Source of the DNA: Syntrophomonadaceae bacterium
GTDB taxonomy: Bacteria; Bacillota; Ch66; Ch109
Direction of reading: 5' to 3'
Assembly: GCA_012519455.1 (NCBI GenBank)
Contig: JAAYQE010000119.1
Span: 159-64,158 of the forward strand
Length of the DNA: 64,000 nt
Part shown: piece by piece, positions 1-64,000 of the stretch
Layout of the letters: the number at the start of each line of letters is the position of its first letter
How positions within the stretch are numbered: the stretch's first letter is position 1
The notes under the pieces: model-generated
What the model was told of the DNA's origin: nothing
Database searches by the model: none
The model's input: the letters and a program-made list of their open reading frames with translations, nothing else
Program-made: the position numbers and the translations under genes

Positions 1-523
1 TATCCCAGTTTATGCGGGTTTCATCCGGGGTTACCATTCCCAGGCGCCCACTACGCTGAAAGGTACCAACCAGACGTCGATAGCCCCGTTCTAAAATCCG
101 GATTATTTCCCCTTCGGGGTGACCGGTTTCCATCCTACCCCGTAACCGGACCACCACCCGATCGTGGTGCATGGCTCCGTTTAAATCTTCACCTCGAATA
201 TAGATATCAGGCATCGGTTCGCCACCCGGTTTTTCCTCTCTGACCTCCGGAATCACGAACCCAAATCCTCGTGGATGCCCTTGTAAACGCCCAGTTACGT
301 AATGCATTTGCTCCGGCAGTACATAACGACCTTTACGCGTGACCACGATCTCTCCTTTTTTCTCCAATCGATGCAGCAGAGAATGTAATTTAGCCGGCCG
401 GTCCACTTTTAATTCCCGGGCAAGCTCTTCTGCCGTCAAAGGACGATATCTTGGATCCTGCATAAACTCTAATAATCGGCTTTTGTTAAACGTACTCAAT
501 CGGTATCGATCCCTTCGTTCCAC
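1..523 (-). CDS. rnr: Ribonuclease R, N-terminal part; the gene continues past the window start
   Basis: Reverse-complement translation from GTG at 523-521 reads VERRDRYRLSTFNKSRLLEFMQDPRYRPLTAEELARELKV...GFGFVIPE...DIYIRGEDLNGAMHHDRVVV, the typical RNase R N-terminal HTH/cold-shock region. The position after secG and the esterase matches Bacillus secG-yvaK-rnr synteny. GTG overlaps the upstream stop (TAAAAGTG). Confidence 0.8.
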   Translation of the reverse strand, partial: MERRDRYRLSTFNKSRLLEFMQDPRYRPLTAEELARELKVDRPAKLHSLLHRLEKKGEIVVTRKGRYVLPEQMHYVTGRLQGHPRGFGFVIPEVREEKPGGEPMPDIYIRGEDLNGAMHHDRVVVRLRGRMETGHPEGEIIRILERGYRRLVGTFQRSGRLGMVTPDETRINWD

Positions 524-525
524 TT

Positions 526-1089
526 TTACGCTAAGCCCAATTCCGGGGCAATACCGCGCATGGCCTCCAGACTCAAACCCAAAAACGCTTCCAGGGTAAG
601 GTCTAGTTCGGTACACGTGCGTATTTGCTCCCGATTAGCCCCCCGGGCAAAAGACTTTTCCTTCATTCGTTTTAATAAAAAGGGGACATCAATAGCCGCC
701 AAACTTTTCTCCTTTTTAATCAAAGCCCCGGCCACAATTAACCCGGTAGTTGGATCGGTAGCGAACAAGGCTTGATCAATCCGCTTTTCCCTCGGGTAGA
801 TCCCTCCATTATTATGGGCTTTTACCGCGCGAACTACCTCGGGTGGAAAGCCTCTCTTTTCCAAAATTTCACTACCTAAAATAGCATGCCGTTGGGGATC
901 ATCTTTGGTATAGTCGTAATCCACATCGTGTAATAAGCCTACCAATCCCCAGGTATCTTCATCTTCTGCAAAATGTCGGGCTAAACTACGCATAACGGCT
1001 TCGGTAGCTAACATATGGTTTACTAGATTTTCCGTTTGAACATGTTCACGCAAAAATTTAAGTGCTTCTTCTCTGGATATCATTGTCAA
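526..1089 (-). CDS. HD-domain (HDIG-like) metal-dependent phosphohydrolase
   Basis: 187-aa ORF with an HD motif (LLHDVDYDY...) and conserved His/Asp spacing typical of small HD hydrolases. Confidence 0.7.
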   Translation of the reverse strand: MTMISREEALKFLREHVQTENLVNHMLATEAVMRSLARHFAEDEDTWGLVGLLHDVDYDYTKDDPQRHAILGSEILEKRGFPPEVVRAVKAHNNGGIYPREKRIDQALFATDPTTGLIVAGALIKKEKSLAAIDVPFLLKRMKEKSFARGANREQIRTCTELDLTLEAFLGLSLEAMRGIAPELGLA

Positions 1090-1160
1090 ACCCCCAATTA
1101 TTAGTCCTTAATCTCCTATTATCTACTAAATTCCCTAAAAAAACCATAAAACAATGCCCT

Positions 1161-2144
1161 CTATTCGCGGCTACGCTTAATCCATTCTACAATCGTTTGA
1201 AAAATCCTATCTTTTTCACTACTCAAAGTTAATAAATGGGGGGATTTTTCCAGCCATAAAATTTTTTTCTGTTCACTGCCCAGATTGCGATAAATAAATT
1301 CCCCACTTTCCGGGCGTACAGTTTCATCAACACGCGATTGAATAACTAGGGCCGGTACCTCTATCCGTCGCAATCGTTCCTTAACGTACTGAATTAAACG
1401 TAACAAATTGGCTACTCCACGTATGGGTATGTCTGTGTAGGAAAATCTCAGGGCATCGGCCTCCTTCGCGGAGATAACTTCAAATTCCTTAGAAGTATAA
1501 GGAAAAAACCACTGTAACCAAGGACTAAAACGCACCTTACTATTCCGTATAAAAATAGGGGTATTTAGCATAATAACCCCCGCAATTGGCACCTCCCTCT
1601 TGTCCTTGTCGGAATGTTCAGGAAAAGTTTGCAGTTCTTTAGGCAGGACTCTATCCAACCAAAAAGGAACTGGAAAACTTTCATCCGCTAGTTTGTTGCG
1701 CGACTTGATTGCTTTTTTTGGGGCAGTTGCCGGAACTGATTTCAAAGGCCTCACCGGCTCAAATTCATCGGGCCGGTAACGTTCCCCTCGACTAATACTC
1801 TGGTTAACCGCCAGTAATAAAGCTAATAGCCCACCCATAGATAAACCAATTAGATACACCTGCTTTACCGGTTCAGCGCGCAAGCGATCCAGGCCAATCA
1901 TCGCACTCTTCAACCAATCGGTCCAGCGGGTACGAGCTAAATCTTCCGCCGAGGTCCCGTGTCCCGCTAGTAACGGTGCCAGTACTGTACAACCTTGATC
2001 AACTAAATATTCTCCCAGAGGGAGCAATTCCGGAGGCGAACCGGTAAAACCATGAATTAGCAGACAACCAATATCGCCCTTCGAGAAAAAATAAGGTTCT
2101 GCCCTGGGATGAACCGTCGCTACGGTCTCTGCATTTCTTTTCAT
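1161..2144 (-). CDS. Alpha/beta-hydrolase carboxylesterase (YvaK/Est-like) with an internal insertion of about 75 aa
   Basis: HGFTGSP oxyanion motif and GLSMGG nucleophile elbow. Sits between secG and rnr as yvaK does in Bacillus. A basic/proline-rich insert follows the nucleophile elbow. Confidence 0.7.
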   Translation of the reverse strand: MKRNAETVATVHPRAEPYFFSKGDIGCLLIHGFTGSPPELLPLGEYLVDQGCTVLAPLLAGHGTSAEDLARTRWTDWLKSAMIGLDRLRAEPVKQVYLIGLSMGGLLALLLAVNQSISRGERYRPDEFEPVRPLKSVPATAPKKAIKSRNKLADESFPVPFWLDRVLPKELQTFPEHSDKDKREVPIAGVIMLNTPIFIRNSKVRFSPWLQWFFPYTSKEFEVISAKEADALRFSYTDIPIRGVANLLRLIQYVKERLRRIEVPALVIQSRVDETVRPESGEFIYRNLGSEQKKILWLEKSPHLLTLSSEKDRIFQTIVEWIKRSRE

Positions 2145-2219
2145 TTTTCCACATCCTCTCCGGACTACCTTAGAAAGGCCTTTGAATTCTAATTCGGTTT
2201 AATTTAAAAAATCGCCATT

Positions 2220-2256
2220 TAGCAAGAAAAGTGTTGAGCTTCATCCCTCAACACTT
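2220..2256 (-). terminator. Rho-independent terminator downstream of secG
   Basis: Perfect 10-bp stem AAGTGTTGAG / CTCAACACTT (2229-2238 and 2247-2256) with an 8-nt loop, followed on the minus strand by TTTTCTTGCT. Confidence 0.5.
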
Positions 2257-2361
2257 CTCTCTCTACTTCATTTATCCTTAAACTTATCCCTGAACTAATT
2301 AACGCCTATATCTTGATCCTGATGCTTTTTACGTATCCACATCTATAGTTTTTTATCATTC

Positions 2362-2595
2362 CTAAGGCATTAAGGCCAAGATCATAGTTAGAACCAAAAA
2401 AGCAATGGCTAATATTGTGGATATCCGACTAAAAAAATCATCCATCCCTTTTTTCTTGCCAAATATAGCTTCCGCCCCTCCTGCAATTGCTCCTGAAAGG
2501 CCGGCACTCTTCCCCGATTGGAGTAGAACCGTAGCAATAAGTCCCAGCGAAACCAGAATCTGCAATACCATTAACGCAATTTTCATTCGCTTCAA
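2362..2595 (-). CDS. secG: Preprotein translocase subunit SecG
   Basis: 77 aa, two TM segments, [17 protein letters not shown] motif. Lies immediately downstream of eno as in Firmicutes. Confidence 0.85.
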
Positions 2596-2724
2596 TATTC
2601 ACCTCCTGTGCCGGGATTGGTCCTAATTACCTGTTCGTATTTTAGCATAACCGTTTTTTAAAGGCAAGAAAACAAAGCCCCGGTTAGGTCGTGAATATTT
2701 GTTATTTTCTGTTATTATTTTCTT

Positions 2725-5587
<2,863 letters not shown>

Positions 5588-5626
5588 AAACTCACCTCCA
5601 AACCCAAAGCAGTAACATCCACGCTT

Positions 5627-6379
5627 TTAACCATACTGAATAATCCGGGCGAAAGAAGCCGCTTCCAAGCTAGCCCCACCGACCAACACCCCATCTAAAT
5701 CCGGCTCGGCCATCAAGGCCTGAATGTTTTCCGGTTTAACACTGCCTCCATATAAAATTCGTACCTGTTCTCCTACAGCCGAGCTATATTTCTCGCTGAT
5801 CCGGCCCCGTAAATAACTAATTACTTCCTGCGCATCCTGTGGCGTGGCATTACGCCCGGTCCCAATCGCCCAGACCGGCTCATAAGCCACCACGATAGGC
5901 GTTATCTGATCCCCGGTTAAACCATGAAGTCCATTGATCAATTGACGTTCACAAACCTGAAAAGTGACCCCGGTTTCCCTTTCCTCCAGGGTTTCCCCCA
6001 AACAAAAAATAGGAATTAACCCGACCCCCAGGGCCGCCTTTAGACGCCGATTAACCGTTTCATCCGTTTCGCCAAAATACTGGCGCCGTTCCGAATGACC
6101 ACAAATTACATAACGACACCCCAGATCGTAAAGCATCGAAGGGGCTACTTCTCCGGTAAAGGCCCCCTGTTCCTCCCAATAGACATTTTGGGCCCCTACC
6201 TGAAACGGACTTCCCTGCACCGCCCGAATTACTGATTCTAACAAGGTATACGGAGGGCAGATTACTACCTCCACATCCTGAAGATGAGTAATCTGCGCGC
6301 GGAGATCCTGCACAAAAGCCTCCGCTTCCGCCCGTACTTTGTACATCTTCCAATTCCCCGCTACCATCGGGATCCGCAT
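5627..6379 (-). CDS. tpiA: Triosephosphate isomerase
   Basis: MRIPMVAGNWKMYK...GHSERR motifs. Start set at the ATG preceded by GGGAGGAG (10-nt spacer), not the ORF-track GTG at 6400. Confidence 0.9.
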   Translation of the reverse strand: MRIPMVAGNWKMYKVRAEAEAFVQDLRAQITHLQDVEVVICPPYTLLESVIRAVQGSPFQVGAQNVYWEEQGAFTGEVAPSMLYDLGCRYVICGHSERRQYFGETDETVNRRLKAALGVGLIPIFCLGETLEERETGVTFQVCERQLINGLHGLTGDQITPIVVAYEPVWAIGTGRNATPQDAQEVISYLRGRISEKYSSAVGEQVRILYGGSVKPENIQALMAEPDLDGVLVGGASLEAASFARIIQYG

Positions 6380-6483
6380 GGTTCTGATTCTCCTCCCCAC
6401 AAAAAGCTTCTATACATTAATCCGCTCATACTTTATCCTTATTCTGGCTATACCCCAAAAGGGCTCTGCACGTTACCTTGGTC

Positions 6484-7674
6484 TTACTTGGCGGCTAACG
6501 CTACCACCCCGGGTAGTTCCCGGCCTTCCAAAAATTCCAAAGAAGCGCCGCCACCCGTAGAAATATGCGTTATCTGCTCCGCTACCCCCGCCTGTTCTAC
6601 CGCAGCCGCCGAATCTCCTCCTCCAATGATGGTTACCGCCTCGGTCCGGGCCAAAATCCGCGCCACAGCCGTAGTCCCCTGCGCAAAGGGCGGCAACTCA
6701 AAAACTCCCATGGGACCGTTCCAGAGAACCGTCCGGCTTTCTTGGCATACTTCTTCTAATAATTGTACCGTGGCCGGGCCAATATCCAAGATCATCCAAT
6801 CAGCAGGTACTGCTTCGGGTTTAACAATTTTCGTCTGGGCTTCAGCTGCCATCCGGTCCGCTACCACCACATCTACCGGCAGCAAGAATTCAACCCCCTT
6901 CTCTGGTGCGGAGGCCATTAAATGCCGGGCAAAATCAAGATAATCATTTTCGACCAGGGATTTACCGACCTCCCATCCCTGGGCTTTAAAAAAAGTATTA
7001 GCCATACCCCCGCCTACCGCCAACATATCTACTTTATCTAAAAAATTATCCAGTAACTTTATTTTGTCCGATACCTTAGCCCCTCCGATAATAGCTAGGA
7101 AGGGTCGCTTTGGATAAGTCAAAACCTCACTTAAGGCCTTAACTTCCTTCTGCATCAAAAAGCCGGCCGCTGCCGGCAAAAAGGCAGCCATTCCGGCCGT
7201 CGAAGCATGGGCACGGTGGGCTGCACCAAAAGCATCATTCACATAAATATCCGCCAGTTCTGCGAGCTGACGGGCAAAAGCCGGATCATTAGCTTCCTCC
7301 CCCGAATAAAAACGTAAATTCTCTAGAAGTACAATCTCCCCTGGTTTTAATTGAGATATCAAGCGCTTTGGTTCTTCCCCCACACAGTCACTGGCCATGA
7401 ATATTTTTTTACCCAGTAATTCCTCTAAACGTTGAGCTACACGACGCAAGCTATACTTTTCTTTAAATTCTCCTTTCGGTCGACCAAAATGACTAGCTAA
7501 AATGATCCGGGCACCCTGATCCATCAAGTGTTGAATCGTCGGTAAGGCGGCCCGGATCCGAGTATCATCCACGATTTCCTGATTTTCGTCTACCGGCACA
7601 TTGAAATCCACTCTGACGAACACGCGTTTATCCGCAACCTCAATCTCCTGAATTCCCCGGGGGGTAACGGTCAT
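6484..7674 (-). CDS. pgk: Phosphoglycerate kinase
   Basis: RVDFNVP and GGGA motifs. Start set at the second ATG (7674), preceded by GGAGGT; the ORF-track start is 7689. Confidence 0.95.
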   Translation of the reverse strand: MTVTPRGIQEIEVADKRVFVRVDFNVPVDENQEIVDDTRIRAALPTIQHLMDQGARIILASHFGRPKGEFKEKYSLRRVAQRLEELLGKKIFMASDCVGEEPKRLISQLKPGEIVLLENLRFYSGEEANDPAFARQLAELADIYVNDAFGAAHRAHASTAGMAAFLPAAAGFLMQKEVKALSEVLTYPKRPFLAIIGGAKVSDKIKLLDNFLDKVDMLAVGGGMANTFFKAQGWEVGKSLVENDYLDFARHLMASAPEKGVEFLLPVDVVVADRMAAEAQTKIVKPEAVPADWMILDIGPATVQLLEEVCQESRTVLWNGPMGVFELPPFAQGTTAVARILARTEAVTIIGGGDSAAAVEQAGVAEQITHISTGGGASLEFLEGRELPGVVALAAK

Positions 7675-7800
7675 TAAATATACCTCCATTGCTGCAAATT
7701 AATGTTGCGTTAGTCGTTTGAAACGTTTAGTATTTTCCCCCATACTGGCCGGCCGAGAGGTCCAGCACCACATAAAAAGAATTAAGCGTTAAAATTTTCC

Positions 7801-8805
7801 CTAAATCCCACGGGTGATATAATCAGCCAGATCTATACAACGCACGGAATAGGCCCACTCATTATCGTACCAGCCCACCACCTTAACCATGGTCCCCTCC
7901 ATCACCATGGTGGATAAACCATCGACAATGCAGGAATGGGGATCCCCATTATAATCACGTGATACCGTAGGTTCCTCACTGTAGGCTAAAATTCCCTTTA
8001 AATCCCCTTCAGCGGCCGCCTTATAGGCTGCGTTTACAGCTTCTACCGTAGTCGGCTGAGCCACATTAGCTACCAAATCAACCAAAGACACGTTCGGTGT
8101 CGGTACCCGCATGGCCAGACCGTTCATCTTTCCTTTTAACTCCGGCAATACAAGGCCAATCGCTTTCGCCGCTCCTGTGGTGGTAGGAATAATCGACATA
8201 CTGGCGGCCCGAGCCCGTCTTAAATCCTTATGGGCCAAATCCAGCACCCTTTGGTCATTGGTAAACGAATGGATCGTTGTCATCAAGGCCCTTTGAATCT
8301 GAAAGTTCTGATGAATAACCCCGGCTAACGGCGCCAAACAATTCGTCGTGCAAGAACCATTAGAAATAATCTGGTGCTTGGCTGAATTATATAGCTGATG
8401 ATTAACGCCCATCACAATCGTAATATCTTCCCCTTTAGCCGGTGCTGATATAATTACCCGCTCGGCCCCAGCCTCCAAGTGTTTACGAGCGTCCCGGGCA
8501 TCCGTAAACCTTCCGGTGCATTCAATAACTACCTGAACCCCCAACTCTTTCCAGGGTAAATTCGCCGGATCTTTCTCCGCTATTACCCGTACCGTCTGAC
8601 CATTAACTACCATTTGACCTTCCTGAACCTCAATCTGTCCAGTAAAACGTCCATGTACCGAATCATACTTAAATAAATGCGCATTAGTCTCGACATCGCC
8701 AAGATCATTAATAGCTACTACTTGCAAGTTAGGGTGATTTACTGCTGCTCTTAAGACTAAACGACCAATTCGCCCAAATCCATTAATTCCAACTTTCACC
8801 GCCAT
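7801..8805 (-). CDS. gap: Glyceraldehyde-3-phosphate dehydrogenase
   Basis: MAVKVGINGFGRIGR Rossmann N-terminus and the SCTTNCLAP active site. AAGGAGG sits 8 nt upstream of the ATG at 8805. Confidence 0.95.
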   Translation of the reverse strand: MAVKVGINGFGRIGRLVLRAAVNHPNLQVVAINDLGDVETNAHLFKYDSVHGRFTGQIEVQEGQMVVNGQTVRVIAEKDPANLPWKELGVQVVIECTGRFTDARDARKHLEAGAERVIISAPAKGEDITIVMGVNHQLYNSAKHQIISNGSCTTNCLAPLAGVIHQNFQIQRALMTTIHSFTNDQRVLDLAHKDLRRARAASMSIIPTTTGAAKAIGLVLPELKGKMNGLAMRVPTPNVSLVDLVANVAQPTTVEAVNAAYKAAAEGDLKGILAYSEEPTVSRDYNGDPHSCIVDGLSTMVMEGTMVKVVGWYDNEWAYSVRCIDLADYITRGI

Positions 8806-9005
8806 AAGACGCCCCTCCTTCATAATAAAATGCAGTCCTTCCTAAATATTATGCCTTGTTCCTTGCTTTTTAATTTTATACGGAACCGTAATCATATGGG
8901 TCCATTTTTTACCATTACTTTTACTGCGCAGGATGACTGCTAAATAGTTAATTTTCTACATAGAAGAAAAAAATTCCTGCTCCATTAAATAATATAACCT
9001 CGAAC

Positions 9006-10415
9006 TTAGTAGCGTTTTCTTTTGGCGGTGGATGGAATTCCTATCTCGCTGCGATATTTAGCTACGGTACGCCGGGAGATAGGGATCCCCTGCTTGTTTA
9101 AAATTTCCGTGATCTGTTGATCACTAAAAGGCCGGCTAATATCTTCTGACTCCACTATTTCCCGAATTAATTTTTGGATACTGGGAGCTGAAATTCCCAT
9201 TCCCTGCTCATCACTAATTCCACTGCTGAAAAAAAACTTAAATTCATGAACGCCCTGGGGACTTTGCAGGTATTTATTGGCCGTTGCCCGACTTACGGTA
9301 GATTCATGTATACCCAATTTTTCGGCTACCTGTTTCAGCGTAAGCGGCCGTAAGCGCTTGACCCCATGGAGTAAAAATTCCCTCTGGAACTCTACCAAAC
9401 AACAAGCTACCCGGTAAAGCGTATATCGACGTTGCTCAAGGCTGCGAATCAACCAGGTCGCTGCATTGAGCTTGTTTTCCAGGAACTTGCGCGCCTCCTG
9501 TTCATTCACTTGTTGTCCCATTAATAAGGAACGATACTGATTATTAATTCCCAGTCGAGGTACCAAGGTATCATTAAGCAGTACCACAAACTCATCGTCA
9601 ATTCTTTCCACAAACACATCCGGCGCTACATATCGAATCTCATTTAATCTACTAAATTGATCGCCCGGCCGTGGATTCAACTGGCGGATCAGATCGACAA
9701 TGCTCTGTACTTCCTGAATACTAATGTTGAGGCTAGAAGCAATTCGGTTCCATCTACCGCGGGCCACATCATCCAAATGCTCCCGCACCACCTTTTCCGT
9801 TAGGGCATTCAACTGGTCTAATTGCTTTAATTGCAACAACAAACACTCACACAGACCTCGGGCCCCTACTCCCGTAGGGTCAAAAGTTTGCAGAACCGAT
9901 AAAACTTGTTCTAGTTCCGCTTCCGAACATTCTAATTTAGCCGCGATCTCCCCCAAAGGTACCCTTAAATAACCGTAATCATCCAGACAGCCTAACAAAT
10001 ACTGGCCTATTTCCCGCTCCCGACCCTCCGTAAAGGCCAGGTCTAACTGTACCTGAAGGTGCTCTTGTAAACTGGGCCCCTCGGTTAAAAAATTTTCAAA
10101 AGAGTAGGCCGGATACTCTTCCCGAGGTTGTCGTACATAACCTAAGTCACTACGATCCGAAAAATATTCCTGCCAATCAATATCAAATTTTTCCCCTGTC
10201 TCCCCAGTATCAAACGAGGAATCACTCGCCGCGGCTTCATTATATCCTTCGTTTTCTTCCTGAACTTCCAAAAAAGGATTCTCCTGCAATTCTTTCTGTA
10301 AGTATTGGTGTAGTTCTATCGCGGAAAGCTGCAGTACTGTAATGGCCTGTCGCAATTCCGGCGTCATAATCAGGCGCTGTACTTGCTCCACATTTAATCC
10401 TAATCCGAGGCGCAT
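9006..10415 (-). CDS. rpoN: RNA polymerase sigma-54 factor
   Basis: 469 aa. N-terminal MRLGLGLNVEQVQRLIMTPELRQAI and the C-terminal RpoN box ISRRTVAKYR. Confidence 0.9.
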   Translation of the reverse strand: MRLGLGLNVEQVQRLIMTPELRQAITVLQLSAIELHQYLQKELQENPFLEVQEENEGYNEAAASDSSFDTGETGEKFDIDWQEYFSDRSDLGYVRQPREEYPAYSFENFLTEGPSLQEHLQVQLDLAFTEGREREIGQYLLGCLDDYGYLRVPLGEIAAKLECSEAELEQVLSVLQTFDPTGVGARGLCECLLLQLKQLDQLNALTEKVVREHLDDVARGRWNRIASSLNISIQEVQSIVDLIRQLNPRPGDQFSRLNEIRYVAPDVFVERIDDEFVVLLNDTLVPRLGINNQYRSLLMGQQVNEQEARKFLENKLNAATWLIRSLEQRRYTLYRVACCLVEFQREFLLHGVKRLRPLTLKQVAEKLGIHESTVSRATANKYLQSPQGVHEFKFFFSSGISDEQGMGISAPSIQKLIREIVESEDISRPFSDQQITEILNKQGIPISRRTVAKYRSEIGIPSTAKRKRY

Positions 10416-10443
10416 TCTATCCCCCCCTATTTACCAGGAGTAG

Positions 10444-11400
10444 TCAGACGGTCAAGTTTCCCTCCCGTAAATCTCTAGCGATTTCCTCCAGGCGACGCAT
10501 ACGATGATTAACCCCGGATTTACCCAGCCGAGGTTCTACCAGGTCCCCCAGTTCTTTAAGACTAGCTTCTGGATGTTTTAAGCGCACTTCAGCTACTTAC
10601 TTAAGTGTAGGCGGCAACCAATCTAATCCCATCTTATCAGCGATATATTGAATATGCTCAACCTGACGTAAACCAGTCCGTACCGCCTTTTCTACATTAG
10701 CGGTATCACAATTAACCTGGCGGTTGACTTGATTACGCAAACCTTTACGCAGGCGAATATCTTCAAATTGCAGCAAAGCCGCATGGGCCCCAATTAGACT
10801 TAAAAAATCCGCAATCTGATCAGCCTCTTTAAGATATACTACGGCCATCTGTTTGCGTTGCACAATTCGTGCCCGTAGTTTAACCCGCTCCAACTGCTTA
10901 ACCAGTTCTCCGGCAAAGTGACTCCGGCTTAACACCATTTCTAAGTGATAACCTGATTCTGGGTTGCTGATCGAACCACATCCCAAAAACACGCCGCGAA
11001 GATAAGCGCGTAAACAACATTGACGCCGGACTAGGGAAGAGCGAATTCCCTCTTCCACCTTGCGTCCTCGGAATATCCCCAGCTGCCTCAGATACAAATC
11101 CTGAGATTTAGGGATCATCAACCGTACCAGGTAACGCTTTCGCTTGTGCAACCGAGTTTGTTGGCGCACCAACAATAACACCGGCCAGGCATATAAATGC
11201 TTACTTAAACGAAAAACCCGACGCGCTACCGCTGCATTATCCGTAGAAACAGTAAATGATAGTTGTTGGCCGGTACTAATTCGTAAAATCCCGCTCGTTC
11301 GAAGTATAGCGGCAAACTCCGCTAAACGACAACAGTTTTTTTCGAAATCAACCCGGGCCAATTCATTTTTAACCTGGTTAGAAAAAGTTCCGGGCGCCAT
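10444..11400 (-). pseudogene. whiA: whiA (sporulation/cell-division DNA-binding regulator) interrupted by an in-frame TAA at 10597-10599
   Basis: ORF 10597..11400 encodes a WhiA N-terminal region with the LAGLIDADG-like fold (MAPGTFSNQVKNELARV...) and ends ...DWLPPTLK*. The same frame continues after the TAA as [50 protein letters not shown], the conserved WhiA C-terminal HTH, to TGA at 10444-10446. The stop replaces a position that is normally E/Q/K, one nucleotide away from TAA. Confidence 0.8.
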
Positions 11401-11420
11401 TACTTCTCAACCTCTGCTTT

Positions 11421-12698
11421 TTATTCATTCGATATAATTAAATTAATCACCGTCTGGGCTAAGCGCTGCGGGTTATGCCGCACCAGATCGCTTTGATCTA
11501 GTAGGTTTTCCTGCACCACCCCAACCCCTAGTTTGGCCAACCCCTGAGTGTTTACTTTTACCGGGTAGGCCCCCTGCGTCTCATATTTTTTCAACTGTTT
11601 TCGCAGGGCCAGTCGATTGTTTACAATAATATAATCGACTAAATTACAGCCGCAGTGTTCATAAATCGCTTGTAAATGATCCGAAGCTGTATAACCATCC
11701 GTTTCCCCGGGCTGGGTCATGACGTTACAGATATAAATTTTTTTGCCGCGAGACTGGCGTATAGCTTCAACGATTCCTTCTACTAGTAAGTTAGGAATAA
11801 TACTCGTATACAAACTGCCCGGGCCTAGGATAATAGCCTCGGCCTGGGCGATAGCCTTCAGGCTTTCATCAACCGGCTGCGGGTTGCTCGGTTTTAAATA
11901 CACCCGTTTGATATGCCCCTTTAACCCGGTTATCTGGGTTTCACCTTCAACCATTTGGCCATCCATCATCTCCGCACATAGCACAGCCTGGGCAAGCGTA
12001 GCCGGCAAAACCTGTCCGCGTACGGCCAGCACCTTACTTAACTCCTGAATGGCATGGACAAATCCCCCGGCCATCTCCGAAAGCGCAACCAGCAGCAGGT
12101 TACCCAGCGAATGCCCGGTTAGACCCTGACCCTGCTTAAACCGATAGCTTAGAACTTCTTCCATAACCGTTTCTTTATCTGCCAAGGCTACCAAACAGTT
12201 ACGAATATCTCCCGGCGGAAGTACTCCCAGTTCGGTCCGCAGTCTTCCAGAACTTCCCCCATCATCAGTTACCGTAACTATGGCGGTAATATTACTGGTA
12301 TATGTTTTTAAACCGCGAAGCAATACCGAAAGGCCGGTCCCGCCTCCCAACACAACAATCCGCGGCCCGTTTTTTAGCACCCGACGCTGATATAAAATAT
12401 CTACCAAGGCTTCGTTCGATCCTGGCCACAATGATACCCGCAAAGATTTAAATATCTGACGTAAACCCAAGGTTAGCAACAAAAGGCCCAGAAAGACGGT
12501 CACTATCCCGCCCAAAGCCGGGAAATCCCGGCCGATAAGCGTATAAAGCATCTTGCTCAGTCCATGGTCAACCTGCAAAAACAGTTGTCCGCTGATGGAG
12601 GTTACCCCAAATCCGATGACCATAAGGCCAATAATAATCAATAACAGCCAACGTTTAACCCGCAGACCTGGATAAAGCCATTTTAAAAGCTTCATCAA
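11421..12698 (-). CDS. YvcK/CofD-family gluconeogenesis/morphogenesis factor with an N-terminal two-TM extension
   Basis: The VVLGGGTGLS signature and the rest of the YvcK fold. An N-terminal extension of about 100 aa contains two predicted TM helices. Its position between rapZ and whiA matches the Bacillus yvcJ-yvcK-whiA arrangement. Confidence 0.8.
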   Translation of the reverse strand: MMKLLKWLYPGLRVKRWLLLIIIGLMVIGFGVTSISGQLFLQVDHGLSKMLYTLIGRDFPALGGIVTVFLGLLLLTLGLRQIFKSLRVSLWPGSNEALVDILYQRRVLKNGPRIVVLGGGTGLSVLLRGLKTYTSNITAIVTVTDDGGSSGRLRTELGVLPPGDIRNCLVALADKETVMEEVLSYRFKQGQGLTGHSLGNLLLVALSEMAGGFVHAIQELSKVLAVRGQVLPATLAQAVLCAEMMDGQMVEGETQITGLKGHIKRVYLKPSNPQPVDESLKAIAQAEAIILGPGSLYTSIIPNLLVEGIVEAIRQSRGKKIYICNVMTQPGETDGYTASDHLQAIYEHCGCNLVDYIIVNNRLALRKQLKKYETQGAYPVKVNTQGLAKLGVGVVQENLLDQSDLVRHNPQRLAQTVINLIISNE

Positions 12699-12723
12699 AC
12701 CTCACCCTTATCCTAAACCACAT

Positions 12724-13611
12724 CTAACCACTAACCGGAGAACGAAGCAGATCACGATGTTTAACTAGGGACGGATAACCGGTTTCTAGTAGGATACGAC
12801 TAATTTCCGTAGATAAAACAACCGAACGATGCCGACCGCCGGTACAACCAATAGCGATCCCCAAATGCGTCTTACCTTCCCCTATATAACGAGGAATTAA
12901 AAACTGCAGAAGTTGGATGTACTGGCCCAGAAAACTACGGGTCTCTTTTTGGCTCAAAACAAATTCCCGTACCGGTTCATCTAGGCCGCTTAATTCCCGT
13001 AAATCTTCTACATAATAGGGATTAGGCAGAAAACGCACATCCATTACTAGATCCGCATCCATTGGGATGCCGTATTTATATCCAAAAGAAGTGATACTCA
13101 AAGTCAACTGGCTATCCGTCGAACGGGAACCATAGAGATCGTTAATTTGCTTTCTCAATTCTTGAACGCTCAAGTTTGAGGTATCAATAACCTTATTGGC
13201 CCGGCCACGTAGTTCCGCTAGACGCTGCCTTTCCAAAGCAATACTTTCCAGAATCCGACCTAACGGAGACAGCGGATGCCGGCGTCGAGATTCTTTATAA
13301 CGCCGGACTAAAATATCATCTGCCGCCTCCAAGAAAAGAATCTCATACTCAAGCCCCTGTTGGTCCAGGGCATCCAAAGCCTCAAAAAGCGAATCAAAAA
13401 AGCGTCCTCCACGGATATCAATCACCAGCCCGACCCGCGTAATCTTTCCTTCAGACTGAGCACATAATTCGATAAACTTAGGCAACAAACCCGGGGGAAG
13501 GTTATCTACACAATAGTAACCTAAATCCTCCATACAATGTACAGCCTGACTCTTTCCCGCCCCAGACAGACCAGTGATGATCACGATTTGCAAATCTAAT
13601 TTTCCTGTCAC
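12724..13611 (-). CDS. rapZ: RNase adaptor / nucleotide-binding protein RapZ (YvcJ)
   Basis: N-terminal P-loop ITGLSGAGKS and a second C-terminal nucleotide motif. 295 aa. Confidence 0.85.
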   Translation of the reverse strand: MTGKLDLQIVIITGLSGAGKSQAVHCMEDLGYYCVDNLPPGLLPKFIELCAQSEGKITRVGLVIDIRGGRFFDSLFEALDALDQQGLEYEILFLEAADDILVRRYKESRRRHPLSPLGRILESIALERQRLAELRGRANKVIDTSNLSVQELRKQINDLYGSRSTDSQLTLSITSFGYKYGIPMDADLVMDVRFLPNPYYVEDLRELSGLDEPVREFVLSQKETRSFLGQYIQLLQFLIPRYIGEGKTHLGIAIGCTGGRHRSVVLSTEISRILLETGYPSLVKHRDLLRSPVSG

Positions 13612-13788
13612 CCGGCTTCTCCCCCGATGCTAATAATATTTATGCCTTTAATCGTTACTTTAGAGTGAACAATTCGCGAGATGATTATCAAGTTCCTGCT
13701 TTTTAACTAAAATATTTTATGCAAATATCGTGCCAGGGCGCCTCCGGCGGAGCCAGGGAGCGCAAATAGATAGGCCTCCTCCTTCTTT

Positions 13789-13799
13789 TGTGATATAAT
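13789..13799 (+). promoter_or_regulatory. Candidate extended -10 promoter (TGaTATAAT) for pgi
   Basis: TGATATAAT at 13791-13799 in the divergent rapZ/pgi intergenic region. The -35 is weak (TAGGCC). Confidence 0.35.
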
Positions 13800-13911
13800 T
13801 TACCATTAGTAGTAGAATAAGGCACAAATAATTCAGGCCGCGGATAGTTAATAAACTACCCACCTAAAGGAAAAGTTATCTGTAAAAAGAGATTAAGGAG
13901 AGTGAACATGC

Positions 13912-15306
13912 ATGACGAACGAACTGTTGCGTATTGATGTAGGCCACCTGTGTTCTGAAAAGAAAACCCCCAACGGTATCACCGCGAAAGAACTAAACGC
14001 GTTGAGCTCCAAATATGAAAAGCCTTTCCAGGAATTCCAGGAAAAACTCAAGGCCGGACAATACCCCATTACTCTGTCTTTAGAGGAAACAAACGCAGTC
14101 AAGCATTATAAAACTCTAGCCCAACAATTAAGTACCCGATACGAAAACGTTTTAATTATCGGTATTGGCGGCTCAGCTTTGGGGGCGAAAGCGATTCTCC
14201 AATATCTCAAGGGGCCTTTTTATAACCTAGAAAAACACTCAACTCCGCGTATTTTTGTTTTGGACAACCTGGATCCGGTCCTCGTAAAAAAGCTTGAGGA
14301 ATTACTTGACATCCGTAAAACAGTCCTGATCTATGTTAGTAAATCGGGATCCACCCCGGAAACCGCGGCTAATTTTATCCACTTCTATAATAAATACCGG
14401 GAAGCCGGGGGTAACGTACAAGATCTAGTGATTATGTGTGACCCCGGGGACAATGGCCTCAACCGTATCGCCCAACGCCTGGGCTGTCACCACCTACCGA
14501 TACCACGCTCTTTACCGGGACGGTACTCCGTATTATCCTGCGTCGGATTTCTGCCTGCGGAAATCGCGGGGATTGACAGTGCTCAATTATTAGCCGGCGC
14601 CCAACAAATGCATCAAGCCATCTGTCAGTTGCCGGCCGCCCAAAACGGTTTATTCGCCCTAGGCATGGCGCTGAGTGAACTAGCGAACCGAGGCCGTAAA
14701 ATTCACGTGATGTTTAACTACAGCAGCATGCTTTTTGAATTTGGCCTTTGGTTTATGCAACTCTGGGCCGAAAGTTTGGGGAAAAAGAACTCGCTCGACC
14801 ATCAGGTAGTACATACTGGTACTACTCCCCTGGCTTGTACCGGCGCTACGGACCAGCATTCCCTCCTCCAGCTCTTTAAAGAAGGGCCGGCAGATAAAGT
14901 TTTCGGTTTTCTCAAAGTCGAGCAACTGCCAGAAATTGTTTTAGCCAACGAATTCCCATCCGAAAAAGAATATGCTTATTTTGCCGGTCACTCTCTAGCC
15001 GAACAACTCCATATCGAACAGCTTTCCACGGAAATGAGTCTGGTCCGGACCGGGCATCCTTGTTATTTAATAACCTTACGGGATAATTCTCCCGCCTGTC
15101 TAGGTGCTCTTTTCTATTTCTATGAGGCCCTGGTAATCTTTACTGCTCAACTGTGGAATATTAACCCCTTTGACCAACCGGGGGTAGAGGAAGGCAAGAA
15201 TATCACCTATGCCATGCTCGGAAGAGAAGATTACGCTTCCTCCCGGCCGCAACACACCCAAGACATAGAGAAGCATAATCAAGCGCGGAAAGTATTTAAG
15301 GTTTAG
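13912..15306 (+). CDS. pgi: Glucose-6-phosphate isomerase
   Basis: 464 aa. IIGIGGSALGAKA and SKSGSTPET motifs of the PGI family. Confidence 0.85.
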   Translation: MTNELLRIDVGHLCSEKKTPNGITAKELNALSSKYEKPFQEFQEKLKAGQYPITLSLEETNAVKHYKTLAQQLSTRYENVLIIGIGGSALGAKAILQYLKGPFYNLEKHSTPRIFVLDNLDPVLVKKLEELLDIRKTVLIYVSKSGSTPETAANFIHFYNKYREAGGNVQDLVIMCDPGDNGLNRIAQRLGCHHLPIPRSLPGRYSVLSCVGFLPAEIAGIDSAQLLAGAQQMHQAICQLPAAQNGLFALGMALSELANRGRKIHVMFNYSSMLFEFGLWFMQLWAESLGKKNSLDHQVVHTGTTPLACTGATDQHSLLQLFKEGPADKVFGFLKVEQLPEIVLANEFPSEKEYAYFAGHSLAEQLHIEQLSTEMSLVRTGHPCYLITLRDNSPACLGALFYFYEALVIFTAQLWNINPFDQPGVEEGKNITYAMLGREDYASSRPQHTQDIEKHNQARKVFKV

Positions 15307-15333
15307 GCTCAAGCTTATGAGCAAGAAGTCCTT

Positions 15334-16422
15334 CTATTCAAACTGATGGTGTACGATGCCGGCCGCGCCTAAAGCTGCCGAGTCTTCCCCTAAACCGGCC
15401 GGCACGATCTGCACCTTCTCTCTTAAGGAAGGAAAAGCTCGCAGCTCAATTTCCGGCCAAGCAGCATCTAACAATGGCTGCCAAAGGCCAGCGGCTAAAC
15501 CGCCACCAATCACGATCAAACCTGGATTCAATAAATTAATTACACTAGCAATACCCATCCCTAAGTAGGCCCCAGCTTGATGCACCAATTCCCGGGCCGT
15601 TTGATCTCCCATGGCCAGAGCTTGGCCGACTACGGGACCCGCCACTTTATCCCGGCACCCTCCGGCTAACTGCAATAATCGTTCGCCCTTACCTTGATCC
15701 ACTGCCGCCTGAGCTGCACGTGCTAATGCGGTTCCGGAAACCATGGCCTCCAGACAGCCCGGGTGTCCCTGACCGCATGGCGGTCCCTGGGGTTCCAGTA
15801 CTAAATGGCCGATTTCACCGGCCCCGCCATGGCTCCCCCGGTAAAGTTCCCCTCGGATAATCAAGCCCCCGCCAATCCCGGTCCCCAGACCCATATATAC
15901 CATTGGGTCCTGGCCTTTCCCAGCACCATACCAATATTCCCCTAAAGCAGCTGCATTAGTATCGTTTTCCATCCAAACCGGCAGCCCACTGTTTTCCGCC
16001 AGCAAATCACGCAAGGGCACCTCCACCAGGCCTAGATTAGGCGACTCGTGAATCACCGTTCTTTCCTCAGAAAGCACCCCGGCTACGACCAACCCAATTC
16101 CCCGTACCTCCCTTCCCTGCTGCGCTAAGATATCTTTTAACGTTTGAAGGGTGACTTGGTCAGGTATCTCGCCAAAGCCTAAATCTGGCGTTAACTTCCC
16201 TACCGTTTGCGTTCCTACAGACTCTTTTTCAATCGCTTCTTTCATCACTCGATAAAGGCCGGTTAATAAATTTCCCATCACCCCGGTTAACCCCTTTTTA
16301 GCTTCCGTGGGTTGTACTACTTGAGCCACCGCCCGACCTTCCTGACCCGCTAAAACCAGATGTATTTTCGTTCCTCCTAAGTCCACACCCAGCGCTAGCG
16401 GATGATTTAAAATAGTAGACAT
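15334..16422 (-). CDS. ROK-family glucokinase
   Basis: LGVDLGGTKI N-terminal ATPase motif, a ROK zinc motif (GxxGCLE) and the HLVLEPQGPPCGCG region. Confidence 0.8.
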   Translation of the reverse strand: MSTILNHPLALGVDLGGTKIHLVLAGQEGRAVAQVVQPTEAKKGLTGVMGNLLTGLYRVMKEAIEKESVGTQTVGKLTPDLGFGEIPDQVTLQTLKDILAQQGREVRGIGLVVAGVLSEERTVIHESPNLGLVEVPLRDLLAENSGLPVWMENDTNAAALGEYWYGAGKGQDPMVYMGLGTGIGGGLIIRGELYRGSHGGAGEIGHLVLEPQGPPCGQGHPGCLEAMVSGTALARAAQAAVDQGKGERLLQLAGGCRDKVAGPVVGQALAMGDQTARELVHQAGAYLGMGIASVINLLNPGLIVIGGGLAAGLWQPLLDAAWPEIELRAFPSLREKVQIVPAGLGEDSAALGAAGIVHHQFE

Positions 16423-16488
16423 ATTACCGCTTAGCCGCCTTTCACTATATTTATCCTATATTTATCAAAAATAGATATCTAAACGAAA

Positions 16489-17673
16489 TTACACGTTAAT
16501 CAATCGATACTTACGACTACCCAGCCCGATCTGTTCACCGTAAGCCAGCTGAATGGCCCAGTCAATTTCCGGCTGAACCGCCCGAAACTTATCCTGACCT
16601 ACCGGTAATCCTTCAATCACTGAGCCCATTAGGGCCGGCTGTTGGTTCACCAAATCTACGGAAGCCTGATCAATCGCCACCGGGTCCCGAGAGGCTAAAA
16701 TCCCGATGTTACCCACAATTGGCGCATCATTCCAACCGAAGCAATCACAATCCGGGCTGATATCGGTTAGGAAATTGATCAAACCGGCATTCCCTACCTT
16801 ATTTTTCATAACCCCCAGTGCGTACTCCGCCATCTTTTCTTGTAAGGCACTCGGCGTAGTTTTCCAGCTAATTTTTATCGACGGTACCGGACAAGTTACT
16901 ACACACTCCCCACAGCCAATACATTTTTCGTGGTTAATAAGGGCTTTCTTTTTATAGGTTTTTTTCGCAGCCGGGGAATCAGGATCAAAGGCCTCCGCCA
17001 CAGCTGGAACCGAGGGCTCCTTTTCCACTGTTTCAAAAAGGCTAATGGCCTCTGCCGGACACCATTCCAAACATTTACCGCAACCAATGCACTTGCCTAA
17101 GTTAATCCGTGGCTTAACATCAGAATGCATCATCTGTTTACCGCTTCGGGCGCCGGAACCCATACCGAGATTTTTTATGGCACCCCCGAAACCGGTGATC
17201 TCGTGTCCTTTAAAATGGGATACTGTAAACAAGGTATTAGCATGAAAAATAGCACTGCCAATTTTAACGTCTTCGAAATACCGTTGATTAATCTTTACCG
17301 CTTCATAGTCCTTTCCATTTAAGCCATCAGCAATGATTAAAGGCGCTCCTACGACGGAATAAGCAAAACCATTTTCCAAAGCGGTTTCTAAATGATCTAT
17401 CGCATTAGCGCGACTGCCTACATAAAGCGTATTCGCGTCGGTTAAAAACGGCTTACCGTCAACCCCTCTAATTTTCTCCACTAGACGCCGTAAAAATTGC
17501 GGTCGAATATAGGCCAGGTTGCCTCTTTCACCAAAATGAATCTTTATCGCTACCAGATCCCCGGGAGTTATCATTTCCTTAAAACCAGCCCGTTCAAAAA
17601 GTCGCTCCAGTTTGTCCAATAAATTATGCCCGCTGCGGGCTCGCATATTCACAAAGAACACCTCTGAACTCAA
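16489..17673 (-). CDS. DUF362-domain protein with two 4Fe-4S ferredoxin motifs
   Basis: Two CIGCGKC...CP / CIGCGECVVTCP clusters embedded in a DUF362-like fold. Confidence 0.7.
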   Translation of the reverse strand: MSSEVFFVNMRARSGHNLLDKLERLFERAGFKEMITPGDLVAIKIHFGERGNLAYIRPQFLRRLVEKIRGVDGKPFLTDANTLYVGSRANAIDHLETALENGFAYSVVGAPLIIADGLNGKDYEAVKINQRYFEDVKIGSAIFHANTLFTVSHFKGHEITGFGGAIKNLGMGSGARSGKQMMHSDVKPRINLGKCIGCGKCLEWCPAEAISLFETVEKEPSVPAVAEAFDPDSPAAKKTYKKKALINHEKCIGCGECVVTCPVPSIKISWKTTPSALQEKMAEYALGVMKNKVGNAGLINFLTDISPDCDCFGWNDAPIVGNIGILASRDPVAIDQASVDLVNQQPALMGSVIEGLPVGQDKFRAVQPEIDWAIQLAYGEQIGLGSRKYRLINV

Positions 17674-17694
17674 AATGATCCACCCGCCTTTCCC

Positions 17695-18510
17695 TTATGA
17701 ATGAAGAATAAAACGCTCAATTACTTCTGCCACCCCATCATCTTCATTCGTAGCCGTGACATAATCCCCATGCTGTTTGATTTCCGGCCGCGCATTTCCC
17801 ATAACCACCCCCAACCCGGCATAATCAATCATATCTAGATCATTGAAGCTGTCACCGATAGCTATCACCGCTTCCTGCGGTATCCCAAAATAATCAGCCA
17901 CCACCCTTAAAGCTTTACCTTTAGTCGCTTCCGGATGTAATAATTCCAAATAATAGGGTTTGGATTTCGTTATGTACAACTGCTCCCCAAATTCAGCCTG
18001 GAGTACCTCAGCCAGTTCATCCAAGCGCGCTTCCTCATAATTAGAAATCAATATTTTTGTGGGTTCCGGGCAACTCGCGATTAAATCAGATACCAACGTC
18101 ACCTTAACTCCAGCCAGATCCACGTAAGCTTGACCCTCGGTAGTGAGTTTCTCCATACATACCTGATCCTCAAAATACATTTGCAAATGATAACCGAAAG
18201 ACTTCACCTTTTCCGCGACCGGGCGAACTAATTCCGTAGGCACCGGCCGGTGATAGAGAACCTCCTCAGAACGGGAATTCTTAATCAACGCCCCTTGATA
18301 AGTAATCAAAGGAAGATTCAAATCAAGTTGTTCCGCATACGGCAAAGCTGAACGGAACATCCGCCCGGTAGCCAGAGTTACCTGTACCCCCTGCTGCCGC
18401 GCCGCTTGAATTACTGCCTGTACCCGTTGAGAAATCCTTAGATCGTTGTCCAATAAAGTATCATCAAGATCTATGGCGACTAACTTATAGTTCGAATTAT
18501 GCATACCCAC
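17695..18510 (-). CDS. Cof-type HAD-IIB phosphatase
   Basis: The LVAIDLDDTLL motif I and the GDSFNDLDM motif IV. Confidence 0.8.
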   Translation of the reverse strand: MGMHNSNYKLVAIDLDDTLLDNDLRISQRVQAVIQAARQQGVQVTLATGRMFRSALPYAEQLDLNLPLITYQGALIKNSRSEEVLYHRPVPTELVRPVAEKVKSFGYHLQMYFEDQVCMEKLTTEGQAYVDLAGVKVTLVSDLIASCPEPTKILISNYEEARLDELAEVLQAEFGEQLYITKSKPYYLELLHPEATKGKALRVVADYFGIPQEAVIAIGDSFNDLDMIDYAGLGVVMGNARPEIKQHGDYVTATNEDDGVAEVIERFILHS

Positions 18511-18618
18511 CGTTTATTTCTCTCCTGTCTTAACCATTGATAAACTGAATATTCGAAAAAGGCTTACCCAAACTACGCTTATTATTCGCCAAAATTTCCG
18601 ATAATTCCTGCCTTAAGG

Positions 18619-20577
18619 CTAGGGTGCGTCGGTTTCCCCTTCTACATCCATTTGGTTAAAATAATCCCACACCGCCTGCGCTGCCTTAGCGGTTATTCCC
18701 GGCACCCCGGCCAATTCATCGATACTCGCCTGACGGATTCTTTTTACGGAACCAAAATGCTTTAACAGCGCCTTACGACGCTTTGGCCCAATCCCTGGAA
18801 TCGCTTCTAACACTGAAGAAAAAAAGGTTTTTCCTCGGCGCAAACGATGGTATTCTAGGGCAAAGCGATGCGCTTCATCGCGCAGCCTCTGTAATAAATG
18901 CAGTTCAGGCGAATCATTCGGCAGCACTAAGGGATCCGACCGGCCTTCCGTATAAAGATATTCAAATTCCTCTGCTAACCCAAAAGTAGGAATATCGGCT
19001 ACTCCCAGTTCCTTCATTACCTGCCGAGCCGCCTGTAACTGACCTTTACCGCCGTCCACAATTAATAAATCAGGAAAATGGGCAAATCGGGTCTGTTCCT
19101 CCTCCAATTCTCCGCGGGTCACGGCAACTCGCTCCTGCAAGCCTCGCATAAACCGCCGCCGTAACACCTCCTGTAAGGAAGCAAAGTCATTAGGCCCGGA
19201 CACGGTTTGAATCCGAAAACGCCGATACTGGGAGCGATCCGGTTCTCCCGCCTGGAACACCACCATTGATCCTACAGCGTCCGTCCCCTGAATATTGGAG
19301 ATATCGTAACCCTCAATGCGGCACGGTAAAACCGGCACTTCCAACTGCTGCTGCAGCCGTTGCAGGGCCTCGGTTCTTTGCTCTTGCTGGGCCTCCTCCT
19401 GCCGAACCTGTTCCTCCAGATGTAAACGAGCATTTTTAACCGCCAATTCAACGAGTCGACGCTTTTCCCCTCTTTGAGGAACCACAACCTTCACCCGACG
19501 ACCGGCTCGCTTCTGCGCCAGCCATTCCTCCAACAGCAGTTTTTCCGTGACCGGTAATTCCTCGGGAAGAAGGATCACCGGCGGTACCGTCTCTACCCCG
19601 GCATAATACTGCTTTAAAAACTCCCCTAACACCTGGCTTACTTCCGCTCCCTGGGTATTCCGCAGCCAGAAAGTTTGTCGGCCAACCAGTTTTCCGGCGC
19701 GGACAAAAAATACCTGACCTACGGCCTCTTGAAAACCCAAAGCCACGCCAATCACATCTCGATCCTCCAGCCCCGCGGAAATAATTTTCTGCTTTTCCGC
19801 TACCGCCTGGAGTGCTTCCAGCTGATCGCGCAACTGGGCCGCTCGTTCAAAATTCCAGGCTTGCGCTGCCTTCTCCATCTGAACGGTAAGTTTCTGGGCC
19901 AACGGTGCAAACCGACCTTCTAAAAACCAAATTACTTGTTTTACCAATTCCCCATAATCAGCTTGACTTACCTGTCCTCCACAAGGAGCCAGGCAGCGCT
20001 GAATATGGTAGTTCAGACAAGGCCGCCCAGAAGTACTGAAGCCCTTTTTTTTACAACTACGCAAAGGGAAAATTTTCTCCATTAAGCGTAAAGTCTCCCG
20101 CAACGCTCCGACATCCGTATAGGGACCAAAATAACGTCCTCCGTCTTTTTTAATAGAGCGTACCACAATCACCCGCGGAAACTCCTCCTCGAGCGTAACC
20201 TTAAGATAGGGATAGTGCTTATCATCCCGCAGCATAATATTATATTTCGGGCGATGCATTTTAATCAGATTACATTCTAAAATCAAGGCCTCAACTTCAG
20301 AATCAGTAATAATGTAGTCTAGATCAACAATCTGCTGCACTAGAGCTTGAGTCTTAGGGTCTAAATTGCGGGCGGCCTGAAAATAGGAGCGAACTCGCGG
20401 ACGTAGAGAGCGCGCCTTGCCTACATAAATAATCCGTGAACGAACGTCTTTAAAGAGATAAACCCCCGGCTCTACCGGCAGGTGCTGCAGTTTAGTAACT
20501 AGCGCATCCCCTTCCCTTCCCGCCTCGGTTTTTTCCAAGGCAATTTTCGGTTCTTCGAAACCGTTTTGCTGCTCCAT
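18619..20577 (-). CDS. uvrC: Excinuclease ABC subunit C
   Basis: GIY-YIG domain (PGVYLFKD...IIYVGKA), a UvrBC-interaction region and a C-terminal HhH. Start set at the ATG (20577) with GGGGG 9 nt upstream; the ORF track starts at TTG 20586. Confidence 0.9.
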   Translation of the reverse strand: MEQQNGFEEPKIALEKTEAGREGDALVTKLQHLPVEPGVYLFKDVRSRIIYVGKARSLRPRVRSYFQAARNLDPKTQALVQQIVDLDYIITDSEVEALILECNLIKMHRPKYNIMLRDDKHYPYLKVTLEEEFPRVIVVRSIKKDGGRYFGPYTDVGALRETLRLMEKIFPLRSCKKKGFSTSGRPCLNYHIQRCLAPCGGQVSQADYGELVKQVIWFLEGRFAPLAQKLTVQMEKAAQAWNFERAAQLRDQLEALQAVAEKQKIISAGLEDRDVIGVALGFQEAVGQVFFVRAGKLVGRQTFWLRNTQGAEVSQVLGEFLKQYYAGVETVPPVILLPEELPVTEKLLLEEWLAQKRAGRRVKVVVPQRGEKRRLVELAVKNARLHLEEQVRQEEAQQEQRTEALQRLQQQLEVPVLPCRIEGYDISNIQGTDAVGSMVVFQAGEPDRSQYRRFRIQTVSGPNDFASLQEVLRRRFMRGLQERVAVTRGELEEEQTRFAHFPDLLIVDGGKGQLQAARQVMKELGVADIPTFGLAEEFEYLYTEGRSDPLVLPNDSPELHLLQRLRDEAHRFALEYHRLRRGKTFFSSVLEAIPGIGPKRRKALLKHFGSVKRIRQASIDELAGVPGITAKAAQAVWDYFNQMDVEGETDAP

Positions 20578-20732
20578 TCTCTTCAAACCCCCTTTCTCTG
20601 TTCCCTATTCCCCGCCTCCGCCGATATCTCCGCCGGTCAGCATTGCTTTCTAAATCAAAAGAACGGAGGGAGCGAAGGATCAGCAGACATCACCTGAGCA
20701 AAGCGGAGCGCAGCGAATTGATGTCTGCCCGT

Positions 20733-20793
20733 AGCGACCGTAGTTCATTCCCTAACCTCAAAGCTCTGTCTGACCTAGGAGATATCAAGGAGG
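20733..20793 (+). repeat. 61-bp direct repeat, copy A, in the 5' leader of the 3D-domain gene
   Basis: agcgaccgtagttcattccctaacctcaaagctctgtctgacctaggagatatcaaggagg is 55/61 identical to copy B at 21841-21901. A 10-bp perfect inverted repeat (GCAGACATCA...TGATGTCTGC at 20683-20730) lies immediately upstream. Confidence 0.7.
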
Positions 20794-20867
20794 CGTTCTT
20801 TTTAAGTTTTGTCCCTCCATACACTATATTAAACTTTAGTTTACATAAACCAAGGTTTGGAGGGATT

Positions 20868-21851
20868 ATGTTGACAACCACCTTTGCCTTACCCCTTGGT
20901 CCGGCCCTATCGGAAATACCGCTTTTACCCGGATCCGGGGATAAAAACCATCGTTTAAACCGTAGTGACTTCATTAATTGGTCCGTAGAGAAGTATTACT
21001 GCGAATTTTCCGGCTCAAACCTGATCTGGCATGCCCCGGTGGCCAAGTATTATTTTACGCCCCGACCAATGATACCCTTAACTACAACCGCTTACGCCCC
21101 AAGTACCGAAGCTCTTTTCCCCACCCCGATACCGGCACGTTGGGAGTTCGGGACTACCACCATCCTGTTGCTTACCGCTGCCCACCTATGGCTGCTGTTT
21201 ACGCATCTACCTTTGAAGCCAGCGGTTCCGCCCCTCCCCAGCCCCACCTTCGAATTGAGCTACCCCGCTTGGCCGCGTCAGAGCTTATCGGACCCCGCGC
21301 CCACAGAAGCGACCGACGCCGCTACAGAAAATCTCTCCCCTTTGACCCCGACTCTGACCGATCCCGCAGAAAAGGCAACTACTCCTCCCTCAATTTCCCC
21401 TCCAAACACCCCGGCCCCAACCCCTATTACAGAGCCATCTTCCGCTCCCGCCCAGGCGCCGAAAGCGGCAGAACCACGTCCAAGCCCTGTCTCTCCCGTT
21501 AAAAAGAGGCCTTCCGCAACGTTTATTTATCAACAACTATCTACCTTAGATGAAATTGACCCCCAAAACTTGGGAGATTGTGAGGAAATGCTCATGGAAT
21601 GTACGGCCTATACGCATGACGGTTCCCGGACCGCAACCGGGGTCGTACCCCAGTATGGAATAGTCGCGGTTGATCCACGTGTTATTCCCCTAGGCACCCG
21701 TCTGTACGTAGTCGGTTATGGACCAGCAGTGGCTGCCGATACCGGAGGATTAATCAAGGGAAAGCGTATCGATATCTTTTTAAATTCGGAAACTGAGTGC
21801 CGCAAGTGGGGCCGACGCAAAGTCAAGGTATACGTAATACAGCGACCGTAG
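20868..21851 (+). CDS. Secreted 3D-domain (MltA-like double-psi beta-barrel) cell-wall-hydrolase-like protein with a Pro/Thr-rich linker
   Basis: C-terminal CTAYTHDGSRTATGVVPQYGIVAVDPRVIPLGTRLYVVGYG...RIDIF is a 3D-domain signature. GGAGGG lies 5 nt upstream of the ATG at 20868. The ORF-track N-terminal 75 aa has no RBS and is judged spurious. Confidence 0.7.
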   Translation: MLTTTFALPLGPALSEIPLLPGSGDKNHRLNRSDFINWSVEKYYCEFSGSNLIWHAPVAKYYFTPRPMIPLTTTAYAPSTEALFPTPIPARWEFGTTTILLLTAAHLWLLFTHLPLKPAVPPLPSPTFELSYPAWPRQSLSDPAPTEATDAATENLSPLTPTLTDPAEKATTPPSISPPNTPAPTPITEPSSAPAQAPKAAEPRPSPVSPVKKRPSATFIYQQLSTLDEIDPQNLGDCEEMLMECTAYTHDGSRTATGVVPQYGIVAVDPRVIPLGTRLYVVGYGPAVAADTGGLIKGKRIDIFLNSETECRKWGRRKVKVYVIQRP

Positions 21852-21901
21852 TTCATTCCTTAACCCTAAAGCTCCGCCTGACCAAGGAGATATCAAGGAG
21901 G
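21841..21901 (+). repeat. 61-bp direct repeat, copy B, overlapping the 3D-gene stop and ending 1 bp before the uvrA stop
   Basis: See copy A. Copy B contains the TAG stop of the 3D gene at 21849-21851. Confidence 0.7.
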
Positions 21902-21902
21902 C

Positions 21903-24764
21903 TCAGGTTGCCTGGCTAAACTGTACTCCTTCTGCTTCTAGTAAGGGCTGTAGATACTGTCCGGTATAAGAGGCTGCTACCTGACCCACTTCTTCTGGCG
22001 TGCCGGTCGCAATTACCTGACCGCCTCGATCGCCCCCTTCCGGTCCCAGATCAATCAAGTAATCCGCAAACTTGATTACATCCAGATTATGCTCAATCAC
22101 CACTACCGTATCGCCCGCCTCTACCAACTGGTCTAAAACCTGCAGCAAATTATGCACATCCGCTTTATGCAGCCCGGTGGTCGGTTCATCTAAAAGGTAA
22201 ACCGTACGGCCGGTACTACGCCGGCCCAATTCGGTAGCCAATTTAACCCGCTGGGCTTCTCCACCGGACAGGGTGGTGGCCGGTTGACCTAGACGAATGT
22301 ACCCTAGCCCTACCGCTTGAATAGTTTTTAATCTACGGCTAATCCGCGGGTGGTTTTGAAAAAACTCCGCCGCTTCATCCACCGTCATCCTCAGGATATC
22401 GGCAATATTCTTGCCCTTAAAACGCACCTCCAGGGTTTCACGGTTATAGCGTAATCCTTTACAAACCTCACAGGGAACATAAACATCGGGTAGAAAATGC
22501 ATTTCAATCTTAATGATCCCATCTCCCCGGCAGGCTTCACAACGACCACCTCGCACGTTGAAACTGAAACGGCCCGGACGATATCCCCGCACCCGGGATT
22601 CCGAGGTCTGGGCAAATAGTTCACGAATGCCATCAAACACCCCGGTATAAGTCGCCGGATTAGACCGAGGCGTACGCCCAATCGGAGACTGATCAATATT
22701 AATTACCTTATTTAAATGTTCCAAACCCTCTACTGCATCATGATCACCAGGGCGAAGCGACGCCCGGTTTAACGTCTGCGCTAGCTTCTTGTACAGAATC
22801 TCATTAATCAGGGTGCTTTTACCCGAACCAGAAACTCCAGTCACGCACGTAAAAACCCCCAAAGGAATCGAAACAGATATATCTTTTAAATTGTTCTCCC
22901 GCGCCCCCCGGATCTTTAGTACTTTACCGTTGCCCTGACGCCGTCTAGCCGGCACCGGTATTTCTTTTTCCCCGCGGAAATATTGGCCGGTGATGGATTC
23001 CGATACCGCCATAATTTCCGGCAAGGTGCCCTGCGCTACCACTTGCCCCCCTAATTTACCGGCTCCGGGACCCATATCTACAATATGATCAGCCTCGCGA
23101 ATGGTATCTTCATCGTGCTCAACCACAATCAAAGTATTCCCCAGATCTCGCAGCCGCTTCAAAGTATTAATCAATCGGTCATTATCCCGCTGATGTAATC
23201 CAATACTCGGTTCATCCAGGATATACAATACTCCCACTAAACTGGAACCGATTTGCGTAGCCAAGCGGATCCGCTGGGCCTCACCCCCGGAAAGCGTACC
23301 CGCTGCCCGATCGAGGGTTAAATAGTCTAACCCCACATTGGCCATGAATCCTAGCCGCTCCTGAATCTCTTTCAAAATCTGGGTACCGATCGTACGCTCG
23401 CGTTCCGTCAATTCTAAACCGGTTAAAAAACGCTGGGCTTCAATAACCGAAAGCCGAGTTAAGGCATAAATATTTAATTCTCCCACCTTAACCGCTAAAC
23501 TCTCCGGGCGCAGACGGGCTCCCTGGCATTGTGGGCAGAGGCTGGTGGTCATATAACTTTCAATCTCCCGTCGCATCGCCTCTGACTGGGTTTCCCGATG
23601 CCGACGGGTCAGGTTAGGAATGATCCCCTCCCAATAACCGGCATACGCGGTTAACTCACCCGCCGAATTATAATAACGAAAACGGATCCTTTCTTTCCCA
23701 GCCCCGTACAAAATCACCTGCCGTTGTTCAGGGGTAAGTTCCTTAACCGGTACCTGGGTGCTAAACCCGCAGTGTTCTGCTACGGATTCTAAAAACTGAT
23801 ATAGAAAATGACCGGCCTGAGTAGACCAGGGAACTACCGCCCCCTCGGCTAACGAACGACTCTTATCCGGCATCACCAGCTCCGGATCCACTTCCATCTT
23901 CATCCCCAAGCCACTGCACTCTGCGCAGGCCCCGTAAGGATTATTAAAGGAAAACATGCGCGGGGTTAATTCCTCCAGACTGATACCACAATCGGGACAG
24001 GCAAAATTTTGCGAAAAAACCTTTTCCTCACTTTGGCCCGGATCGCCCAAAATCTCAACCAACACCAAGCCCCCGCCTAGCTTCAAGGCGGTTTCCAGAG
24101 AATCAGCCAGCCGGCGTCGCACATTCGGACGTATGCGAATTCGATCCACCAGTACCTCAATCGTATGTTTCTTGTTTTTTTCCAACTTGATTTCTTCGGT
24201 AAGTTGGCGCACCTCACCATTAACCCGTACGCGTACGTAACCGGCTTTACGGGTTTCCTCTAACAATTTTTGATGCTCTCCCTTCCGCCCCCGCACCTGA
24301 GGCGCCAGGATCTGCATCCGGGTCCCCTCCGAAAATAAAAGCAAATGATCCACCATTTGATCCACGGTTTGCTGTTGAATCGGCTGGCTACACTTAGGGC
24401 AATGGGGCCGGCCAATCCGGGCATAAAGCAGCCGCAAATAATCATAGATCTCCGTGACCGTCCCCACCGTTGAACGCGGGTTGCGGCTAGTTGTCTTTTG
24501 ATCGATAGAAATTGCCGGCGAAAGTCCTTCGATACTATCTACATCAGGCTTATCCATCTGACCTAAAAACTGCCGCGCATAAGCGGATAAGGACTCTACA
24601 TAGCGCCGCTGCCCTTCCGCGTAAATCGTATCAAAAGCCAGGGAAGACTTCCCCGAACCAGAAATCCCGGTGATGACAACTAATTTATCCCGCGGAATAG
24701 CTAAATCAATATTCGCTAAATTATGCTGCCTAGCGCCTTTAATGATAATCGCGTTGCTGCTCAT
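21903..24764 (-). CDS. uvrA: Excinuclease ABC subunit A
   Basis: 953 aa, two ABC ATPase modules ([14 protein letters not shown]; [13 protein letters not shown]) and zinc-finger CxxC pairs. Confidence 0.95.
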
Positions 24765-24999
24765 TGCTTGTACTACCTTTCCCCGTAAAATTCATTTATC
24801 TTACATCGTTCTACAAACACTAGATTATTCTTTTTAAACCCGTTTAACAAGTACGTACCCTAAATTTCTCCAACTATAAAGTATTATGCCTATTGACGGG
24901 TCCGCTTTAAAGCAATATCATTAGTACAATAATTTTTTTCAAGTTTCGACAGTTTAAATTAAAAATCAACCTATTTTTTCACTCAGGAGGTGCCTCGTT

Positions 25000-26181
25000 G
25001 TGGAACCAAGATTTGCTACTCGCTTTAAAGGGATGAAGAGTTCGATAATCCGCGAAATTCTTAAACTTACCGCCCAGCCTGGCGTTATTTCTTTTGCGGG
25101 TGGACTACCAGCCCCTGAACTATTTCCCCTGACCCAACTAAAACAAGCCCATATGACCTTATTCGACAAAGGGGATAGTGCGTTCCTGCAGTACAGTACA
25201 ACGGAAGGAGATCCCTCGCTGCGGTCCTGGATCGCGCAAAAAATGAACCGCCAGGGCTCCAAGGTAACGGATTCCAATATTCTTATTCTCAGCGGATCCC
25301 AGCAAGGTCTAGACCTAATGGGTAAAATCATGCTGGATCCGGGCGACTACGTCGTAGTCGAAAATCCCAGTTATCTAGGTGCGATCCAATGTTTCGGCGC
25401 CTATGAAGCTCAGTTCCTGGCTGTAGAGAGCGATGCCCAGGGTATGGACCTCGACCATCTAGAAGAACTTCTTAAGCAGTACCATCCCAAGTTAATTTAT
25501 GTGATTCCTACTTTTATGAATCCTACCGGTATAACCATGATTCGCGAACGCCGGCAGCGGCTGGCCGAAATCGCTGCTCGCTATCAAGTTTTAGTAATTG
25601 AAGATAACCCTTACGGGGACCTACGCTACTCCGGAGAGGACATCCCACCCCTCAAGGCTTTTGATGAAGCAGGATGGGTTGTCTACTTAGGGTCTTTTTC
25701 TAAAACCGCGGTTCCCGGTATGCGCCTAGGTTGGGTAGCGGCTGACCCCCAGGTTATTGCCGCCTTGGCGCAGGCTAAACAAGGAGCTGATCTACATACG
25801 GCCACCTTTGCCCAGGCCGCTCTTTCCGAATACCTCCATCAGCACAACCCGGAAGCGCATGTGGAGCGGATTAAAAAAGCCTACAAGGAACGCCGCGATT
25901 TAATGCTCGCCTGTATGGAAAAGCATTTTCCTAAGGAATTAAAATGGAACCGACCGGACGGAGGCATGTTCATCTGGGTAACCTGCCCGGAAAAAGTCGA
26001 TACCGTGGAACTATTGAAGAAAGCTGTAGAACAAAAAGTGGCCTACGTGCCGGGAATTTCCTTCTTCCCGTTCGAAGACCACAATAATTGTCTTCGCCTG
26101 AATTTCTCTAATGCTTCTAACACCCAGATTGAAGAAGGCATTTGCCGATTGGGTCAGGTCTTCCATGCTGCCTGTAAGTAA
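25000..26181 (+). CDS. PLP-dependent aminotransferase (class I/II; 2-aminoadipate/MocR-catalytic-domain-like)
   Basis: GTG start with AGGAGG 9 nt upstream. SFSKTAVPGMRLGW carries the PLP-lysine motif. 393 aa. Confidence 0.8.
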   Translation: MEPRFATRFKGMKSSIIREILKLTAQPGVISFAGGLPAPELFPLTQLKQAHMTLFDKGDSAFLQYSTTEGDPSLRSWIAQKMNRQGSKVTDSNILILSGSQQGLDLMGKIMLDPGDYVVVENPSYLGAIQCFGAYEAQFLAVESDAQGMDLDHLEELLKQYHPKLIYVIPTFMNPTGITMIRERRQRLAEIAARYQVLVIEDNPYGDLRYSGEDIPPLKAFDEAGWVVYLGSFSKTAVPGMRLGWVAADPQVIAALAQAKQGADLHTATFAQAALSEYLHQHNPEAHVERIKKAYKERRDLMLACMEKHFPKELKWNRPDGGMFIWVTCPEKVDTVELLKKAVEQKVAYVPGISFFPFEDHNNCLRLNFSNASNTQIEEGICRLGQVFHAACK

Positions 26182-26194
26182 AACCGTATAAAAA

Positions 26195-28291
26195 TCAGCC
26201 TTTTCTTCGAATCCCCTTTAATTCAATCAAGGCATCACGAAGTAAAGCAGCCTGTTCGAACTCCAATCGACGGGCTGCTTCCTGCATCTCTCGTTCCAGA
26301 TCAAGCATCAACTGCTGCCGTTGGCTACCGGATAAATCCTTTGCGTCTTTATGCACCAGATAGGTGCCCTTGCTCTCCGCCAATCGATCTAGACCCTTTT
26401 TCGCCCGTTTCGTCTCCACCGGCCGGGTAGCCTCCAGCACCTCCCGGACGGATTTAATGATGGTCGTAGGCGTTATCCCGTGCCGCTGATTATATTCTAT
26501 CTGCTTGCGCCGACGCCGATTAGTTTCATCCAGGGCTTTCTGCATCGAACCGGTTATCGTATCCGCATACATCAATACCCGGCCCTCCACGTTCCGCGCC
26601 GCCCGGCCGATGGTTTGAATCAGTGAACGCTCCGAACGCAGAAATCCCTCTTTATCGGCATCCAAAATGGCTACCAAGGACACTTCGGGGAGATCCAATC
26701 CCTCACGCAACAGATTGATTCCCACCAACACATCGAAAACCCCTAGACGCAAATCACGTAAAATAATCATTCGTTCCAGGGTATCAATATCTGAGTGTAA
26801 ATAACGTACCTTTATATCTAATTCTTGCAGGTAAGTGGTCAAATCTTCGGCCATTTTTTTGGTTAAGGTAGTTACCAGCACCCGCTCCTGTCGCTCTACC
26901 CGCAGCCGGATCTCATGCAGCAGATCATCGATTTGCCCTTTCACCGAACGCACTTCTACCTCTGGATCCACTAAACCGGTAGGCCGGATCACCTGCTCTA
27001 CCACCTGTTGGCTATGTTCTAGCTCATAGGGACCCGGGGTCGCAGAGACATAAATGGCCGGCCCGACCTTAGCCGCAAACTCGGAAAAACGAAGCGGTCG
27101 GTTATCAATGGCCGACGGAAGTCGAAAGCCATAATTGATCAAAGTACTTTTGCGGGAAAAATCCCCCTCGTACATGCCCCGGATTTGAGGAATGGTCATG
27201 TGTGACTCATCCACCATTAATAGAAAATCCGCCGGGAAAAAATCCAACAAAGTAAAAGGCGGTTCCCCAGGCTGACGCCCGGTTAAGTGGCGCGAATAGT
27301 TTTCGATCCCGGTGCAAAACCCAATTTCTCGCAGCATCTCCAGATCGTGCTGGGTCCGCTGTTCTAACCGCTGGGCCTCCAGAAGCTTGTTTTGGGACCG
27401 TAACTCCGCCAATCGGCCTTCTAGTTCGGCTTCAATTGACTGCAAGGCAACCTCTGTTTTTTCGGGCGTAGTTACGTAGTGACTGGCGGGAAAAATAGAA
27501 ACGTGCCGACGCAAACCCAGAATTTCCCCGGTTAAGGTGTCAATTTCCATAATCCGCTCAATCTCATCCCCGAAGAATTCCACCCGAATCGCTTTTTCCG
27601 TAAACGAAACCGGAAAAATCTCCACCACGTCGCCCCGTACCCGAAACGTGCCTCGGGTGAAATTTACATCATTACGCGTGTATTGGATATCTACTAGCCG
27701 ACGCAGCACCTCATCCCGATCATAAGTCATGCCTTCACGCAGCGAAACCATCATATAATGATAATCTTCCGGGGAGCCTAACCCATAAATACAGGAAACG
27801 CTAGCTACGATAATTACGTCCCGCCGTTCCAACAAGGCTGCGGTAGCGGAATGTCGCAATTTATCGATCTCATCGTTAATCGACGCATCTTTTTCAATGT
27901 AGGTATCAGAGTGGGGTACGTAGGCCTCAGGCTGGTAATAATCGTAATAACTAACAAAATATTCTACCGCATTATCTGGAAAAAACTCCTTGAACTCCGC
28001 GCAAAGCTGCGCGGCTAAAGTTTTATTGTGGGCAATTACCAACGTAGGCCGCTGCATTTGCTGAATTACCTGCGCCATGGTGTAAGTTTTCCCAGAACCG
28101 GTAACGCCCAACAGCGTCTGATGCTGCAACCCACGCTGTAACCCATTAACCAAAGCCGCTATGGCCTGCGGCTGATCCCCCTGAGGGGCATATTCCGATT
28201 TTAACTGAAACCCAACATTACCTCCGGGGCCCGTCAAATTACCGGATGGCTGAACCTGACGGAACGGACCAGTCTTAATAAGAACAGTCAC
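26195..28291 (-). CDS. uvrB: Excinuclease ABC subunit B
   Basis: [12 protein letters not shown]-terminal motif, helicase motifs and a C-terminal UVR domain. GTG start with an N-terminal extension of about 25 aa relative to Bacillus. Confidence 0.95.
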
Positions 28292-28382
28292 AGAGCTTCA
28301 CCTCAACCATATTAACACTACTGCTAAGCTGTATATACTTCTATATTTATATTAACACAAAACGATTAGGTGAGCGACTATC

Positions 28383-29480
28383 TTATTTAAACGCTTGCTC
28401 ATACGCTGCAACCTGCTGCAATACTTGATTTAAGACCTGTTCTCGTACCGCGTCTAGTTCATCAAAATCCATAGCCTCAATGTAAAAGGACTCCAGCTTA
28501 TCGTGCAACTCTTTAGCTTGCCCGATTTCATCGATGGCCGCTTGCACCGCTTTATAAAACTCCCGTTGTTTTTCCGCTCGCGCTTCCTTTCGGATATCTA
28601 ACACGCTCGTATCCGCTAATTCCATCAAGTTAATCAACCGATCGCCTGGACGCTGAGCTTCAATTATGTGCGGCACGCTGCCGTCCAGCACTGCTGCTTT
28701 CAGATAAGGAATAATTACCATATCTACACTGTTAGGGTCAAACGCACAGTGAAAAAGTTCCACACTGTAACCCCGCTTAACCGCCGCCTGAGCTACCTTG
28801 CTGATTAACGTTGATTTCCCACTACCTGGATCTCCCTGAAGAATGAAGCGCCGCTCACAATCTTCGGTTAAGTTTTCTATAAAGTTCACCGCTCCCTCAG
28901 GGGTTAAGGCGCCAGCGAAAAGATGCCGGACCCGTGGAGAAAGGTTAAAAATTTCTAGAATTAAATCTTCCGTTAATTGATCCACCCGGGAAAAATCCAT
29001 CGCCTCAGCAACTAAGGCTTCCCATTCCCCTTCCACCTCCCGAGCCTGGCGCAATAAAGCATAAGCCTGCCGGAAACGGTCACCAATACGGGTAGTATAC
29101 GCAATGATTTCGGCCCGGTGGGCCTGCAGGTACTGTTCGTTCCAGCACTCACCCAGATTAATGATTTCATCTACGGCCCCGGGAAATTGGGGCTCAATAA
29201 TATGCGGAGCAGTGCCATCTACGATGCCCATTCCGATCACAGGAATAATCACCCCGTCCAAGGAACGATTATCCGAAGAACAGTGTAAATACTCCACATC
29301 ATAGCCCCGATCCACCATCGCTAAGCCCACCTGCCGAATCAAAGTTGATTTGCCGGTACCCGGGCCCCCTTTAAGAATCAGGAGCCGATTTAGATTCTCT
29401 AAGACCGAATCATACAACGAAAAAAACCCCTGCGCCGTATTTCCCCCGGGATAAAGGTTTCTAATTCTACCGTATTTCAT
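28383..29480 (-). CDS. Internally duplicated tandem P-loop NTPase of unknown function
   Basis: Two Walker A motifs (GGPGTGKST and GDPGSGKST). Each is followed by homologous segments (RGYDVEYLHCSSD.../RGYSVELFHCAFD... and ...DGTAPHIIE/...DGSVPHIIE). Confidence 0.6.
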   Translation of the reverse strand: MKYGRIRNLYPGGNTAQGFFSLYDSVLENLNRLLILKGGPGTGKSTLIRQVGLAMVDRGYDVEYLHCSSDNRSLDGVIIPVIGMGIVDGTAPHIIEPQFPGAVDEIINLGECWNEQYLQAHRAEIIAYTTRIGDRFRQAYALLRQAREVEGEWEALVAEAMDFSRVDQLTEDLILEIFNLSPRVRHLFAGALTPEGAVNFIENLTEDCERRFILQGDPGSGKSTLISKVAQAAVKRGYSVELFHCAFDPNSVDMVIIPYLKAAVLDGSVPHIIEAQRPGDRLINLMELADTSVLDIRKEARAEKQREFYKAVQAAIDEIGQAKELHDKLESFYIEAMDFDELDAVREQVLNQVLQQVAAYEQAFK

Positions 29481-29623
29481 TAGACTCCCCCCTTAGCACT
29501 ATAATCCATTTACCTCTTGACTCTCTTAGATCTATATTTATGCTATATTTGCCCCTAAAATAAAAAAAGAACCCGCTTTATTTTTTCGACAATTTCTGGG
29601 GGTGCCTAAGGGATCTATCGTAA

Positions 29624-29857
29624 TTACTTTTTTTTAGTCAAATCCAAGATCTGTTCTAAAGCGGCAAGATCTGTCGACTGCGCCGCTAAACGATTCGCTT
29701 CTTGGATGGCTTCAAAAATTTCGTGCCGGTAAACACTTATCTCCCGAGGGGCCTCAATCCCTAGCTTAACCTGATCGCCACTTACTTCCAGGATAATAAC
29801 CCGAATGTTTTCCCCTATAACCAAACTTTCTTTAAGCTTACGGGTTAATACCAGCAT
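29624..29857 (-). CDS. csrA: Carbon storage regulator CsrA
   Basis: MLVLTRKLKESLVIGENIRVIILEVSGDQVKLGIEAP. Start at the ATG (29857) with AAGGGGG upstream. Overlaps the fliW 3' end by 20 nt. Confidence 0.9.
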   Translation of the reverse strand: MLVLTRKLKESLVIGENIRVIILEVSGDQVKLGIEAPREISVYRHEIFEAIQEANRLAAQSTDLAALEQILDLTKKK

Positions 29858-30296
29858 TACTGGCCCCCCCTTCGGTGGAAAAAATATAATGCCGAGTACT
29901 ATAACGCGGATCATTTAAAATGATCTGACCCGCCAGACGTTTCGTCACGTTGATAATCAAGGGAGCGAGTAAATTAGCGGTAATTTGCCGGGGATCAGCT
30001 GGCACTACCAAAACCACCCTTAACCCTAATTCGTCGTCCTTTACTACCTGTAAATGCGTTACATCCTCTGGGGATAGCTTGACCTCATAATCGGAAAAAA
30101 ACACCGCCGGATCGGTTATTACCAGAGCTACCTCGGGTTCATCACAAGATTGCAGCCACTTAAACGGTGATTTCGCATCTAAATCCAACAGAATAAAACG
30201 TTTTGACCGCGGAAGCCCTAGAAACGGTTTAGGAAAACGTAATATCTGTTCCGGATTAATGGTTAAATCGCCAAAACGAGTAGTCGATATTTGCAT
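29838..30296 (-). CDS. fliW: Flagellar assembly factor FliW
   Basis: 152 aa, FliW family (the CsrA antagonist). Canonical fliW-csrA overlap. Confidence 0.85.
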   Translation of the reverse strand: MQISTTRFGDLTINPEQILRFPKPFLGLPRSKRFILLDLDAKSPFKWLQSCDEPEVALVITDPAVFFSDYEVKLSPEDVTHLQVVKDDELGLRVVLVVPADPRQITANLLAPLIINVTKRLAGQIILNDPRYSTRHYIFSTEGGASNAGINP

Positions 30297-30320
30297 CTTT
30301 CACTAACCCCCAAATTAATC

Positions 30321-30857
30321 CTACCATTGAATGTCAATCTGCGGCCGCTGCGCCATATAGATCTCCACCCGACCATTAGAGGTGTAATTGCGAATTTGGC
30401 CTTTTTTAGTCAATACGGCTACCTGGCCCTTTTTAAGATCCCCTTCTATCTTACCTTGGATCAGCTCAATCTTTGGCATGGCTGGTTGATTTTCTAAAAA
30501 TTCCAGAACTACTTCGTCAGGGGAATTTTCCAAGGCCTGTCGGACAATTATGTCGGGTCGGTTTTCTTCAATACGCGCCAACTCATCTCCCTGTCGTGCT
30601 ATCTGGCCAATTGCTTCTAGGACTTTCTGCTTACTACGCTGGGCTAACCGGTTTAAAAGGGTTAGCCAAGGGTACCAACCCTGACCAGCTTTAGCCTGAC
30701 GATGATCGATCTTAATTTCCGGATCTTGAATTTTGAGTTCTAGCCGGGGTTCGTTGATTTGCAGGGAAAACGGATCCGTCTTTATCTCTAGATGCAAATC
30801 CGCCCAGTTAGTTTTAATTCCTAATTTAGTCCCGACTTGATGGATGGTCAGGCCCAT
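30321..30857 (-). CDS. YviE-like protein (DUF6470) of the late flagellar operon
   Basis: 178 aa. Its position between flgL and fliW corresponds to yviE in Bacillus subtilis. Confidence 0.5.
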   Translation of the reverse strand: MGLTIHQVGTKLGIKTNWADLHLEIKTDPFSLQINEPRLELKIQDPEIKIDHRQAKAGQGWYPWLTLLNRLAQRSKQKVLEAIGQIARQGDELARIEENRPDIIVRQALENSPDEVVLEFLENQPAMPKIELIQGKIEGDLKKGQVAVLTKKGQIRNYTSNGRVEIYMAQRPQIDIQW

Positions 30858-30949
30858 TTTACCCCACTCCTATAGAACCATAAATGGTTAACAGCTTGCT
30901 CTCTAAGCTAGACATCGCTTTTGATTCAAAGCGTATCGGTTAACGATAA

Positions 30950-32932
30950 TTACCTTAAAAAGTCAATCAAGGAAGGCATAATTATACGTGCCCCTACGGC
31001 CAGAGCTGCGCGATGAAGGTTCTCCTGCATCTTCATCTCCATAGTTATCTTAGCAAAATCTATATATGCCTGCTCGGTAACTAGTTGGGTGATATAAAGG
31101 CTTGTTTCCTGCAGCCGAGTTTCTACCAGTTCCATTCGAGCCACCCGAGACCCTAATTCTGCCTGCCACCGTAGTAAATTATCGATACCCTCATCAACTT
31201 TCTTAAGATAAGACATCATTTTTCCCGGATAAATTCCGAGTACCTTTTCTAGAGTATCCGTACCGGTCGATAAATCAGTTATGGTGTAACGTTCGGGAGA
31301 GAGGTCGTGTTCCATTTTAAAAACTAGTCGGTTAGTGGAGCTTATACTGGCCTCTATTTCACTAAAGCCTGCTTCCGCTAACTGCCGGTTGATCTCCTCC
31401 ACTATCTCGACCCCCGTATAAACTACCGGAAAATCGGGATTCATCTTCGGAGGGAGGGTAATCGTGGCCACCCGGGTATTATCTCGAATTTCAAACGTTA
31501 AAGGTTGATCCCCGGTTAAAACGACATTCCCTATATCTTTGGCACCCCGGCCAACGATATAAGACAAGTTGGTCATTTTACATAGATAACCCTGATGCGT
31601 TCCTTCGTCAATACCCAATACTTCTTTCATCCCATAATCAGAATTAGTTCCTTGTTTTAAATAAATGGTACCCGGATCAATCCCTTCATTGATGACTAAA
31701 GCCAAACGGTTATTTGACGTTAAAGTTACCCTAAAATCTGTAGTTCTTTGTTCCTCCGGATTACTCGGATTATTTAAGGCTTCATTTATCTTCTCAACTA
31801 ATTCTTTTCCCGTGTAAGTACCCTCTGCGACACTAACCGAGATATTCTTATGACCAACCTGGACCTCAAACTGAAGGGTCTTTCCTGCCTCAATCGTTAC
31901 CGTATTTAAGGTCTGACTCCCGACCTTGAGTATATTCTGAAAATTATTTACCCGGTATAATCCTTGTCCCTCATCTTTTATACCAAGAATAGATTCTAAA
32001 TTATCGGTTCCTCCGGAATTATCGGTAAGTTTAAAACTATTAGGATCCATCTGGCTAGTCGTTTTCAAAACTAAGTATTTATCCCCGCTTAATTCCGCTA
32101 CGACCTTATCGTGTATCCGGGCCTCAGCCAGTTGTTGATTGATATTATCCACCACTTCTTGCGCTGCATAACTATGATTAGCGGCAAGCGTAATATCTAC
32201 ATCACGAGTTCCGTAAGTAACCGTAAAGTTCAGATCATTATTGGTAAAAGAAATGCCCCCGCTCAAATCTTCTTTCCCCAAGGCTACTACCCCGGCAAAA
32301 TTAACTGGGGTAAGGTTTTTTAGATCATCGCTCAAATTACGCATTTCATTCAAGATATTTACGTTACCATTATCAAAAACGCGCTGGGGGGGCACATTAA
32401 TATCTATATTAATACCTGCACTGATCTCATATTGGATGATTCCGGCCCCAGTATCCCCGACAAAATCAATGTAACCATCTCCCACGGCACTCCACTCGTA
32501 CGGGGCCTCCGTAGTTTTTTGACCGTTAAATATGTACCGTCCATCAAAACTAGTATTACCTATGTTTTTCATTTCCTCCAACAGCTTTTCAACTTCTAGC
32601 GCAATTGCCGCCCGCGAATCCTCTGCTAAGGTACTATTATTAGCATATACCGTTAATTCCCGCACCCGTTGTAAAATCTTTCCGGCTCCCTGTAAAGCTG
32701 ATTCTGTACTCTCCAACCAGGACCGAGCATCGGCCACGTTTTTCGAATACTGCTCGTACTCAAATATATTAGTCTGTAAACGCATTGCCTGCAGCATCCG
32801 TACCGGGTCATCCGATGGTACCTCAAACTGCCGTCCGGTAGCTAACTGCTGCATCTGCCGGTCTAACGTTTGCGTATTACGGTAATAGTTTCGCATTAAA
32901 TTGCTGATCATCATGTTATTGGTTATCCGCAT
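30950..32932 (-). CDS. flgL: Flagellar hook-associated protein 3 (FlgL), long form
   Basis: Flagellin-like N-terminus (MRITNNMMISNLMRNY...) and C-terminus (...ALAVGARIIMPSLIDFLR) with a large central insertion. 660 aa. Confidence 0.85.
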   Translation of the reverse strand: MRITNNMMISNLMRNYYRNTQTLDRQMQQLATGRQFEVPSDDPVRMLQAMRLQTNIFEYEQYSKNVADARSWLESTESALQGAGKILQRVRELTVYANNSTLAEDSRAAIALEVEKLLEEMKNIGNTSFDGRYIFNGQKTTEAPYEWSAVGDGYIDFVGDTGAGIIQYEISAGINIDINVPPQRVFDNGNVNILNEMRNLSDDLKNLTPVNFAGVVALGKEDLSGGISFTNNDLNFTVTYGTRDVDITLAANHSYAAQEVVDNINQQLAEARIHDKVVAELSGDKYLVLKTTSQMDPNSFKLTDNSGGTDNLESILGIKDEGQGLYRVNNFQNILKVGSQTLNTVTIEAGKTLQFEVQVGHKNISVSVAEGTYTGKELVEKINEALNNPSNPEEQRTTDFRVTLTSNNRLALVINEGIDPGTIYLKQGTNSDYGMKEVLGIDEGTHQGYLCKMTNLSYIVGRGAKDIGNVVLTGDQPLTFEIRDNTRVATITLPPKMNPDFPVVYTGVEIVEEINRQLAEAGFSEIEASISSTNRLVFKMEHDLSPERYTITDLSTGTDTLEKVLGIYPGKMMSYLKKVDEGIDNLLRWQAELGSRVARMELVETRLQETSLYITQLVTEQAYIDFAKITMEMKMQENLHRAALAVGARIIMPSLIDFLR

Positions 32933-32964
32933 TTAGATTCACCCCTCCAAACCCAAACCTAAAT

Positions 32965-35049
32965 TTAACTGCGACCCACCAATCCCATCCGGTTGACGAT
33001 TACATCCACCATTTCATCTAACGTCGTAATTAAACGAGCAGCTGCATTATAGGCATGTCCGAACTTGACCATGTTGGTCATCTCTTCGTCTAGAGAAACC
33101 GAAGAAACGGACTGCCTTAAGGCATCGATCTGCTGTAATAACAATTCCTGATTCTGGGCCATACGCTTGGCTTCTTGAGTATCCACCCCCAGCTTACCCA
33201 CTGTAGAGCGGATAAAATCATTAAAAGTCGCTTCGCGCTCACCCATAGTTAATTTGTGCTTTAACTGAGCGATATTCAAAGCATTGTCCCCGTTACCGGG
33301 TTTTCCCGGTTCCATCGAAGCTGCAATGCGTTTCAAGCCATCTTCCCCCATCAATCCCTCATTCATCGCTAGAATCGCATTGAGGTTATCGGGATTTACC
33401 TCATTAAAAAAATTCTGATTCCCTAAGCGGGCCTGATTATTTTCCTCTGCAACCGTAAAACTCCAGCTATCTCCTCCATTTATTACCCCGGTAAGCTTAA
33501 AAGAAAATCCTCCGTAATCAAAGGTTTCGTTCTTCGCTTTAGTTTCCACCGGCATCCATACCCCGGCACGTCCAGTAATACTAAAATCATCTACATAACG
33601 GTAGACCGTATAATGGTCCGCGGTGTTATCCATTTGCACCAGATACCGACCCGTCTTCACCTCTGAAGCTGCCGGATCCGCAGTAAATTCCAGGGCTTCC
33701 GCTTCCCCTTGCAAAGCCTGCACCTGATTAGAAACGAGGCCGAATCCCTCCCGATGCAGCTCGTTCACCCGCCAAACCGTTTGATAAGTTAATAAATCGA
33801 GCTGGTTCAAATAATAGGGTATTTCCATATCCCGGGACTCTAAAATAGCCCGTAGCTCTCCGCCCCAAATATCCCCGCCGGTACCCACAATTAATTTTTC
33901 CTCGGTTCGTTCCCAGTATAAATCATGGATAACTACTCCTCTTTCGGTTCCTTTAGATACCTCGAAAGTCCAGGTGTCTCCAGGTTCCGCAGTTCCCGAT
34001 ACCGTAAACGATAAACCGTTGGCCATAAACAAATTGCCCAGGCTGCCTTGACCCACTTTCTCCCAAGTACGCCCTAAATCTGAACCGGTTGCATCTTCCC
34101 AGTACCGATATACCGTATAATTCCCGACGTCATCATCCATTTGCACCACATACTTTCCCGGTTCAGCGTTATATCTAGTTGTGATCGAGGACCAAGCGGC
34201 GTTCTCGCCCCCTTCTACCGCCCTAACCTGCCGGGTAACTCCCAGGTCATCGATATATTCTTCGACCACTACCTCTTCGCGGGCCCTAACCATAAGCTTG
34301 TTTATGGTTAAACCATCCACCAAATCGTAGTCCCCAATACTGACCCGAATCTGCCCCAAGTCTCCCTCGGTTACCCGAATATTTACCAATTTAGCCAGTT
34401 TATCTAACAATAAATCCCGTTTGTCCCGCAAGTCGTTAGCTATGCCGCCACCAATTTCTAAGTCCTGAATCTGCTCGTTCAAATCGCGGATTTGCTGACC
34501 CAAAGTATTAATCTCGTCTTTCTTGATCTGTAAAATTTGATTTAACTCCATCCGGTCATCCTTAAACTGCGTATACATCTGATTCAGAGTGCTGGCCAAT
34601 ACACTGCCTCTTTGCCGAACAATAGCTCGTACGGTTAAACTTTCCGGCGCCTTATTTAATTCCTGCCAAGATTGCCAAAAAAGATCGTAAACCGTGCTTA
34701 TTCCAGATTCAGTCCCCTCATTAAAGACTAACTCCAGTTTGGATAATTGTTCACTGCGCTGTTCCCAGTTACCCAGGTGAATATTTTGATCCCGAAACTG
34801 CTTATCATAAAACAAATTGCGCATACGTAAAATATCCTGTACCCTTACCCCGGTTCCGGTCAGGCCATTTAGGGAAGGCCGATTGAGGCTAGGTACGTTA
34901 TCCGGATAAGAGGTGACTAAAATTCCTTCCTGCCGGCTAAATCCCGGGGTATTCACGTTAGCAATATTATGCCCGGTTACATCCAAAGCTCGCTGCTGGG
35001 TTTGAACTGCCCTCCGTCCAATTTCCAAACCAAAAAAAGTCGACCGCAC
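32965..35049 (-). CDS. flgK: Flagellar hook-associated protein 1 (FlgK)
   Basis: Start set at GTG (35049) giving VRSTFFGLEIGRRA..., with AGGAG upstream. This avoids overlap with the flgN stop at 35066. C-terminal flagellar rod/hook motif. Confidence 0.85.
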   Translation of the reverse strand: MRSTFFGLEIGRRAVQTQQRALDVTGHNIANVNTPGFSRQEGILVTSYPDNVPSLNRPSLNGLTGTGVRVQDILRMRNLFYDKQFRDQNIHLGNWEQRSEQLSKLELVFNEGTESGISTVYDLFWQSWQELNKAPESLTVRAIVRQRGSVLASTLNQMYTQFKDDRMELNQILQIKKDEINTLGQQIRDLNEQIQDLEIGGGIANDLRDKRDLLLDKLAKLVNIRVTEGDLGQIRVSIGDYDLVDGLTINKLMVRAREEVVVEEYIDDLGVTRQVRAVEGGENAAWSSITTRYNAEPGKYVVQMDDDVGNYTVYRYWEDATGSDLGRTWEKVGQGSLGNLFMANGLSFTVSGTAEPGDTWTFEVSKGTERGVVIHDLYWERTEEKLIVGTGGDIWGGELRAILESRDMEIPYYLNQLDLLTYQTVWRVNELHREGFGLVSNQVQALQGEAEALEFTADPAASEVKTGRYLVQMDNTADHYTVYRYVDDFSITGRAGVWMPVETKAKNETFDYGGFSFKLTGVINGGDSWSFTVAEENNQARLGNQNFFNEVNPDNLNAILAMNEGLMGEDGLKRIAASMEPGKPGNGDNALNIAQLKHKLTMGEREATFNDFIRSTVGKLGVDTQEAKRMAQNQELLLQQIDALRQSVSSVSLDEEMTNMVKFGHAYNAAARLITTLDEMVDVIVNRMGLVGRS

Positions 35050-35065
35050 GCTGCTTTCACTCCTA

Positions 35066-35599
35066 TCAAGCTTTCTTGTCAAAAATACGCGCTCGCTCTT
35101 GCCCCGGGGATAAAACTTCCGAACCTTTTTGACCATACACCGAAGAATTATTCCCGACCTGCGTTAATAAATGGACCGTAAAATCCAGGTATTGCAAAGA
35201 ATGCTCAATTAAACTTAAATTCTGCTGATTCAACTGGTTTATAGCCGTGACTACTTTAAAGAGTTGCTCCCCGGTTTGCTGCAAAGCCTCCGCCGGATCA
35301 CCTAGACTTTCCCTTAACCGGGTAAGGGTTAACGCTTGTGACTCCACCCCTAACTCCCGGGCAATTTTAAGCTGTAATTGTCCGCGTTGTGTTTCCAGCT
35401 TCCCCGCTTCCATGACCAGAAGTTCCTCGGTCTTGACTAAACGCTCTAACTCACTTAAATTATTTTCCATAAGCACCCGTTGTTTCTGCTCTGCTATTTC
35501 TAGCAAATGTTGATAAATTCGTACCTGCTCCGCTAAATTCTGCTGCATTAACTCTAGCTGGGAACTAACGGCTACCATTGTGTTTTGATCTGTTGCCAT
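35066..35599 (-). CDS. flgN: Flagellar export chaperone FlgN-family protein
   Basis: FlgN-like coiled-coil protein. Start at the ATG (35599) with AAGGAGG 8 nt upstream. Position matches yvyG/flgN. Confidence 0.7.
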   Translation of the reverse strand: MATDQNTMVAVSSQLELMQQNLAEQVRIYQHLLEIAEQKQRVLMENNLSELERLVKTEELLVMEAGKLETQRGQLQLKIARELGVESQALTLTRLRESLGDPAEALQQTGEQLFKVVTAINQLNQQNLSLIEHSLQYLDFTVHLLTQVGNNSSVYGQKGSEVLSPGQERARIFDKKA

Positions 35600-35731
35600 C
35601 CGGGATTCCTCCTTCATGCCGTAAGCACCATGGTAAAAGTCGTATAAATAAAAACCCGAAAGTCTACAACTTCGGGTTCAACCTCCAATCCCTTCCCAGT
35701 ATTAATAAATCAATAAAATATAATGCTATGC

Positions 35732-36019
35732 TTACTCAATCTCCCGTAAAATGGCTTCGGCGATCTGGGAACTGGAAACTTGATATTTACCCTTTTGAAT
35801 GGCTTCCTTCAAGGCCTCTACCTTATCGGTTCGAATCTCTGGTACGTTCTTTAAAGCTTGAAGGGCTACCTGTAATCCTTTTGCCTGGTCCGATAAATCT
35901 ACTTTATCCACTTCACTTCCCCGAAAACTAGATGACACTTTTACACGAGACGAAGGTTCAATTTTATTCTGACTGTACACCCGGTGTAAACCCTCCACTG
36001 GTTTATAGGTAATCACCAT
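35732..36019 (-). CDS. flgM: Anti-sigma-28 factor FlgM
   Basis: 95 aa. C-terminal ...KVEALKEAIQKGKYQV...IAEAIL is typical of FlgM. Confidence 0.75.
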   Translation of the reverse strand: MVITYKPVEGLHRVYSQNKIEPSSRVKVSSSFRGSEVDKVDLSDQAKGLQVALQALKNVPEIRTDKVEALKEAIQKGKYQVSSSQIAEAILREIE

Positions 36020-36244
36020 TTTAATCCCTCCTCGTCTCGGTGATCTTCATACCCATTTTGACGCCGAGCATTACCTCTGCTTCAAACCCCTACTACTAAC
36101 TTCTTCGAAATCCCAAACCAAGATAATTAAGACCTTGAAGCCAAATTATCACCTGTATGCTTATTATTACTCCCTATTTCTTAATTATATTCTAAACTTT
36201 ATCTATGCTTAATTCTCAACTTTAAAATGATGAGGAGGCCCGGT

Positions 36245-36664
36245 TTACCTTTTTCGTGGTCCGGCCGTATGCATCCGCTCTTTGCGGGTTGAGGATAACG
36301 ATAAATTATCGATCTGAGGTTTCCTTTCCCCCACTTTTTGCTCAAACTTAGCGGCTAGATTAGAACGACATTTTTCGCACAAACGACCGGAGTCTATCGG
36401 GGCCCCACAGCTCCCACAAGTTAAAGCTCCGTCCAGCTCCAATCCTTTTACAATTAATTTACCGCTACGCAGAAAACGAATAATTTTTTCAACTGCTATT
36501 CCGGTTGCCTCACTAACCTCGGGTATGCTTTTTCCTTCATTATCCCGAACATAGGCCCGAACTATCTCAAACTCCTTCTCTTCCGCCTCAATACAAGCAG
36601 GACATAGATAGCGATTCACATAACGAAACAGTTTACCGCACTGCGGACAATTTCGAAAATCCAT
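36245..36664 (-). CDS. YvyF-like flagellar-operon zinc-ribbon protein
   Basis: 139 aa. N-terminal CPQCGK...CPAC and C-terminal CGSCGAP...CEKC zinc ribbons. Synteny with yvyF. Confidence 0.65.
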   Translation of the reverse strand: MDFRNCPQCGKLFRYVNRYLCPACIEAEEKEFEIVRAYVRDNEGKSIPEVSEATGIAVEKIIRFLRSGKLIVKGLELDGALTCGSCGAPIDSGRLCEKCRSNLAAKFEQKVGERKPQIDNLSLSSTRKERMHTAGPRKR

Positions 36665-36754
36665 TTCTTGGCCCCCCTTTATATTTTAGATTTCTGGTAA
36701 CATTGTACCGAAAAAACTACCATTTATCCAGGTTAACTTACGCTTTCTACTTAA

Positions 36755-37534
36755 TCACACGACAATCACCCGACCAGTCGCTACGGTGGCCACCTGCACC
36801 GGGCCACTACCGGCTTGCTGTAATACCCGCGCACATTCTCCGCAGGTAATACCGCTGGTTAACACATCATCAATTAGAAGAATCGGCTGACCGCGTACCC
36901 GCTCCGGCTGCTGAGCTCGAAAAACTCCTGATTGAATATTACTTAACCGTTCACGTCGCCCCAATCGAGCCTGGGGAGGAGTATGGACCACCCGCATCAA
37001 AACCTCTCTTCCCCATTCCCAGTTTAATTCCTGGGCCACCACCTCCGCCAGTAGTTCCGCCTGATTAAAACCGCGTTCAAAAGCCCGCTTAGGATGCAGC
37101 GGCACTGGTACCACCAGCGCTGGTTCAATTCACAACTCTTCTTTTATCACCCCGGCCAATAATTTACCCAAAGGACGAGCCAGAGTAATCTTACCCTGGT
37201 ACTTAAACGCATGGATCGCCTCACGCAGCAAACCTTCATAAAGGCCGATCGCCCGCGCTCGAGAAAATAAGGGCGGATGATTTTGACATTCCCTGCAGTA
37301 AAAAGCCAATTCAGGTCGCGGTCTCTGACTAAAAGCACCATGATTTTCCGCCTCGTACCGGCCACAGCATTCGCAGATACTTTGTGTCCTTCGCGCTCCT
37401 AAACGCTCCACGCATCTAAAACAAACGACCGCTCCAGGATAACGACCGATAGACCAGGACCGGCCGCATAACGGACATTCCTCCGGCCGGGGATAAACTA
37501 AATCCAAAAACGTATTCCAAATCCATTTAAACAT
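36755..37534 (-). pseudogene. comFC: comFC (ComF-family phosphoribosyltransferase competence protein) interrupted by an in-frame TGA at 37130-37132
   Basis: The N-terminal zinc-finger part (CPLCGR...CFRCV...CECCGR...CREC) ends ...GVIKEEL*. The same frame continues as IEPALVVPVPLHPKRAFERGFNQAELLA... (PRT-domain core) from GTG at 37114. The two ORF-track fragments are in one frame, separated only by the TGA. Confidence 0.8.
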
Positions 37535-37538
37535 ACAC

Positions 37539-39671
37539 CTATGCCTCCCCCCCTATAAACCCCTGCGCTCGTGCTACTTGATTCATCCTCTGAATTTGGG
37601 CGAGAGCGGACCGCATGGCCGGAGTAATTCGGGTTCCAACCAGCCAAACTTTTCCCCATGGATAAACCTCAGTGCGTCCGGCCCGACCGGCCATCTGGAT
37701 CAAAGTCCCGGCGTCAAAGATTTTTTCCGCATCCGCCAATAGCACCATTACGTTAACCTGGGAAATGGTAATTCCGCGTTCCAGGATCGTCGTAGTCACC
37801 AGCACCGGAAAACGGCCCCGGGCAAATTCTCCCCGTTTCCAATCGCGTTGGGGGTCTTTAGCGTGACAAAATTCGGCCCAACGTTTGGAACCCGAAGCCG
37901 ATTCCGCCCCCCACCACGGTTCCACCAAATTGAACGGCGCCTCCTGAGTCGCACGATTAACTAAACTGGCTACTCGTTCCGCCAGTTGAACCGAAGGTAC
38001 AAAAATAAATAATTGTACCTGATCTACCGCCACAGTCTGATAAAGCAACTGGATTACGGATGAAGGCAAGGTCCAACGTTGATCACCCTTAGGATAACGA
38101 AGCTGCCGGTCCTCTACCAATTCTGGTTCCGGCACCGGGTAACCATGATAACGCGCTGGAATATAAATCAAGCCCATCTTACCCTCTAGGGCTTGTTTTT
38201 GCCTCGACTCCTCTGGGGTAGCGGTTAAATATATTATTTTCCCCCCGGGCTTCCGTGCCCGCTGGACCGCATAATGCAACATCGGACTCTCGGCGTAAGG
38301 ATAAGCATCTACTTCATCCAAAATTACCAGCTCAAACTGATGATAAAAACGTAAAGTCTGATGCGTAGTGGACACATAAATATCCGCCTCTCCAAAACGC
38401 TGCTCACTTCCTCCGTAGAGAGCTAGTACCCGATAGCCTGAAAAAGCCTCCTGTATCCTCGGTGCCAACTCCCTCACTACTTCCCGGCGAGGTATGGCGT
38501 ACAGTACTCGGGCTCCCCGGGACAAGGCCCCGGCTAGGGCTGAAAAGGTAACCTCAGTTTTACCGGCTCCACAAACCGCCCAGACCAGGCATTCCGAAAG
38601 TGGGCTATCTTCCACAAACTGTTTCACCGCTACAGCTGCCTGTTGCTGTGCGTCGGTTAGGGAAAAATGTAGCTTAACAGCTGGGACCACGTTTGGCACC
38701 GGTGCTGGGGTGAGGGATACCCCGGGCAAGGTGTAAAAGGGCATACATTCCCGGGACAGCCCCATGGTCCGACAATCTTCACAGCATCCACAACCCGATC
38801 GGCCACATAAAGGACAAACCGTAAACGTAATTCGCCCAGCTTGTCCACAGCGGTTACAAACCAAACACCCAGATTTATCCCGACCCACGGCCGGCAAGAG
38901 ATGGGACTTCCCCTGTAACGCCTGCGCCTGATAAAAATTTTGCACCTTTTCTGGGATCCACTTAGAAGCAACAGATTCCTCTTCCTGGGTTAAAAACCAA
39001 TTACTAAGTGGTTCGGGTAAACGAGAAGCATTTTCAGCCAAAAAAGCTCTAATTTCTCGCGGTAACAGAGCGCGCCCGGCTAATAGCGTACCTAACGGCT
39101 GATCTTCATCGTTCGCTTCCCGTTGCTTCGTCTCCCGGACTTCACGATCCTCCAACCAACCAGAGGCCTTTAAAATCCGCAACTTAAAACCTGATTCCTT
39201 AAATGCAACCGGGCGGGCTTCGGGTGCCAGTCTTTGTAGGGCTTTGTGTGCATGTTGCCAGCGCTGCAAGAGCAAGTAATCCAAGAACTGGGAACCGGTA
39301 TTCACTGGAGGCTCAACGACCTCCCCGACGCCCCCCTTTGCGCTTCCCGACCCTCCCTGTATCCATTCCAGCAGCACCTGCCATAGCCGACGCAGGTATT
39401 CCCATCCCCTTACGCGTTCCTGAAAGGGCCTAACCCCAGGGGCCTCGGTTAAGCTTACCCCGACCCGTTCCTCTCGGGTTGATATGGACTGCAACACATA
39501 ATAAGCCAAACCAATCGGCAAAGGCGGCGTTAAAAGGGCTAAACGCTCCAGGCCTTGATCCCGCTTAAGTATTTCTAGATCAAACTCCGGTCGATGACTG
39601 AAAAACAAACGATAATACGTCTGATTCCAGGCTAAATAAACCTGATAAGGAACATAATTATTGATAAGCAT
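37539..39671 (-). CDS. comFA: ComFA-like DEAD/DEAH-box helicase with zinc finger and an N-terminal extension of about 270 aa
   Basis: Zinc finger CNRCGQ...CPLCGRSGCGCCEDC, Walker A VWAVCGAGKTEV, DEAD-like ILDEVDAY, and a helicase C-domain. Lies directly upstream of comFC. Confidence 0.75.
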   Translation of the reverse strand: MLINNYVPYQVYLAWNQTYYRLFFSHRPEFDLEILKRDQGLERLALLTPPLPIGLAYYVLQSISTREERVGVSLTEAPGVRPFQERVRGWEYLRRLWQVLLEWIQGGSGSAKGGVGEVVEPPVNTGSQFLDYLLLQRWQHAHKALQRLAPEARPVAFKESGFKLRILKASGWLEDREVRETKQREANDEDQPLGTLLAGRALLPREIRAFLAENASRLPEPLSNWFLTQEEESVASKWIPEKVQNFYQAQALQGKSHLLPAVGRDKSGCLVCNRCGQAGRITFTVCPLCGRSGCGCCEDCRTMGLSRECMPFYTLPGVSLTPAPVPNVVPAVKLHFSLTDAQQQAAVAVKQFVEDSPLSECLVWAVCGAGKTEVTFSALAGALSRGARVLYAIPRREVVRELAPRIQEAFSGYRVLALYGGSEQRFGEADIYVSTTHQTLRFYHQFELVILDEVDAYPYAESPMLHYAVQRARKPGGKIIYLTATPEESRQKQALEGKMGLIYIPARYHGYPVPEPELVEDRQLRYPKGDQRWTLPSSVIQLLYQTVAVDQVQLFIFVPSVQLAERVASLVNRATQEAPFNLVEPWWGAESASGSKRWAEFCHAKDPQRDWKRGEFARGRFPVLVTTTILERGITISQVNVMVLLADAEKIFDAGTLIQMAGRAGRTEVYPWGKVWLVGTRITPAMRSALAQIQRMNQVARAQGFIGGEA

Positions 39672-39827
39672 CGTTATTTCACCTGGAATTAATTATACTC
39701 AATTCCGTCTAGAGCTTAAACCAGCCTTTTCCCATCTAGACAAAAGAAAAAAGCCTGACCGTATAAGAGTCGTATTCTTACCCGGACAACAGGCTTTTAA
39801 TTTTAACCGCTCCGCTTAACCCCCTGG

Positions 39828-40592
39828 CTAGCCCATTTTAGCCAGTTGTTCGTGTAAATATTCGTTCAATACTTTGATATAAGTACCCTTCATGCCTAAA
39901 GAACGGGCTTGAATGACCCCAGCACTTTCCAGCTTGCGTAAAGCATTAACAATCACCGAACGCGTTAACATATACTTATCCGCCAGACGTATCGCCACTA
40001 CAAAACCTTCGTCTCCCTCTAATTCTTTAAAAATATACTTAACCGCTTCAATCTCCGAATAAGAAAGCACGGCTAAGGCTTGGGCTACAGCATCTTTTTT
40101 TCGATTTATTTTTTCCGCTTGTTCCGACAGGAAACGCAAAATCTGCAAACCAATAACCGTTGCCCCTACCTCAGCTAAAATAATCGCCGACGTTGAAAAC
40201 TCCTCCGGTTTGGCCAACACTACGGTACCCAGCCGAAGCGGCCCCCCATAGATTGGAATAACAGTTAACAAAGTCTCCGGTGCTACGCGACAACCCACTC
40301 CAGTCTCAAAAAAACTAGCCAGCCATTCTAGATACTCTTCAGTTAAAATTGTCTCACTCAGTTGCCGTCCACCTATCATAGGCTGTGATAATCCGGGGTA
40401 ATTACAGCTACCCAAGATTTCACCCTTCTCACCAATAATACAAACATGACTTTCGGTGAGTCGAGACAAACTACTAGATAATTCTTCAAAATCAGGAGGA
40501 TTATCTGATTGGCGCTGTACTAACTGATTCAGGAGTCTGGTCTTCCCTAATAGAACCTCTAGTTCGTTCAAGATCAGATTCTCCTTTCTCAA
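39828..40592 (-). CDS. codY: GTP-sensing pleiotropic repressor CodY
   Basis: 254 aa. GAF-like N-terminus and the C-terminal HTH ...RSVIVNALRKLESAGVIQARSLGMKGTYIKV. Confidence 0.9.
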   Translation of the reverse strand: MRKENLILNELEVLLGKTRLLNQLVQRQSDNPPDFEELSSSLSRLTESHVCIIGEKGEILGSCNYPGLSQPMIGGRQLSETILTEEYLEWLASFFETGVGCRVAPETLLTVIPIYGGPLRLGTVVLAKPEEFSTSAIILAEVGATVIGLQILRFLSEQAEKINRKKDAVAQALAVLSYSEIEAVKYIFKELEGDEGFVVAIRLADKYMLTRSVIVNALRKLESAGVIQARSLGMKGTYIKVLNEYLHEQLAKMG

Positions 40593-40730
40593 AATTTATG
40601 AACCATTTATTATAGTATGAATATTTCAACAGCGAGTATCAGGTTTCCTGCCTAAATTAAAATTTTATTAAAAAAAGTATAAAATTTTGTCATTAGTGGA
40701 TACAATACCTGTAATTTTGCGGTTATTTCA

Positions 40731-41171
40731 TCAATAATTAACCGTCGCTTTTCTCTGGCGACGGTTGATGGGGATCAAAGGCCGAATTAATTGGCGTAGA
40801 TCAATTTGGTGAATAACCGGGTCCGAATCCAACCAGCAAATTTCTTCTATCCCTTTACCGCTTTTACCTGGTTCGTCCCCTTCTGCTACAAGACTTAAAT
40901 AAAAATCCTGCTTTTGACGCCAAAGACGCTGTAAGATCTCCACGGTCTGATCATTTGAACCGCAGTCAACCACCACCAGTTCATCAAAGGCACAAAAACT
41001 ACGTTGTAATCGACGTAAGCGCCAAATAATTTCTTCGATAATTTCATCCTGGTTCCGTACCATCACTACCCAAACCACGGAGCGACGTCTTTTTTTTATT
41101 TTCTGCCGACTCCATACTAGTCCCCATAAGAGAACCACTACGATTATTACCCCCGAAAATAACCATACCAT
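40731..41171 (-). CDS. Small membrane-anchored protein with a truncated glycosyltransferase-family-2-like nucleotide-binding fold
   Basis: N-terminal TM helix, then VVWVVMVRNQDEIIEEII...FDELVVVDCGSNDQTVEIL...ICWLDSD. This resembles the first half of a GT2 domain. Only 146 aa. Confidence 0.45.
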   Translation of the reverse strand: MVWLFSGVIIVVVLLWGLVWSRQKIKKRRRSVVWVVMVRNQDEIIEEIIWRLRRLQRSFCAFDELVVVDCGSNDQTVEILQRLWRQKQDFYLSLVAEGDEPGKSGKGIEEICWLDSDPVIHQIDLRQLIRPLIPINRRQRKATVNY

Positions 41172-41243
41172 ACGGGATACCCCCCGCGATTAATTATTTC
41201 TTCTATAAAATATGCATTAACCACAGGCCGGGGTGTCTTATAT

Positions 41244-41921
41244 CTATAATTCCACCATTTTACTTTTAATGGCGTAAATCGCGGCTTGGGTACGGTCATT
41301 AACGTGTAGTTTACGTAAAATACTAGTTATATGGTTTTTAACCGTTTTTTCACTGATATAAAGGCGCTGCGCAATCTCGCGATTCGCTTGACCTCGGGCA
41401 ATCAACTCCAATACTTCTTTTTCTCTTTGGGTTAAAAGATTTATGCAACTACCATTAGTACCCTGTTTAGACAGTCGGGCAAACTCGCCCAGCAATTTCC
41501 CAGTAACCCGCGGATGAATAATGGACCGACCCTTATGTACATCAATAATGGCCTGAATCAAGTCTTCGGCATTAACATCTTTTAATATATAAGCGGATAC
41601 CCCCGCTCGAATCACCTCAAAAACCCGATCATCATCATAAACCGTTAAGGCTATAATCCGTATATCCGGAAATTCCTGATTAATCATCCGGCTAGCCGTT
41701 ATCCCATCGGTTTTTGGCATATTGATATCCATTAAAACTACGTCGGGCTGCAATTGACGAACTAAATTTACCGCCGTTTGACCATCCTCTGCTTCACCAA
41801 CCACTTGAATCCGTGGTTCCAACTCTAATACCCTGGCCAGTCCCTGCCTGACCAGGGCGTGATCATCTACAATACACACCCGAATCTCATCCAAGGTCCA
41901 GGCCCTCCCCTCAATTACCAT
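41244..41921 (-). CDS. degU: DegU-like NarL/FixJ-family response regulator
   Basis: Receiver domain (IVDDH...VVLMDINMP) plus LuxR HTH (LTQREKEVLELIARGQANREIAQRLYISEKTVKNHITSILRKLHVNDRTQA). Collinear with B. subtilis DegU as recalled. Confidence 0.8.
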   Translation of the reverse strand: MVIEGRAWTLDEIRVCIVDDHALVRQGLARVLELEPRIQVVGEAEDGQTAVNLVRQLQPDVVLMDINMPKTDGITASRMINQEFPDIRIIALTVYDDDRVFEVIRAGVSAYILKDVNAEDLIQAIIDVHKGRSIIHPRVTGKLLGEFARLSKQGTNGSCINLLTQREKEVLELIARGQANREIAQRLYISEKTVKNHITSILRKLHVNDRTQAAIYAIKSKMVEL

Positions 41922-42053
41922 CCTACTATATCCTATCCGATTACCTAAAATTTACTTCATTTTTCCATAAAAAAATCGAAGTATTCTCGATACTTCGACA
42001 TCAATTAGCATTTTTCCTTCTATTTACGGGTTTTTCTATAAACCGTTTCTTGT

Positions 42054-43565
42054 CTATAGGCCCAATAATCTGCGCGCGTCAGCCTGAATTGACCGCATGC
42101 TTTTTTCATTCCCAGCCTCAACATATAACCTAAACAACGGTTCCGTACCGGAAGCGCGGATTAATAACCAGTTATCCCCTTCTAATTGTAATTTAACGCC
42201 ATCGTGAGCAATCCTCTTTATCACCGGAAAACCGGCTACGGCTGCGGGATAAAAATCTTTTAAGGTTTCCAGAATTCTTTGCTTATCCTTCAGGGAGGTG
42301 TGAATGTCAATCCGTTCGCTGATTAGCTCTCCGTACTGGGCCGCTACGGTTTCCATCAGTTGCACCGGGTCCTGACCACTAACCGCTACCATTTCCGTTA
42401 CCAAAGCTGCGGCTAAAATTCCGTCCTTTTCCGGTACATGCCCGTGAATACTTAAACCTCCGCTTTCTTCGCCCCCCAGGAGGGCACCCCGTTCTAATAA
42501 GGACTGACCAATAAACTTGAATCCGACGGCTGTTTCCTCCACTTCCAGGCTATAACGACGCGCAATGCGATCAAGCATGTGGGTGGTCGCCACGGTCCGT
42601 GCGACTGGGCCTCGATACTTCCGGGTCTGCAAAAGATAGTGTAACAGCAGATACAGTACTTGATTAGCGGAGATATAACGGCCCTTGCGATCCACTACGC
42701 CAAACCGGTCGGCATCGCCATCCGTAGCCAGACCTAAATCAGCGTTGCTCCTGATTACGGCTTCTTGCAAATCGGCCAGCCATTTCCCCATGGGTTCCGG
42801 CACGATCCCGCCAAATAGAGGATCCCGGTGGGTGTGAATGGCTTCTACCTGGCAGCCCAAAACGCGTAAAAATTCATCTAGGTACCCAATACCACAACCG
42901 TACATCGGATCTACCACCACTTTCAGGGGCCGTCGTCGAATTCCGGCTACATCAACTACGCTTTGCAGCTGTTCCAAGTAAGCGGCTTTAGGTTCAACTT
43001 CTTTCAAATTTCCGGCTTGGCGTCCTTTTTCCAAAGGAAGGCTCCGCACCCGGTGGCTAATCTTCCCTTCTAAAGCAGGGCCGGCCTCGCCGGCTTCTCC
43101 GCTTCCCCCCTCTGGCTTTGACCTGGTAACCCCCTTAGATTCCGTTTCGGCTAAAATTTTATGTAAATAACTTTCAATCTCATCCGTAAGGGCCGGCAGA
43201 GCTGGACCCGCATATTCCGGAATAAATTTAATCCCATTATACTCCGGTGGATTATGACTAGCCGTTAACATCACCGCTCCGGCTGCCTGATAGTGCTGAA
43301 TCATAAATGCCGTTACTGGTGTAGGGGTTCCTCCGGGTAAAAGATAAACTGGAATTTGATTACCGAGTAATACTTCCGTTACCGTTGCGGCAAAACGATC
43401 CGCTAAAAACCGGTTATCATAGCCAACGACCACCCCTTTAGAACCTAGGTCATGCTGGTTCACATAATTGGCAATCGCTTGCGTTACCCGCTGCACATTG
43501 GCAAAAGTAAAGGTGTCGGCCACGATTGCCCGCCACCCATCCGTACCAAACTTAATTTGGCTCAC
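42054..43565 (-). CDS. Phosphoglucomutase/phosphomannomutase-family phosphohexomutase
   Basis: FGTDGWRA N-terminus and the phosphoserine loop TASHNPPEYNGIKF. GTG start with GGGGGAG upstream. Confidence 0.85.
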   Translation of the reverse strand: MSQIKFGTDGWRAIVADTFTFANVQRVTQAIANYVNQHDLGSKGVVVGYDNRFLADRFAATVTEVLLGNQIPVYLLPGGTPTPVTAFMIQHYQAAGAVMLTASHNPPEYNGIKFIPEYAGPALPALTDEIESYLHKILAETESKGVTRSKPEGGSGEAGEAGPALEGKISHRVRSLPLEKGRQAGNLKEVEPKAAYLEQLQSVVDVAGIRRRPLKVVVDPMYGCGIGYLDEFLRVLGCQVEAIHTHRDPLFGGIVPEPMGKWLADLQEAVIRSNADLGLATDGDADRFGVVDRKGRYISANQVLYLLLHYLLQTRKYRGPVARTVATTHMLDRIARRYSLEVEETAVGFKFIGQSLLERGALLGGEESGGLSIHGHVPEKDGILAAALVTEMVAVSGQDPVQLMETVAAQYGELISERIDIHTSLKDKQRILETLKDFYPAAVAGFPVIKRIAHDGVKLQLEGDNWLLIRASGTEPLFRLYVEAGNEKSMRSIQADARRLLGL

Positions 43566-43576
43566 ACCTGCTCCCC

Positions 43577-43597
43577 CTTTCAGACTACATCATACAT
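43577..43597. repeat. 21-bp direct repeat, copy 1 (ctttcagactacatcatacat), in the phosphohexomutase 5' UTR
   Basis: Identical to the copy at 43637-43657 except for one base. Copy 1 abuts the RBS of the phosphohexomutase gene. Confidence 0.6.
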
Positions 43598-43636
43598 CTA
43601 CATCTCAATACTTAAAACTAGCTCCGGTGACAACCT

Positions 43637-43657
43637 CTTTCAGACTACATTATACAT
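43637..43657. repeat. 21-bp direct repeat, copy 2 (ctttcagactacattatacat)
   Basis: See copy 1. The two copies are spaced 60 bp start to start. Confidence 0.6.
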
Positions 43658-43694
43658 TTCAAAACACATCTCAAACCTTTACAATTATGCCTAA

Positions 43695-43723
43695 ATTTTA
43701 CCATGCTCAATATTCGGTGTCAA
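43695..43723 (-). promoter_or_regulatory. Near-consensus sigma-A promoter (TTGACA-17-TAAAAT) driving the phosphohexomutase gene
   Basis: Minus-strand reading gives TTGACAccgaatattgagcatggTAAAAT. The -35 element is 43718-43723 and the -10 element is 43695-43700, with a 17-nt spacer. Confidence 0.55.
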
Positions 43724-43734
43724 AGTTTTAAACT

Positions 43735-44466
43735 TTATTTAAGTAAAGATTGACTATCGGTTATATCAATCGGATTTTCTAATTCATCCTGCCATAAATC
43801 AATATACAGGGTGCCGTTACTGTTCAAATTAGCGTAAAAAACCTCCGAAGGACTTTTTATTCCTCGCCGGGTTAGTTCCGCGATTAGCCATTGCTCATCT
43901 AAATTGTTTTGCGCCAGATTGGGATAAATTACCTGGCCTTTAACGATAATCTCGGAAGATAGCCCTTCGTAGGGGGTTGGAAGCTGAAGATCCGCCGGGG
44001 TTATGGGACGCTGCTGGGATTTAGGCAGTACACTTAAAGCACCGTTAGTCTCTACAATCGCAAACTCGATATCATTTAAATCAAAAAAACCTTTATCCCT
44101 TAACTGCGTAAATAAATTTTCTATATTATACCGCATTTTACGCATATTATTTTCCAGAATCTTCCCGTTATGGATAATAATCACGGGTTCACCTTCGATT
44201 AATTTACGCAGCGGCCGGCTTTTCAGGGTAATATAACTTATCACAAAAGCAATCGTAACAAAAAGGGTTAGTTCATAAAAAACGTGCCCCACCTCTTCCC
44301 GTTTAGCTAACGCTATGGCTCCGGCTAAATTACCAAAAGTAATCCCGGTTACGTAATCATAAAAGGTAAGTTGACTGATCTGCTCTTTACCCAATAACCG
44401 TGCATAAATTAATACGGAAAAAAAGGCTAGACTAGTTTTCCACGTAGCTTCCCAAAGCCAATCCAC
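43735..44466 (-). CDS. DUF421 (YetF-like) membrane protein
   Basis: N-terminal TM helices plus a C-terminal YetF-type domain. 243 aa. Confidence 0.75.
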   Translation of the reverse strand: MDWLWEATWKTSLAFFSVLIYARLLGKEQISQLTFYDYVTGITFGNLAGAIALAKREEVGHVFYELTLFVTIAFVISYITLKSRPLRKLIEGEPVIIIHNGKILENNMRKMRYNIENLFTQLRDKGFFDLNDIEFAIVETNGALSVLPKSQQRPITPADLQLPTPYEGLSSEIIVKGQVIYPNLAQNNLDEQWLIAELTRRGIKSPSEVFYANLNSNGTLYIDLWQDELENPIDITDSQSLLK

Positions 44467-44540
44467 GATACCCTTTCACCCCGTACCAATTCATATTCAT
44501 ACTCCACATTAACCAGTCCGCTGTTATTATGGCAATCCGT

Positions 44541-44576
44541 CCAAACAAAAATACCGGAAGCAAATTTACTTCCGGT
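44541..44576 (-). terminator. Rho-independent terminator (8-bp stem ACCGGAAG/CTTCCGGT plus U-tract), located about 255 bp downstream of the wecB stop
   Basis: Stem 44553-44560 and 44569-44576 with loop caaattta. The minus-strand tail is UAUUUUUGUUUGG. Confidence 0.5.
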
Positions 44577-44829
44577 CGGATTTTCCCTTTAAGAGGTCTT
44601 CTCTTTTTCCCCCGCTAAGATTCGGGTAGCAGCCTGATAAAAAAGAAAGAAAAGCCTCTCGCGTCCGGGACGTCGGCGGAAAACTATCCCCTCCTCCCTA
44701 TCCACGCCTTCCCCCTGATGAACCTGATCGTGCATACCATCCCCTCCGTTACTTCCTTTTGCCACCAGTATGCCCACTAGGGGGAACCGTTAACCTCGTT
44801 TGTTTTGACAGTTATTTTGACCTTCGTCG

Positions 44830-46014
44830 CTAACTGGCACCAAATTCATGCCAGGGTTCCGTGGTAAAACCGAAATACCTTCGAATAGCTAGCACAATAC
44901 GCTGAGCTGCCTGTCCGTCACCGTACGGATTAGCTGCTCTTGCCATCGCCTCATAAACCTGTGGATCCGCTAATAATTCCCGGGCCGTTTGATAGACGTC
45001 CTCTCGCCCGGTTCCTACTAACTTAACGGTACCGGCAGTTACCGCTTCCGGCCGTTCCGTAGTATCCCGTAAGACTAAAACTGGTTTTCCTAGCGCCGGG
45101 GCTTCCTCCTGCAGCCCACCGGAATCCGTAAGAACCAGGGTAGACCGATGCATCAAATGCGCAAAAGGCTCATAATCTAAGGGTTCCACTAGATGCACCC
45201 GTTCCACCCCCCCTAACACCCGTTCTACCCCTTCACGTACTCGTGGGTTTTTATGTACCGGAAATACGATTTCAATGTCAGAAAAAGTATCTAAAAGATC
45301 CCGCAGGGCCAAATACACCTCACGTAGCGGTTCGCCCCAATTCTCCCGGCGGTGAGTGGTAACCAGGAGCAGCCGTCTCCCGGTAGGCGACGAAACTATT
45401 TCCTTTAAAGGTCCGTTAAATACATAATCAGGCCGTACCGTAGCTAACAGGGCATCAATTACGGTATTCCCGGTAACCAAAATTTGTTCCGGTTTTACCC
45501 CCTCCCGCAGCAGGTTTTCCCGAGAGGTGGGAGTGGGAGCAAAATGCAGTTCACTAACGGCCCCGGTCAAACGCCGGTTCATCTCTTCCGGGTAAGGCGA
45601 ATACTTATTATAAGTACGCAGACCAGCTTCTACGTGTCCCACCGGAATCTGGTGATAAAAAGCTGCTAAACTGCCGGCAAAAGTAGTGGTCGTATCTCCA
45701 TGCACCAATACCAGGTCCGGATCCTCAGCAGCAAAAATCTGACCCAGCCCGGTCAAGGCCTGGGTCGTAATATCAAACAAGGTCTGCCGCTCTTTCATAA
45801 TATTCAGGTCATAATCCGGCGTGATCCGAAAAAGATCCAGCACCTGGTCTAACATCTGCCGATGCTGGGCGGTTACCGCTACCCGGGTTTCTATCTCTTG
45901 CGGATACTTTTGTAGTTCCTTAACTAGCGGGGCCATCTTTATGGCCTCCGGACGGGTCCCAAAAACCGTGATTATTTTGATGGTTTTTCGTTCTGTTCGA
46001 CTTCTAAGCATCAT
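44830..46014 (-). CDS. wecB: UDP-N-acetylglucosamine 2-epimerase (non-hydrolysing)
   Basis: ITVFGTRPEAIKMAPL N-terminus and the ...HVEAGLRT... signature. Confidence 0.9.
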   Translation of the reverse strand: MMLRSRTERKTIKIITVFGTRPEAIKMAPLVKELQKYPQEIETRVAVTAQHRQMLDQVLDLFRITPDYDLNIMKERQTLFDITTQALTGLGQIFAAEDPDLVLVHGDTTTTFAGSLAAFYHQIPVGHVEAGLRTYNKYSPYPEEMNRRLTGAVSELHFAPTPTSRENLLREGVKPEQILVTGNTVIDALLATVRPDYVFNGPLKEIVSSPTGRRLLLVTTHRRENWGEPLREVYLALRDLLDTFSDIEIVFPVHKNPRVREGVERVLGGVERVHLVEPLDYEPFAHLMHRSTLVLTDSGGLQEEAPALGKPVLVLRDTTERPEAVTAGTVKLVGTGREDVYQTARELLADPQVYEAMARAANPYGDGQAAQRIVLAIRRYFGFTTEPWHEFGAS

Positions 46015-46053
46015 GTTTTAACCGTTCCTTTGCTTATTTTACTGGAGCTAGCT

Positions 46054-46959
46054 TTAACCCAGTAGACCTTTTAAATAATCAGCAAACTCGTCTTTTAAGT
46101 CTTCCCGTTCCAGCGCTATTTCCACGGTGGCCTGTAAATAGCCTAATTTAGTACCAATATCATAGCGCCGACCTTCAAAGGAATAGGCATAAAGGGGCCC
46201 TACTTCCCTTAACTTACGCAGGGCATCGGTTAATTGAATCTCTCCCCCGGCCCCCGGGGTCTGTTTTTCCAAGTAATGAAAAACTTTCGGCTGAATAATA
46301 TAACGCCCTAAAATCGCAATATTCGAAGGCGCCTTCTCAACCGAAGGCTTCTCAACCAGGTCCTGAACAGGCCAAACCTGCTGTCGATGTTCTGGTTTAA
46401 TCTCCTCACTGGATTTTGGGGCTACAATCCCGTAACGACTGACTTCTGCCGTCGGCACCTCCTGCACCCCCAGGACTGTCCCCCCGTACTCATCATATAC
46501 CTCAATTAACTGACGTAAGCAGGGAGTCTCGGAAACTACAATATCGTCACCCAACAGTACCGCAAAAGGTTCATCACCCACGAATTTGCGCGCACAGTAA
46601 ACTGCATGGCCTAGTCCTTTAGGCTCTCGCTGCCGGATATAGTGAATATCCACCAGGTTAACGATCTCCCGAATCTCCCGTAAGCGCTCAAAATCCATCT
46701 TTCCTTCTAAAATACTCTCTAATTCATACGCCTTATCAAAATGATCCTCTATCGCCCGTTTTCCCCGGCCGGTGATAATAATGATATCCTCGATTCCTGA
46801 AGCAACGGCCTCTTCCACGATATACTGAATCGCTGGTTTATCTACAACCGGCAGCATTTCCTTGGGCTGGGCTTTAGTCGCCGGTAAAAATCGCGTCCCT
46901 AAACCGGCCGCCGGAATCACCGCTTTACGCACCCGCTTCTTTAGATTCGATTTAATCAT
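46054..46959 (-). CDS. galU: UTP-glucose-1-phosphate uridylyltransferase
   Basis: VRKAVIPAAGLGTRFLPATKAQPKEMLPVVDKP. Start at the ATG (46959) with an RBS; the ORF-track upstream extension is rejected. Confidence 0.9.
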   Translation of the reverse strand: MIKSNLKKRVRKAVIPAAGLGTRFLPATKAQPKEMLPVVDKPAIQYIVEEAVASGIEDIIIITGRGKRAIEDHFDKAYELESILEGKMDFERLREIREIVNLVDIHYIRQREPKGLGHAVYCARKFVGDEPFAVLLGDDIVVSETPCLRQLIEVYDEYGGTVLGVQEVPTAEVSRYGIVAPKSSEEIKPEHRQQVWPVQDLVEKPSVEKAPSNIAILGRYIIQPKVFHYLEKQTPGAGGEIQLTDALRKLREVGPLYAYSFEGRRYDIGTKLGYLQATVEIALEREDLKDEFADYLKGLLG

Positions 46960-47160
46960 CTTTCCACCCCTTCCGTATAAAACTGGTAAACACTTGGTCC
47001 TGCCATAGGGACAGTCCCCTTGGCTGGTTGCCGGTTGTTTCCGCTGCCTCATGAAAATGATACCATATAGTTGGTCAATATCTCAATAAATGCTAAAAGA
47101 CCCGGCTAACGCCAGGTCTGGTTGTAAGTCATTCTGCTGCTTTCCCTAAGCAGCAACTCT

Positions 47161-48219
47161 TTAATTAACCGTAAACTGCATTTGCACCGGTTGTTGCAAA
47201 CTTTTTCCCCCTGTGGATTTAATTTCTTTACTGAGGTTTAGAGTAAAAATTTGTCCAGGAGTATACCCCGTCCGTGGTGGTTTAACAACTACGGACTGTT
47301 GGTCCGGGCCGGGTTCTCTGGTTATACTAACCGGATAACCGCATTCATCGGTTACGATTACGTTTAATTTCGTTAGGGTGGTGGTATCGACCGGTAAATT
47401 AAACCGTATCGTCCATACTTTAAAAGGATCTTGGATTGTTTGAGCCTCCCAAATCTGAGGCGCTTCTGCTCCCGGCTCGGGCTGTGGCACCGGCGACTGG
47501 GTACTGTATTCCACATCTACACCCCGACTTTGCAAGGCCTCAATATGGACCAAGGCTAACGATCCGGGGCGAAGATCCAGATAATTATAAAACAGATCAA
47601 TGAAAGCTCCAGACCCCAGACCATTATTTTGACTGTTAAGCACTAGAGGAGTAATATCTCGGATTTGATTATTCCAAAGATATACCTCTTCTAGATTACT
47701 TAAACCCTGCAAAGCTGTGACCTCCGTGATCATATTTTCTCCGAGACTTAGGACTTGCAGGCCCGTAAGATTTACCAGGGCGGAAAGGTCACTGATTTGG
47801 TTTCCAGCAAGATAAAGCGTTTGTAGCCCATTAAGGTTGGCCAGAGGCGATAAATCTTCAATCTGATTATAACTAAGCTCTAACTCCTGTAAGCCGGTCA
47901 GAGAAGCCAACGCGGACAAATTACTAATCTGGTTCCCAGCTAGATAAAGACTTTCCAGGTTAACGGCGTATTCAAGACCGGTTAAATCACTAATCGTGCC
48001 TTGCTCTGCCGTTAAACTGGTTAACCCGGCTAAATCTCCTACCGACAAGGGGCTCGTACTTTTTCCCAGAGCCTCGAGTACCGCTGTTTCCAAACTAGGA
48101 TCATTAAAATTCACTATGTCTCCCGAACTTCCCGCAGCCAGGCTGGGTACTATCCCCAAATTTAAGGAGCAGATAAAAAACCATAAAACTAGAACTACGG
48201 TACGTACTCGGATAAGCAT
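47161..48219 (-). CDS. Secreted leucine-rich-repeat (internalin-like) protein with a C-terminal Big_5/SbsA-Ig-like module
   Basis: Signal peptide, then about 7 LRRs (LxxLxxLxLxxNQIxDLSxL), then ...FKVWTIRFNLPVDTTTL...YTPGQIFTLNLSKEIKSTGGKSL...QFTV. Confidence 0.75.
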   Translation of the reverse strand: MLIRVRTVVLVLWFFICSLNLGIVPSLAAGSSGDIVNFNDPSLETAVLEALGKSTSPLSVGDLAGLTSLTAEQGTISDLTGLEYAVNLESLYLAGNQISNLSALASLTGLQELELSYNQIEDLSPLANLNGLQTLYLAGNQISDLSALVNLTGLQVLSLGENMITEVTALQGLSNLEEVYLWNNQIRDITPLVLNSQNNGLGSGAFIDLFYNYLDLRPGSLALVHIEALQSRGVDVEYSTQSPVPQPEPGAEAPQIWEAQTIQDPFKVWTIRFNLPVDTTTLTKLNVIVTDECGYPVSITREPGPDQQSVVVKPPRTGYTPGQIFTLNLSKEIKSTGGKSLQQPVQMQFTVN

Positions 48220-48240
48220 CGGTTTCCTGGTTCAACCTCC

Positions 48241-49056
48241 TTACGGGTTATTCCCCTCGCTCGTTTCTTCGGCTGGTGTTGTTTCATCTTCAGCGGTGCC
48301 GGTGCTGCCATCTTCGGTAGTCCCTTCTTCAGTAGTACCGTCATTTATGGTTTCATCATCGGGATTGCTGGTTCCATCTTCAGTGGTTCCATCTTCAGTG
48401 GTTCCATCTTCAGTATTTTCGTCTTCAGTATTTTCGTCTTCAGTATTTTCGTCTTCTGGATCAATTATTTCGTCTTCCGTATCGGATTCAATCTGACTGA
48501 ATAAGCGATTCAGCAGTCCCGGAGAGATGACTAACCGCGCACGGGTGCTTTTTCCTTTGGTTAAGCTTACAGTATTACCATTAACTAGGGCTACTTTATT
48601 TTCCAGATCAATTTGAATCTGCTTCCCGTCTTTTTCTACTACCAACAGATTCGTCGTCTCGTCTAACGTAAAGTCAGCTCCGAAGCCATTGTTTATTGCG
48701 TTAACCGGTAGGAGTGCTCGCTGGTTCTTGATTACTTTAGAAGCTTTTTTCTCCTTATTTCGCTCCCGATTGTTTTCCTTGTTTTGTTTGTCTCCTTTAT
48801 TCTCTTCTTTGTTTTTCTCTACCTTACCCTTTTCCTTATCTTTATCCGGTTTACCCTGACCTTTATTCTTATCCTTGGTATCATCTTCAGCGATATTCTC
48901 TTCTTCAACCACCATTTGCTGAACATTAACGTTTTTTGCCTTTCCGGGCGCAGCGCCATTATTTCCCGGCCCACCTTTAGCTTCTACCAAACCGGCTGGG
49001 AATACAATAAGGGTAACGCTGATTAATAAGGATAGTAATTTTTTACATTTCGACAT
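48241..49056 (-). CDS. Secreted protein with a K/E-rich low-complexity region, a copper-amine-oxidase-N-terminal-like domain and C-terminal acidic T-E-D pentapeptide repeats
   Basis: Signal peptide. FTLDETTNLLVVEKDGKQIQIDLENKVALVNGNTVSL resembles the Cu_amine_oxidN1 fold. The C-terminus is (TEDEN)x3(TEDGT)x3. Confidence 0.55.
   Translation of the reverse strand: MSKCKKLLSLLISVTLIVFPAGLVEAKGGPGNNGAAPGKAKNVNVQQMVVEEENIAEDDTKDKNKGQGKPDKDKEKGKVEKNKEENKGDKQNKENNRERNKEKKASKVIKNQRALLPVNAINNGFGADFTLDETTNLLVVEKDGKQIQIDLENKVALVNGNTVSLTKGKSTRARLVISPGLLNRLFSQIESDTEDEIIDPEDENTEDENTEDENTEDGTTEDGTTEDGTSNPDDETINDGTTEEGTTEDGSTGTAEDETTPAEETSEGNNP
48370..48459. repeat. Six tandem 15-bp repeat units (three each of two variants) encoding the acidic pentapeptide repeats
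   Basis: ggttccatcttcagt x3 followed by attttcgtcttcagt x3. Confidence 0.8.
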
Positions 49057-49297
49057 CCACTAGCACCTCCATATAATTTGATCTATTTATCTAATCTTAA
49101 TTTACCAGTAAAATGCTCGTAATTCCATGCTCCGGAGGTCCTATTATCTTAGGTATATAGTTGGAAAAATGCCTATTTCTACAGCATAGAAAAATAATCG
49201 TTTTAACGTAAAACCAAAGAATATCGAGACCTTCTGAAAATCAAACCGTTTTCGGAGGGTCTTTCTTTTCCAAATTTTTTTATAGACAAAAGAAAAG

Positions 49298-49320
49298 TTA
49301 TATATTATCATTATAGTATA
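49298..49320. promoter_or_regulatory. Candidate Fur/PerR-type operator (AT-rich partial palindrome) in an AT-rich island
   Basis: gttatatattatcattatagtata contains an ATTATCA half-site of the Fur/PerR 7-1-7 box. The match is only partial. Confidence 0.25.
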
Positions 49321-49519
49321 CATTTATATATATTATGGAAAATTTTTATATTAACTGGCTAATTAAAATGATGCTTGTATGGGTTTGCTTAACATAAATT
49401 AAAAAAGGTTTAAATTATAAATATTGACATTTATTCTTCTTTAGTCTATTCTTAAAAACAGATCTAACCTTAAAGTTTATTTAATAACGTATTATTTTTA
49501 TTAAGAAAGGATCATGATT

Positions 49520-49960
49520 ATGAGACATTTGGCGGATCAAATTGAGGTAATGAAAAATAAGGGGTTTAAGGTAACCCACCAGCGCCTGGTCGTGTTAGAT
49601 TATCTACAGCATTCTAAAAAGCATCCCAGCGCAGAAATGATTTACAACGACTTAAAAGAAAAGTATCCTACGATGAGTCTTGCCACCATTTATAACACGT
49701 TGGAAATGCTCATGAAAATCAATTTAGTAGTTGATATTGGGGCGCCAGAGGAAAGACGCCGTTTCGATGGTATTTTAGTCGAGCATTCCCATTTTTTCTG
49801 CACCAAATGCGGCAAAATTGAAGATTTAACCGTTCCCGGTATAGAGCAGCTATTTGAAAAAGCGAAAGCCGCTCATCCTGGAACTATTAATCACTGCCGT
49901 CTGGACTTTTTCGGTTTTTGTGAAGAGTGCCAAGCACAAGAAGAACAAGCAGTTGAGTAA
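49520..49960 (+). CDS. Fur-family transcriptional regulator, PerR-like
   Basis: HQRLVVLDYL DNA-recognition helix and two CxxC pairs (HSHFFCTKCGKIEDL; HCRLDFFGFCEECQ). The whole protein is collinear with B. subtilis PerR as recalled. Start at the second ATG, 9 nt after AAAGG. Confidence 0.8.
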   Translation: MRHLADQIEVMKNKGFKVTHQRLVVLDYLQHSKKHPSAEMIYNDLKEKYPTMSLATIYNTLEMLMKINLVVDIGAPEERRRFDGILVEHSHFFCTKCGKIEDLTVPGIEQLFEKAKAAHPGTINHCRLDFFGFCEECQAQEEQAVE

Positions 49961-49998
49961 TAGGATTTATAAAACGTGGTTAGTTAAAAACTAACGGA

Positions 49999-50043
49999 TT
50001 AAACGCTTGATCAGGTTAAACACTTGATTCAGGATCGTTTAAT
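49999..50043. repeat. Tandem 17/18-bp direct repeats (TTAAACGCTTGATCAGG / TTAAACACTTGATTCAGG) bracketed by TTAAACG...CGTTTAA
   Basis: Seen directly between the PerR-like gene and the lipoprotein gene. Operator-like architecture. Confidence 0.4.
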
Positions 50044-50334
50044 TCGTTGGTAAAAAGGACCACCTGAAAGCCTTAAATTGGCTCTGGGCAGGTCTATTTT
50101 TTTTGCAAAAAATTAACGTTATATTTAGTTAGACAAAGCTTTCTTTTAATAAACTAAAATACCCCTGGATATTAAATAATTACGGTAAAAACAACCTATT
50201 TAAAAGGAAATTTAAAAATATTGCCGAATATAGATTTACCTAAATTTTTCAAAGGCCAATTACTTAATCAAAGGAAGGAGGGCTTAGAAAACTTTTCAAT
50301 ACGGGCCCAAGTTAGCTTAAGGAGGAAAAACATT

Positions 50335-51084
50335 ATGAGAAAAAAACGGTTTAGAAATAAAAAGTTGGTTTTGGTTTTGTCCCTTTTGATACTAACGAGC
50401 TTCCTTTTAACCGGCTGTGGCTCGAAATCAACCCCTGCCCCGGAACCCAGTACCCCGGCCACCCAAAGCGAAACCCCTGCGACCTCGAAGACGGAAAGCA
50501 TAGTAGACCTTTTAACTAAAGGGGAAAAAACTGAGGGAATTTATTACGATTTCACCGTTTCAGAAAATACAGAAACGTTACAAGGAAAAATGTGGATACA
50601 AGGCACTAAAGCTAAAACTGAAATGGTCGTAGAAGGGGAAACCATGATTAGCCTAATAGATGGTAATACTTTCTATACTTACCTGCCGGCGGAAAAAACC
50701 GCGCTTAAATTCACGGTCGACCAACAAACTGCCCAGCAAGCAAAAAACCAAAACCCCTACCTGGTCTTTTCTGAACTAAAAGATACTGTTGAAAACAAGC
50801 CAGATATTTACAAGGAATTAGATAGTGTCGTTTTTGACGGCGTAAAATGCCGGGTACTGGAGTATACAGACCCTCAAACTAAAGAACGCGCTAAAGTGTG
50901 GGTGCGCGAAGACTATGGTATTGTTTCTCGGGTAGAAGCCATCAATAACGATGGTAGCACCTGGGTCATGGAGGTAAAAAATATTAAAGTAGGCAGTCAA
51001 CCGGTAGAAGTATTCACCCTTCCCGCCGACGTGCCTATCACGGATATGGATGAAATGATGAAACAGTTGGGACAAAATAATTAA
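50335..51084 (+). CDS. Lipoprotein (LolA-like/DUF4367-like fold)
   Basis: AGGAGG 8 nt upstream. N-terminus MRKKRFRNKKLVLVLSLLILTSFLLTGCGS has a lipobox LTGC followed by a Pro/Thr-rich linker. Confidence 0.65.
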   Translation: MRKKRFRNKKLVLVLSLLILTSFLLTGCGSKSTPAPEPSTPATQSETPATSKTESIVDLLTKGEKTEGIYYDFTVSENTETLQGKMWIQGTKAKTEMVVEGETMISLIDGNTFYTYLPAEKTALKFTVDQQTAQQAKNQNPYLVFSELKDTVENKPDIYKELDSVVFDGVKCRVLEYTDPQTKERAKVWVREDYGIVSRVEAINNDGSTWVMEVKNIKVGSQPVEVFTLPADVPITDMDEMMKQLGQNN

Positions 51085-51196
51085 GATGCAAGAGGTATGT
51101 TTATTTAAAGGGGCAAAGTAGGATATAGTTTGGGAATAAAACGATATAATTAGGGAATAGAAAGATAAAGATATAGTTTGGGAATAGAAAATTTTT

Positions 51197-51248
51197 CAGG
51201 GGTAGGTCAGGAAAATAGTTTTTTCTGACCTACCCCTGATGTTTTAAG
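51197..51248. terminator. Bidirectional rho-independent terminator between convergent genes
   Basis: Perfect 14-bp stem CAGGGGTAGGTCAG / CTGACCTACCCCTG (51197-51210 and 51225-51238), followed by GATGTTTT on the plus strand. Confidence 0.7.
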
Positions 51249-53675
51249 TCATGCACCAGGGGGCCTCGGACCGGAGGCAGTAGTAAAATCAAGCCGCCAG
51301 CCGTGGACTAACCTTTTAACTCCATCCCGTTGTTTCACGTTATTACTGATGAAAAGCGTATAACCAGTGTCCGGCGCAAAAGGCGTCTGGTGCTTAACCA
51401 CTACCGTAGCTCCGCTCGCATCACCGCTCCAAATTTCCGGAACCACCGCAAAATCCTGTCCTTGCGCGGTCTGAATCCGGAAATAGCTTAAAGAAGTGGG
51501 ATCAACGGGTTGATTAAAACGGATTCGCCATTCCTTGTCTAGAGGTACTTCCGCGGTACCAGTGGTGCCTATCCATTGCTCATACTCCTCTTCTACCGGC
51601 AGCTGCAGCCCGGGATCATAGACGACCACCCCGGCATTTACACTGGCCAGCCCGCTGGACATACCGGCGGCAAAATAGACCCGGCCGCGGGTATCCACGG
51701 TCATAAGTTCTTCCTGCAGCTCGCTTACCGGGCTTACCGGGGCCAGGGCCTGGCTAAGATCCATATTGGCAGCTAGATCTCCGTTTAGAAAATGCAGGGT
51801 CCGGCCATCAAAAGCGCTACTGTCGCTGAGGGTCTCCCATTGGCCGTTTTGGGGATTATACTTTTGCTTGGCGGCGTTCCAGATCTGGCCCTGATCATCT
51901 TCGTAAACCCGATAACCGCTGCTGTAGCCCGAATTATCGCCGTTAGTAAAGGATTGCCATTGTTCCCCGTTTGCGGTCCTTTCCAGCAAGCTTACCCCAT
52001 ACCGGCCCTGCAGCCAGACCCGCTGCTGCCTATCCACCAGCACGCCGTAGTCCACGTAATCACTTGGCAGCCCGCTGTTATCTTGGGTAAAATGCCTCCA
52101 TGCACTGTGGGTGGGATTCAGATAATAAACCCCCTCGGCGGAGTAGAACCAGATACCGTCTTCCGCATCCCGATAGACCCCATAAAAGTAAACCTCCGAA
52201 CCCGGGAAGGCGGGCAGGTTCACCCATTCTTCCTGGGCCACATTATAGGCCAGAGGTTTTTGCCTTTGCGGGACAATAAAGATATGGTCCTGCGCATCAG
52301 CCACCACTCCTACAATACCGAATTCTCCCAGCTGTACGCGCTCAAATTGCTGCCAGCTACCGTCCGCCTTCAGCCGCGCTAGGCTGGGACAATCATAGGA
52401 GGCAAACCAGACCCCGCCTTGCCGGTCCGCAGCTACCCCGGCAATACGGTTGGAAGCCAGGCTGGTGCTGCGGCTGCGGTAGTCGTAGGAAATCAGTTGC
52501 TCGGTTTGCGGCTGCCCCTGGTCATTGAGCGGTAGATAGTGTACCCCGGTCCCATTGCCGGGAACACCAGGATTATAGCCGGTTACAAAGCAGATCCCCT
52601 TATTAGTGGAAGCTAGGGAAATAATGTCTTCGCTCTGGAGCCCCAGGCTGCTACCGGTATATGCGGTCCAGTTACCCCCGCTCTCGGTCGGGGTGTAACG
52701 CAGTAGGCCACCATAATAAAGCCCAAACCAGATACTGCCGCTTTTATCCTCGACCAGGCATATGACCTGGTTAGAGGTGGAGAACAGGCCCCGCAAGTCA
52801 TAATGCGCCCATTTTCCATCAGCCTGGTAACAATACACGCCTTGGGAAACATAGGCATTGGAGATAAACCACAAGTTGCCCCGACGGTCCTCCAGGATGC
52901 CGGTCACCGGGGTCTCCACCGGGGGAAGCGACTGCTGGTCAGGAAACAAGGTATTCACGTTGGCGGTATTCAAGAGATGGTCACCCATCTCCAGTCCATT
53001 GTTGCGACCGACCCAATACCGGCCCTGGCTATCGATCAAAGCATCGTTAAACATATAATTATTGTAGGAAGATTCCCGCGGCCGCACTGCAGCCAGCCGG
53101 TAAGACGCATCGATCAGGGCCAGACCGTCGTAAGATATAAGGAGAACCTGCAGGCTACCATCGTTTTTCTCCAGCAGACGGATGCGTTGGAAATCATTAG
53201 TCGACAGCTGTTGGTCGGTATTCGCTTGAGTAAAGCTCAGCCATTGCCCGTCAGCTTTTTCACACCAAACGCCTTTATCTTTCAAGGCATACCAAGTATT
53301 CCCCCGGGAATCGGGCAGGACATACACGACTTCAGCCGATAAGTACGGTTTGTGGATGAAGTTGATAAAGCCCGCTCCCAGGTAATTGTTTTTCTGGTTA
53401 TTGGTTATATAGTCGACCTTGCCGGTTTCAGGATCTAGGCGCCAAACACCCGGATCGTATTCTTCCACCGCACTCATCCACAGCTGCCCCTGCGTATCCG
53501 GGTTTATTTCCGCCGGACGGAAAGGGACGTGGTTGGTGCGCAAACGATACCAGGCAGCTTGGTCCGACTGCGTTTCCGCCATCACTAAGGAAGGAAGCGT
53601 TAAAAACAAAGCTCCAATAATGAAGAAACAGATAAAAATCGGGGCGTATCGTTTCGGATAGCGAGTAAAGTCCAT
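51249..53675 (-). CDS. Secreted beta-propeller protein (two-component-regulator-propeller/Reg_prop-like repeats) with a C-terminal Big_5 module
   Basis: Signal peptide. Multiple D..G.lW.g...G repeats (DSRGNTWYALKDKGVW; DRRGNLWFISNAYVSQGVY; DKSGSIWFGLYYGGLLRY; DRQGGVWFASYD...). C-terminal ...EWRIRFNQPVDPTSL...GYTLFISNNVKQRDGVKRL...DFTTAS. ATG at 53675 with GGGAGG upstream. Confidence 0.7.
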   Translation of the reverse strand: MDFTRYPKRYAPIFICFFIIGALFLTLPSLVMAETQSDQAAWYRLRTNHVPFRPAEINPDTQGQLWMSAVEEYDPGVWRLDPETGKVDYITNNQKNNYLGAGFINFIHKPYLSAEVVYVLPDSRGNTWYALKDKGVWCEKADGQWLSFTQANTDQQLSTNDFQRIRLLEKNDGSLQVLLISYDGLALIDASYRLAAVRPRESSYNNYMFNDALIDSQGRYWVGRNNGLEMGDHLLNTANVNTLFPDQQSLPPVETPVTGILEDRRGNLWFISNAYVSQGVYCYQADGKWAHYDLRGLFSTSNQVICLVEDKSGSIWFGLYYGGLLRYTPTESGGNWTAYTGSSLGLQSEDIISLASTNKGICFVTGYNPGVPGNGTGVHYLPLNDQGQPQTEQLISYDYRSRSTSLASNRIAGVAADRQGGVWFASYDCPSLARLKADGSWQQFERVQLGEFGIVGVVADAQDHIFIVPQRQKPLAYNVAQEEWVNLPAFPGSEVYFYGVYRDAEDGIWFYSAEGVYYLNPTHSAWRHFTQDNSGLPSDYVDYGVLVDRQQRVWLQGRYGVSLLERTANGEQWQSFTNGDNSGYSSGYRVYEDDQGQIWNAAKQKYNPQNGQWETLSDSSAFDGRTLHFLNGDLAANMDLSQALAPVSPVSELQEELMTVDTRGRVYFAAGMSSGLASVNAGVVVYDPGLQLPVEEEYEQWIGTTGTAEVPLDKEWRIRFNQPVDPTSLSYFRIQTAQGQDFAVVPEIWSGDASGATVVVKHQTPFAPDTGYTLFISNNVKQRDGVKRLVHGWRLDFTTASGPRPPGA

Positions 53676-53734
53676 GATCAATTCCTCCCTGAAATTTCGC
53701 TTTCGTCCTTGGCTGAACCCTTAGCCGGGCCTAA

Positions 53735-56700
53735 TTACTCGACCCGGCATTTGTTAGTTTTTAGCCAATTAATAATCTCGCTAGCCTTGGAACCCGCTGA
53801 TAAATCAAGCTTATCATTATCCAATATGCCTAAATATTTTAAAAGGGGCAGATTTTTTAAAACGCTGATATCGGTGATTTGATTTCTACTAAGGCAAAGG
53901 AATGTAAGTTTAGTTAAATTGGATAAGGCTTCGATATCTTTGATCAGGTTACCGTTTAGATTCAGATTATCTAAATTGGTTAATCCAGACAATGGGGTCA
54001 AATCGCTGATTTGGTTGTCGTACGCCTCAATGTCCCATAAACTGGTCAACCCTGATAGCGGGCTAATATCATCAATCGTGTTCACTGATATAATAAGAAC
54101 CTCCAGGTTAGCCATATTTGCTAATACGCTGATGTCAGTTATTTGATTGCATCTGAGCCAAAGCTCTTTTAAATTCCTCATTTGGCCCAATGGGGTAATA
54201 TCACTGATTTGATTGCCGCGCAGGTCAAGTTTCTCCAGGTTAACAAGTCCCGCAATTGGAGTTAGGTCGTTGATCAGACCGTGCCCTTTACTATAGCCAT
54301 CCTCAGAGGACAGTCTTAGGTTTGTTAGTTTTGTCAAACTAGATAAGGGGCTAAGGTCACTAATAATATAATTCGGTATCCAAAGGGTTTCAAGATTTGT
54401 TAAACCGGCTAGGGGGCTAAGGTCAATATGAAATTTAAAGTAGCCTTGATCCGGGTTTAGATAAAGGGTTTTAAGATTTGTTAAACCGGCCAGCGGGCTA
54501 ATATCAGAGATGTCGTTCCACGTTAGGTTGAGTTCTTGTAAGTTTACCGCATATTCTAATCCGGTTATATTGCTAATTTTTTTGTTACTGGCATCCAACT
54601 CCAATAAACCTTCCAGGTCCGATTTGATCAGATCGCCCGTGGGTTTATTCAGTTTAGCGCGGATAACAGCTTCCAATGCTGGGTCGGGAATATTAATCAC
54701 CTGGTCTCCCTGGGATACTTCTAAAATTACACTGATGCTGTCCTGGCCCAACAGCATCCCGGTCAAATCATACACCTGCACCTTGGGCTTGTAATTGCCC
54801 ACCCCGGTATAGGTATGGCTGATGTTGGAACCGGGGCCGGTTACACTTTGCACCGGGCTGCCGTCACCGAAGTCCCAGTCAAACCGGTAGGTGCCGGCTG
54901 GCGTTACCACCGCTTCAAAAGCATGGGTAGCTTCGGTAGCCCCGTCCTTTAATTCATAGGTGATTATCCGGGGCGGTAAAATAGAAACGGTTACCTCTTC
55001 CTTGGGAATGGTAATGGTAGCCATGGCTTGGGACATGGTGTTATCGTTTAGATCCAACATTTTTACCTGCAAGGTATAGCTACCGTCCTGCATATACTTG
55101 TGGCTAATAATCGTTTGGGCGTCTCCATTGAAAACCGGCACAATTTCGTTTCCCTGGCTTAAGTTGGATTCATCTTTGCTTTCCCCGTCACCAAAATCCC
55201 AGACAAAATTAACTGATGTATATTCCTTCGGAATGTTCTGGGCCTTTACGGTAAAATCATATTGCCGGCCTAACTGGGCTTCTAGTTCTGCCGGGTCAAC
55301 GGTAAAATCTAATTCTTTGACTTTCAGGGCCACAGACTTTCCTTCAGCTGTACCGTTGGAGACTAAGACAAAGAGTAACTGTCCCGGCGCTACCGTCACA
55401 ATTGTGGAGGTCGCGGCCTTTTGCAGAGAAGCCCTCGGCGCTGGCAGCCCGGTGATCCACTGGTGATCATAAAGCACAAACACATCGACAAATACCCCGG
55501 CAGGCAAATCTTCATCCAGTTCCAGGATTAAACTGCGGGATGGGGATGCACTGCCGATTTCCGGCTTGATGCCCCATAACTGCGCAGTGTATTTAGACAA
55601 ATTAAAGGTTTTAGACAAATTTTTCGTCGTTAGCGGCATCTCGGTTTGCTGGGCCATCTCATAAGGGGTCCGCCAGGTATCCGAACCTTCATGGGCCGGG
55701 CTGTCGCTGCTGAAGATCAGGTATCGCGCGAAATCACGGTAACATTCGGCCAGGGAGGTTCCCTTTTCTTGACGCAGAAAACTATCGATTACTGCAATCA
55801 TGTCGGTGCTCCAGGCGCCGGTGGTATGGTTCCAAAGCTGCATAAAACTAGCCCCTTTATGGCGCACCAGGTAATCAACAAAGCGGGCGCTTTGGTATTC
55901 ATGAACGCTGTCGGTGGTCCCCATAGATTTTTGTAAGTAGGTTTCGTTTATGGCTACATATTTTTTGGTCCCCATTATTTCCGCGGCCGCATAGTCAGCG
56001 GTGGCTTCCACCCACCAGCGGTTTAAAGCCATGTTGGCAAAGGTCAGGTACTGGTTTTGGGCGGCATGGAAAAATTCATGGGCGCAGTCGTGCTGTAGTT
56101 CCGTTAAATTATCGTACTGGATAGGGATTTCGATGTTTTTGGAAAACCAGCCCCAGTTGGCGGTTGCGTCCGTACCCCAGTCGTCTATATATACTTTGGT
56201 CATGGCGGGCAGTTTAAAACCGGTGCCACCATATGTTTTGTATTGAGCATAGGCATCCACCAGGGAGGTTCTGGCATTAGTCACAAACTGGTAGAGATAG
56301 TCCGTGACGTAATCGGGATCTTGAGGCGCTCCGATCAGTTTGGGCGCATTTAAATTCTGGTTAAAATAAATCTTAAAATTAGGGGCGCTGGTTACCACCA
56401 TGTTATCTTCCAAGCCGAAAATTGACCACAGGGATAAGTGGTTAGTCGATACGATAATCTCGTGGTTGTCTTGGTCTACCGTGAAGTCTGTTTCTATCCA
56501 TCTTTGATTTTCCTCATCAAAATAGGCGACCACCAGTTGGTCGGCCGGTTCATATGCAGCGGTTAAGCGGGAGGGGTCGTATTTAAAGCGCAGGGTTAAG
56601 TCCCCGATAAAGGCTGCTCCCAAGGAAATATTATAAGTAGCGTGGGTTTCCAGATCGTTAAATTCATGCCGCTTGGCCCCACTAACCTCTTGGATCGATA

Positions 56701-57220
56701 CCGGGGTGCCGCTACTGACGGTATTGGCTGGAATTTCAACGGAAGCCTTATCCTGGTAGGTAACAACCTTACTTTCATTAGGGTTATCGATGACTCCATC
56801 TACTCGCCCTAATACGGTTAATTGCGCCGGTGCTTCGGTTACAAACTCCTTCTTCGCCGGCTGCGCTAGTACTTTTCCTGATTGGGATTTTACTCCTTCA
56901 ACTATTAAGGTGTATTTAGTATTGGACTCGTAGCCGCCCGTAGGTGGTTTTACTTTGACCGATTTACCGTCAGCAAGGACTTCCGGAGCCGAATCGAATA
57001 CTTTTTCTCCGCTGCAGCTGTTAACTACTTTGATACGGTCTGAGGTTACCGAATCTTGATCAATAAAATCATTAAACTTAATGGTCCATTCCTTATTAAC
57101 GCTGATATCACCGTCGGACGGAAAAGTTTTGGTTTCGGTGGCACTGGCGAACGCATAGGTCGAACTAAGCAATATAAAAGTCAGTAACAAAAAAAATAAC
57201 CGCAATTTAATCTTACCCAT
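53735..57220 (-). CDS. Secreted multidomain zinc metalloprotease (gluzincin HExxH-x19-E) with an N-terminal Big_5 module, two PKD domains and C-terminal LRRs
   Basis: ATG at 57220 with AAGGAGG upstream. Signal peptide, then ...EWTIKFNDFIDQDSV...KYTLIVEGVKSQSGKVL (Big_5). HEFFHAAQNQYLTFANMALNRWWVE has thermolysin spacing. Two PKD signatures (ISHKYMQDGSYTLQVKMLDLNDN; ISHTYTGVGNYKPKVQVYDLTG). C-terminal DISPLAGLTNL... LRRs. Confidence 0.7.
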   Translation of the reverse strand: MGKIKLRLFFLLLTFILLSSTYAFASATETKTFPSDGDISVNKEWTIKFNDFIDQDSVTSDRIKVVNSCSGEKVFDSAPEVLADGKSVKVKPPTGGYESNTKYTLIVEGVKSQSGKVLAQPAKKEFVTEAPAQLTVLGRVDGVIDNPNESKVVTYQDKASVEIPANTVSSGTPVSIQEVSGAKRHEFNDLETHATYNISLGAAFIGDLTLRFKYDPSRLTAAYEPADQLVVAYFDEENQRWIETDFTVDQDNHEIIVSTNHLSLWSIFGLEDNMVVTSAPNFKIYFNQNLNAPKLIGAPQDPDYVTDYLYQFVTNARTSLVDAYAQYKTYGGTGFKLPAMTKVYIDDWGTDATANWGWFSKNIEIPIQYDNLTELQHDCAHEFFHAAQNQYLTFANMALNRWWVEATADYAAAEIMGTKKYVAINETYLQKSMGTTDSVHEYQSARFVDYLVRHKGASFMQLWNHTTGAWSTDMIAVIDSFLRQEKGTSLAECYRDFARYLIFSSDSPAHEGSDTWRTPYEMAQQTEMPLTTKNLSKTFNLSKYTAQLWGIKPEIGSASPSRSLILELDEDLPAGVFVDVFVLYDHQWITGLPAPRASLQKAATSTIVTVAPGQLLFVLVSNGTAEGKSVALKVKELDFTVDPAELEAQLGRQYDFTVKAQNIPKEYTSVNFVWDFGDGESKDESNLSQGNEIVPVFNGDAQTIISHKYMQDGSYTLQVKMLDLNDNTMSQAMATITIPKEEVTVSILPPRIITYELKDGATEATHAFEAVVTPAGTYRFDWDFGDGSPVQSVTGPGSNISHTYTGVGNYKPKVQVYDLTGMLLGQDSISVILEVSQGDQVINIPDPALEAVIRAKLNKPTGDLIKSDLEGLLELDASNKKISNITGLEYAVNLQELNLTWNDISDISPLAGLTNLKTLYLNPDQGYFKFHIDLSPLAGLTNLETLWIPNYIISDLSPLSSLTKLTNLRLSSEDGYSKGHGLINDLTPIAGLVNLEKLDLRGNQISDITPLGQMRNLKELWLRCNQITDISVLANMANLEVLIISVNTIDDISPLSGLTSLWDIEAYDNQISDLTPLSGLTNLDNLNLNGNLIKDIEALSNLTKLTFLCLSRNQITDISVLKNLPLLKYLGILDNDKLDLSAGSKASEIINWLKTNKCRVE

Positions 57221-57475
57221 ATCCGAATCCTCCTTTTTGTGGTCAGACTTTACTTGGTAACTGACGGTAAAAGCTGTTTTTATTTTTCTTAATTTTACCA
57301 CGAAAACTTTGTCTAATAAAGGAAAAAACCTCTGGAAATTGGTAGTTCTTAGAAGTTTTTTCCTTTATTGTCCGTCATTTTTATAGAATATATCGAGATA
57401 TCCGGTATCTATAGTTCAATCACAAAGGATGTTCAAGTACGGTTACGCTTTCTGATTTTAGGTAGTATCCGGTGC

Positions 57476-59668
57476 CTATGGCTTAATCACAAAGGGCATG
57501 GCTACCGCTGTTTTCAAAGCCGTTCCATCCGCATCTTGCAGCGACGTTTTGATGTGCAGAGTGTATCTAGCGCCTAGAGAATAGTTTTGTTGCGGCTTAA
57601 CCGTCACCTTCTTGTTACCGTCCGACCAATTAAGCTCTACTTGGACCCGATTGCCGTCGGCCGCTGTCACATAAATATTGTCAGCAGCTGTAGCGGTGTT
57701 AACCGGTTTATTAAATTGAACGTTCCAGTTCTTGCTCGCTTCTACCGGCCAGTTGTCATAACCCTGCTGCCAACTCGGCTTGCGACCGATATCCAGGGAG
57801 TAGCTGCGCTTGGTCCGGTCGGGCTGGGTTACCTCTACGGTCACAGGGTTCCAGCCGGCAGCCAGGTTTACCACCCCGCCGCTCTGCACCGCCCCGTTTA
57901 ACTTAACCACGGCGGTGGTACCAGCTACAGCGGTAGGTACTACTTTAACCACGTCTACGGTGTTTTCCACTTCGGTGCGGTAAGTAAAGGTATTGCCGGC
58001 AAACCCGGTCAAGTATTCAATGCCGCTCCCGTCCGCCTTGCCTTTCACGCTTAGGCCAGTCAGGGGCTCGGCCAGGCGGAGACGCTTAATCTCAATCGTA
58101 TAGGTTAGGTCGTCCTTGCCCTCTTCGCTGACGACGATTTCAACCTTATTCAAACCTGGATCAACGACCAGGTTGACGATTCCGTCATTCTGCTCCGTGC
58201 CGTTTACCTTGACCACAGCGGTGGCACCGGCAACCGGAGTCGGGGTGATTTTAACCGCCTCCAAGGGATTCTCCACAGTCATCGTGTAACCGGTAGTGTT
58301 AGGCGTAAAGCAGGTAAGCAGTTGGGCCGGGCCGCTGCCGTCCGCCATTTGTACGCTCAGACCGGTGAGGGGCCGGGCCAGCTGGGGAATGCCTTCCACC
58401 TGTACCGGAAGATAATTGTCGTGCTGTTCTATCCCCAGTTGGAAGGAATCGTTTGTACCCCATCCCCATACCGTGCCATCGTTTTTCAGTGCCAGGGAGT
58501 ATTCGCACCCGGCTGCGATGGATACAACATCGGTAATATCCTTGGTCTCTACCGGCGTACTACTGGCATCGTCCTCTCCGTCACCTAGAGCACCGTAGTT
58601 ATACCCCCAGGCCCAAACTTTTCCGTCCTTTTTCACAGCCAGACTGTGAGTTTCGCCGCAGGTGATCGCCTTTACATCACTTAGATAACCCAAATTATAA
58701 AACCCGTGGACCTGCACCGGGATCGAGCTATGATTTTCCGTTTCATCGGTCAAGCCGTCACCCAGGCGCCCTACATAGTGTCTTGCTCCCCAAGCCCACA
58801 CCATACCGTCGTTTTTTAGCGCCAGGGAGAAATGATCTCCAGCCTCAATGCTTTTAACGTCAGACAGGTTTAATACCTGAACCGGATAAATTTCATCGGA
58901 GAAATCTTCTCCATTACCCAGGACACCCCAATTACCACCACCACCCCAGGCCCATACCGTGCCGTCGTTCTTCAACGCCAAGCCGTGAAAACGGCCGCAG
59001 GCGATAGCCTTAACGTTATCCAGATACCCGTCGCCTCCCAGGCCTTTGACTTTTTCCGGGGTGTTGGATTGGGATTCCAGGCTTCCCCTGCCCAGTTCAT
59101 TATCAGTGTTATTACCCCAGGCCCATACATAACCGTCTTTATCCAGCGCCAGGGAGAAAAATTCCCCACCGGCAACGGCTGTCATATCTTGCAGGCCTGG
59201 GATTTGTTGCGGCGAACTATGATTTTGCGCGGCCATTTGACCCAACTGGCCTTTTTCATTATTTCCCCAGCCCCATACGGTGCCGTCGTTTTTCACGCCC
59301 AGGGAATGCCAGCGCCCGCTAGCAACGTGTTTAAATCCCTGGTTAAACCCCTCGTCGGTTAATAAGACCGGGGGTTGTTGACCATTTCGTGGGTCCCCTC
59401 CGGTAATGATCTCACCATTACCCACTTGACCATAATCATTTTTTCCCCACCCCCATAGCTTCAGGTCCTGCCGGAGGAAAAAACCGGTTGCATCGCCCGC
59501 CACTACCTGCGGCGCTATTAACTGGGTTCCCTCCACTACACTGCAGTTTCTGACCATAGAATCCTGGGCCACCGCCGGCATAACTGCTCCCAAACTCAAC
59601 AATAGGGATAATAAAAATACCAGAGCGATCGATCTACCCCTGTTTTTAAAAAACCATTTCCTTTGCAT
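57476..59668 (-). CDS. Secreted RCC1/BLIP-II-repeat beta-propeller protein with two internal Ig-like segments and a C-terminal Big_5 module
   Basis: AAAGGAG upstream of the ATG at 59668. Signal peptide. Seven or more RCC1-like repeats (GWGKNDYGQVGNG; WGWGNNEKGQLG; WAWGNNTDNELGRG; WGWGTNDSFQLG...). C-terminal ...NWNVQFNKPVNTATA...RYTLHIKTSLQDADGTAL...PFVIKP. Confidence 0.75.
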   Translation of the reverse strand: MQRKWFFKNRGRSIALVFLLSLLLSLGAVMPAVAQDSMVRNCSVVEGTQLIAPQVVAGDATGFFLRQDLKLWGWGKNDYGQVGNGEIITGGDPRNGQQPPVLLTDEGFNQGFKHVASGRWHSLGVKNDGTVWGWGNNEKGQLGQMAAQNHSSPQQIPGLQDMTAVAGGEFFSLALDKDGYVWAWGNNTDNELGRGSLESQSNTPEKVKGLGGDGYLDNVKAIACGRFHGLALKNDGTVWAWGGGGNWGVLGNGEDFSDEIYPVQVLNLSDVKSIEAGDHFSLALKNDGMVWAWGARHYVGRLGDGLTDETENHSSIPVQVHGFYNLGYLSDVKAITCGETHSLAVKKDGKVWAWGYNYGALGDGEDDASSTPVETKDITDVVSIAAGCEYSLALKNDGTVWGWGTNDSFQLGIEQHDNYLPVQVEGIPQLARPLTGLSVQMADGSGPAQLLTCFTPNTTGYTMTVENPLEAVKITPTPVAGATAVVKVNGTEQNDGIVNLVVDPGLNKVEIVVSEEGKDDLTYTIEIKRLRLAEPLTGLSVKGKADGSGIEYLTGFAGNTFTYRTEVENTVDVVKVVPTAVAGTTAVVKLNGAVQSGGVVNLAAGWNPVTVEVTQPDRTKRSYSLDIGRKPSWQQGYDNWPVEASKNWNVQFNKPVNTATAADNIYVTAADGNRVQVELNWSDGNKKVTVKPQQNYSLGARYTLHIKTSLQDADGTALKTAVAMPFVIKP

Positions 59669-59836
59669 CGCGAACTCCTTTCTCTAGGTTAAATTCAGGT
59701 TAAATTGCGCTTCTACACTGCCTTTACTCCTTTACATCGCTTCTCCCCCTCAAACCTTAAATTAAGATAATATTTCTACATAAAACAAATTATTCCTGCT
59801 GATTTTGCTAATTTCTACATGTTTTTGGCTGCCACA

Positions 59837-60659
59837 CCTGCCACAGGGACGGTCCTTGTGGCAGGTAGAAGCACCCGAAAAGTGCTATGATGAAACAGGG
59901 GGTAATACTATGCCAAGAACGGCCAGAAGAAAAAGCGAAACAGGTATATATCATTTGATTTTACGGGGGATAAACCGACAAACTATTTTCGCAAATGAAG
60001 AAGACGCTATAAAATTTATACAAACTCTAGAAAAGTATCAAAAGAAGAGCGAATTCAAATTATACGCATACTGTTTAATGAGCAACCATGTGCATCTGCT
60101 GATGAAGGAAGAAAAAGAAGCCTGCTTGGAACTCGATGAAAAGAAGAAATGGAAAGACCAGGAGGCCATTGAGTTAATCAAGTATGTGTGCCAGATAAAC
60201 CATTGCAATGAACTGCAGAATCTGGATCGAGAAAAACAGGGTGCATATTTAAAACAGCTCTGTACCGAGGGTTTATCGGTCAGACAAATTTCTAGAATAA
60301 CTGGGATTGGCAGGTGGGTAATACAGAAGGCAGTTAAAAGTTGAAATACAGCACCACAACACCCATTTTCTCTAATGTCTCGCGTGTCTCGCTATATTTG
60401 GATTGTTTTAATGGAGCCAACTCAAATTCATAATAATCATCCCTTAGGCTGAAAAAAATGGCGCCGCAAAAAATAACCAAGGCAGACCCTGTAGCACAAG
60501 TCAGCGTTAAGGAATAAACAGGGCAGACCCTGTAATAAGTAGGCGCTAACTGACTCAACAGGACGTTAGCGCCGTAAACAACAAATCAGATATAGCTTAT
60601 GTTGACAGTATGTGACCCTAGCCAGCCACAAGAACCGTCCCCGCGGCTGCCGTGGCTGG
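59837..60659 (+). mobile_element. IS200/IS605-like or RAYT-like element: a Y1 HuH transposase-like gene bracketed by mutually inverted hairpins
   Basis: Left hairpin CCTGCCACA-gggacggtcct-TGTGGCAGG (59837-59865). Right hairpin CCAGCCAC-...-GTGGCTGG (60622-60659), whose reverse complement contains GGGACGGTTCTTGTGGCTGG, homologous to the left hairpin. Internal duplicated about-40-bp units (GGCAGACCCTGTA x2) and a 9-bp stem GGCGCTAAC/GTTAGCGCC. Confidence 0.5.
59910..60344 (+). CDS. IS200-like (Y1/HuH) transposase-related protein with a C-terminal HTH
   Basis: GGGGGT RBS 8 nt upstream. ...GIYHLILRGINRQTIFANEEDAIKF...FKLYAYCLMSNHVHLLM (HuH motif). C-terminal LSVRQISRITGIGRWVIQKAV is a helix-turn-helix. 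Confidence 0.65.
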   Translation: MPRTARRKSETGIYHLILRGINRQTIFANEEDAIKFIQTLEKYQKKSEFKLYAYCLMSNHVHLLMKEEKEACLELDEKKKWKDQEAIELIKYVCQINHCNELQNLDREKQGAYLKQLCTEGLSVRQISRITGIGRWVIQKAVKS

Positions 60660-62276
60660 TTACTGTAGATCTTTAATAGTAAAATTCATTTTAATTTGCT
60701 TGCCTAATGGTGACCCAGTTAGGCTTTTGACCTTCGAACTGATGAAAAGGGTATAGGTCTGCCCTGGCTGATAGTAGAAAACTCCATCAGCCTTCATGAT
60801 AACCGAAAGCTTATTAAATGTTAGTTCCGGTTTTATATCTTCAACTATCTGGCCGGTCTCATCTTGGACATAAAAGTTATTAGAGGTAACTGTCTCCGGG
60901 TCGATTTCAGTACTAAAATTAATAATATAATTTTTATTAGTCGCTACGTTTGTTTTTTCTTCCCATAAAACGGTCTGCACTTGGCTACCAATAGTATCAT
61001 CGTCCATAATTAATACCCTGGTGCGAATGTTATCACCAATAATGGCGTTCCCCGTCACATTTCTCAGATATACATATAGGGTTTTAATATCCCCGGCCGC
61101 ATCATTATCCACAATTGTCACCGGGATGGTCATTGAGGTAACTCCAGGCTCGAAAACCAACGTGCCTTTAGTTTCAAGGTATTCATTCGGTGCTTTGGCA
61201 CTGCCATCTAGTGTGTAGTACTCCACAGTTACCGTTTCCTGCATATTGCCGGTGCGAGTAACGGTTATCATCGCCGTGCCGTCATTTTCCTTTACCTCCT
61301 GAGTAAGTTTTGAAAATTGAAGAACACCAGATTCGACTGACATAAAACTTGCGCCTTTGATAAATACGTTGGAATCAAAAATATAATCGCCCGCATCAGC
61401 GATAGCCATCCGGATCGTATTCATCTGGCCCACCTTAACAGGGGCAGTCACGGTCAGTACTGTAGTCAGACCGTCCATCTCCGTCATTATCTGACCACCG
61501 AATTCGTTGTCTCTATAATACTGATTGTGCAGATCGTTATTTATATTATTGATAGCTACCGGGAAGTCAGTATTAGGAATCAAAGCAATGTTCTTACCGT
61601 TAAGGAAAAAACCGAATACATCATTGAACTCGGTACCAACATACTCATTATATTCATCAGAAGAAAACACATAATCAAATGACAAAGTATTCTCAGAGGG
61701 AATAAAATCGAATTCAAGAATTGTAGCATCATTGGTTTCATATCCAGGAACTAGCAGGTTTAAGTGTTCATCACCGGCAAGATCGTTCACATGGGTCATA
61801 TTACCCTCAGCATTTGGACCATCCGCATACCGTATATTGCCGGTACTTAATATAACTCCCTCGTTAAAACCAATAATATTTCCATCCGCCGCGGTAAAGG
61901 AGCCTGCAGCAACGTCGGTGCCTGTGTATCTTACATTTACTATTTGTACACCTTCACCCATTATTTGCTGCACTAATTGCTCTGCTGTCTGCTTGGAAAG
62001 ATCCTTGGTGATAATATATTTAGTGCCTTTTTCGGGATATAAGTCCCCATCATTCCACCCGTCATCAATGTCATCAATGTCATCAAAACTCTGCGTTTTA
62101 ATGACATTATTAGCGACTAGGTCTATAGTTCGAGTTCTTTCCAAAGTATTCTCTTCCTGATTAGACCCTTGTGCGAAAGCCCTCGGCGATCCTATTGCAA
62201 AGATCAAGAAAAAAACCATCGCCGTTGCTATAGCTGTCGCAATTGTGGCCCCCATTTTACTTTTAGGCTTATTCAT
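60660..62276 (-). CDS. Secreted protein with an N-terminal beta-sandwich domain, a Calx-beta domain and a C-terminal Big_5 module
   Basis: Signal peptide (ATG at 62276, 9 nt after AAGGAGG). Calx-beta signature YYTLDGSAKAPNEYLETKGTLVFEPGVTSMTIPVTIVDNDAAGDIKTLYVYLRNVTGNAIIGD. C-terminal ...NYIINFSTEIDPETV...TYTLFISSKVKSLTGSPL...NFTIKD. Confidence 0.7.
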   Translation of the reverse strand: MNKPKSKMGATIATAIATAMVFFLIFAIGSPRAFAQGSNQEENTLERTRTIDLVANNVIKTQSFDDIDDIDDGWNDGDLYPEKGTKYIITKDLSKQTAEQLVQQIMGEGVQIVNVRYTGTDVAAGSFTAADGNIIGFNEGVILSTGNIRYADGPNAEGNMTHVNDLAGDEHLNLLVPGYETNDATILEFDFIPSENTLSFDYVFSSDEYNEYVGTEFNDVFGFFLNGKNIALIPNTDFPVAINNINNDLHNQYYRDNEFGGQIMTEMDGLTTVLTVTAPVKVGQMNTIRMAIADAGDYIFDSNVFIKGASFMSVESGVLQFSKLTQEVKENDGTAMITVTRTGNMQETVTVEYYTLDGSAKAPNEYLETKGTLVFEPGVTSMTIPVTIVDNDAAGDIKTLYVYLRNVTGNAIIGDNIRTRVLIMDDDTIGSQVQTVLWEEKTNVATNKNYIINFSTEIDPETVTSNNFYVQDETGQIVEDIKPELTFNKLSVIMKADGVFYYQPGQTYTLFISSKVKSLTGSPLGKQIKMNFTIKDLQ

Positions 62277-62361
62277 AGCCATTATCCTCCTTTTTTGTTA
62301 AACCTTATACAAAAATCTCTTTTCATTTTACCACATCAGGTAATAAATGTAACTACAAGAA

Positions 62362-64000
62362 CTATGGAATAACCGTAAACGACATTTTAATCGCCTTTTT
62401 CAAATTGCAATTGCTGGTTGATCGAACGCCTTTCTCAATATAAAGGAAATAATCACCGGGAAGGTAACCATCGGGATGCGGCATTATGACTATTTTATTA
62501 TTCTGGGCCTGGTGAGGGGAAGTGATGACTGCTTGGCCGAGAACCGTTTTTACATAGATGTTTTGGGAAAAACTTAATGGATCTACGTCCTGGTTTAAGG
62601 TAATAGTAAAAACATGATCTGGTTTTACGGTTAGCTTCTTTTCCCAAAGTTGATAATCCCCTACGGGAAGGGCAGAATATCTTTGATATTTGAAGGTCAT
62701 GCAAGTGACATTGCCATTCGTATCGAGGGTTAGGTCGATATGGGTAATTAAGAATTTGTAATAATGCTCACCTACTTTAGCCCAGTAGGCATGCCCAGAA
62801 ATAGCGGGAATCTCATCCGCATATCCGGAAGCGGGGGGAGTGATGAGCTGATCCAGAGTACTGCTGCCCATATCAATAAGGTTTCCTCTTAAGCTTGGAT
62901 TTGCAGACGTACCGACCAGTTCTAGATCGTCACTATATTGGTCCGGGTTTCCTGTCCAGAAGCTGAAAGCCTCGCCCTTAGTAAAGTCAAAAGCGGCCCC
63001 GGTGCTCCAGTGGTTACTCAAAATAATGGAGTCAGGGTCAGTATTAATATTAATGCTATAACTGGCACTGGCCGTAGCGCTGTCGTTCATGCCCTCTTTA
63101 CTGGCTTTGGCTTTGATGGTCAGGCTGTTGTTAACTTGGATAGGCGCTGTGTAGATGTTTGAGTTATCCGTTGGTTCTGTGCCATCAGTAGTATATCGAA
63201 TGGTGGCCCCATTAGTGGCTGAACTGATGGTTACCTGCTGGACCGTGGTGTAAGAACCGCCGACCGGGTTAAAAACTGGAGTTTCCACGCTTTCAACGGG
63301 AGTGTCCGACCTGCCGGCCGCATAACATACAAAGTAACTTTTCCCGTTGTAATTATTGTAGGCGGCAAAATAAATGCGTCCCTCTTGATCCATAATCAGG
63401 TTGGAGGTAATCGAACGGTAATCATCATCACTCGAGTTAATGGACTTTTGCCAGAGCAGCTGCCCGGAGGCATTTAATGCATAAAGATGGGCCGATTGGG
63501 CTCCAAAATAAACATTGTCTTTTGTATCGACAATTGGACTGCGGTATGGTGTGCCAAGTTCACTGACTTCCCAATTTTGTTGACCGTTAGATATATTGTA
63601 GGAAGACACCTTGCTGTCCGTCCATTCCAAGGCAATAGCCTGGTTATTCTCGTTTACAGCCGGTTCACCGCCTAAGCTTCGTCCTAGCTTGAGTTCGGCT
63701 GGCCAAAGCATTGCCCCCGTGACCGGGTTTAGTATGTACAACCCACTATAATAATGGTTTGCAATCAAGAGCGACCCGTCACTGGCCACAACCGGGGTTC
63801 TATTGGTATGCATATTACTAATAGACCAGACGATATCGCCGCTGGCCGCATTGAGTGCACTAACCGTTCCCCACTCATTTCCCGCATAGATTACTTTCTC
63901 GTCATTGGAAAGGGTACAACCATACAAGTAACCGCCGCCAATATCGGTATTCCAATACTCGGTTCCATCCTTCCCGTTAATTGCATAAATTTGGTTAGTC
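62362..64000 (-). CDS. Secreted PQQ-like beta-propeller protein with a chitobiase/Fn3-like (CHB_HEX_C-type) domain and a C-terminal Big_5 module; the 5' end lies beyond the window
   Basis: The frame stays open upstream of the ORF-track TTG at 63927 (...TNQIYAINGKDGTEYWNTDIGGGYLYGCT...). PQQ/BamB-like repeats (...GDIVWSISN..., ...GAMLWPAE..., ...GQLLWQKS...). IRYTTDGTEPTDNSNIYTAPIQVNNSLTIKAKA is a CHB_HEX_C-like motif. C-terminal ...HVFTITLNQDVDPLSF...DYFLYIEKGVRS...SFTVIP. Confidence 0.7.
   Translation of the reverse strand, partial: TNQIYAINGKDGTEYWNTDIGGGYLYGCTLSNDEKVIYAGNEWGTVSALNAASGDIVWSISNMHTNRTPVVASDGSLLIANHYYSGLYILNPVTGAMLWPAELKLGRSLGGEPAVNENNQAIALEWTDSKVSSYNISNGQQNWEVSELGTPYRSPIVDTKDNVYFGAQSAHLYALNASGQLLWQKSINSSDDDYRSITSNLIMDQEGRIYFAAYNNYNGKSYFVCYAAGRSDTPVESVETPVFNPVGGSYTTVQQVTISSATNGATIRYTTDGTEPTDNSNIYTAPIQVNNSLTIKAKASKEGMNDSATASASYSININTDPDSIILSNHWSTGAAFDFTKGEAFSFWTGNPDQYSDDLELVGTSANPSLRGNLIDMGSSTLDQLITPPASGYADEIPAISGHAYWAKVGEHYYKFLITHIDLTLDTNGNVTCMTFKYQRYSALPVGDYQLWEKKLTVKPDHVFTITLNQDVDPLSFSQNIYVKTVLGQAVITSPHQAQNNKIVIMPHPDGYLPGDYFLYIEKGVRSTSNCNLKKAIKMSFTVIP

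Follow-up and report, generated by a model that had tools for sequence, protein, structure and literature searches.

Does the whiA gene of a bacterium that NCBI assigns to the Syntrophomonadaceae end early in the living organism, or does its in-frame stop codon exist only in an assembled consensus? The gene lies in a 64-kb stretch of a metagenome-assembled genome (MAG), which is 64,000 nucleotides long and is called the window below. If the stop codon is genuine, it is also necessary to ask how old it is, what it would remove from the protein, and whether the two pieces of the gene could still serve a function together.

A single stop codon interrupts an otherwise intact whiA gene

The whiA gene occupies positions 10444-11400 of the minus strand and carries one in-frame TAA (plus-strand ‘tta’) at 10597-10599. 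Minus-strand translation yields 267 codons, the TAA, 50 further codons, and the natural TGA at 10444-10446, which agrees with the single in-frame stop that an earlier note had reported. NCBI annotates whiA of the MAG as two coding sequences. The first, NLK52160.1, is identical to the 267-aa product, and the second, NLK52159.1, is a 47-aa coding sequence called in frame from a GTG at 10585-10587, 9 nt after the TAA. The features of the gene and its neighborhood are as follows:

10600-11400, minus strand: 5′ piece of whiA (NLK52160.1), 267 codons, with WhiA_N, LAGLIDADG_WhiA, and the long linker helix (first half of Pfam HTH_WhiA)
10597-10599, minus strand: in-frame TAA, codon 268; GAA (Glu) in contigs L001-L004 described below; the differing base is 10599, G to T on the coding strand
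10444-10596, minus strand: 3′ piece of whiA (NLK52159.1), 50 codons and the natural TGA, with the three-helix, sigma-4-like helix-turn-helix (HTH)
11073, minus strand: second private change in whiA, TTC (Phe110) here and ATC (Ile) in conspecific contigs
9006-10415, minus strand: rpoN (sigma-54), with all three sigma-54 domains, 28 nt downstream of the natural stop of whiA
11421-12698, minus strand: yvcK/glmR-type gene (CofD family), immediately upstream of whiA
12724-13611, minus strand: rapZ/yvcJ-type gene, the first gene of the conserved yvcJ-glmR-whiA cluster

Domain models place the two pieces end to end. WhiA_N (PF10298, E 3.8e-24) and LAGLIDADG_WhiA (PF14527, E 9.7e-30) both fall in the 267-aa piece, upstream of HTH_WhiA (PF02650), for which the 5′ piece matches profile positions 1-42 (E 1.4e-11) and the 3′ piece matches positions 45-84 (E 7.8e-16). 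Likewise, the NCBIfam equivalog model for WhiA, TIGR00647, is matched at positions 1-260 (257 bits versus a cutoff of 44.1) and 263-303 of 304 by the two pieces. This colinearity exceeds chance by far. Because the pieces are colinear on the WhiA models, they constitute one gene in which exactly one codon has been replaced by a stop, and the earlier description of two recognizable halves in a single frame is upheld.

Other hallmarks of the family are also present. The protein has the N-terminal WhiA_N domain and the degenerate LAGLIDADG_WhiA domain, all conserved WhiA residues are kept in both halves, and the RapZ-like and CofD-family genes stand on the same strand in the order yvcJ(rapZ)-glmR(yvcK)-whiA. 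The HTH is conserved but is not joined to the body of the protein in one open reading frame (ORF), since the TAA lies between them, whereas the conspecific alleles are joined. Among 22 homologues, the column that holds the stop contains Gln in 11, Glu in nine, Asp in one, and Met in one. The earlier note had expected Glu, Gln, or Lys at this position; the first two are indeed the usual residues, but Lys occurs in none of the 22.

Near-identical contigs encode full-length WhiA

The protein cluster formed by the truncated product at 90% identity has one other member, P0121, which is a full-length WhiA of 318 aa with Glu at the stop position and Ile at residue 110. Four contigs encode it:

L001: ENA ERZ773357
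L002: ERZ925077, an assembly of SRR3184648 (biogas fermenter)
L003: ERZ27280805
L004: Logan assembly of SRR3184648

All four come from biogas metagenome assemblies, and the number of independent samples behind them is at least two and probably three. They are 99.83-99.88% identical to the window (99.88% over 4839 nt), and all have GAA and the 318-aa WhiA. Across the 1041 nt that span whiA, the window differs from all four contigs at 11073 and 10599 only, and the 4839-nt overlap contains six differences, every one of them private to the window (two synonymous, three missense, and one nonsense). The next nearest WhiA proteins are 63-68% identical, and each of them is full length and has Gln or Glu at the stop site. 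Judged by these alignments, the stop is a single G-to-T substitution, either very recent or a miscall, that is private to one MAG. The comparison thus bears out the earlier proposal of a one-nucleotide change, from GAA to TAA. It does not sustain the idea that the stop is a property of the organism, because conspecific contigs with GAA make it at most a strain-level polymorphism rather than a characteristic of the species.

Two further details concern the substitutions themselves. The change at 10599 turns AAGGAAGT into a perfect tandem AAGTAAGT, which could be the footprint expected from a transient-misalignment substitution. The second private change affects residue 110, which is aliphatic (I, L, or V) in 22 of 22 aligned WhiA homologues and is Phe only in the window. 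Both private changes in whiA are therefore nonsynonymous, and none is synonymous.

We also sought additional copies of the allele. No other contig of the ENA/JGI/Logan index encodes exactly the 267-aa product, and the allele is thus found in one assembly only. The yvcK protein and the ComFA-like helicase of the window have no exact match on record, and look-ups of exact products revealed no second contig of the window’s own haplotype. GTDB species-representative genomes and JGI metagenome contigs were scanned for an exact 41-mer that surrounds the stop and has N at the variable base, with zero hits in each. In a protein-guided scan of the GTDB representatives, the nearest WhiA was 51% identical, and no genome of the same species or genus was found. 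This lineage is essentially without reference genomes, although metagenome proteins with 63-68% identity exist.

A look-up with rpoN recovered two more contigs, L088 (ERZ925054/SRR3184675) and L089 (ERZ27280797), that both start at window position 10492. This start falls within the 3′ end of whiA, 105 nt from the stop site, such that their coverage begins beyond codon 268. These contigs represent a third haplotype, with T at 10443, just past the natural stop of whiA, and A at 7730, where the window has C at both positions. Contigs L001, L002, and L003 end at 9355-9363, all inside rpoN. The shared break points (10492 and 9355-9363) suggest strain heterogeneity in these populations. A literature search for PRJNA311381 yielded no match.

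The contigs also differ from one another in glmR/yvcK. At window position 12200, one A is missing in L002 (gene at 842-2115) and L003 (90-1363), which divides the product into 168 and 257 aa, whereas the gene is intact in the window, L001, and L004. Given that L002 and L004 derive from one run and yet differ by this 1-bp indel, the deletion reflects either a strain mixture within the SRR3184648 sample or an assembler error.

Weighing a consensus error against a recent mutation

The earlier note had listed an assembly error among its alternatives, and this explanation is still live. We consider it possible, although somewhat doubtful, that the organism has GAA and that a miscalled T at 10599 (coding strand) became fixed in the contig, perhaps through low local coverage, oxidative G-to-T damage to the library, or the choice of a minority variant by the assembler. 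All other assemblies of the species have G here, and the change is a G-to-T transversion, which is the class typical of 8-oxoG artefacts. Furthermore, about 4.4% of random substitutions give stops, and selection removes most real nonsense alleles. Errors are not removed in this way, and a nonsense difference is therefore relatively likelier to be an error than is a silent one. The public contigs of the species also disagree elsewhere, as L002 and L004 do by the 1-bp indel described above, and the species of the MAG is absent from the GTDB representative set that was searched.

Against a consensus error stands the general condition of the sequence. The ORF map of the 64-kb window comprises about 50 long uninterrupted ORFs separated by short intergenic gaps, with no frameshift-type fragmentation seen and no other private gene disruption. 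A contig of 64,952 bp usually implies adequate coverage, in which case substitution errors in an Illumina consensus are rare. This otherwise clean contig argues against a generally error-prone consensus.

Interrupted genes were screened for by examining adjacent same-frame ORFs across the window, and one besides whiA was found. It is a ComF-family gene (comFC/gntX-like) at 36755-37534 on the minus strand, in which an in-frame TGA at 37130-37132 separates the double-zinc-ribbon half from the phosphoribosyltransferase half (positions 7-97 and 113-223 of NF008616). An independent conspecific contig of 14 kb, L005 (ERZ27280797), has this TGA too. Because it is common to both sequences, this TGA is a real shared feature and not an error, and comFC is either a fixed pseudogene or a gene with a leaky TGA. 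A third candidate at 39828-41171 was rejected, as several stops lie between what are unrelated ORFs (a partial GT2-like ORF and codY). The 146-aa ORF upstream of codY (40731-41171, minus strand) matches glycosyltransferase family 2 over only part of the profile (positions 3-50 of 168) and is conserved in L005, where it was likewise called as a gene; it may be either a remnant or a small protein in its own right.

The spectrum of differences between the window and its conspecific contigs provides a second line of evidence. We pooled the L001-L004 overlap with L005 (eight differences in 11,544 nt) and L088/L089 (two intergenic differences in about 4 kb), which gave 16 differences over about 19 kb: five synonymous, three intergenic, seven missense, and one nonsense. 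Random substitutions in the genes of the window were computed to be 72% missense, 23% synonymous, and 4.4% nonsense. Silent and intergenic changes thus make up 50% of those observed versus about 31% expected at random, albeit in a small sample (n = 16). This polymorphism-like excess suggests that most of these 16 differences may be true polymorphisms filtered by selection. For the whiA allele itself, an excess seen among 16 differences is suggestive of a real mutation but would not prove it.

We judge, at somewhat better than even chances, that the stop codon is a genuine and very recent nonsense mutation. On this explanation, a G-to-T change on the coding strand converted Glu268 (GAA) to TAA in the strain or population captured by the MAG, which is compatible with an intact orthologous whiA in near-identical conspecific contigs. 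Two other observations lean weakly in the same direction. The change from Ile to Phe at residue 110, a position that is otherwise always aliphatic, may fit relaxed constraint, and the same operon harbors another disruptive variant, the 1-bp glmR deletion of L002 and L003. Our division of the probability, with somewhat more than half given to a real allele and roughly one third to an artefact, is an estimate by the authors and not a measurement. The share of the artefact was raised to this level because errors include a greater proportion of nonsense changes than real polymorphisms do.

Predicted effect of the truncation

An AlphaFold2 model of the read-through protein (mean pLDDT of 87) has a long helix at residues 206-257, a loop that includes codon 268, and helices at 270-275, 281-287, and 294-313. 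The stop therefore falls within the Pfam HTH_WhiA model and yet, structurally, after the long linker helix and before the three-helix HTH. The earlier note had placed it between the endonuclease-like domain and the HTH, which is right for the structure but not for the Pfam model, and had stated that the product would lack the HTH, which is consistent with the position of all three helices after the stop.

Alignment to the Streptomyces venezuelae WhiA of the RNAP-WhiA-WhiB cryo-EM structures (8DY7 and 8DY9) matches codon 268 with A261. The equivalents of S. venezuelae R266, L274, K287, R293, and R295 are R273, L281, K294, R300, and R302, all of which lie after the stop. In S. venezuelae, the C-terminal domain engages the GACAC motif through base-specific contacts in a sigma-4-like fashion, and developmental division is abolished by R266E, L274A, and K287E and reduced by R293E and R295E (PMC10243135). 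The HTH domain of Streptomyces coelicolor WhiA binds DNA on its own, whereas its LAGLIDADG domain alone does not (PMC3240954). Full affinity further requires the long helix and the N-terminal domain, both of which touch DNA as well (PMC10243135, PMC3240954).

Translation of the nonsense allele would end at codon 267 and would retain the N-terminal and LAGLIDADG-like domains and the long helix while losing the DNA-recognizing, sigma-4-like HTH. Because the equivalents of all the DNA-contacting residues lie after the stop, we predict that the 267-aa product is null for DNA binding, with the body and long helix retained. Streptomyces whiA null mutants are viable. Nulls of Bacillus subtilis are viable as well and grow more slowly in rich medium only (PMC10714963). 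An Enterococcus faecalis yvcL (whiA) null is likewise viable, and the loss of YvcL derepresses yvcJ-glmR-yvcL (PMC10986989). The gene is not essential in Clostridioides difficile by Tn-seq but is essential in Mycobacterium tuberculosis (PMC12548448). Since B. subtilis, E. faecalis, and Streptomyces can all do without whiA, a slow-growing syntroph could plausibly tolerate the effects of its loss. The allele would then be a transient deleterious or neutral polymorphism rather than an adaptation. The earlier view that a nonsense allele of whiA would be biologically notable is thus overstated, because bacteria of other groups can live without whiA (PMC10714963, PMC10986989, PMC12548448).

A large polar effect on rpoN, which does lie immediately downstream as previously noted, is unlikely. 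This gene has its own strong Shine-Dalgarno sequence (-10.4 kcal/mol), and only about 180 nt would be newly untranslated.

Could the two pieces still function, or is the gene decaying?

An intact 3′ piece with a potential start codon raises the question of whether function is kept. Reinitiation at the GTG could supply a separate 47-aa HTH peptide alongside the 267-aa body, or the TAA could be read through or suppressed. Bacterial termination-reinitiation at nearby start codons is known, the in-frame GTG is the very codon from which NCBI annotated a coding sequence, and the 3′ piece is undamaged. We nevertheless regard retained function as very improbable. The GTG has essentially no Shine-Dalgarno pairing (-0.5 kcal/mol, compared with medians of -7.5 for genes of the window and -3.2 for random positions), so that at best an inefficient termination-reinitiation is conceivable there; for the same reason, a naturally split gene was not supported. 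The condition of the 3′ piece is fully explained by a recent mutation, since its DNA is 100% identical to that of the intact conspecific alleles. A split would, moreover, detach the HTH from two other DNA-contacting elements that full affinity requires, the long helix and the N-terminal domain (PMC10243135, PMC3240954).

Readthrough and suppression fare no better. The TAA codon is read by both release factors and is the least leaky stop, and it is also the commonest ordinary stop in the window, ending 23 of 47 long ORFs. This frequency led us to reject reassignment of the code. Programmed readthrough or recoding was rejected as well, as the site is GAA in conspecific contigs and Gln, Glu, Asp, or Met in the 22 homologues; with a sense codon in the conspecifics and all relatives examined, nothing is conserved as a recoding site. 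The low-level readthrough that had been offered as an alternative in the earlier note is disfavored by the same two facts. A tRNA scan limited to the window revealed no tRNA gene that could serve as an ochre suppressor.

The opposite possibility is that whiA is an old pseudogene that was lost in the lineage and is now decaying. An in-frame stop accompanied by one unusual missense change (I110F) and the interruption of comFC in the same genome would fit this history. Its probability is very low indeed, as the gene is intact in conspecific contigs at 99.9% identity and has acquired no indels, no further stops, and no changes in its 3′ piece, with conserved residues kept in both halves. The 150 nt after the stop contain zero differences, and the mutation is therefore too recent for any decay.

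Relationship to known WhiA proteins and implications

Apart from its stop codon, the whiA locus of the window resembles that of known WhiA/YvcL proteins. The same three-part architecture and order are found in the proteins of S. venezuelae (PDB 8DY7 and 8DY9) and Thermotoga maritima (PDB 3HYI), the neighborhood rapZ/yvcJ-yvcK/glmR-whiA is the same, and the equivalents of the DNA-contacting R266, L274, K287, R293, and R295 are kept. The long helix and three-helix HTH also appear in the AlphaFold model of the window protein. The differences are that a TAA at codon 268 unlinks the HTH from the body and that Phe110 replaces a conserved aliphatic residue.

Laboratory alleles offer the closest functional parallel. 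The marker-less stop-codon mutant KS696 of B. subtilis, the delta-yvcL mutant of E. faecalis, and the HTH point mutants of S. venezuelae likewise involve a loss of DNA binding, which is predicted here. Such whiA mutants are viable and have division, segregation, or operon-derepression phenotypes (PMC10714963, PMC10986989, PMC10243135). They were engineered and phenotyped, whereas the allele of the window is natural, or apparently so, and belongs to an uncultured organism known from sequence alone. It also leaves 84% of the protein, and interactions other than DNA binding could in principle persist. The whiA allele also follows the pattern of segregating nonsense polymorphisms and of the ‘internal stop’ pseudogenes found in MAGs and draft genomes, with one private nonsense SNP in a conserved and otherwise intact gene, an intact allele in conspecifics, and no secondary decay. 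Nothing about it is distinctive among them.

There is a slim chance that an HTH-less WhiA is useful, either through its LAGLIDADG-like body and long helix (for example, by protein-protein contacts) or through complementation by a reinitiated 47-aa HTH peptide. If so, the allele would be a natural separation-of-function variant that shows which activities of Firmicute WhiA need DNA binding. A weaker variant of this idea holds that operon-disrupting alleles, such as the whiA stop and the glmR deletion of L002 and L003, might be recurrently selected in anaerobic digesters. Overall, the stop reflects a consensus error or else a recent, ordinary loss-of-function polymorphism affecting a regulator that is dispensable, and neither would involve new biology.

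The finding is mainly an annotation issue, in that the reads decide whether NLK52160.1 and NLK52159.1 ought to be merged into a pseudogene or into a gene. It also illustrates why nonsense codons of single MAGs need read-level support. If the mutation is real, it would provide a naturally occurring truncation that could be used were the organism ever cultured, and it would add further evidence that DNA binding by WhiA is dispensable in a slow-growing Firmicute.

Follow-up and report, generated by a model that had tools for sequence, protein, structure and literature searches.

In an uncultured Syntrophomonadaceae species of biogas reactors, the comFC gene is interrupted by an in-frame opal codon at codon 135. 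We put at roughly 60% the probability that this codon is a genuine nonsense mutation, that it is fixed in the sampled population, and that it inactivates or strongly attenuates ComFC. The gene lies in a 64-kb stretch of metagenome-derived DNA, referred to here as the window; the features discussed are collected in Table 1. Translation of the minus strand from 37534 gives ...GVIKEEL, TGA, IEPALVVPVPLHPKRAFERGFNQ...GRVIVV, with no further stop until the terminal TGA, and the split of comFC by a single in-frame TGA (37130-37132) that an earlier note on this DNA had described is thus seen directly in the sequence. With the stop codon counted in, comFC comprises 259 codons. The two halves have been deposited separately, the N-terminal fragment as NLK52182.1 ('hypothetical protein', GenBank) and the C-terminal fragment (ORF 36755..37114) as NLK52181.1 (119 aa, 'ComF family protein', NCBI). 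Of the in-frame, stop-separated ORF pairs in the 64 kb, none but comFC and whiA had the appearance of an interrupted conserved gene.

Table 1. Positions in the window of comFC, its parts, and the neighbouring and comparison features.
Feature	Position	Strand	Remarks
whiA	10444..11400	minus	in-frame TAA at 10597-10599, within the C-terminal HTH domain; polymorphic comparison case
comFC, whole frame	36755..37534	minus	ATG at 37534, internal TGA at 37130-37132, terminal TGA at 36755-36757
C-terminal 124 codons of comFC plus stop	36755..37129	minus	first core strand VVPV, PPi loop PLHPKRAFERGFNQ, PRPP loop LLIDDVLTSGIT
8-bp hairpin with GGU loop	37102..37120	minus	starts 9 nt 3' of the UGA; built from the ALVVPV codons
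GTG, Val141	37112..37114	minus	NCBI start of the C-terminal fragment; 15 nt past the TGA; possible reinitiation codon
In-frame opal TGA	37130..37132	minus	codon 135; plus strand reads TCA; next base A (UGA-A context)
N-terminal fragment of ComFC, 134 aa	37133..37534	minus	double zinc ribbon, one strand and the first two PRT-like helices
comFA-like DEAD/Helicase_C helicase gene, 710 aa	37539..39671	minus	directly upstream of comFC; NLK52183.1

The joined 259-residue ComFC was matched by NCBIfam models as one continuous match spanning the stop (NF008616 residues 37-251; TIGR00201 residues 79-251), which bears out the claim that the two same-frame fragments together make up a complete ComFC. The scores were 118.5 bits for NF008616 GntX (E = 3e-34, cut-off 304) and 90.8 bits for TIGR00201 comF (E = 1e-25, cut-off 233.55). 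Judged from these profile scores, homology to the ComF/GntX models is clear, yet below the equivalog level. On the N-terminal fragment, Pfam DZR_2 scored 27.5 bits (cut-off 27), and the eight cysteines (C20, C23, C38, C41, C54, C57, C80 and C83) were invariant across 20 homologues. Pfam Pribosyltran taken by itself reached only 22 on the C-terminal part, under its cut-off of 26.3; both LLIDDVLTSGIT and VVPVPLHPKRAFERGFNQ, which are type-I PRT-like loop features, are present in the C half. A feature of the ComF family that is absent here is an uninterrupted frame for both domains in a single polypeptide; 114/114 aligned full-length homologues are unbroken proteins. A phmmer search of ComFC against PDB sequences gave no match, and profile and fold searches were required.

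The gene order at the locus is codY, the comFA-like helicase gene, comFC, yvyF, flgM, flgN and flgK. The TAG stop of the helicase gene lies 4 nt ahead of the comFC ATG, and independent contigs show an identical gene order. From comFA to flgK this is the Bacillus subtilis order, but with comFB missing. The helicase has about 330 residues, including CxxC-rich stretches, before its DEAD/Helicase_C core, and at 710 aa it is much longer than B. subtilis ComFA. A scan for promoters and terminators gave nothing above shuffled sequences. Through polarity, the early stop of comFC might in principle also act on the downstream yvyF and flgM (32965-39671, minus strand). The longest ORFs of flgN (35066-35617) and flgK (32965-35136) share an overlap of about 70 nt; other assemblies give shorter products, FlgN of 177 aa and FlgK of 694 aa, and the true starts are probably internal. 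Elsewhere in the window, the gene for a leucine-rich-repeat protein (352 aa) adjoins that for a copper amine oxidase N-terminal domain protein (271 aa) at 47161-49056 on the minus strand; this pair lies in a stretch of lower GC content (0.39 at 48-50 kb) in which the GC skew likewise levels off.

In an AlphaFold2 model built on the joined ComFC sequence (pLDDT 89.9, pTM 0.86), residue 135 sits in a six-residue loop that leads from helix 116-133 to strand 140-143. The top Foldseek match of this model in the PDB was 7p0h, H. pylori ComF (E = 2.9e-6). In that structure the PRT domain begins about 30 residues ahead of the equivalent strand (PMC9005727). A profile of 20 homologues aligns with the PRT domain of PurF from the helix before the stop (…LGKLLAGVIKEEL) on through VVPVP. 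The TGA thus falls within the PRT-like fold, in a short loop at the surface that joins the second helix to the first core beta-strand, and neither fragment holds a whole domain. The earlier note had assigned the stop to a linker between the zinc-finger and phosphoribosyltransferase domains; the model and the PurF alignment place it instead in a loop inside the PRT-like domain.

In overall design the protein resembles H. pylori ComFC (PDB 7P0H), B. subtilis ComFC and E. coli GntX, with which it shares an N-terminal Cys-rich zinc ribbon and a type-I PRT-like domain bearing PPi and PRPP loops (LLIDDVLTSGIT). It differs from these proteins in the frame broken by TGA and in having two zinc ribbons (8 Cys), and its N-terminal part is longer than that of the 191-aa H. 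pylori ComFC. By sequence, fold and context, comFC is a ComF-family gene. Position 135 itself is variable among the 114 homologues, the eight commonest states being E, L, P, gap, A, G, D and M; Cys and Trp are outside these eight. Four relatives (P0005, P0006, P0007 and P0011), which form the closest clade after the sister lineage at 45-47% identity, carry insertions exactly at the codon-135 loop. These insertions are 60-100 aa long, Gly/Ala/Ser-rich, low in complexity and disordered. The alignment marks this hypervariable helix-to-strand loop as an insertion hotspot and as the most permissive site in ComFC, and because relatives accommodate such insertions there, the fold tolerates a very loose connection at this point.

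The stop recurs outside the window. Ten contigs encode the identical 134-aa product, and the TGA is present in all of them (10/10). These contigs derive from the biogas-fermenter metagenome runs SRR3184675, SRR3184648 and SRR3184554, from other ENA assemblies and from Logan; at least three sequencing runs are represented, and the assemblers include MEGAHIT and SPAdes. Identity of the contigs to the window is 99.8-99.96%, and other SNPs distinguish them from one another. A look-up by way of the 134-aa product is biased in that it finds TGA alleles only and leaves sense alleles invisible, and the unbiased evidence consists only of the negative exact look-ups of sense variants and of contigs anchored on ComFA or YvyF. 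Full-length ComFC with any of the six residues that a single base change would give at codon 135 (R, G, L, S, C or W) was absent from a collection of 15 billion proteins (0/6). The best full-length homologue found was only 63% identical. ComFA- or YvyF-anchored contigs that reach codon 135 have TGA as well. For comFC, then, of the two explanations that the earlier note had offered, consensus error or genuine decay, it is the genuine one that gains support, with TGA in all contigs covering the site and in at least three runs.

Comparison with relatives bears on the age of the stop. In the nearest relative, P0001 (Logan SRR8925799), ComFC is an uninterrupted protein of 258 aa with GGC (Gly) at codon 135. 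Identity to P0001 is 72% in the C half and 56% in the N half. The codon-position identities of the C half against P0001 are 0.77/0.82/0.39, the pattern that purifying selection leaves when it has acted through most of the time since the two diverged. The C half keeps every family-invariant residue and has no second lesion. With six outgroups, a relative-rate count assigned 2 derived substitutions of the C half to the window lineage and 8 to the sister lineage. Nothing in these comparisons suggests that constraint was relaxed beyond the stop; because the C half is free of further damage and of rate acceleration, either the mutation would be recent or the C half would still be in use. For the same reason, to speak of a decay of competence and developmental functions, as had been suggested, over-reads the data. 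We infer that the stop is recent relative to the split from the nearest intact relative.

Variation within the species is limited. A single SNP, synonymous, was found in comFC, which is too few to gauge selection; of the 10 SNPs that comFA shows across the contigs, 6 are non-synonymous. A ComFA scan of GTDB contigs found no relative, so the species is absent from the GTDB species representatives. The joined ComFC, searched against JGI metagenome contigs, returned relatives at 33-38% identity only, none of them from the species or its near relatives.

The expected outcome of translation follows from the position of the stop. At the comFC ATG the predicted duplex with the anti-Shine-Dalgarno sequence is -14.6 kcal/mol, compared with a median of -10.1 for the genes of the window. 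Given this strong Shine-Dalgarno sequence and an ATG 4 nt past the comFA stop, ribosomes would be expected to load efficiently on comFC and then to meet the UGA at codon 135. Termination at this codon would free a 134-aa fragment consisting of the zinc ribbons and two helices. Since such a fragment should be unable to build the PRT fold alone, ComFC activity, together with any ComFC-dependent natural transformation, would be lost or strongly reduced. H. pylori ComFC is membrane-associated, binds ssDNA and is needed for natural transformation, for which both of its domains are required (PMC9005727).

It is also possible, though in our judgement rather unlikely, that the interrupted gene still works and is kept by selection. 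Full-length protein could be made by readthrough of the UGA, with Trp-tRNA competing against RF2, or the two halves could be made separately by reinitiation at GUG141 or GUG144 and then assemble non-covalently. The fully intact and slowly evolving C half would be accounted for in this way, and the stop stands at a variable position of the 114-homologue alignment, in the loop that accepts insertions of 60-100 aa. The base after the UGA is an A, which favours readthrough. Under our preferred reading, too, about 0.1-1% of ribosomes may, by analogy with E. coli, read the UGA with Trp-tRNA, and because position 135 accepts any residue the resulting full-length ComFC would probably be functional. 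Stop codons of E. coli are read through at a baseline level of 1e-3 to 1e-2, and at UGA it is Trp-tRNA that does so, against the competition of RF2 (PMC10570021). Levels of this kind are normally low, however, and diverged relatives with the same TGA were not found, the nearest relative having GGC in an uninterrupted frame. The likeness to the near-cognate UGA readthrough known from E. coli reporters and nudL (PMC10570021) lies in a UGA followed by in-frame conserved coding sequence and in a position 135 that would accept Trp, whereas the UGA of comFC is not conserved in relatives.

For reinitiation, two GTG codons are available 15 and 24 nt past the TGA, and the second of them, GTG144, has a Shine-Dalgarno-like element, GGUGG, with a predicted duplex of -7.8 kcal/mol. 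Pairing at the restart candidates ATT136, GTG141 and GTG144 is nevertheless weak (-3.7 to -7.8 kcal/mol, with GTG141 at -3.7), and GTG141 and GTG144 are located within or adjoining the 8-bp hairpin. In addition, a fragment starting at Val144 would be without the first core strand. A more specific proposal, that the opal codon is maintained as a gate or attenuator of competence, with ComFC made by readthrough or in two pieces through reinitiation at GUG141, seems to us decidedly improbable. If the split gene were functional, it would be something new, in that the PRT fold of ComFC could be split. We continue to prefer a fixed nonsense mutation that removes or strongly lowers ComFC activity.

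A sequencing or assembly error in the consensus of the metagenome-assembled genome (MAG) is a further rival explanation. The window does come from a MAG, several of the contigs have low coverage of about 3-4x, and another assembly fails to reproduce the second stop of the window, that in whiA. For comFC, however, the TGA is reproduced by different assemblers and on varied SNP backgrounds; as it is also found on the ComFA- and YvyF-anchored contigs and no sense variant is on record, an artefact is very unlikely.

The comparison with whiA separates the two stops further. The earlier note had named whiA as a second conserved gene with a nonsense codon, and its TAA (10597-10599) is indeed present in the window. 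In sample ERZ773357, contig L028, which is 99.88% identical to the window, has GAA (Glu) at this codon and encodes an intact WhiA of 318 aa. The same sample gives a second contig, L004, in which comFC codon 135 is TGA; a sample with intact whiA therefore keeps the comFC stop, and the whiA stop is not evidence of a process common to both genes, contrary to the shared cause that had been proposed. An exact look-up of the 267-aa WhiA fragment returned nothing, and the TAA allele is probably not shared. Exact look-ups of three WhiA sense variants also returned nothing; they missed L028 because its WhiA differs in addition at F110I. Two other assemblies break on either side of whiA, with contigs L029 and L030 ending near 11212 and L007 and L008 beginning at 10492, which suggests strain heterogeneity or low coverage there. 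The whiA TAA is either strain-specific or a consensus error. We also note that YvcK is called as 424 aa in other assemblies.

Decoding of the UGA as selenocysteine, with the downstream hairpin as a bacterial SECIS element, is highly improbable. Selenoproteins are common in the Syntrophomonadaceae, and the 8-bp hairpin that begins 9 nt after the UGA has a distance and a GGU loop compatible with loose models of the bacterial SECIS. However, the hairpin is only marginally significant (z = -1.81, with 12/200 shuffles folding as well), a 101-nt context gives a z of 0.02, and the hairpin is made of codons of the conserved PALVVPVP motif. An Rfam search over 35500-40000 gave a chance-level match only. 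Rather than a redox site, codon 135 belongs to a surface loop of variable sequence, and neither Cys nor Trp is among its eight commonest residues in the 114 homologues. No tRNA genes were found within the 64-kb window.

Reassignment of TGA (code 4 or 25), or its general suppression in the organism, can be dismissed: although TGA is the least used terminator of the 46 window ORFs (23 TAA, 15 TAG and 8 TGA), it ends comFC itself at a length matching that of homologues, an in-frame TGA occurs in only one conserved gene in 64 kb, and this stop-codon usage is that of the standard code.

The interruption of comFC is a further example of a type of event that has already been documented. In Lactococcus lactis subsp. 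cremoris, late competence genes have decayed through conserved premature stop codons (bioRxiv 10.1101/147132). The two cases have in common a premature stop in a late competence gene, carried by every sampled member of the lineage; they differ in that a single lesion in a single gene is seen here and the neighbouring comFA is intact. The main value of the finding lies in annotation and quality control. NLK52182.1 and NLK52181.1, carried in GenBank as two CDSs, are the halves of one disrupted comFC, and within one MAG a real, population-wide nonsense allele can be told apart from a stop, that of whiA, which is strain-specific or a consensus error. To our knowledge, a ComFC-type protein is needed for transformation in every species where this has been tested. 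The data suggest that this Syntrophomonadaceae species of biogas reactors has lost or strongly reduced a transformation protein, a kind of loss that is well known.

Follow-up and report, generated by a model that had tools for sequence, protein, structure and literature searches.

A Trp-containing Big_5-type module shared by unrelated secreted proteins in a chromosomal array of Syntrophomonadaceae

Why do six secreted proteins with unrelated functional parts each carry a single copy of the same Ig-like module? The question is raised by a gene array in a 64,000-nt stretch of DNA from a Syntrophomonadaceae bacterium, hereafter called the window, in which six genes for proteins with signal peptides lie on the minus strand from 47.1 kb to the window end. 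The six encoded heads are mutually unrelated, and each protein has one module of about 100 amino acids, which is C-terminal in five of the six and N-terminal in a protease, as had been claimed in a preliminary description of the locus. A profile search found no seventh module match elsewhere in the 64 kb. With a source contig of just 64,952 nt, the count of at least six cannot be raised any further there. The array is a chromosomal locus of Syntrophomonadaceae that encodes a Sec-exported protein family. It is a genuine modular exoprotein family that was previously undescribed; a literature search found no paper naming or discussing the locus or the module, in agreement with the earlier view that this is not a described system. 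The host, a member of the family Syntrophomonadaceae, is a syntroph that degrades fatty acids.

Layout of the array

The array is located upstream of galU, mnaA, a gene for a DegU-like response regulator, comF and flagellar genes. LRR352 (47161..48219, minus strand) has a signal peptide, an internalin-like LRR region that matches Pfam LRR_4/LRR_8, a Pro-rich linker and a C-terminal module, and its sequence is identical to that of NLK52192.1 from a Syntrophomonadaceae MAG. RegProp810 (51249..53681, minus strand) consists of a signal peptide, one or more Reg_prop beta-propellers and a C-terminal module. Prot1188 (53735..57301, minus strand) has a signal peptide, the N-terminal module, an HExxH zincin region, two PKD domains and an LRR region; its true start is probably an ATG 27 codons downstream, giving a protein of 1161 aa. 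The zincin motif reads HEFFH, and the MXAN_6640_HExxH and M1-type matches are both weak. RCC1_730 (57476..59668, minus strand) combines a signal peptide, a seven-blade RCC1 propeller (RCC1 x7), two cadherin-like sandwiches and a C-terminal module, and has an RCC1 orthologue with 69% identity in the locus of Syntrophomonas wolfei subsp. methylbutyratica. Calx540 (60660..62282, minus strand) carries a signal peptide, a choice-of-anchor L domain, a Calx-beta domain and a C-terminal module; its head is a full-length choice-of-anchor L domain (NF038133; aa 102-313, model positions 2-219 of 219), with 250.7 bits against a cut-off of 27 (E = 1e-74). The PQQ protein (62362..64000, minus strand) has a PQQ propeller (PQQ_2), a CHB_HEX_C_1/Fn3_assoc domain, an unassigned stretch and, at the C-terminus, the module. 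The window cuts its gene at the 5' end, and the protein is complete in contig L001 (758 aa, signal peptide present).

All six open reading frames thus exist as first described, with heads confirmed by Pfam, including the Calx-beta, RCC1 and PQQ/CHB_HEX_C assignments; the strong choice-of-anchor L match and the two cadherin-like domains come in addition. The protease had been called thermolysin-like with PKD and LRR regions. The two PKD domains, the LRR region and an HExxH zincin were recovered, and the thermolysin (M4) identity was dropped on finding zero M4 matches.

Between the module genes are those for a 271-aa secreted protein without a module (48241..49056, minus strand), which has a Lys/Glu-rich region, a Cu_amine_oxidN1 domain and acidic TEDxx repeats; a Fur-family (PerR-like) regulator (49514..49960, plus strand), within an AT-rich stretch and on the strand opposite to the array; a lipoprotein with the lipobox LTGC (50221..51084, plus strand); and a Y1_Tnp/RAYT-like protein (59805..60344, plus strand). 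These intervening genes had been anticipated, with two qualifications: the LolA-like match of the lipoprotein is weak (24 bits), and the RAYT-like gene is truncated, its match being limited to the N-terminal HUH half. The AT-rich island was also as described, with GC dipping to 0.33 at 49-50 kb. Homologues of the Cu_amine_oxidN1 protein, the lipoprotein and the PerR-like regulator were absent from the other arrays compared. The Y1_Tnp-like gene has a relative in every array examined and is the sole non-module gene conserved across arrays.

Sequence and fold of the module

Scored individually, all six modules have Big_5 (PF13205; gathering score 23.6 bits) as their top Pfam family, over model positions 9-105, and five of the six pass the cut-off (27.7-48.8 bits). 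Copy 1 (47164..47460, minus strand, as are all copies; LRR352 aa 254-352) runs up to the stop codon and scores 27.7 bits against Big_5 and 73 bits against a leave-one-out module profile. The corresponding values are 39.1 and 46 bits for copy 2 (51273..51584; RegProp810 aa 700-803, followed by 7 residues), and 36.8 and 49 bits for copy 3 (56831..57133), which is N-terminal in Prot1188, immediately behind the signal peptide. Copy 4 (57479..57781; RCC1_730 aa 630-730), also extending to the stop codon, scores 48.8 and 51 bits, and copy 5 (60669..60974; Calx540 aa 437-538, followed by 2 residues) 40.0 and 65 bits. Copy 6 (62365..62655), the final 97 aa of the PQQ protein, falls below the Big_5 threshold at 20.4 bits and scores 55 bits against the leave-one-out profile; its S. 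wolfei orthologue reaches 33.6 bits against Big_5.

Pairwise identity among the six modules is 25-35%. Leave-one-out profiles find all six at 46-73 bits versus 20-49 bits against Pfam Big_5. The segments thus resemble one another more than they resemble generic Big_5, contrary to the concern raised beforehand that they might fail to align beyond generic Ig-fold similarity. Copies outside the profile building, from array C and Peptoclostridium litorale, mostly score 56-96 bits, and in 148 Big_5 proteins with tandem repeats the top-scoring domains reach at most 56 bits (median 32) against the module profile. Three divergent members (S41, TGase590 and PPC375) score only 29-42 bits, blurring the subfamily boundary. 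Within Big_5 the module forms, by its sequence, a distinct subfamily, termed W-type here because of its Trp-containing N-terminal strand and the motif K-x-W-T-[IV]-x-F-[NS]. The parent family comprises 8,704 representative proteins at E <= 1e-3, mostly with tandem repeats in giant proteins, and its top matches carry as many as 30 tandem copies. Typical Big_5 domains form such tandem arrays and start with an 'sP.dGat.V' strand, whereas module copies are single and terminal, have the Trp-containing strand instead, and score higher mutually than against the family model.

AlphaFold2, which had been suggested as a check of the module alone, gave a confident model of a 7-strand Ig sandwich (pLDDT 92, copy 1). 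Fold matches were the TssM Ig domain, CopC, Ldt BIg (LdtMt2/5), alpha-2-macroglobulin MG domains and SbsC, and the module is an Ig-like beta-sandwich of the SbsA/SbsC, Ldt BIg or TssM type. The positions conserved throughout the module (W, I/V, F, Y, L, G) are presumably those of the general Big_5 consensus. Charge is inconsistent, with net values of -7 to +7, a pI of 4.2-9.8 and no charge signature. Median likeness is 27% within a genome versus 26% between genomes, and there is thus no sign of co-evolution with one ligand. Two other identities were considered and rejected. A T9SS sorting domain was discarded since the module is N-terminal in four of 21 proteins and the host is a Firmicute; PF18962 had no match in the window proteins. 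A PPC domain was discarded since PF04151 is absent from the window and PPC stands separately beside the module in an array C protein.

Recurrence in relatives, terminal position and expression

Across 21 module-bearing proteins from four lineages, the W-type copy lies within 10 residues of the C-terminus in 17 and directly behind the signal peptide in four; one of the 21 has an internal canonical Big_5 domain in addition. At least 12 unrelated heads are joined to the module in these proteins, and those of relatives further include an S41 peptidase, a transglutaminase, a PD40 propeller, He_PIG and PPC. The proposed architecture of a variable head plus one constant terminal module is real, and module genes with other heads form clusters in the two S. 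wolfei subspecies as well as in a more distant Bacillota contig. In S. wolfei subsp. methylbutyratica, a span of 16 kb contains 6 module genes. In the type strain, S. wolfei Goettingen, the 22-kb stretch scanned holds five (one weak), together with a choice_anch_L/Calx gene that is truncated where the locus ends, and the orthologues Swol_0161 (RCC1) and Swol_0163 are found just upstream. The Goettingen block lies upstream of mnaA (Swol_0184), the same chromosomal position as that of the window array. The more distant Bacillota contig has 6-7 module genes adjoining genes for an SLH protein, an S8 peptidase and SecA. Heads differ partly between the window array and the comparable arrays of relatives, and the choice_anch_L/Calx orthologue is only ~54% identical between lineages having arrays. 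In P. litorale and a Heliobacteriaceae MAG the module gene stands alone. Two proteins, of 168 aa (L063) and 237 aa (P0134), contain little besides the module or modules.

SLH, LPXTG, CWB2, LysM and Cu_amine_oxidN1 were absent from the six window module proteins and those of L003, and none of them appears in the recorded Pfam lists of the module proteins of array C and the type strain. A set of 120 homologues of the choice_anch_L head splits into the 15 nearest, in which the module is placed 1-3 residues before the end, and 105 that are without it; the 15 orthologues stand for a single fusion event rather than 15. In the Bacillota proteins P0181, P0185, P0188 and P0205, this choice_anch_L plus Calx-beta head is followed by a terminal SLH, and more distant homologues without Calx-beta end in LPXTG (P0220), PEP-CTERM (P0245) or a T9SS domain (P0269). 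The module never co-occurs with any of these four signals in the choice_anch_L/Calx homologues, and RCC1 propellers of other phyla also end in a T9SS domain. That the slot of the module is taken by such signals fits an anchor or docking function. Many choice_anch_L homologues end in other Ig-like domains (PKD, Big_1) without a recognised anchor, and a terminal Ig domain therefore need not be an anchor.

Array genes are transcribed in S. wolfei. Co-culture RNA-seq gives the PQQ-propeller gene a baseMean of 9602, a bi-culture value of 64 (fourth-from-last column, read as expression rank) and a 3.8-fold higher level in bi-culture with M. hungatei than in tri-culture; baseMean is 2713 for Swol_0172, 3166 for the choice_anch_L gene and 2039 for Swol_0170 (PMC11087674 supplement). 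By shotgun proteomics, Swol_0161 (RCC1) was seen in 3 of 3 growth conditions, and Swol_0165 ('WD40-like') was detected in butyrate co-culture only (PMC4324140 supplement). Swol_0165 is probably the PQQ protein. The dominant S-layer candidate of S. wolfei has a Cu_amine_oxidN1 tail (PMC3582634), and a structured surface to dock on thus exists; no similarity to the module was found in its first 400 aa.

Possible roles of the module

We tentatively propose, with a little less than even confidence, that the module acts as a targeting domain common to these exoproteins and holds them non-covalently at the S-layered envelope of the producer. Sec-exported proteins, each made of a different binding or enzymatic head and a single terminal W-type copy, would be kept at the envelope by the module, which would do the job of SLH, CWB2 or LPXTG in other Firmicutes. 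The displayed heads (LRR, propellers, cadherin-like, Calx-beta, PKD, proteases, transglutaminase) could serve in adhesion and surface remodelling, with methanogen partners as a possible target. This tentative reading is favoured by module specificity, terminal position, absent known anchors, slot equivalence, recurring clusters, gene use and the presence of an S-layer, and is weakened by the lack of a partner, the generic Big_5 conserved residues, variable charge, solitary genes and a common parent family. The preliminary description had suggested docking to a common scaffold, S-layer or wall polymer. Slot equivalence fits this; no binding partner or scaffold was found and no scaffold gene is common to the arrays compared, and two of the candidates, the 271-aa stalk protein and the lipoprotein, are not conserved in other arrays. 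If targeting to the envelope is correct, changeable adhesin-like and enzymatic heads would be docked there through one module. A broader reading, which we consider rather doubtful, would make the W-type module a hitherto unrecognised domain for non-covalent surface display in Syntrophomonadaceae and certain other Clostridia, and the positionally conserved array a toolkit for physical contact with methanogenic partners.

It is somewhat unlikely that the module is instead a passenger, that is, an ordinary Big_5 sandwich serving folding, solubility, protease resistance or spacing in proteins released to the medium, with the array arising from old tandem duplication and exon-like shuffling in an exoprotein island, without common docking. 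The ubiquity of Big_5, the generic fold and consensus residues, the missing charge signature and conserved partner gene, the many homologous heads that finish in other anchorless Ig-like domains and the two solitary genes would all be expected of such a domain. A spacer would, however, be pointless as the last or first domain, and all 21 proteins carry the module as a single copy and strictly at a terminus; it is also set apart as a subfamily by an N-terminal Trp strand of its own, and in the Calx head family it never occurs together with known anchors. The recurrence of arrays across lineages, despite the divergence of the choice_anch_L/Calx orthologue, runs counter to the prediction of a ubiquitous passenger without clustering.

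Binding of the module, like that of a CBM, to something other than the producer cell (methanogen sheath or S-layer, matrix polymer or another environmental surface) is improbable in our judgement. Single-copy terminal architecture is typical of targeting modules, the heads are adhesin-like or degradative, the near-module-only proteins fit a free binding protein, and the increase of the PQQ-propeller gene with M. hungatei and the detection of Swol_0165 only in syntrophic butyrate growth would agree with it; but the module has no demonstrable aromatic platform or conserved surface, occurs also in P. litorale, which is not known to be a syntroph, and shares its slot with SLH and LPXTG, which favours self-anchoring. 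C-terminal beta-sandwich domains of similar size (PPC domains) aid the secretion or latency of secreted proteases, and S41 and S8 peptidase genes, whose products might cleave the module, occur in or beside arrays B and C and in the type strain. A role of this kind as a PPC-like export or maturation aid, or intramolecular chaperone, is nevertheless very improbable, given that most heads (LRR, RCC1, Calx-beta) are not enzymes in need of latency, that four proteins have the module N-terminally, that one has module and PPC together, and that the window lacks a PPC match.

The proposed envelope targeting by the W-type module would have parallels in known systems. The Clostridioides difficile CWP family of the slpA/cwp locus is alike in its Sec-exported proteins with varied heads (protease, adhesin, amidase), in a constant module at either terminus, and in having a large share of its genes in one locus near envelope genes. 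CWPs are established as clustered genes whose products bind PSII through CWB2. They differ in using three CWB2 repeats (PF04122) with the PSII polymer as ligand, whereas the present proteins have a single Big_5-type Ig domain, and CWB2 was not found in the window. S-layer-associated SLH proteins, such as the Bacillus anthracis BSLs, also join a variable head to a constant terminal wall-binding module, and SLH sits at the position of the module in Bacillota choice_anch_L/Calx homologues. SLH, however, binds pyruvylated wall polymer through a three-helix repeat, in contrast to the 7-strand sandwich of the module, and SLH (PF00395) is absent from every module protein scanned or on record. Cellulosomal cohesin-dockerin systems likewise place a small constant module on many secreted proteins, often encoded by clustered genes. 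The module lacks the Ca-binding repeat of dockerins (a duplicated 22-residue repeat), neither dockerin (PF00404) nor cohesin (PF00963) was found in the window proteins, and arrays A, B and C and the type strain have no scaffoldin-like gene with repeated receptor domains. The comparison with cohesin-dockerin and SLH systems is one of analogous organisation, not of demonstrated mechanism. Choice-of-anchor L (NF038133) differs in that the family describes the head and not the module, and a terminal Big_5 domain is not known to be among the anchor types listed for it. The head of Calx540 is a full member of that family, and its homologues carry alternative C-terminal anchors.

Six exported proteins with a shared terminal module

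Six large ORFs, all on the minus strand, occupy 47.1-64.0 kb of the window. Using Pfam, they were assigned as an LRR protein (47161-48219), a Reg_prop propeller protein (51249-53681), a protein with two PKD domains and an LRR (53735-57301), a protein with seven RCC1 repeats and two cadherin-like sandwiches (57476-59668), a Calx-beta protein (60660-62282) that also contains a full-length choice-of-anchor L domain (NF038133, 250.7 bits), and a PQQ_2 propeller with CHB_HEX_C_1/Fn3_assoc (62362 to the window end). The head domains named in the preliminary description were thereby borne out almost exactly. In the third protein, which had been called a thermolysin-like protease with PKD and LRR, the PKD and LRR parts were recovered and no thermolysin match was obtained for 53735-57301; the one support for a protease is an HEFFH motif, the MXAN_6640_HExxH and M1-type zincin matches being weak. 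The PQQ gene extends past the window end, and its source contig (64,952 nt; NLK52192.1 and others; a Syntrophomonadaceae MAG from a biogas reactor) holds nothing past this gene. By inspection of the sequences, all six proteins open with a run of basic residues, then a hydrophobic segment and an Ala-rich site resembling a cleavage site, a layout that for the PQQ protein is visible in a full-length copy on another contig (L001).

The module shared by the six proteins is real. The six segments of ~100 aa align end to end and significantly, at 25-35% identity, and a profile built from any five finds the sixth at 46-73 bits, compared with 20.4-48.8 bits for Big_5, the best Pfam family when the modules are searched singly; the PQQ copy falls below the Big_5 gathering score. 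Across the window, the remaining 616 six-frame ORFs gave no match to the module profile, even at E = 10. Structure prediction of the module alone, as proposed in the preliminary description, yielded a confident seven-strand Ig sandwich (AlphaFold2, pLDDT 92).

The six-module profile matches 8,704 representative proteins at E ≤ 1e-3, and nearly all of the best 150 are giant proteins in which the domain is repeated in tandem up to 30 times. The parent family is thus not special, but the window copies make up a recognisable subfamily within it, here termed W-type, in which a Trp-containing first strand replaces the usual Big_5 'sP.dGat.V' strand and the motif K-x-W-T-[IV]-x-F-[NS]-x-x-[VI]-D follows. 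A profile of 14 W-type sequences, scored on copies left out of its building, gave mostly 56-96 bits for those from other genomes, versus at most 56 bits (median 32; best domain of each) for the tandem-repeat proteins among the best 150 matches. A few divergent W-type members at 29-42 bits blur the edge of the subfamily.

The W-type copy is terminal in every one of 21 module proteins, lying within 10 residues of the C-terminus in 17 and directly after the signal peptide in four. SLH, LPXTG, CWB2, LysM and Cu_amine_oxidN1 domains were absent from the six window proteins and from the module proteins of S. wolfei subsp. methylbutyratica, as well as from the recorded Pfam lists of module proteins in the other arrays. 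Modules of orthologous pairs share 47-65% identity, and all other pairs ~26-27%, within or between genomes. The modules thus follow their heads. No DNA-level repeat of high identity was found between the window modules. The fusions are therefore old, and homogenisation of the modules has not occurred. Concerted evolution or recent gene conversion among the modules was rejected on the same two observations.

Arrays in relatives and their expression

Module-gene arrays were seen in three further sources. In S. wolfei subsp. methylbutyratica (L003), the genes encode an RCC1/cadherin-like protein, a 1062-aa Big_7 protein, a PQQ/CHB_HEX_C protein, an S41 peptidase, a transglutaminase/cadherin-like protein and a 653-aa protein with two module copies. 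The 22 kb scanned in the type strain, S. wolfei Goettingen (L067), encode a PQQ propeller, an S41 peptidase (weak), a transglutaminase, a 653-aa protein, a He_PIG protein and a choice_anch_L/Calx protein whose gene is cut at the locus end. A distant Bacillota array (L063/L066) has six or seven such genes, encoding a PD40 propeller, a transglutaminase, an LRR protein, a choice_anch_L/Calx orthologue (54% identical), a 574-aa protein, a 168-aa near-bare module and a PPC protein. The two points on which the preliminary description had made its proposal depend, significant alignment of the segments and clustering of module genes in related genomes, are therefore both found.

The type-strain block runs from Swol_0161 at 184.7 kb, counted by its RCC1 head (first 400 aa of the sequence covered), through the choice_anch_L gene at 215.5 kb, and lies upstream of mnaA (Swol_0184), degSU, comF and flgK/flgL. 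The window has the same order, with mnaA at 44.8-46.0 kb, a response regulator at 41.2 kb, comFA at 37.5 kb and flgK/flgL at 31-35 kb. Based upon this shared flanking gene order, the two arrays are positional orthologues. The distant Bacillota array adjoins an SLH protein (934-936 aa), a Cu_amine_oxidN1-PPIase (cyclophilin) fusion, a TPR protein, an S8 peptidase and SecA (L063/L066 1-9700), a flank reminiscent of S-layer/secA2 loci in other Firmicutes. In Peptoclostridium litorale and a Heliobacteriaceae MAG, the choice_anch_L/Calx/module gene stands alone; in the MAG (L065 1-15589) it lies beside a contractile-injection-system-like cluster of sheath, gp19 tube proteins, AAA ATPase and eCIS_core. 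A metagenome scan with the RCC1 orthologues returned S. wolfei-like arrays and generic RCC1 proteins lacking the module, and nothing else.

In co-culture RNA-Seq of S. wolfei, the PQQ gene (193,937-196,540) has a baseMean of 9602, followed by the choice_anch_L gene (3166), Swol_0172 (2713), Swol_0170 (2039) and Swol_0161 (1271) (PMC11087674 supplement). Swol_0171 (L067 12201-15554), a 1117-aa protein with neither a Pfam domain nor the module, is transcribed very highly (baseMean 10568), and in bi-culture both it and the PQQ gene exceed their tri-culture levels 2.7- to 3.8-fold, the PQQ gene being 3.8-fold higher with M. hungatei alone (PMC11087674 supplement). By shotgun proteomics, Swol_0161 was detected in all conditions and Swol_0165 in butyrate co-culture only (PMC4324140 supplement). 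That the locus is conserved and expressed and encodes exoproteins in which a variable head is joined to a single terminal W-type Big_5 module is solid.

Possible roles of the module

The best single explanation, which we hold tentatively, is that the module may serve all these proteins as a tag for retention or docking, much as SLH, CWB2 or dockerin do. This reading draws on the architecture, in which a strictly terminal single copy is joined to 12 or more unrelated heads, and on the equivalence of the module to known anchors that occupy its position in homologous heads. Of 120 proteins homologous to the choice_anch_L head, only the 15 closest have the module, which stops 1-3 residues short of their C-terminus. 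In other Bacillota, the same choice_anch_L plus Calx-beta head ends in SLH repeats, and more distant homologues lacking Calx-beta end in an LPXTG, PEP-CTERM or T9SS domain; some RCC1 propellers of other phyla likewise carry C-terminal T9SS domains. The transcription and protein detection of the S. wolfei genes, and the presence of a dominant S-layer candidate in S. wolfei, also count in favour of anchoring. Against it, many choice_anch_L homologues carry a different Ig-like domain at the end and lack any known anchor, and the 15 orthologues with the module stem from a single evolutionary event. That the module is a structural passenger domain of released proteins is somewhat unlikely, and in that case the finding would reduce to an ordinary paralogous exoprotein island.

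The residues conserved among the modules match the general Big_5 consensus, which counts against an anchoring role. A CBM-like role aimed at an external surface, e.g. that of the partner methanogen, is improbable, and a PPC-like export aid is more improbable still. No partner for the module was found in the arrays compared. Swol_0133/SWOL_RS00720 (812 aa) is the dominant S-layer candidate and most expressed gene of S. wolfei (PMC3582634, PMC11087674); its first 400 aa show no sequence similarity to the module, on which S-layer mimicry was rejected for that stretch. Binding of a basic module to an anionic wall polymer was rejected on module pI values of 4.2-9.8, which give no charge signature. 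A conserved partner encoded in the locus was also rejected: the Cu_amine_oxidN1 protein, the LolA-like lipoprotein, the PerR-like regulator and Swol_0171 are each without a counterpart in the remaining arrays, and no candidate scaffold is common to them.

The likeness to dockerin or SLH display drawn in the preliminary description holds for the constant module on variable heads. The locus resembles the cohesin-dockerin, SLH, CWB2 and T9SS systems in organisation, the C. difficile cwp locus being the closest likeness, and it falls outside these families because their defining domains were tested for and are absent. Neither the locus nor the module is described in any paper found by literature searches on Big_5, SbsA Ig-like domains and, in main texts, the Swol_015x-018x tags. 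Syntrophomonas and other syntrophic fatty-acid oxidisers grow only in close contact with methanogens, and to our knowledge almost nothing has been established about the surface proteins that mediate this contact. The locus encodes domain kinds used in cell-cell and cell-matrix binding, and part of it is very highly transcribed in S. wolfei co-cultures. If the module is a retention or targeting tag, it would be a new Gram-positive surface-anchoring module beside SLH, CWB2, LysM, GW and LPXTG, its HMM would serve as a sequence handle for listing the displayed surface proteome of syntrophs, and it could be used as a display tag for engineering them.

Genes between and around the module genes

The module genes are interspersed with genes for a Cu_amine_oxidN1 protein, for a Fur/PerR-like regulator and for a lipobox protein whose LolA-like match is weak, and with a truncated Y1_Tnp/RAYT-like gene, as previously described, and GC falls to 0.33 at 49-50 kb, at the AT-rich island noted there. 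The Cu_amine_oxidN1 protein (48241-49056) has an N-terminal stretch rich in Lys/Glu and a C-terminal tail of acidic TEDEN/TEDGT repeats with a 15-nt period (48278-48482). It may be wall-associated, since the S. wolfei S-layer candidate ends in a C-terminal domain of that type (PMC3582634, PMC11087674). A Y1_Tnp/RAYT-like gene occurs inside every array examined, at 33-38% identity between lineages (window 59805-60344; L003 13130-13993; L063 19478-20194; L067 1-590, Swol_0164). The window copy retains the N-terminal HUH half alone, and Swol_0164 is barely transcribed (baseMean 21; PMC11087674 supplement).

A 30-nt copy of the very end of the RCC1 gene, 83% identical, lies 67 nt downstream of the genuine 3' end (57399-57428 and 57466-57495) and takes in the final codons, the stop codon and the next 10 nt; recombination at a module 3' end may have left it as a footprint. 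The convergent LolA-like and Reg_prop genes are separated by three direct 27-nt repeats (51114-51188) and then a perfect-looking hairpin with a 20-bp stem (51196-51239), which looks like a bidirectional terminator. Positions 1-47000 of the window contain no further module copies and form an ordinary Firmicute backbone, with enolase, iPGM, sigma-54, PGI, uvrC/uvrA/uvrB, flgL/flgK, comFA, a CodY-like regulator, a DegU-like response regulator, phosphoglucomutase, mnaA and galU.

Follow-up and report, generated by a model that had tools for sequence, protein, structure and literature searches.

Gene and domain organisation of NLK52197.1

The gene described here lies on the minus strand of a 64-kb window (the whole stretch of DNA that was analysed). 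Its product corresponds to NLK52197.1 of a Syntrophomonadaceae MAG, annotated in NCBI solely as 'PKD domain-containing protein'. Direct inspection of the upstream sequence showed that the ATG start is preceded by a Shine-Dalgarno-like motif, and an upstream GTG at 57301, giving a longer ORF, was rejected as differing from the recorded protein. The promoter/terminator scan of the gene revealed no excess over the shuffle expectation, and megablast of the gene against plasmids returned no match.

The initial annotation had described a secreted protein of about 1160 aa with Big_5, two PKD domains and internalin-like LRRs. This description holds, as the 1161-aa product has a signal peptide and the corresponding Pfam/NCBIfam matches (Table 1). 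Big_5 (PF13205) scored 32.6 bits against a Pfam gathering threshold of 23.6, and PKD (PF00801, 55.9 bits vs. 23.5) and PKD_4 (PF18911, 49.5 vs. 27) were likewise above threshold. LRR_4 matched seven stretches across the LRR domain (Pfam, E 2e-37), in which units of ~22 aa each were counted. Three sub-regions left unassigned were scanned against Pfam at E<=10 and remained without a match. The 500 residues initially taken as a single protease region are occupied by a ZU5/GAIN-like domain, the catalytic domain and a PPC-like sandwich. Two of these had been overlooked, namely the PPC-like sandwich and the ZU5/GAIN-like domain, which bears an autoproteolysis-type motif.

Table 1. Features of the gene and its product (all on the minus strand; residue numbers refer to NLK52197.1)
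Feature	Residues	Coordinates	Basis or remark
Complete CDS	1161 aa + stop	53735..57220	
Shine-Dalgarno-like AAGGAGG		57229..57235	8 nt upstream of ATG
Sec-type signal peptide (MGKIKLR + hydrophobic core + AFA/S)	1-25	57146..57220	by eye and hydropathy scan
Big_5 Ig-like domain	31-128	56837..57130	PF13205, E 1.4e-7
ZU5/GAIN-B/FIIND-like beta-sandwich	~134-271	56408..56821	C-terminal boundary approximate
Putative cis-autoproteolysis site H261-L262-S263, scissile bond between L262 and S263	261-263	56432..56440	conservation, secondary structure and published motifs
Predicted gluzincin catalytic domain	~272-522	55655..56407	
HEFFH, two putative zinc-ligand His and catalytic Glu	381-385	56066..56080	166/166 conserved
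E405-A-T-A-D409, putative third zinc ligand ('glutamate helix') and ExxxD aspartate	405-409	55994..56008	
H440-E-Y442, candidate transition-state-stabilising His/Tyr	440-442	55895..55903	conservation
PPC/collagen-binding-domain-like beta-sandwich	~523-636	55313..55654	
PKD domain 1	639-721	55058..55306	Pfam
PKD domain 2 (PKD/PKD_4), Pfam-matched part	774-823	54752..54901	Pfam
Internalin-type LRR domain with N-terminal cap, 12 repeats	839-1156	53753..54706	

Class 1 internalins (InlA, InlH) share the 22-residue LRRs and the N-terminal cap with NLK52197.1 (NF033189, partial match, E 6e-49). However, the match scores 167 bits where the cutoff is 1600, the inter-repeat Ig region is not matched, the internalin-type LPxTG is lacking, and the LRR here is attached to the C-terminal side of an enzyme. 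The likeness of the array to that of the neighbouring gene 47161..48219, pointed out in the initial annotation, was seen again (46% aa identity over 176 aa), but the recent module exchange deduced from it was rejected. The array is closer (57% identity) to that of an ortholog, which is 62% identical to NLK52197.1 and has the identical domain architecture, and blastn of the gene against the remainder of the window gave no match at E<1e-3, the LRR neighbour included; hence, recent exchange is unsupported.

The view of Big_5 as a locus-wide module was confirmed, since a Big_5-like module of one subtype occurs in six consecutive genes. The protein had also been proposed to be tethered to the surface. 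Neither LPxTG, an SLH domain nor a second hydrophobic segment was found, and an LPxTG or TM anchor was rejected on the basis of the motif and hydropathy scans. The latter showed a strong signal peptide and otherwise one marginal window near residue 602, within the PPC-like sandwich. With no recognised cell-wall or membrane anchor in NLK52197.1, a role of Big_5 as the tether is a conjecture.

Hundreds of family members were found in anaerobic Chloroflexota, Bacillota, Acidobacteriota, Planctomycetota and archaea. The ZU5-like region directly precedes the catalytic domain in 159 of 184 domain hits (~86%). N-terminal anchors are common in the family: by crude regex and hydropathy rules, which give rough figures, a lipobox-like motif is present in ~60/169 members and a TM segment behind cytoplasmic zinc-ribbon/FHA domains in ~15/169.

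The catalytic domain and its relatives

Direct reading of the sequence confirmed the HEFFH-x19-Glu geometry noted initially: exactly 19 residues separate HEFFH from E405, and D409 completes the ExxxD motif. Among 166 family domains, H381, E382 and H385 are each conserved in 166/166, position 405 is occupied by E in 148 and by D in 18, and position 409 by D in 126 and by E in 33. Judged by this conservation, HEFFH is no chance HExxH. Y442 is kept in 167/168 and H440 in 148/168 domains. The AF2 model of the core (pLDDT 88.7, pTM 0.86) places HExxH within a predicted helix (372-388) and E405/D409 within the next one (401-416). Structure prediction, proposed at the outset as the check for a zincin fold, returned a zincin/thermolysin-like one. 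A helix-borne HExxH, a Glu on the following helix and such a fold are the hallmarks of a gluzincin (clan MA(E)). The core model matched the structures of M30, M1, M4, M9 and M36 peptidases. Altogether, the predicted helices, the conservation of all putative ligands and the structure matches make it very probable that NLK52197.1 is secreted and works as a gluzincin, in line with the initial prediction.

In the predicted arrangement, the core runs from the ZU5/GAIN-like sandwich through the thermolysin-like catalytic domain to the PPC-like sandwich, with Big_5 N-terminal to it and the two PKD domains and the 12-repeat internalin-type LRR solenoid C-terminal to it. H381, H385 and E405 would be the zinc ligands and E382 the general base; D409 would keep a histidine ligand in the right orientation, and stabilisation of the transition state is the probable role of Y442/H440. 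The PKD and LRR modules most likely direct the protease to its target, a protein or another polymer. Zinc binding, proteolytic activity and the substrate are all inferred here.

Curated peptidase HMMs (M4, M30, M1, M9 and others) gave no match, even at E<=10. When the PDB was searched by sequence, NLK52197.1 itself and two family profiles yielded marginal matches only (M1, E 0.03; Casc1, E 0.05-1.2). Distantly related by sequence are the MXAN_6640 putative metalloprotease (NF045524; E 3e-10 on NLK52197.1, 36/49 family members), flagellinolysin (10/49) and, over the catalytic region, DUF6055 (4/49). MXAN_6640 and DUF6055, both uncharacterised families themselves, are the sole curated models to detect the catalytic region by sequence. 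All scores are far under the curated cutoffs (40 bits vs. 140), and the literature search found no paper mentioning MXAN_6640. The structures nearest to the catalytic core are M30 lugdulysin and the M1 aminopeptidases rather than thermolysin. Nevertheless, lugdulysin/hyicolysin (M30, PDB 7bb8) has 10% sequence identity with NLK52197.1, which does not match the Peptidase_M30 HMM and adds ZU5-like, PPC-like, PKD, LRR and Big_5 domains; a literature search for the lugdulysin structure paper found nothing usable.

The possibility of an M1-like aminopeptidase, i.e., an exopeptidase, was considered. M1 enzymes (tricorn factor F3, ERAP1, IRAP, LTA4 hydrolase) share the thermolysin-like catalytic domain between beta-sandwiches, a similar domain order, and stood on top of the Foldseek results (E 2e-7, probability 1.0). 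The sole peptidases matched by sequence in the PDB were also M1 enzymes (F3 and aminopeptidase A, E ~0.03), with 'TDATANWG' aligned as a GAMEN-like motif. However, NLK52197.1 has ATANWG instead of GAMEN (no GxMEN), its spacing is x19 and not x18, HExxH is out of register in the M1 alignment, helical domain IV is absent and its N-terminal sandwich folds like a ZU5 domain. This reading was rejected as improbable. A non-catalytic adhesin with a zincin domain merely binding a ligand (a pseudo-protease) is very unlikely, since the catalytic and ligand residues are all intact and invariant in the family. The same holds for its variant, an M60/IMPa-type glycoprotease: M60 and IMPa rank far below M30, M1 and M4 in the structural comparison. 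Membership in the thermolysin family (M4), for which the HExxH-x19-ExxxD spacing speaks, is scarcely credible and was rejected, as the Peptidase_M4 and M4_C models did not match even at E<=10 (E<=1 for the whole protein) and NLK52197.1 lacks the FTP/PepSY propeptide. The x19 spacing alone does not make it an M4 relative. Of the initial 'thermolysin-type' label the spacing therefore stands and the M4 kinship does not, and of the Pfam families suggested for checking, M60-like gave no HMM match either.

We consider it likely that NLK52197.1 is a Sec-exported, multi-domain gluzincin-type zinc metallopeptidase of a family outside all curated libraries.

The ZU5-like domain and putative self-cleavage

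Residues ~134-271 are predicted to form a ZU5-type beta-sandwich, best matched in structure by the ZU5 domains of ankyrin and UNC5. A weak Casc1 profile match (E 0.05) spans the same strands. The Pfam ZU5, GPS, GAIN and FIIND models did not match residues 130-290 at E<=10. Many ZU5 domains, those of ankyrin and UNC5 among them, do not self-cleave. Self-cutting domains of the GAIN/FIIND type are known from adhesion receptors of animals and from proteins of the inflammasome.

H261-L262-S263 conforms to the H/S-[FL]-[STC] motif in the loop before a long terminal strand; it lies in a four-residue turn joining the predicted strands 254-259 and 264-270. The T-x-H-[LF]-[S/T/C] turn is kept in 95-98% of 166 domains: H261 in 158/166, L/F at position 262 in 164/167 and S/T/C at position 263 in 162/167 (S in 111, T in 44, C in 7, Ala in just 3). 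Of all columns in the ZU5-like domain, those of H261 and L262 belong to the four that are best conserved. The cleavage sites of FIIND (PMC3210808) and GAIN (PMC3321182) were both described as a tight turn ahead of a long strand near the C-terminal end of the domain, and the placement of H261-L262-S263 agrees with these descriptions.

By analogy with GAIN, PIDD and FIIND domains, we tentatively propose that the ZU5-like domain may cleave itself in cis between L262 and S263. The bond would break through an N-O acyl shift in which H261 would act as the base, L262 would be the buried P1 residue and S263 would serve as the nucleophile. The N-terminal piece (Big_5 and most of the sandwich) would retain the protease piece non-covalently via the embedded strand 264-270, and such a hold would permit release or activation of the protease.

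It is about equally conceivable that the enzyme is an active gluzincin with a non-cleaving ZU5-like domain, which, like its counterparts in ankyrin/UNC5, would have a role in structure or binding or act in the manner of a prodomain, with the H-L-S turn kept for folding. Leu occupies the P1-equivalent position in UNC5b too (PMC3210808), and the motif may therefore be structural in part. Against this, the restriction of position 263 to S/T/C, Cys included and Ala nearly absent, together with the 95% conserved His two residues earlier, is characteristic of an acyl-shift nucleophile and not of a packing residue, and the turn geometry is that of the published cleavage loops.

Differences from the known self-cleaving domains (ZU5/GAIN/FIIND of PIDD, NLRP1, CARD8 and adhesion GPCRs) were also seen: besides the lack of Pfam matches, there are no GPS disulfides, and Thr replaces Cys at P4. 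ZU5 autopeptidases were predicted earlier in bacterial surface enzymes (PMC3482391). Those of Zhang et al. 2012 had glycohydrolases, lipases, phosphodiesterases and toxins as partners, whereas the zinc protease fusion found here was unlisted then. The literature search for experiments on bacterial ZU5 cleavage returned computational predictions only.

Implications for the family

NLK52197.1 defines an uncurated zinc-peptidase family in which a ZU5/GAIN-type domain, its autoproteolysis motif intact, is combined with a predicted thermolysin-like catalytic domain. Should the domain not cut itself, the remaining value would be the annotation of a clan-MA family that is new and whose domains are mapped. 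As the self-cleaving-type domain adjoins the catalytic one, self-cleavage may serve both to retain the enzyme at the cell surface and to set it free. A bolder version, which we regard as possible but doubtful, makes the family the bacterial counterpart of GAIN/FIIND: a ZU5-like domain adjacent to an N-terminal anchor, which may be a lipid, a TM helix or, in NLK52197.1, Big_5, would cut at H-L/S and keep the zinc protease bound non-covalently by just one beta-strand, to be shed or activated by force, LRR/PKD ligand binding or sandwich unfolding. If so, no self-cleaving tether of a bacterial protease would have been described before. Self-cleavage, if it occurs, would provide a simple bacterial model for GAIN/FIIND chemistry and a tractable prokaryotic relative of the adhesion-GPCR GPS site. 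It would also broaden the prediction made in 2012, according to which bacterial surface enzymes generally undergo ZU5 processing, and would point to a new mode of regulating or releasing extracellular proteases.

Gene, export signal and domain layout

The protease is encoded in a single long minus-strand ORF of the window, 53735..57301. The ATG at 57220 is a more biologically sensible start than the longer reading of this ORF; AAGGAGG is placed 8 nt upstream, and the 1161-aa product is identical in sequence to NCBI NLK52197.1, a 'PKD domain-containing protein' of a Syntrophomonadaceae MAG. The N-terminus (MGKIKLR, a hydrophobic core and AFA|S), the only strongly hydrophobic segment of the protein, looks like a Sec signal peptide, and no LPxTG-like motif was found in the sequence. 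Judged by its other genes, among them CodY, UvrABC, nucleotide-sugar enzymes and flagellar genes, the window is an unremarkable piece of Bacillota chromosome. A 365-aa protein adjoining the flagellar genes (FlgK-like, flagellin-like) at 28383..29480 (-) matched P-loop NTPases in two separate stretches, near residues 31-66 and near 204-250.

All modules listed in the initial annotation (Big_5, two PKD domains and LRRs) were confirmed by Pfam, and HEFFH is indeed followed by E405 after exactly 19 residues; D409 completes ExxxD with E405. The LRR array comprises 12 counted repeats of ~22 residues each, with partial internalin A/H matches (NCBIfam). The ~500-residue region previously read as a single 'protease' turned out to consist of three domains. 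No Pfam model matched residues 130-636, even when three sub-regions were scanned singly at E<=10, and the only curated model touching them was NCBIfam MXAN_6640_HExxH (E 3e-10, 40 bits versus the cutoff of 140).

Table. Features of the protease product (residue numbers) and their conservation among 166 domain hits realigned to the family HMM
Feature	Residues	Basis or conservation
Big_5	31-128	Pfam
ZU5/GAIN-like domain	~134-271	
Strands flanking the turn	254-259, 264-270	
T259	259	147/165
H261	261	158/166
Position 262	262	L or F, 164/167
Position 263	263	S 111, T 44, C 7, Ala only 3
Gluzincin domain	~272-522	
Helix with HEFFH	372-388	AlphaFold2 model
HEFFH	381-385	H381, E382, F384, H385: 166/166 each
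Helix with E405/D409	401-416	AlphaFold2 model
Position 405	405	E 148, D 18
Position 409	409	D 126, E 33
H440	440	148/168
Y442	442	167/168
PPC-like beta-sandwich	~523-636	
PKD domain 1	639-721	Pfam
PKD domain 2	774-823	Pfam
LRR_4 repeats	839-1156	Pfam

The peptidase core and its family

The AlphaFold2 model of residues 130-640, built from the family alignment, was confident (pLDDT 88.7, pTM 0.86). The zincin fold, on which the initial annotation had made its protease reading depend, was recovered both in this model and in the structural matches. HEFFH and E405/D409 fall in two successive long helices, a predicted layout corresponding to the gluzincin active-site helix and glutamate helix. Structural comparison of the core scored 17.7 with lugdulysin (M30; 256 residues aligned), 14-15 with M1 aminopeptidases, 12.8 with thermolysin (M4), about 11-12 with M9 collagenases and about 11 with an M36 protease and LasB (M36, M4). 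In a separate Foldseek run on the core, M1 enzymes ranked first (E 2e-7, probability 1.0). Despite its thermolysin-type spacing, the family is not M4; none of the M4, M30 and M1 HMMs matched the protein, and the x19 spacing by itself assigns no peptidase family. An M1-like 'GAMEN' resemblance (weak phmmer match) was rejected, being devoid of the glutamate and out of register at HExxH. Judging by the model, M30 and M1 are the nearest structural relatives of the protease, and its appendages are of the adhesion type.

A word-indexed search returned 23 homologs; most of these are hypothetical lipoproteins from MAGs of Dehalococcoidia and Chloroflexota. With clustering at 50% identity, an exhaustive profile search gave 404 clusters at the E<1e-30 level and 969 when E<1e-10 was allowed. 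Family-wide conservation indicates that HExxH is a selected active site and not a chance occurrence. The nearest curated relatives by sequence, MXAN_6640, flagellinolysin and DUF6055, are each uncharacterised or distant; their models matched 36/49 (all sub-threshold), 10/49 (weakly) and 4/49 family members, respectively, with DUF6055 mapping to the catalytic region in family member P0045. Altogether, the protein is a real secreted gluzincin of an uncurated family and is very probably active. Core relatives of ~30% identity were also noticed in archaeal MAGs (L009/L010; Thermoplasmatales and other archaea) and in a cultured heliobacterium, Heliorestis acidaminivorans (L008, NZ_WBXO01000002.1), whose copy would offer a cultivable source for experimental work.

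The Big_5 island and the origin of the LRR array

The description of Big_5 as locus-wide was correct, as six consecutive minus-strand genes (47161-63999) carry a Big_5-like module of one subtype (KxW.I.FN..vD...YTL). The protease alone has it at the N-terminus; in the other five it is C-terminal, and their passengers are LRR, Reg_prop beta-propeller, RCC1 with Cadherin-like domains, Calx-beta, and PQQ-like propeller with CHB_HEX_C. Such a distribution suggests that the module may serve the proteins of a surface-protein island as a common anchor or sorting signal.

The LRRs of the protease and of the neighbouring LRR protein (47161..48219) share 46% identity over 176 aa, with no nucleotide similarity between the genes, whereas the array of P0031, a 62%-identical ortholog, is closer (57%). 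Since P0031 already has the same core-PKD-PKD-LRR layout (with no scored Big_5) and the same irregular repeats, the array of the protease was inherited with its gene, and the earlier proposal of module exchange within the locus is unsupported as a recent event.

The surface-protein cluster also contains a Cu_amine_oxidN1-domain protein (48241..49056), of a type common among cell-envelope proteins in anaerobic Bacillota. A plus-strand ORF of 287 aa (50221..51084) that matches nothing in Pfam lies in the cluster as well. GC skew is ~-0.2 over 1-48 kb versus ~0 over 50-58 kb, genes there still being minus-strand, and GC content falls to 0.386 at 48-50 kb. The change around 48000..58000 may mark an insert of distinct composition or may stem from the amino-acid composition of the encoded proteins.

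The ZU5/GAIN-like domain and its putative cleavage turn

A ZU5-like region directly precedes the catalytic domain in ~86% of domain hits (159/184). Upstream of it, a lipobox-like signal was detected in roughly 60/169 members (crude regex), a TM segment after cytoplasmic zinc-ribbon or FHA domains in ~15/169, and Big_5 in the protein studied here. P0084, P0045 and other family members place a cytoplasmic double zinc-ribbon or FHA and a TM helix before this domain, in a type II membrane topology. C-terminal appendages vary: PKD, TIG, MORN, F5/8-C with cohesin and dockerin, Lcl_C or LRR. The constant unit is thus an anchor-side region, the ZU5-like domain, the zincin and the beta-sandwich, as expected if the ZU5-like domain were a self-cleaving hinge between anchor and enzyme.

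This domain matched adhesion-GPCR GAIN structures (CD97 11.2, BAI3 10.2, CELSR1 10.0, GPR126 9.0, GPR97 7.9). T259-N-H261-L262-S263-L-W265 occupies a turn between two strands; H261 and L262 rank within the domain's four most conserved columns, and some members, e.g., P0045, have exact HFS there. Known cleavage sites have been described with these same features: in FIIND, P1 lies buried, and the acyl shift (N-O or N-S) is driven by a Ser, Thr or Cys nucleophile (PMC3210808). The domain might nevertheless be a non-cleaving module: its best structural matches, the ankyrin ZU5 domains, do not cleave, Leu at P1 also occurs in UNC5b, and the Pfam ZU5/GPS/FIIND HMMs give no match. In turn, the motif pattern, the S/T/C interchange at position 263 and the predicted position of the turn all fit acyl-shift cleavage. 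That the domain actually self-cleaves is proposed tentatively, its chances being put somewhat short of even.

Neither a zinc protease partner nor this divergent ZU5 version appears among the predicted bacterial ZU5 autopeptidases of Zhang et al. 2012 (PMC3482391), and no experimental follow-up on bacterial ZU5 cleavage was found in the literature. Overall, the protein combines known kinds, a clan MA protease and a putative ZU5 autopeptidase, and the conserved ZU5/GAIN-like domain with its intact autoproteolysis-type motif is a more interesting feature than the protease itself.
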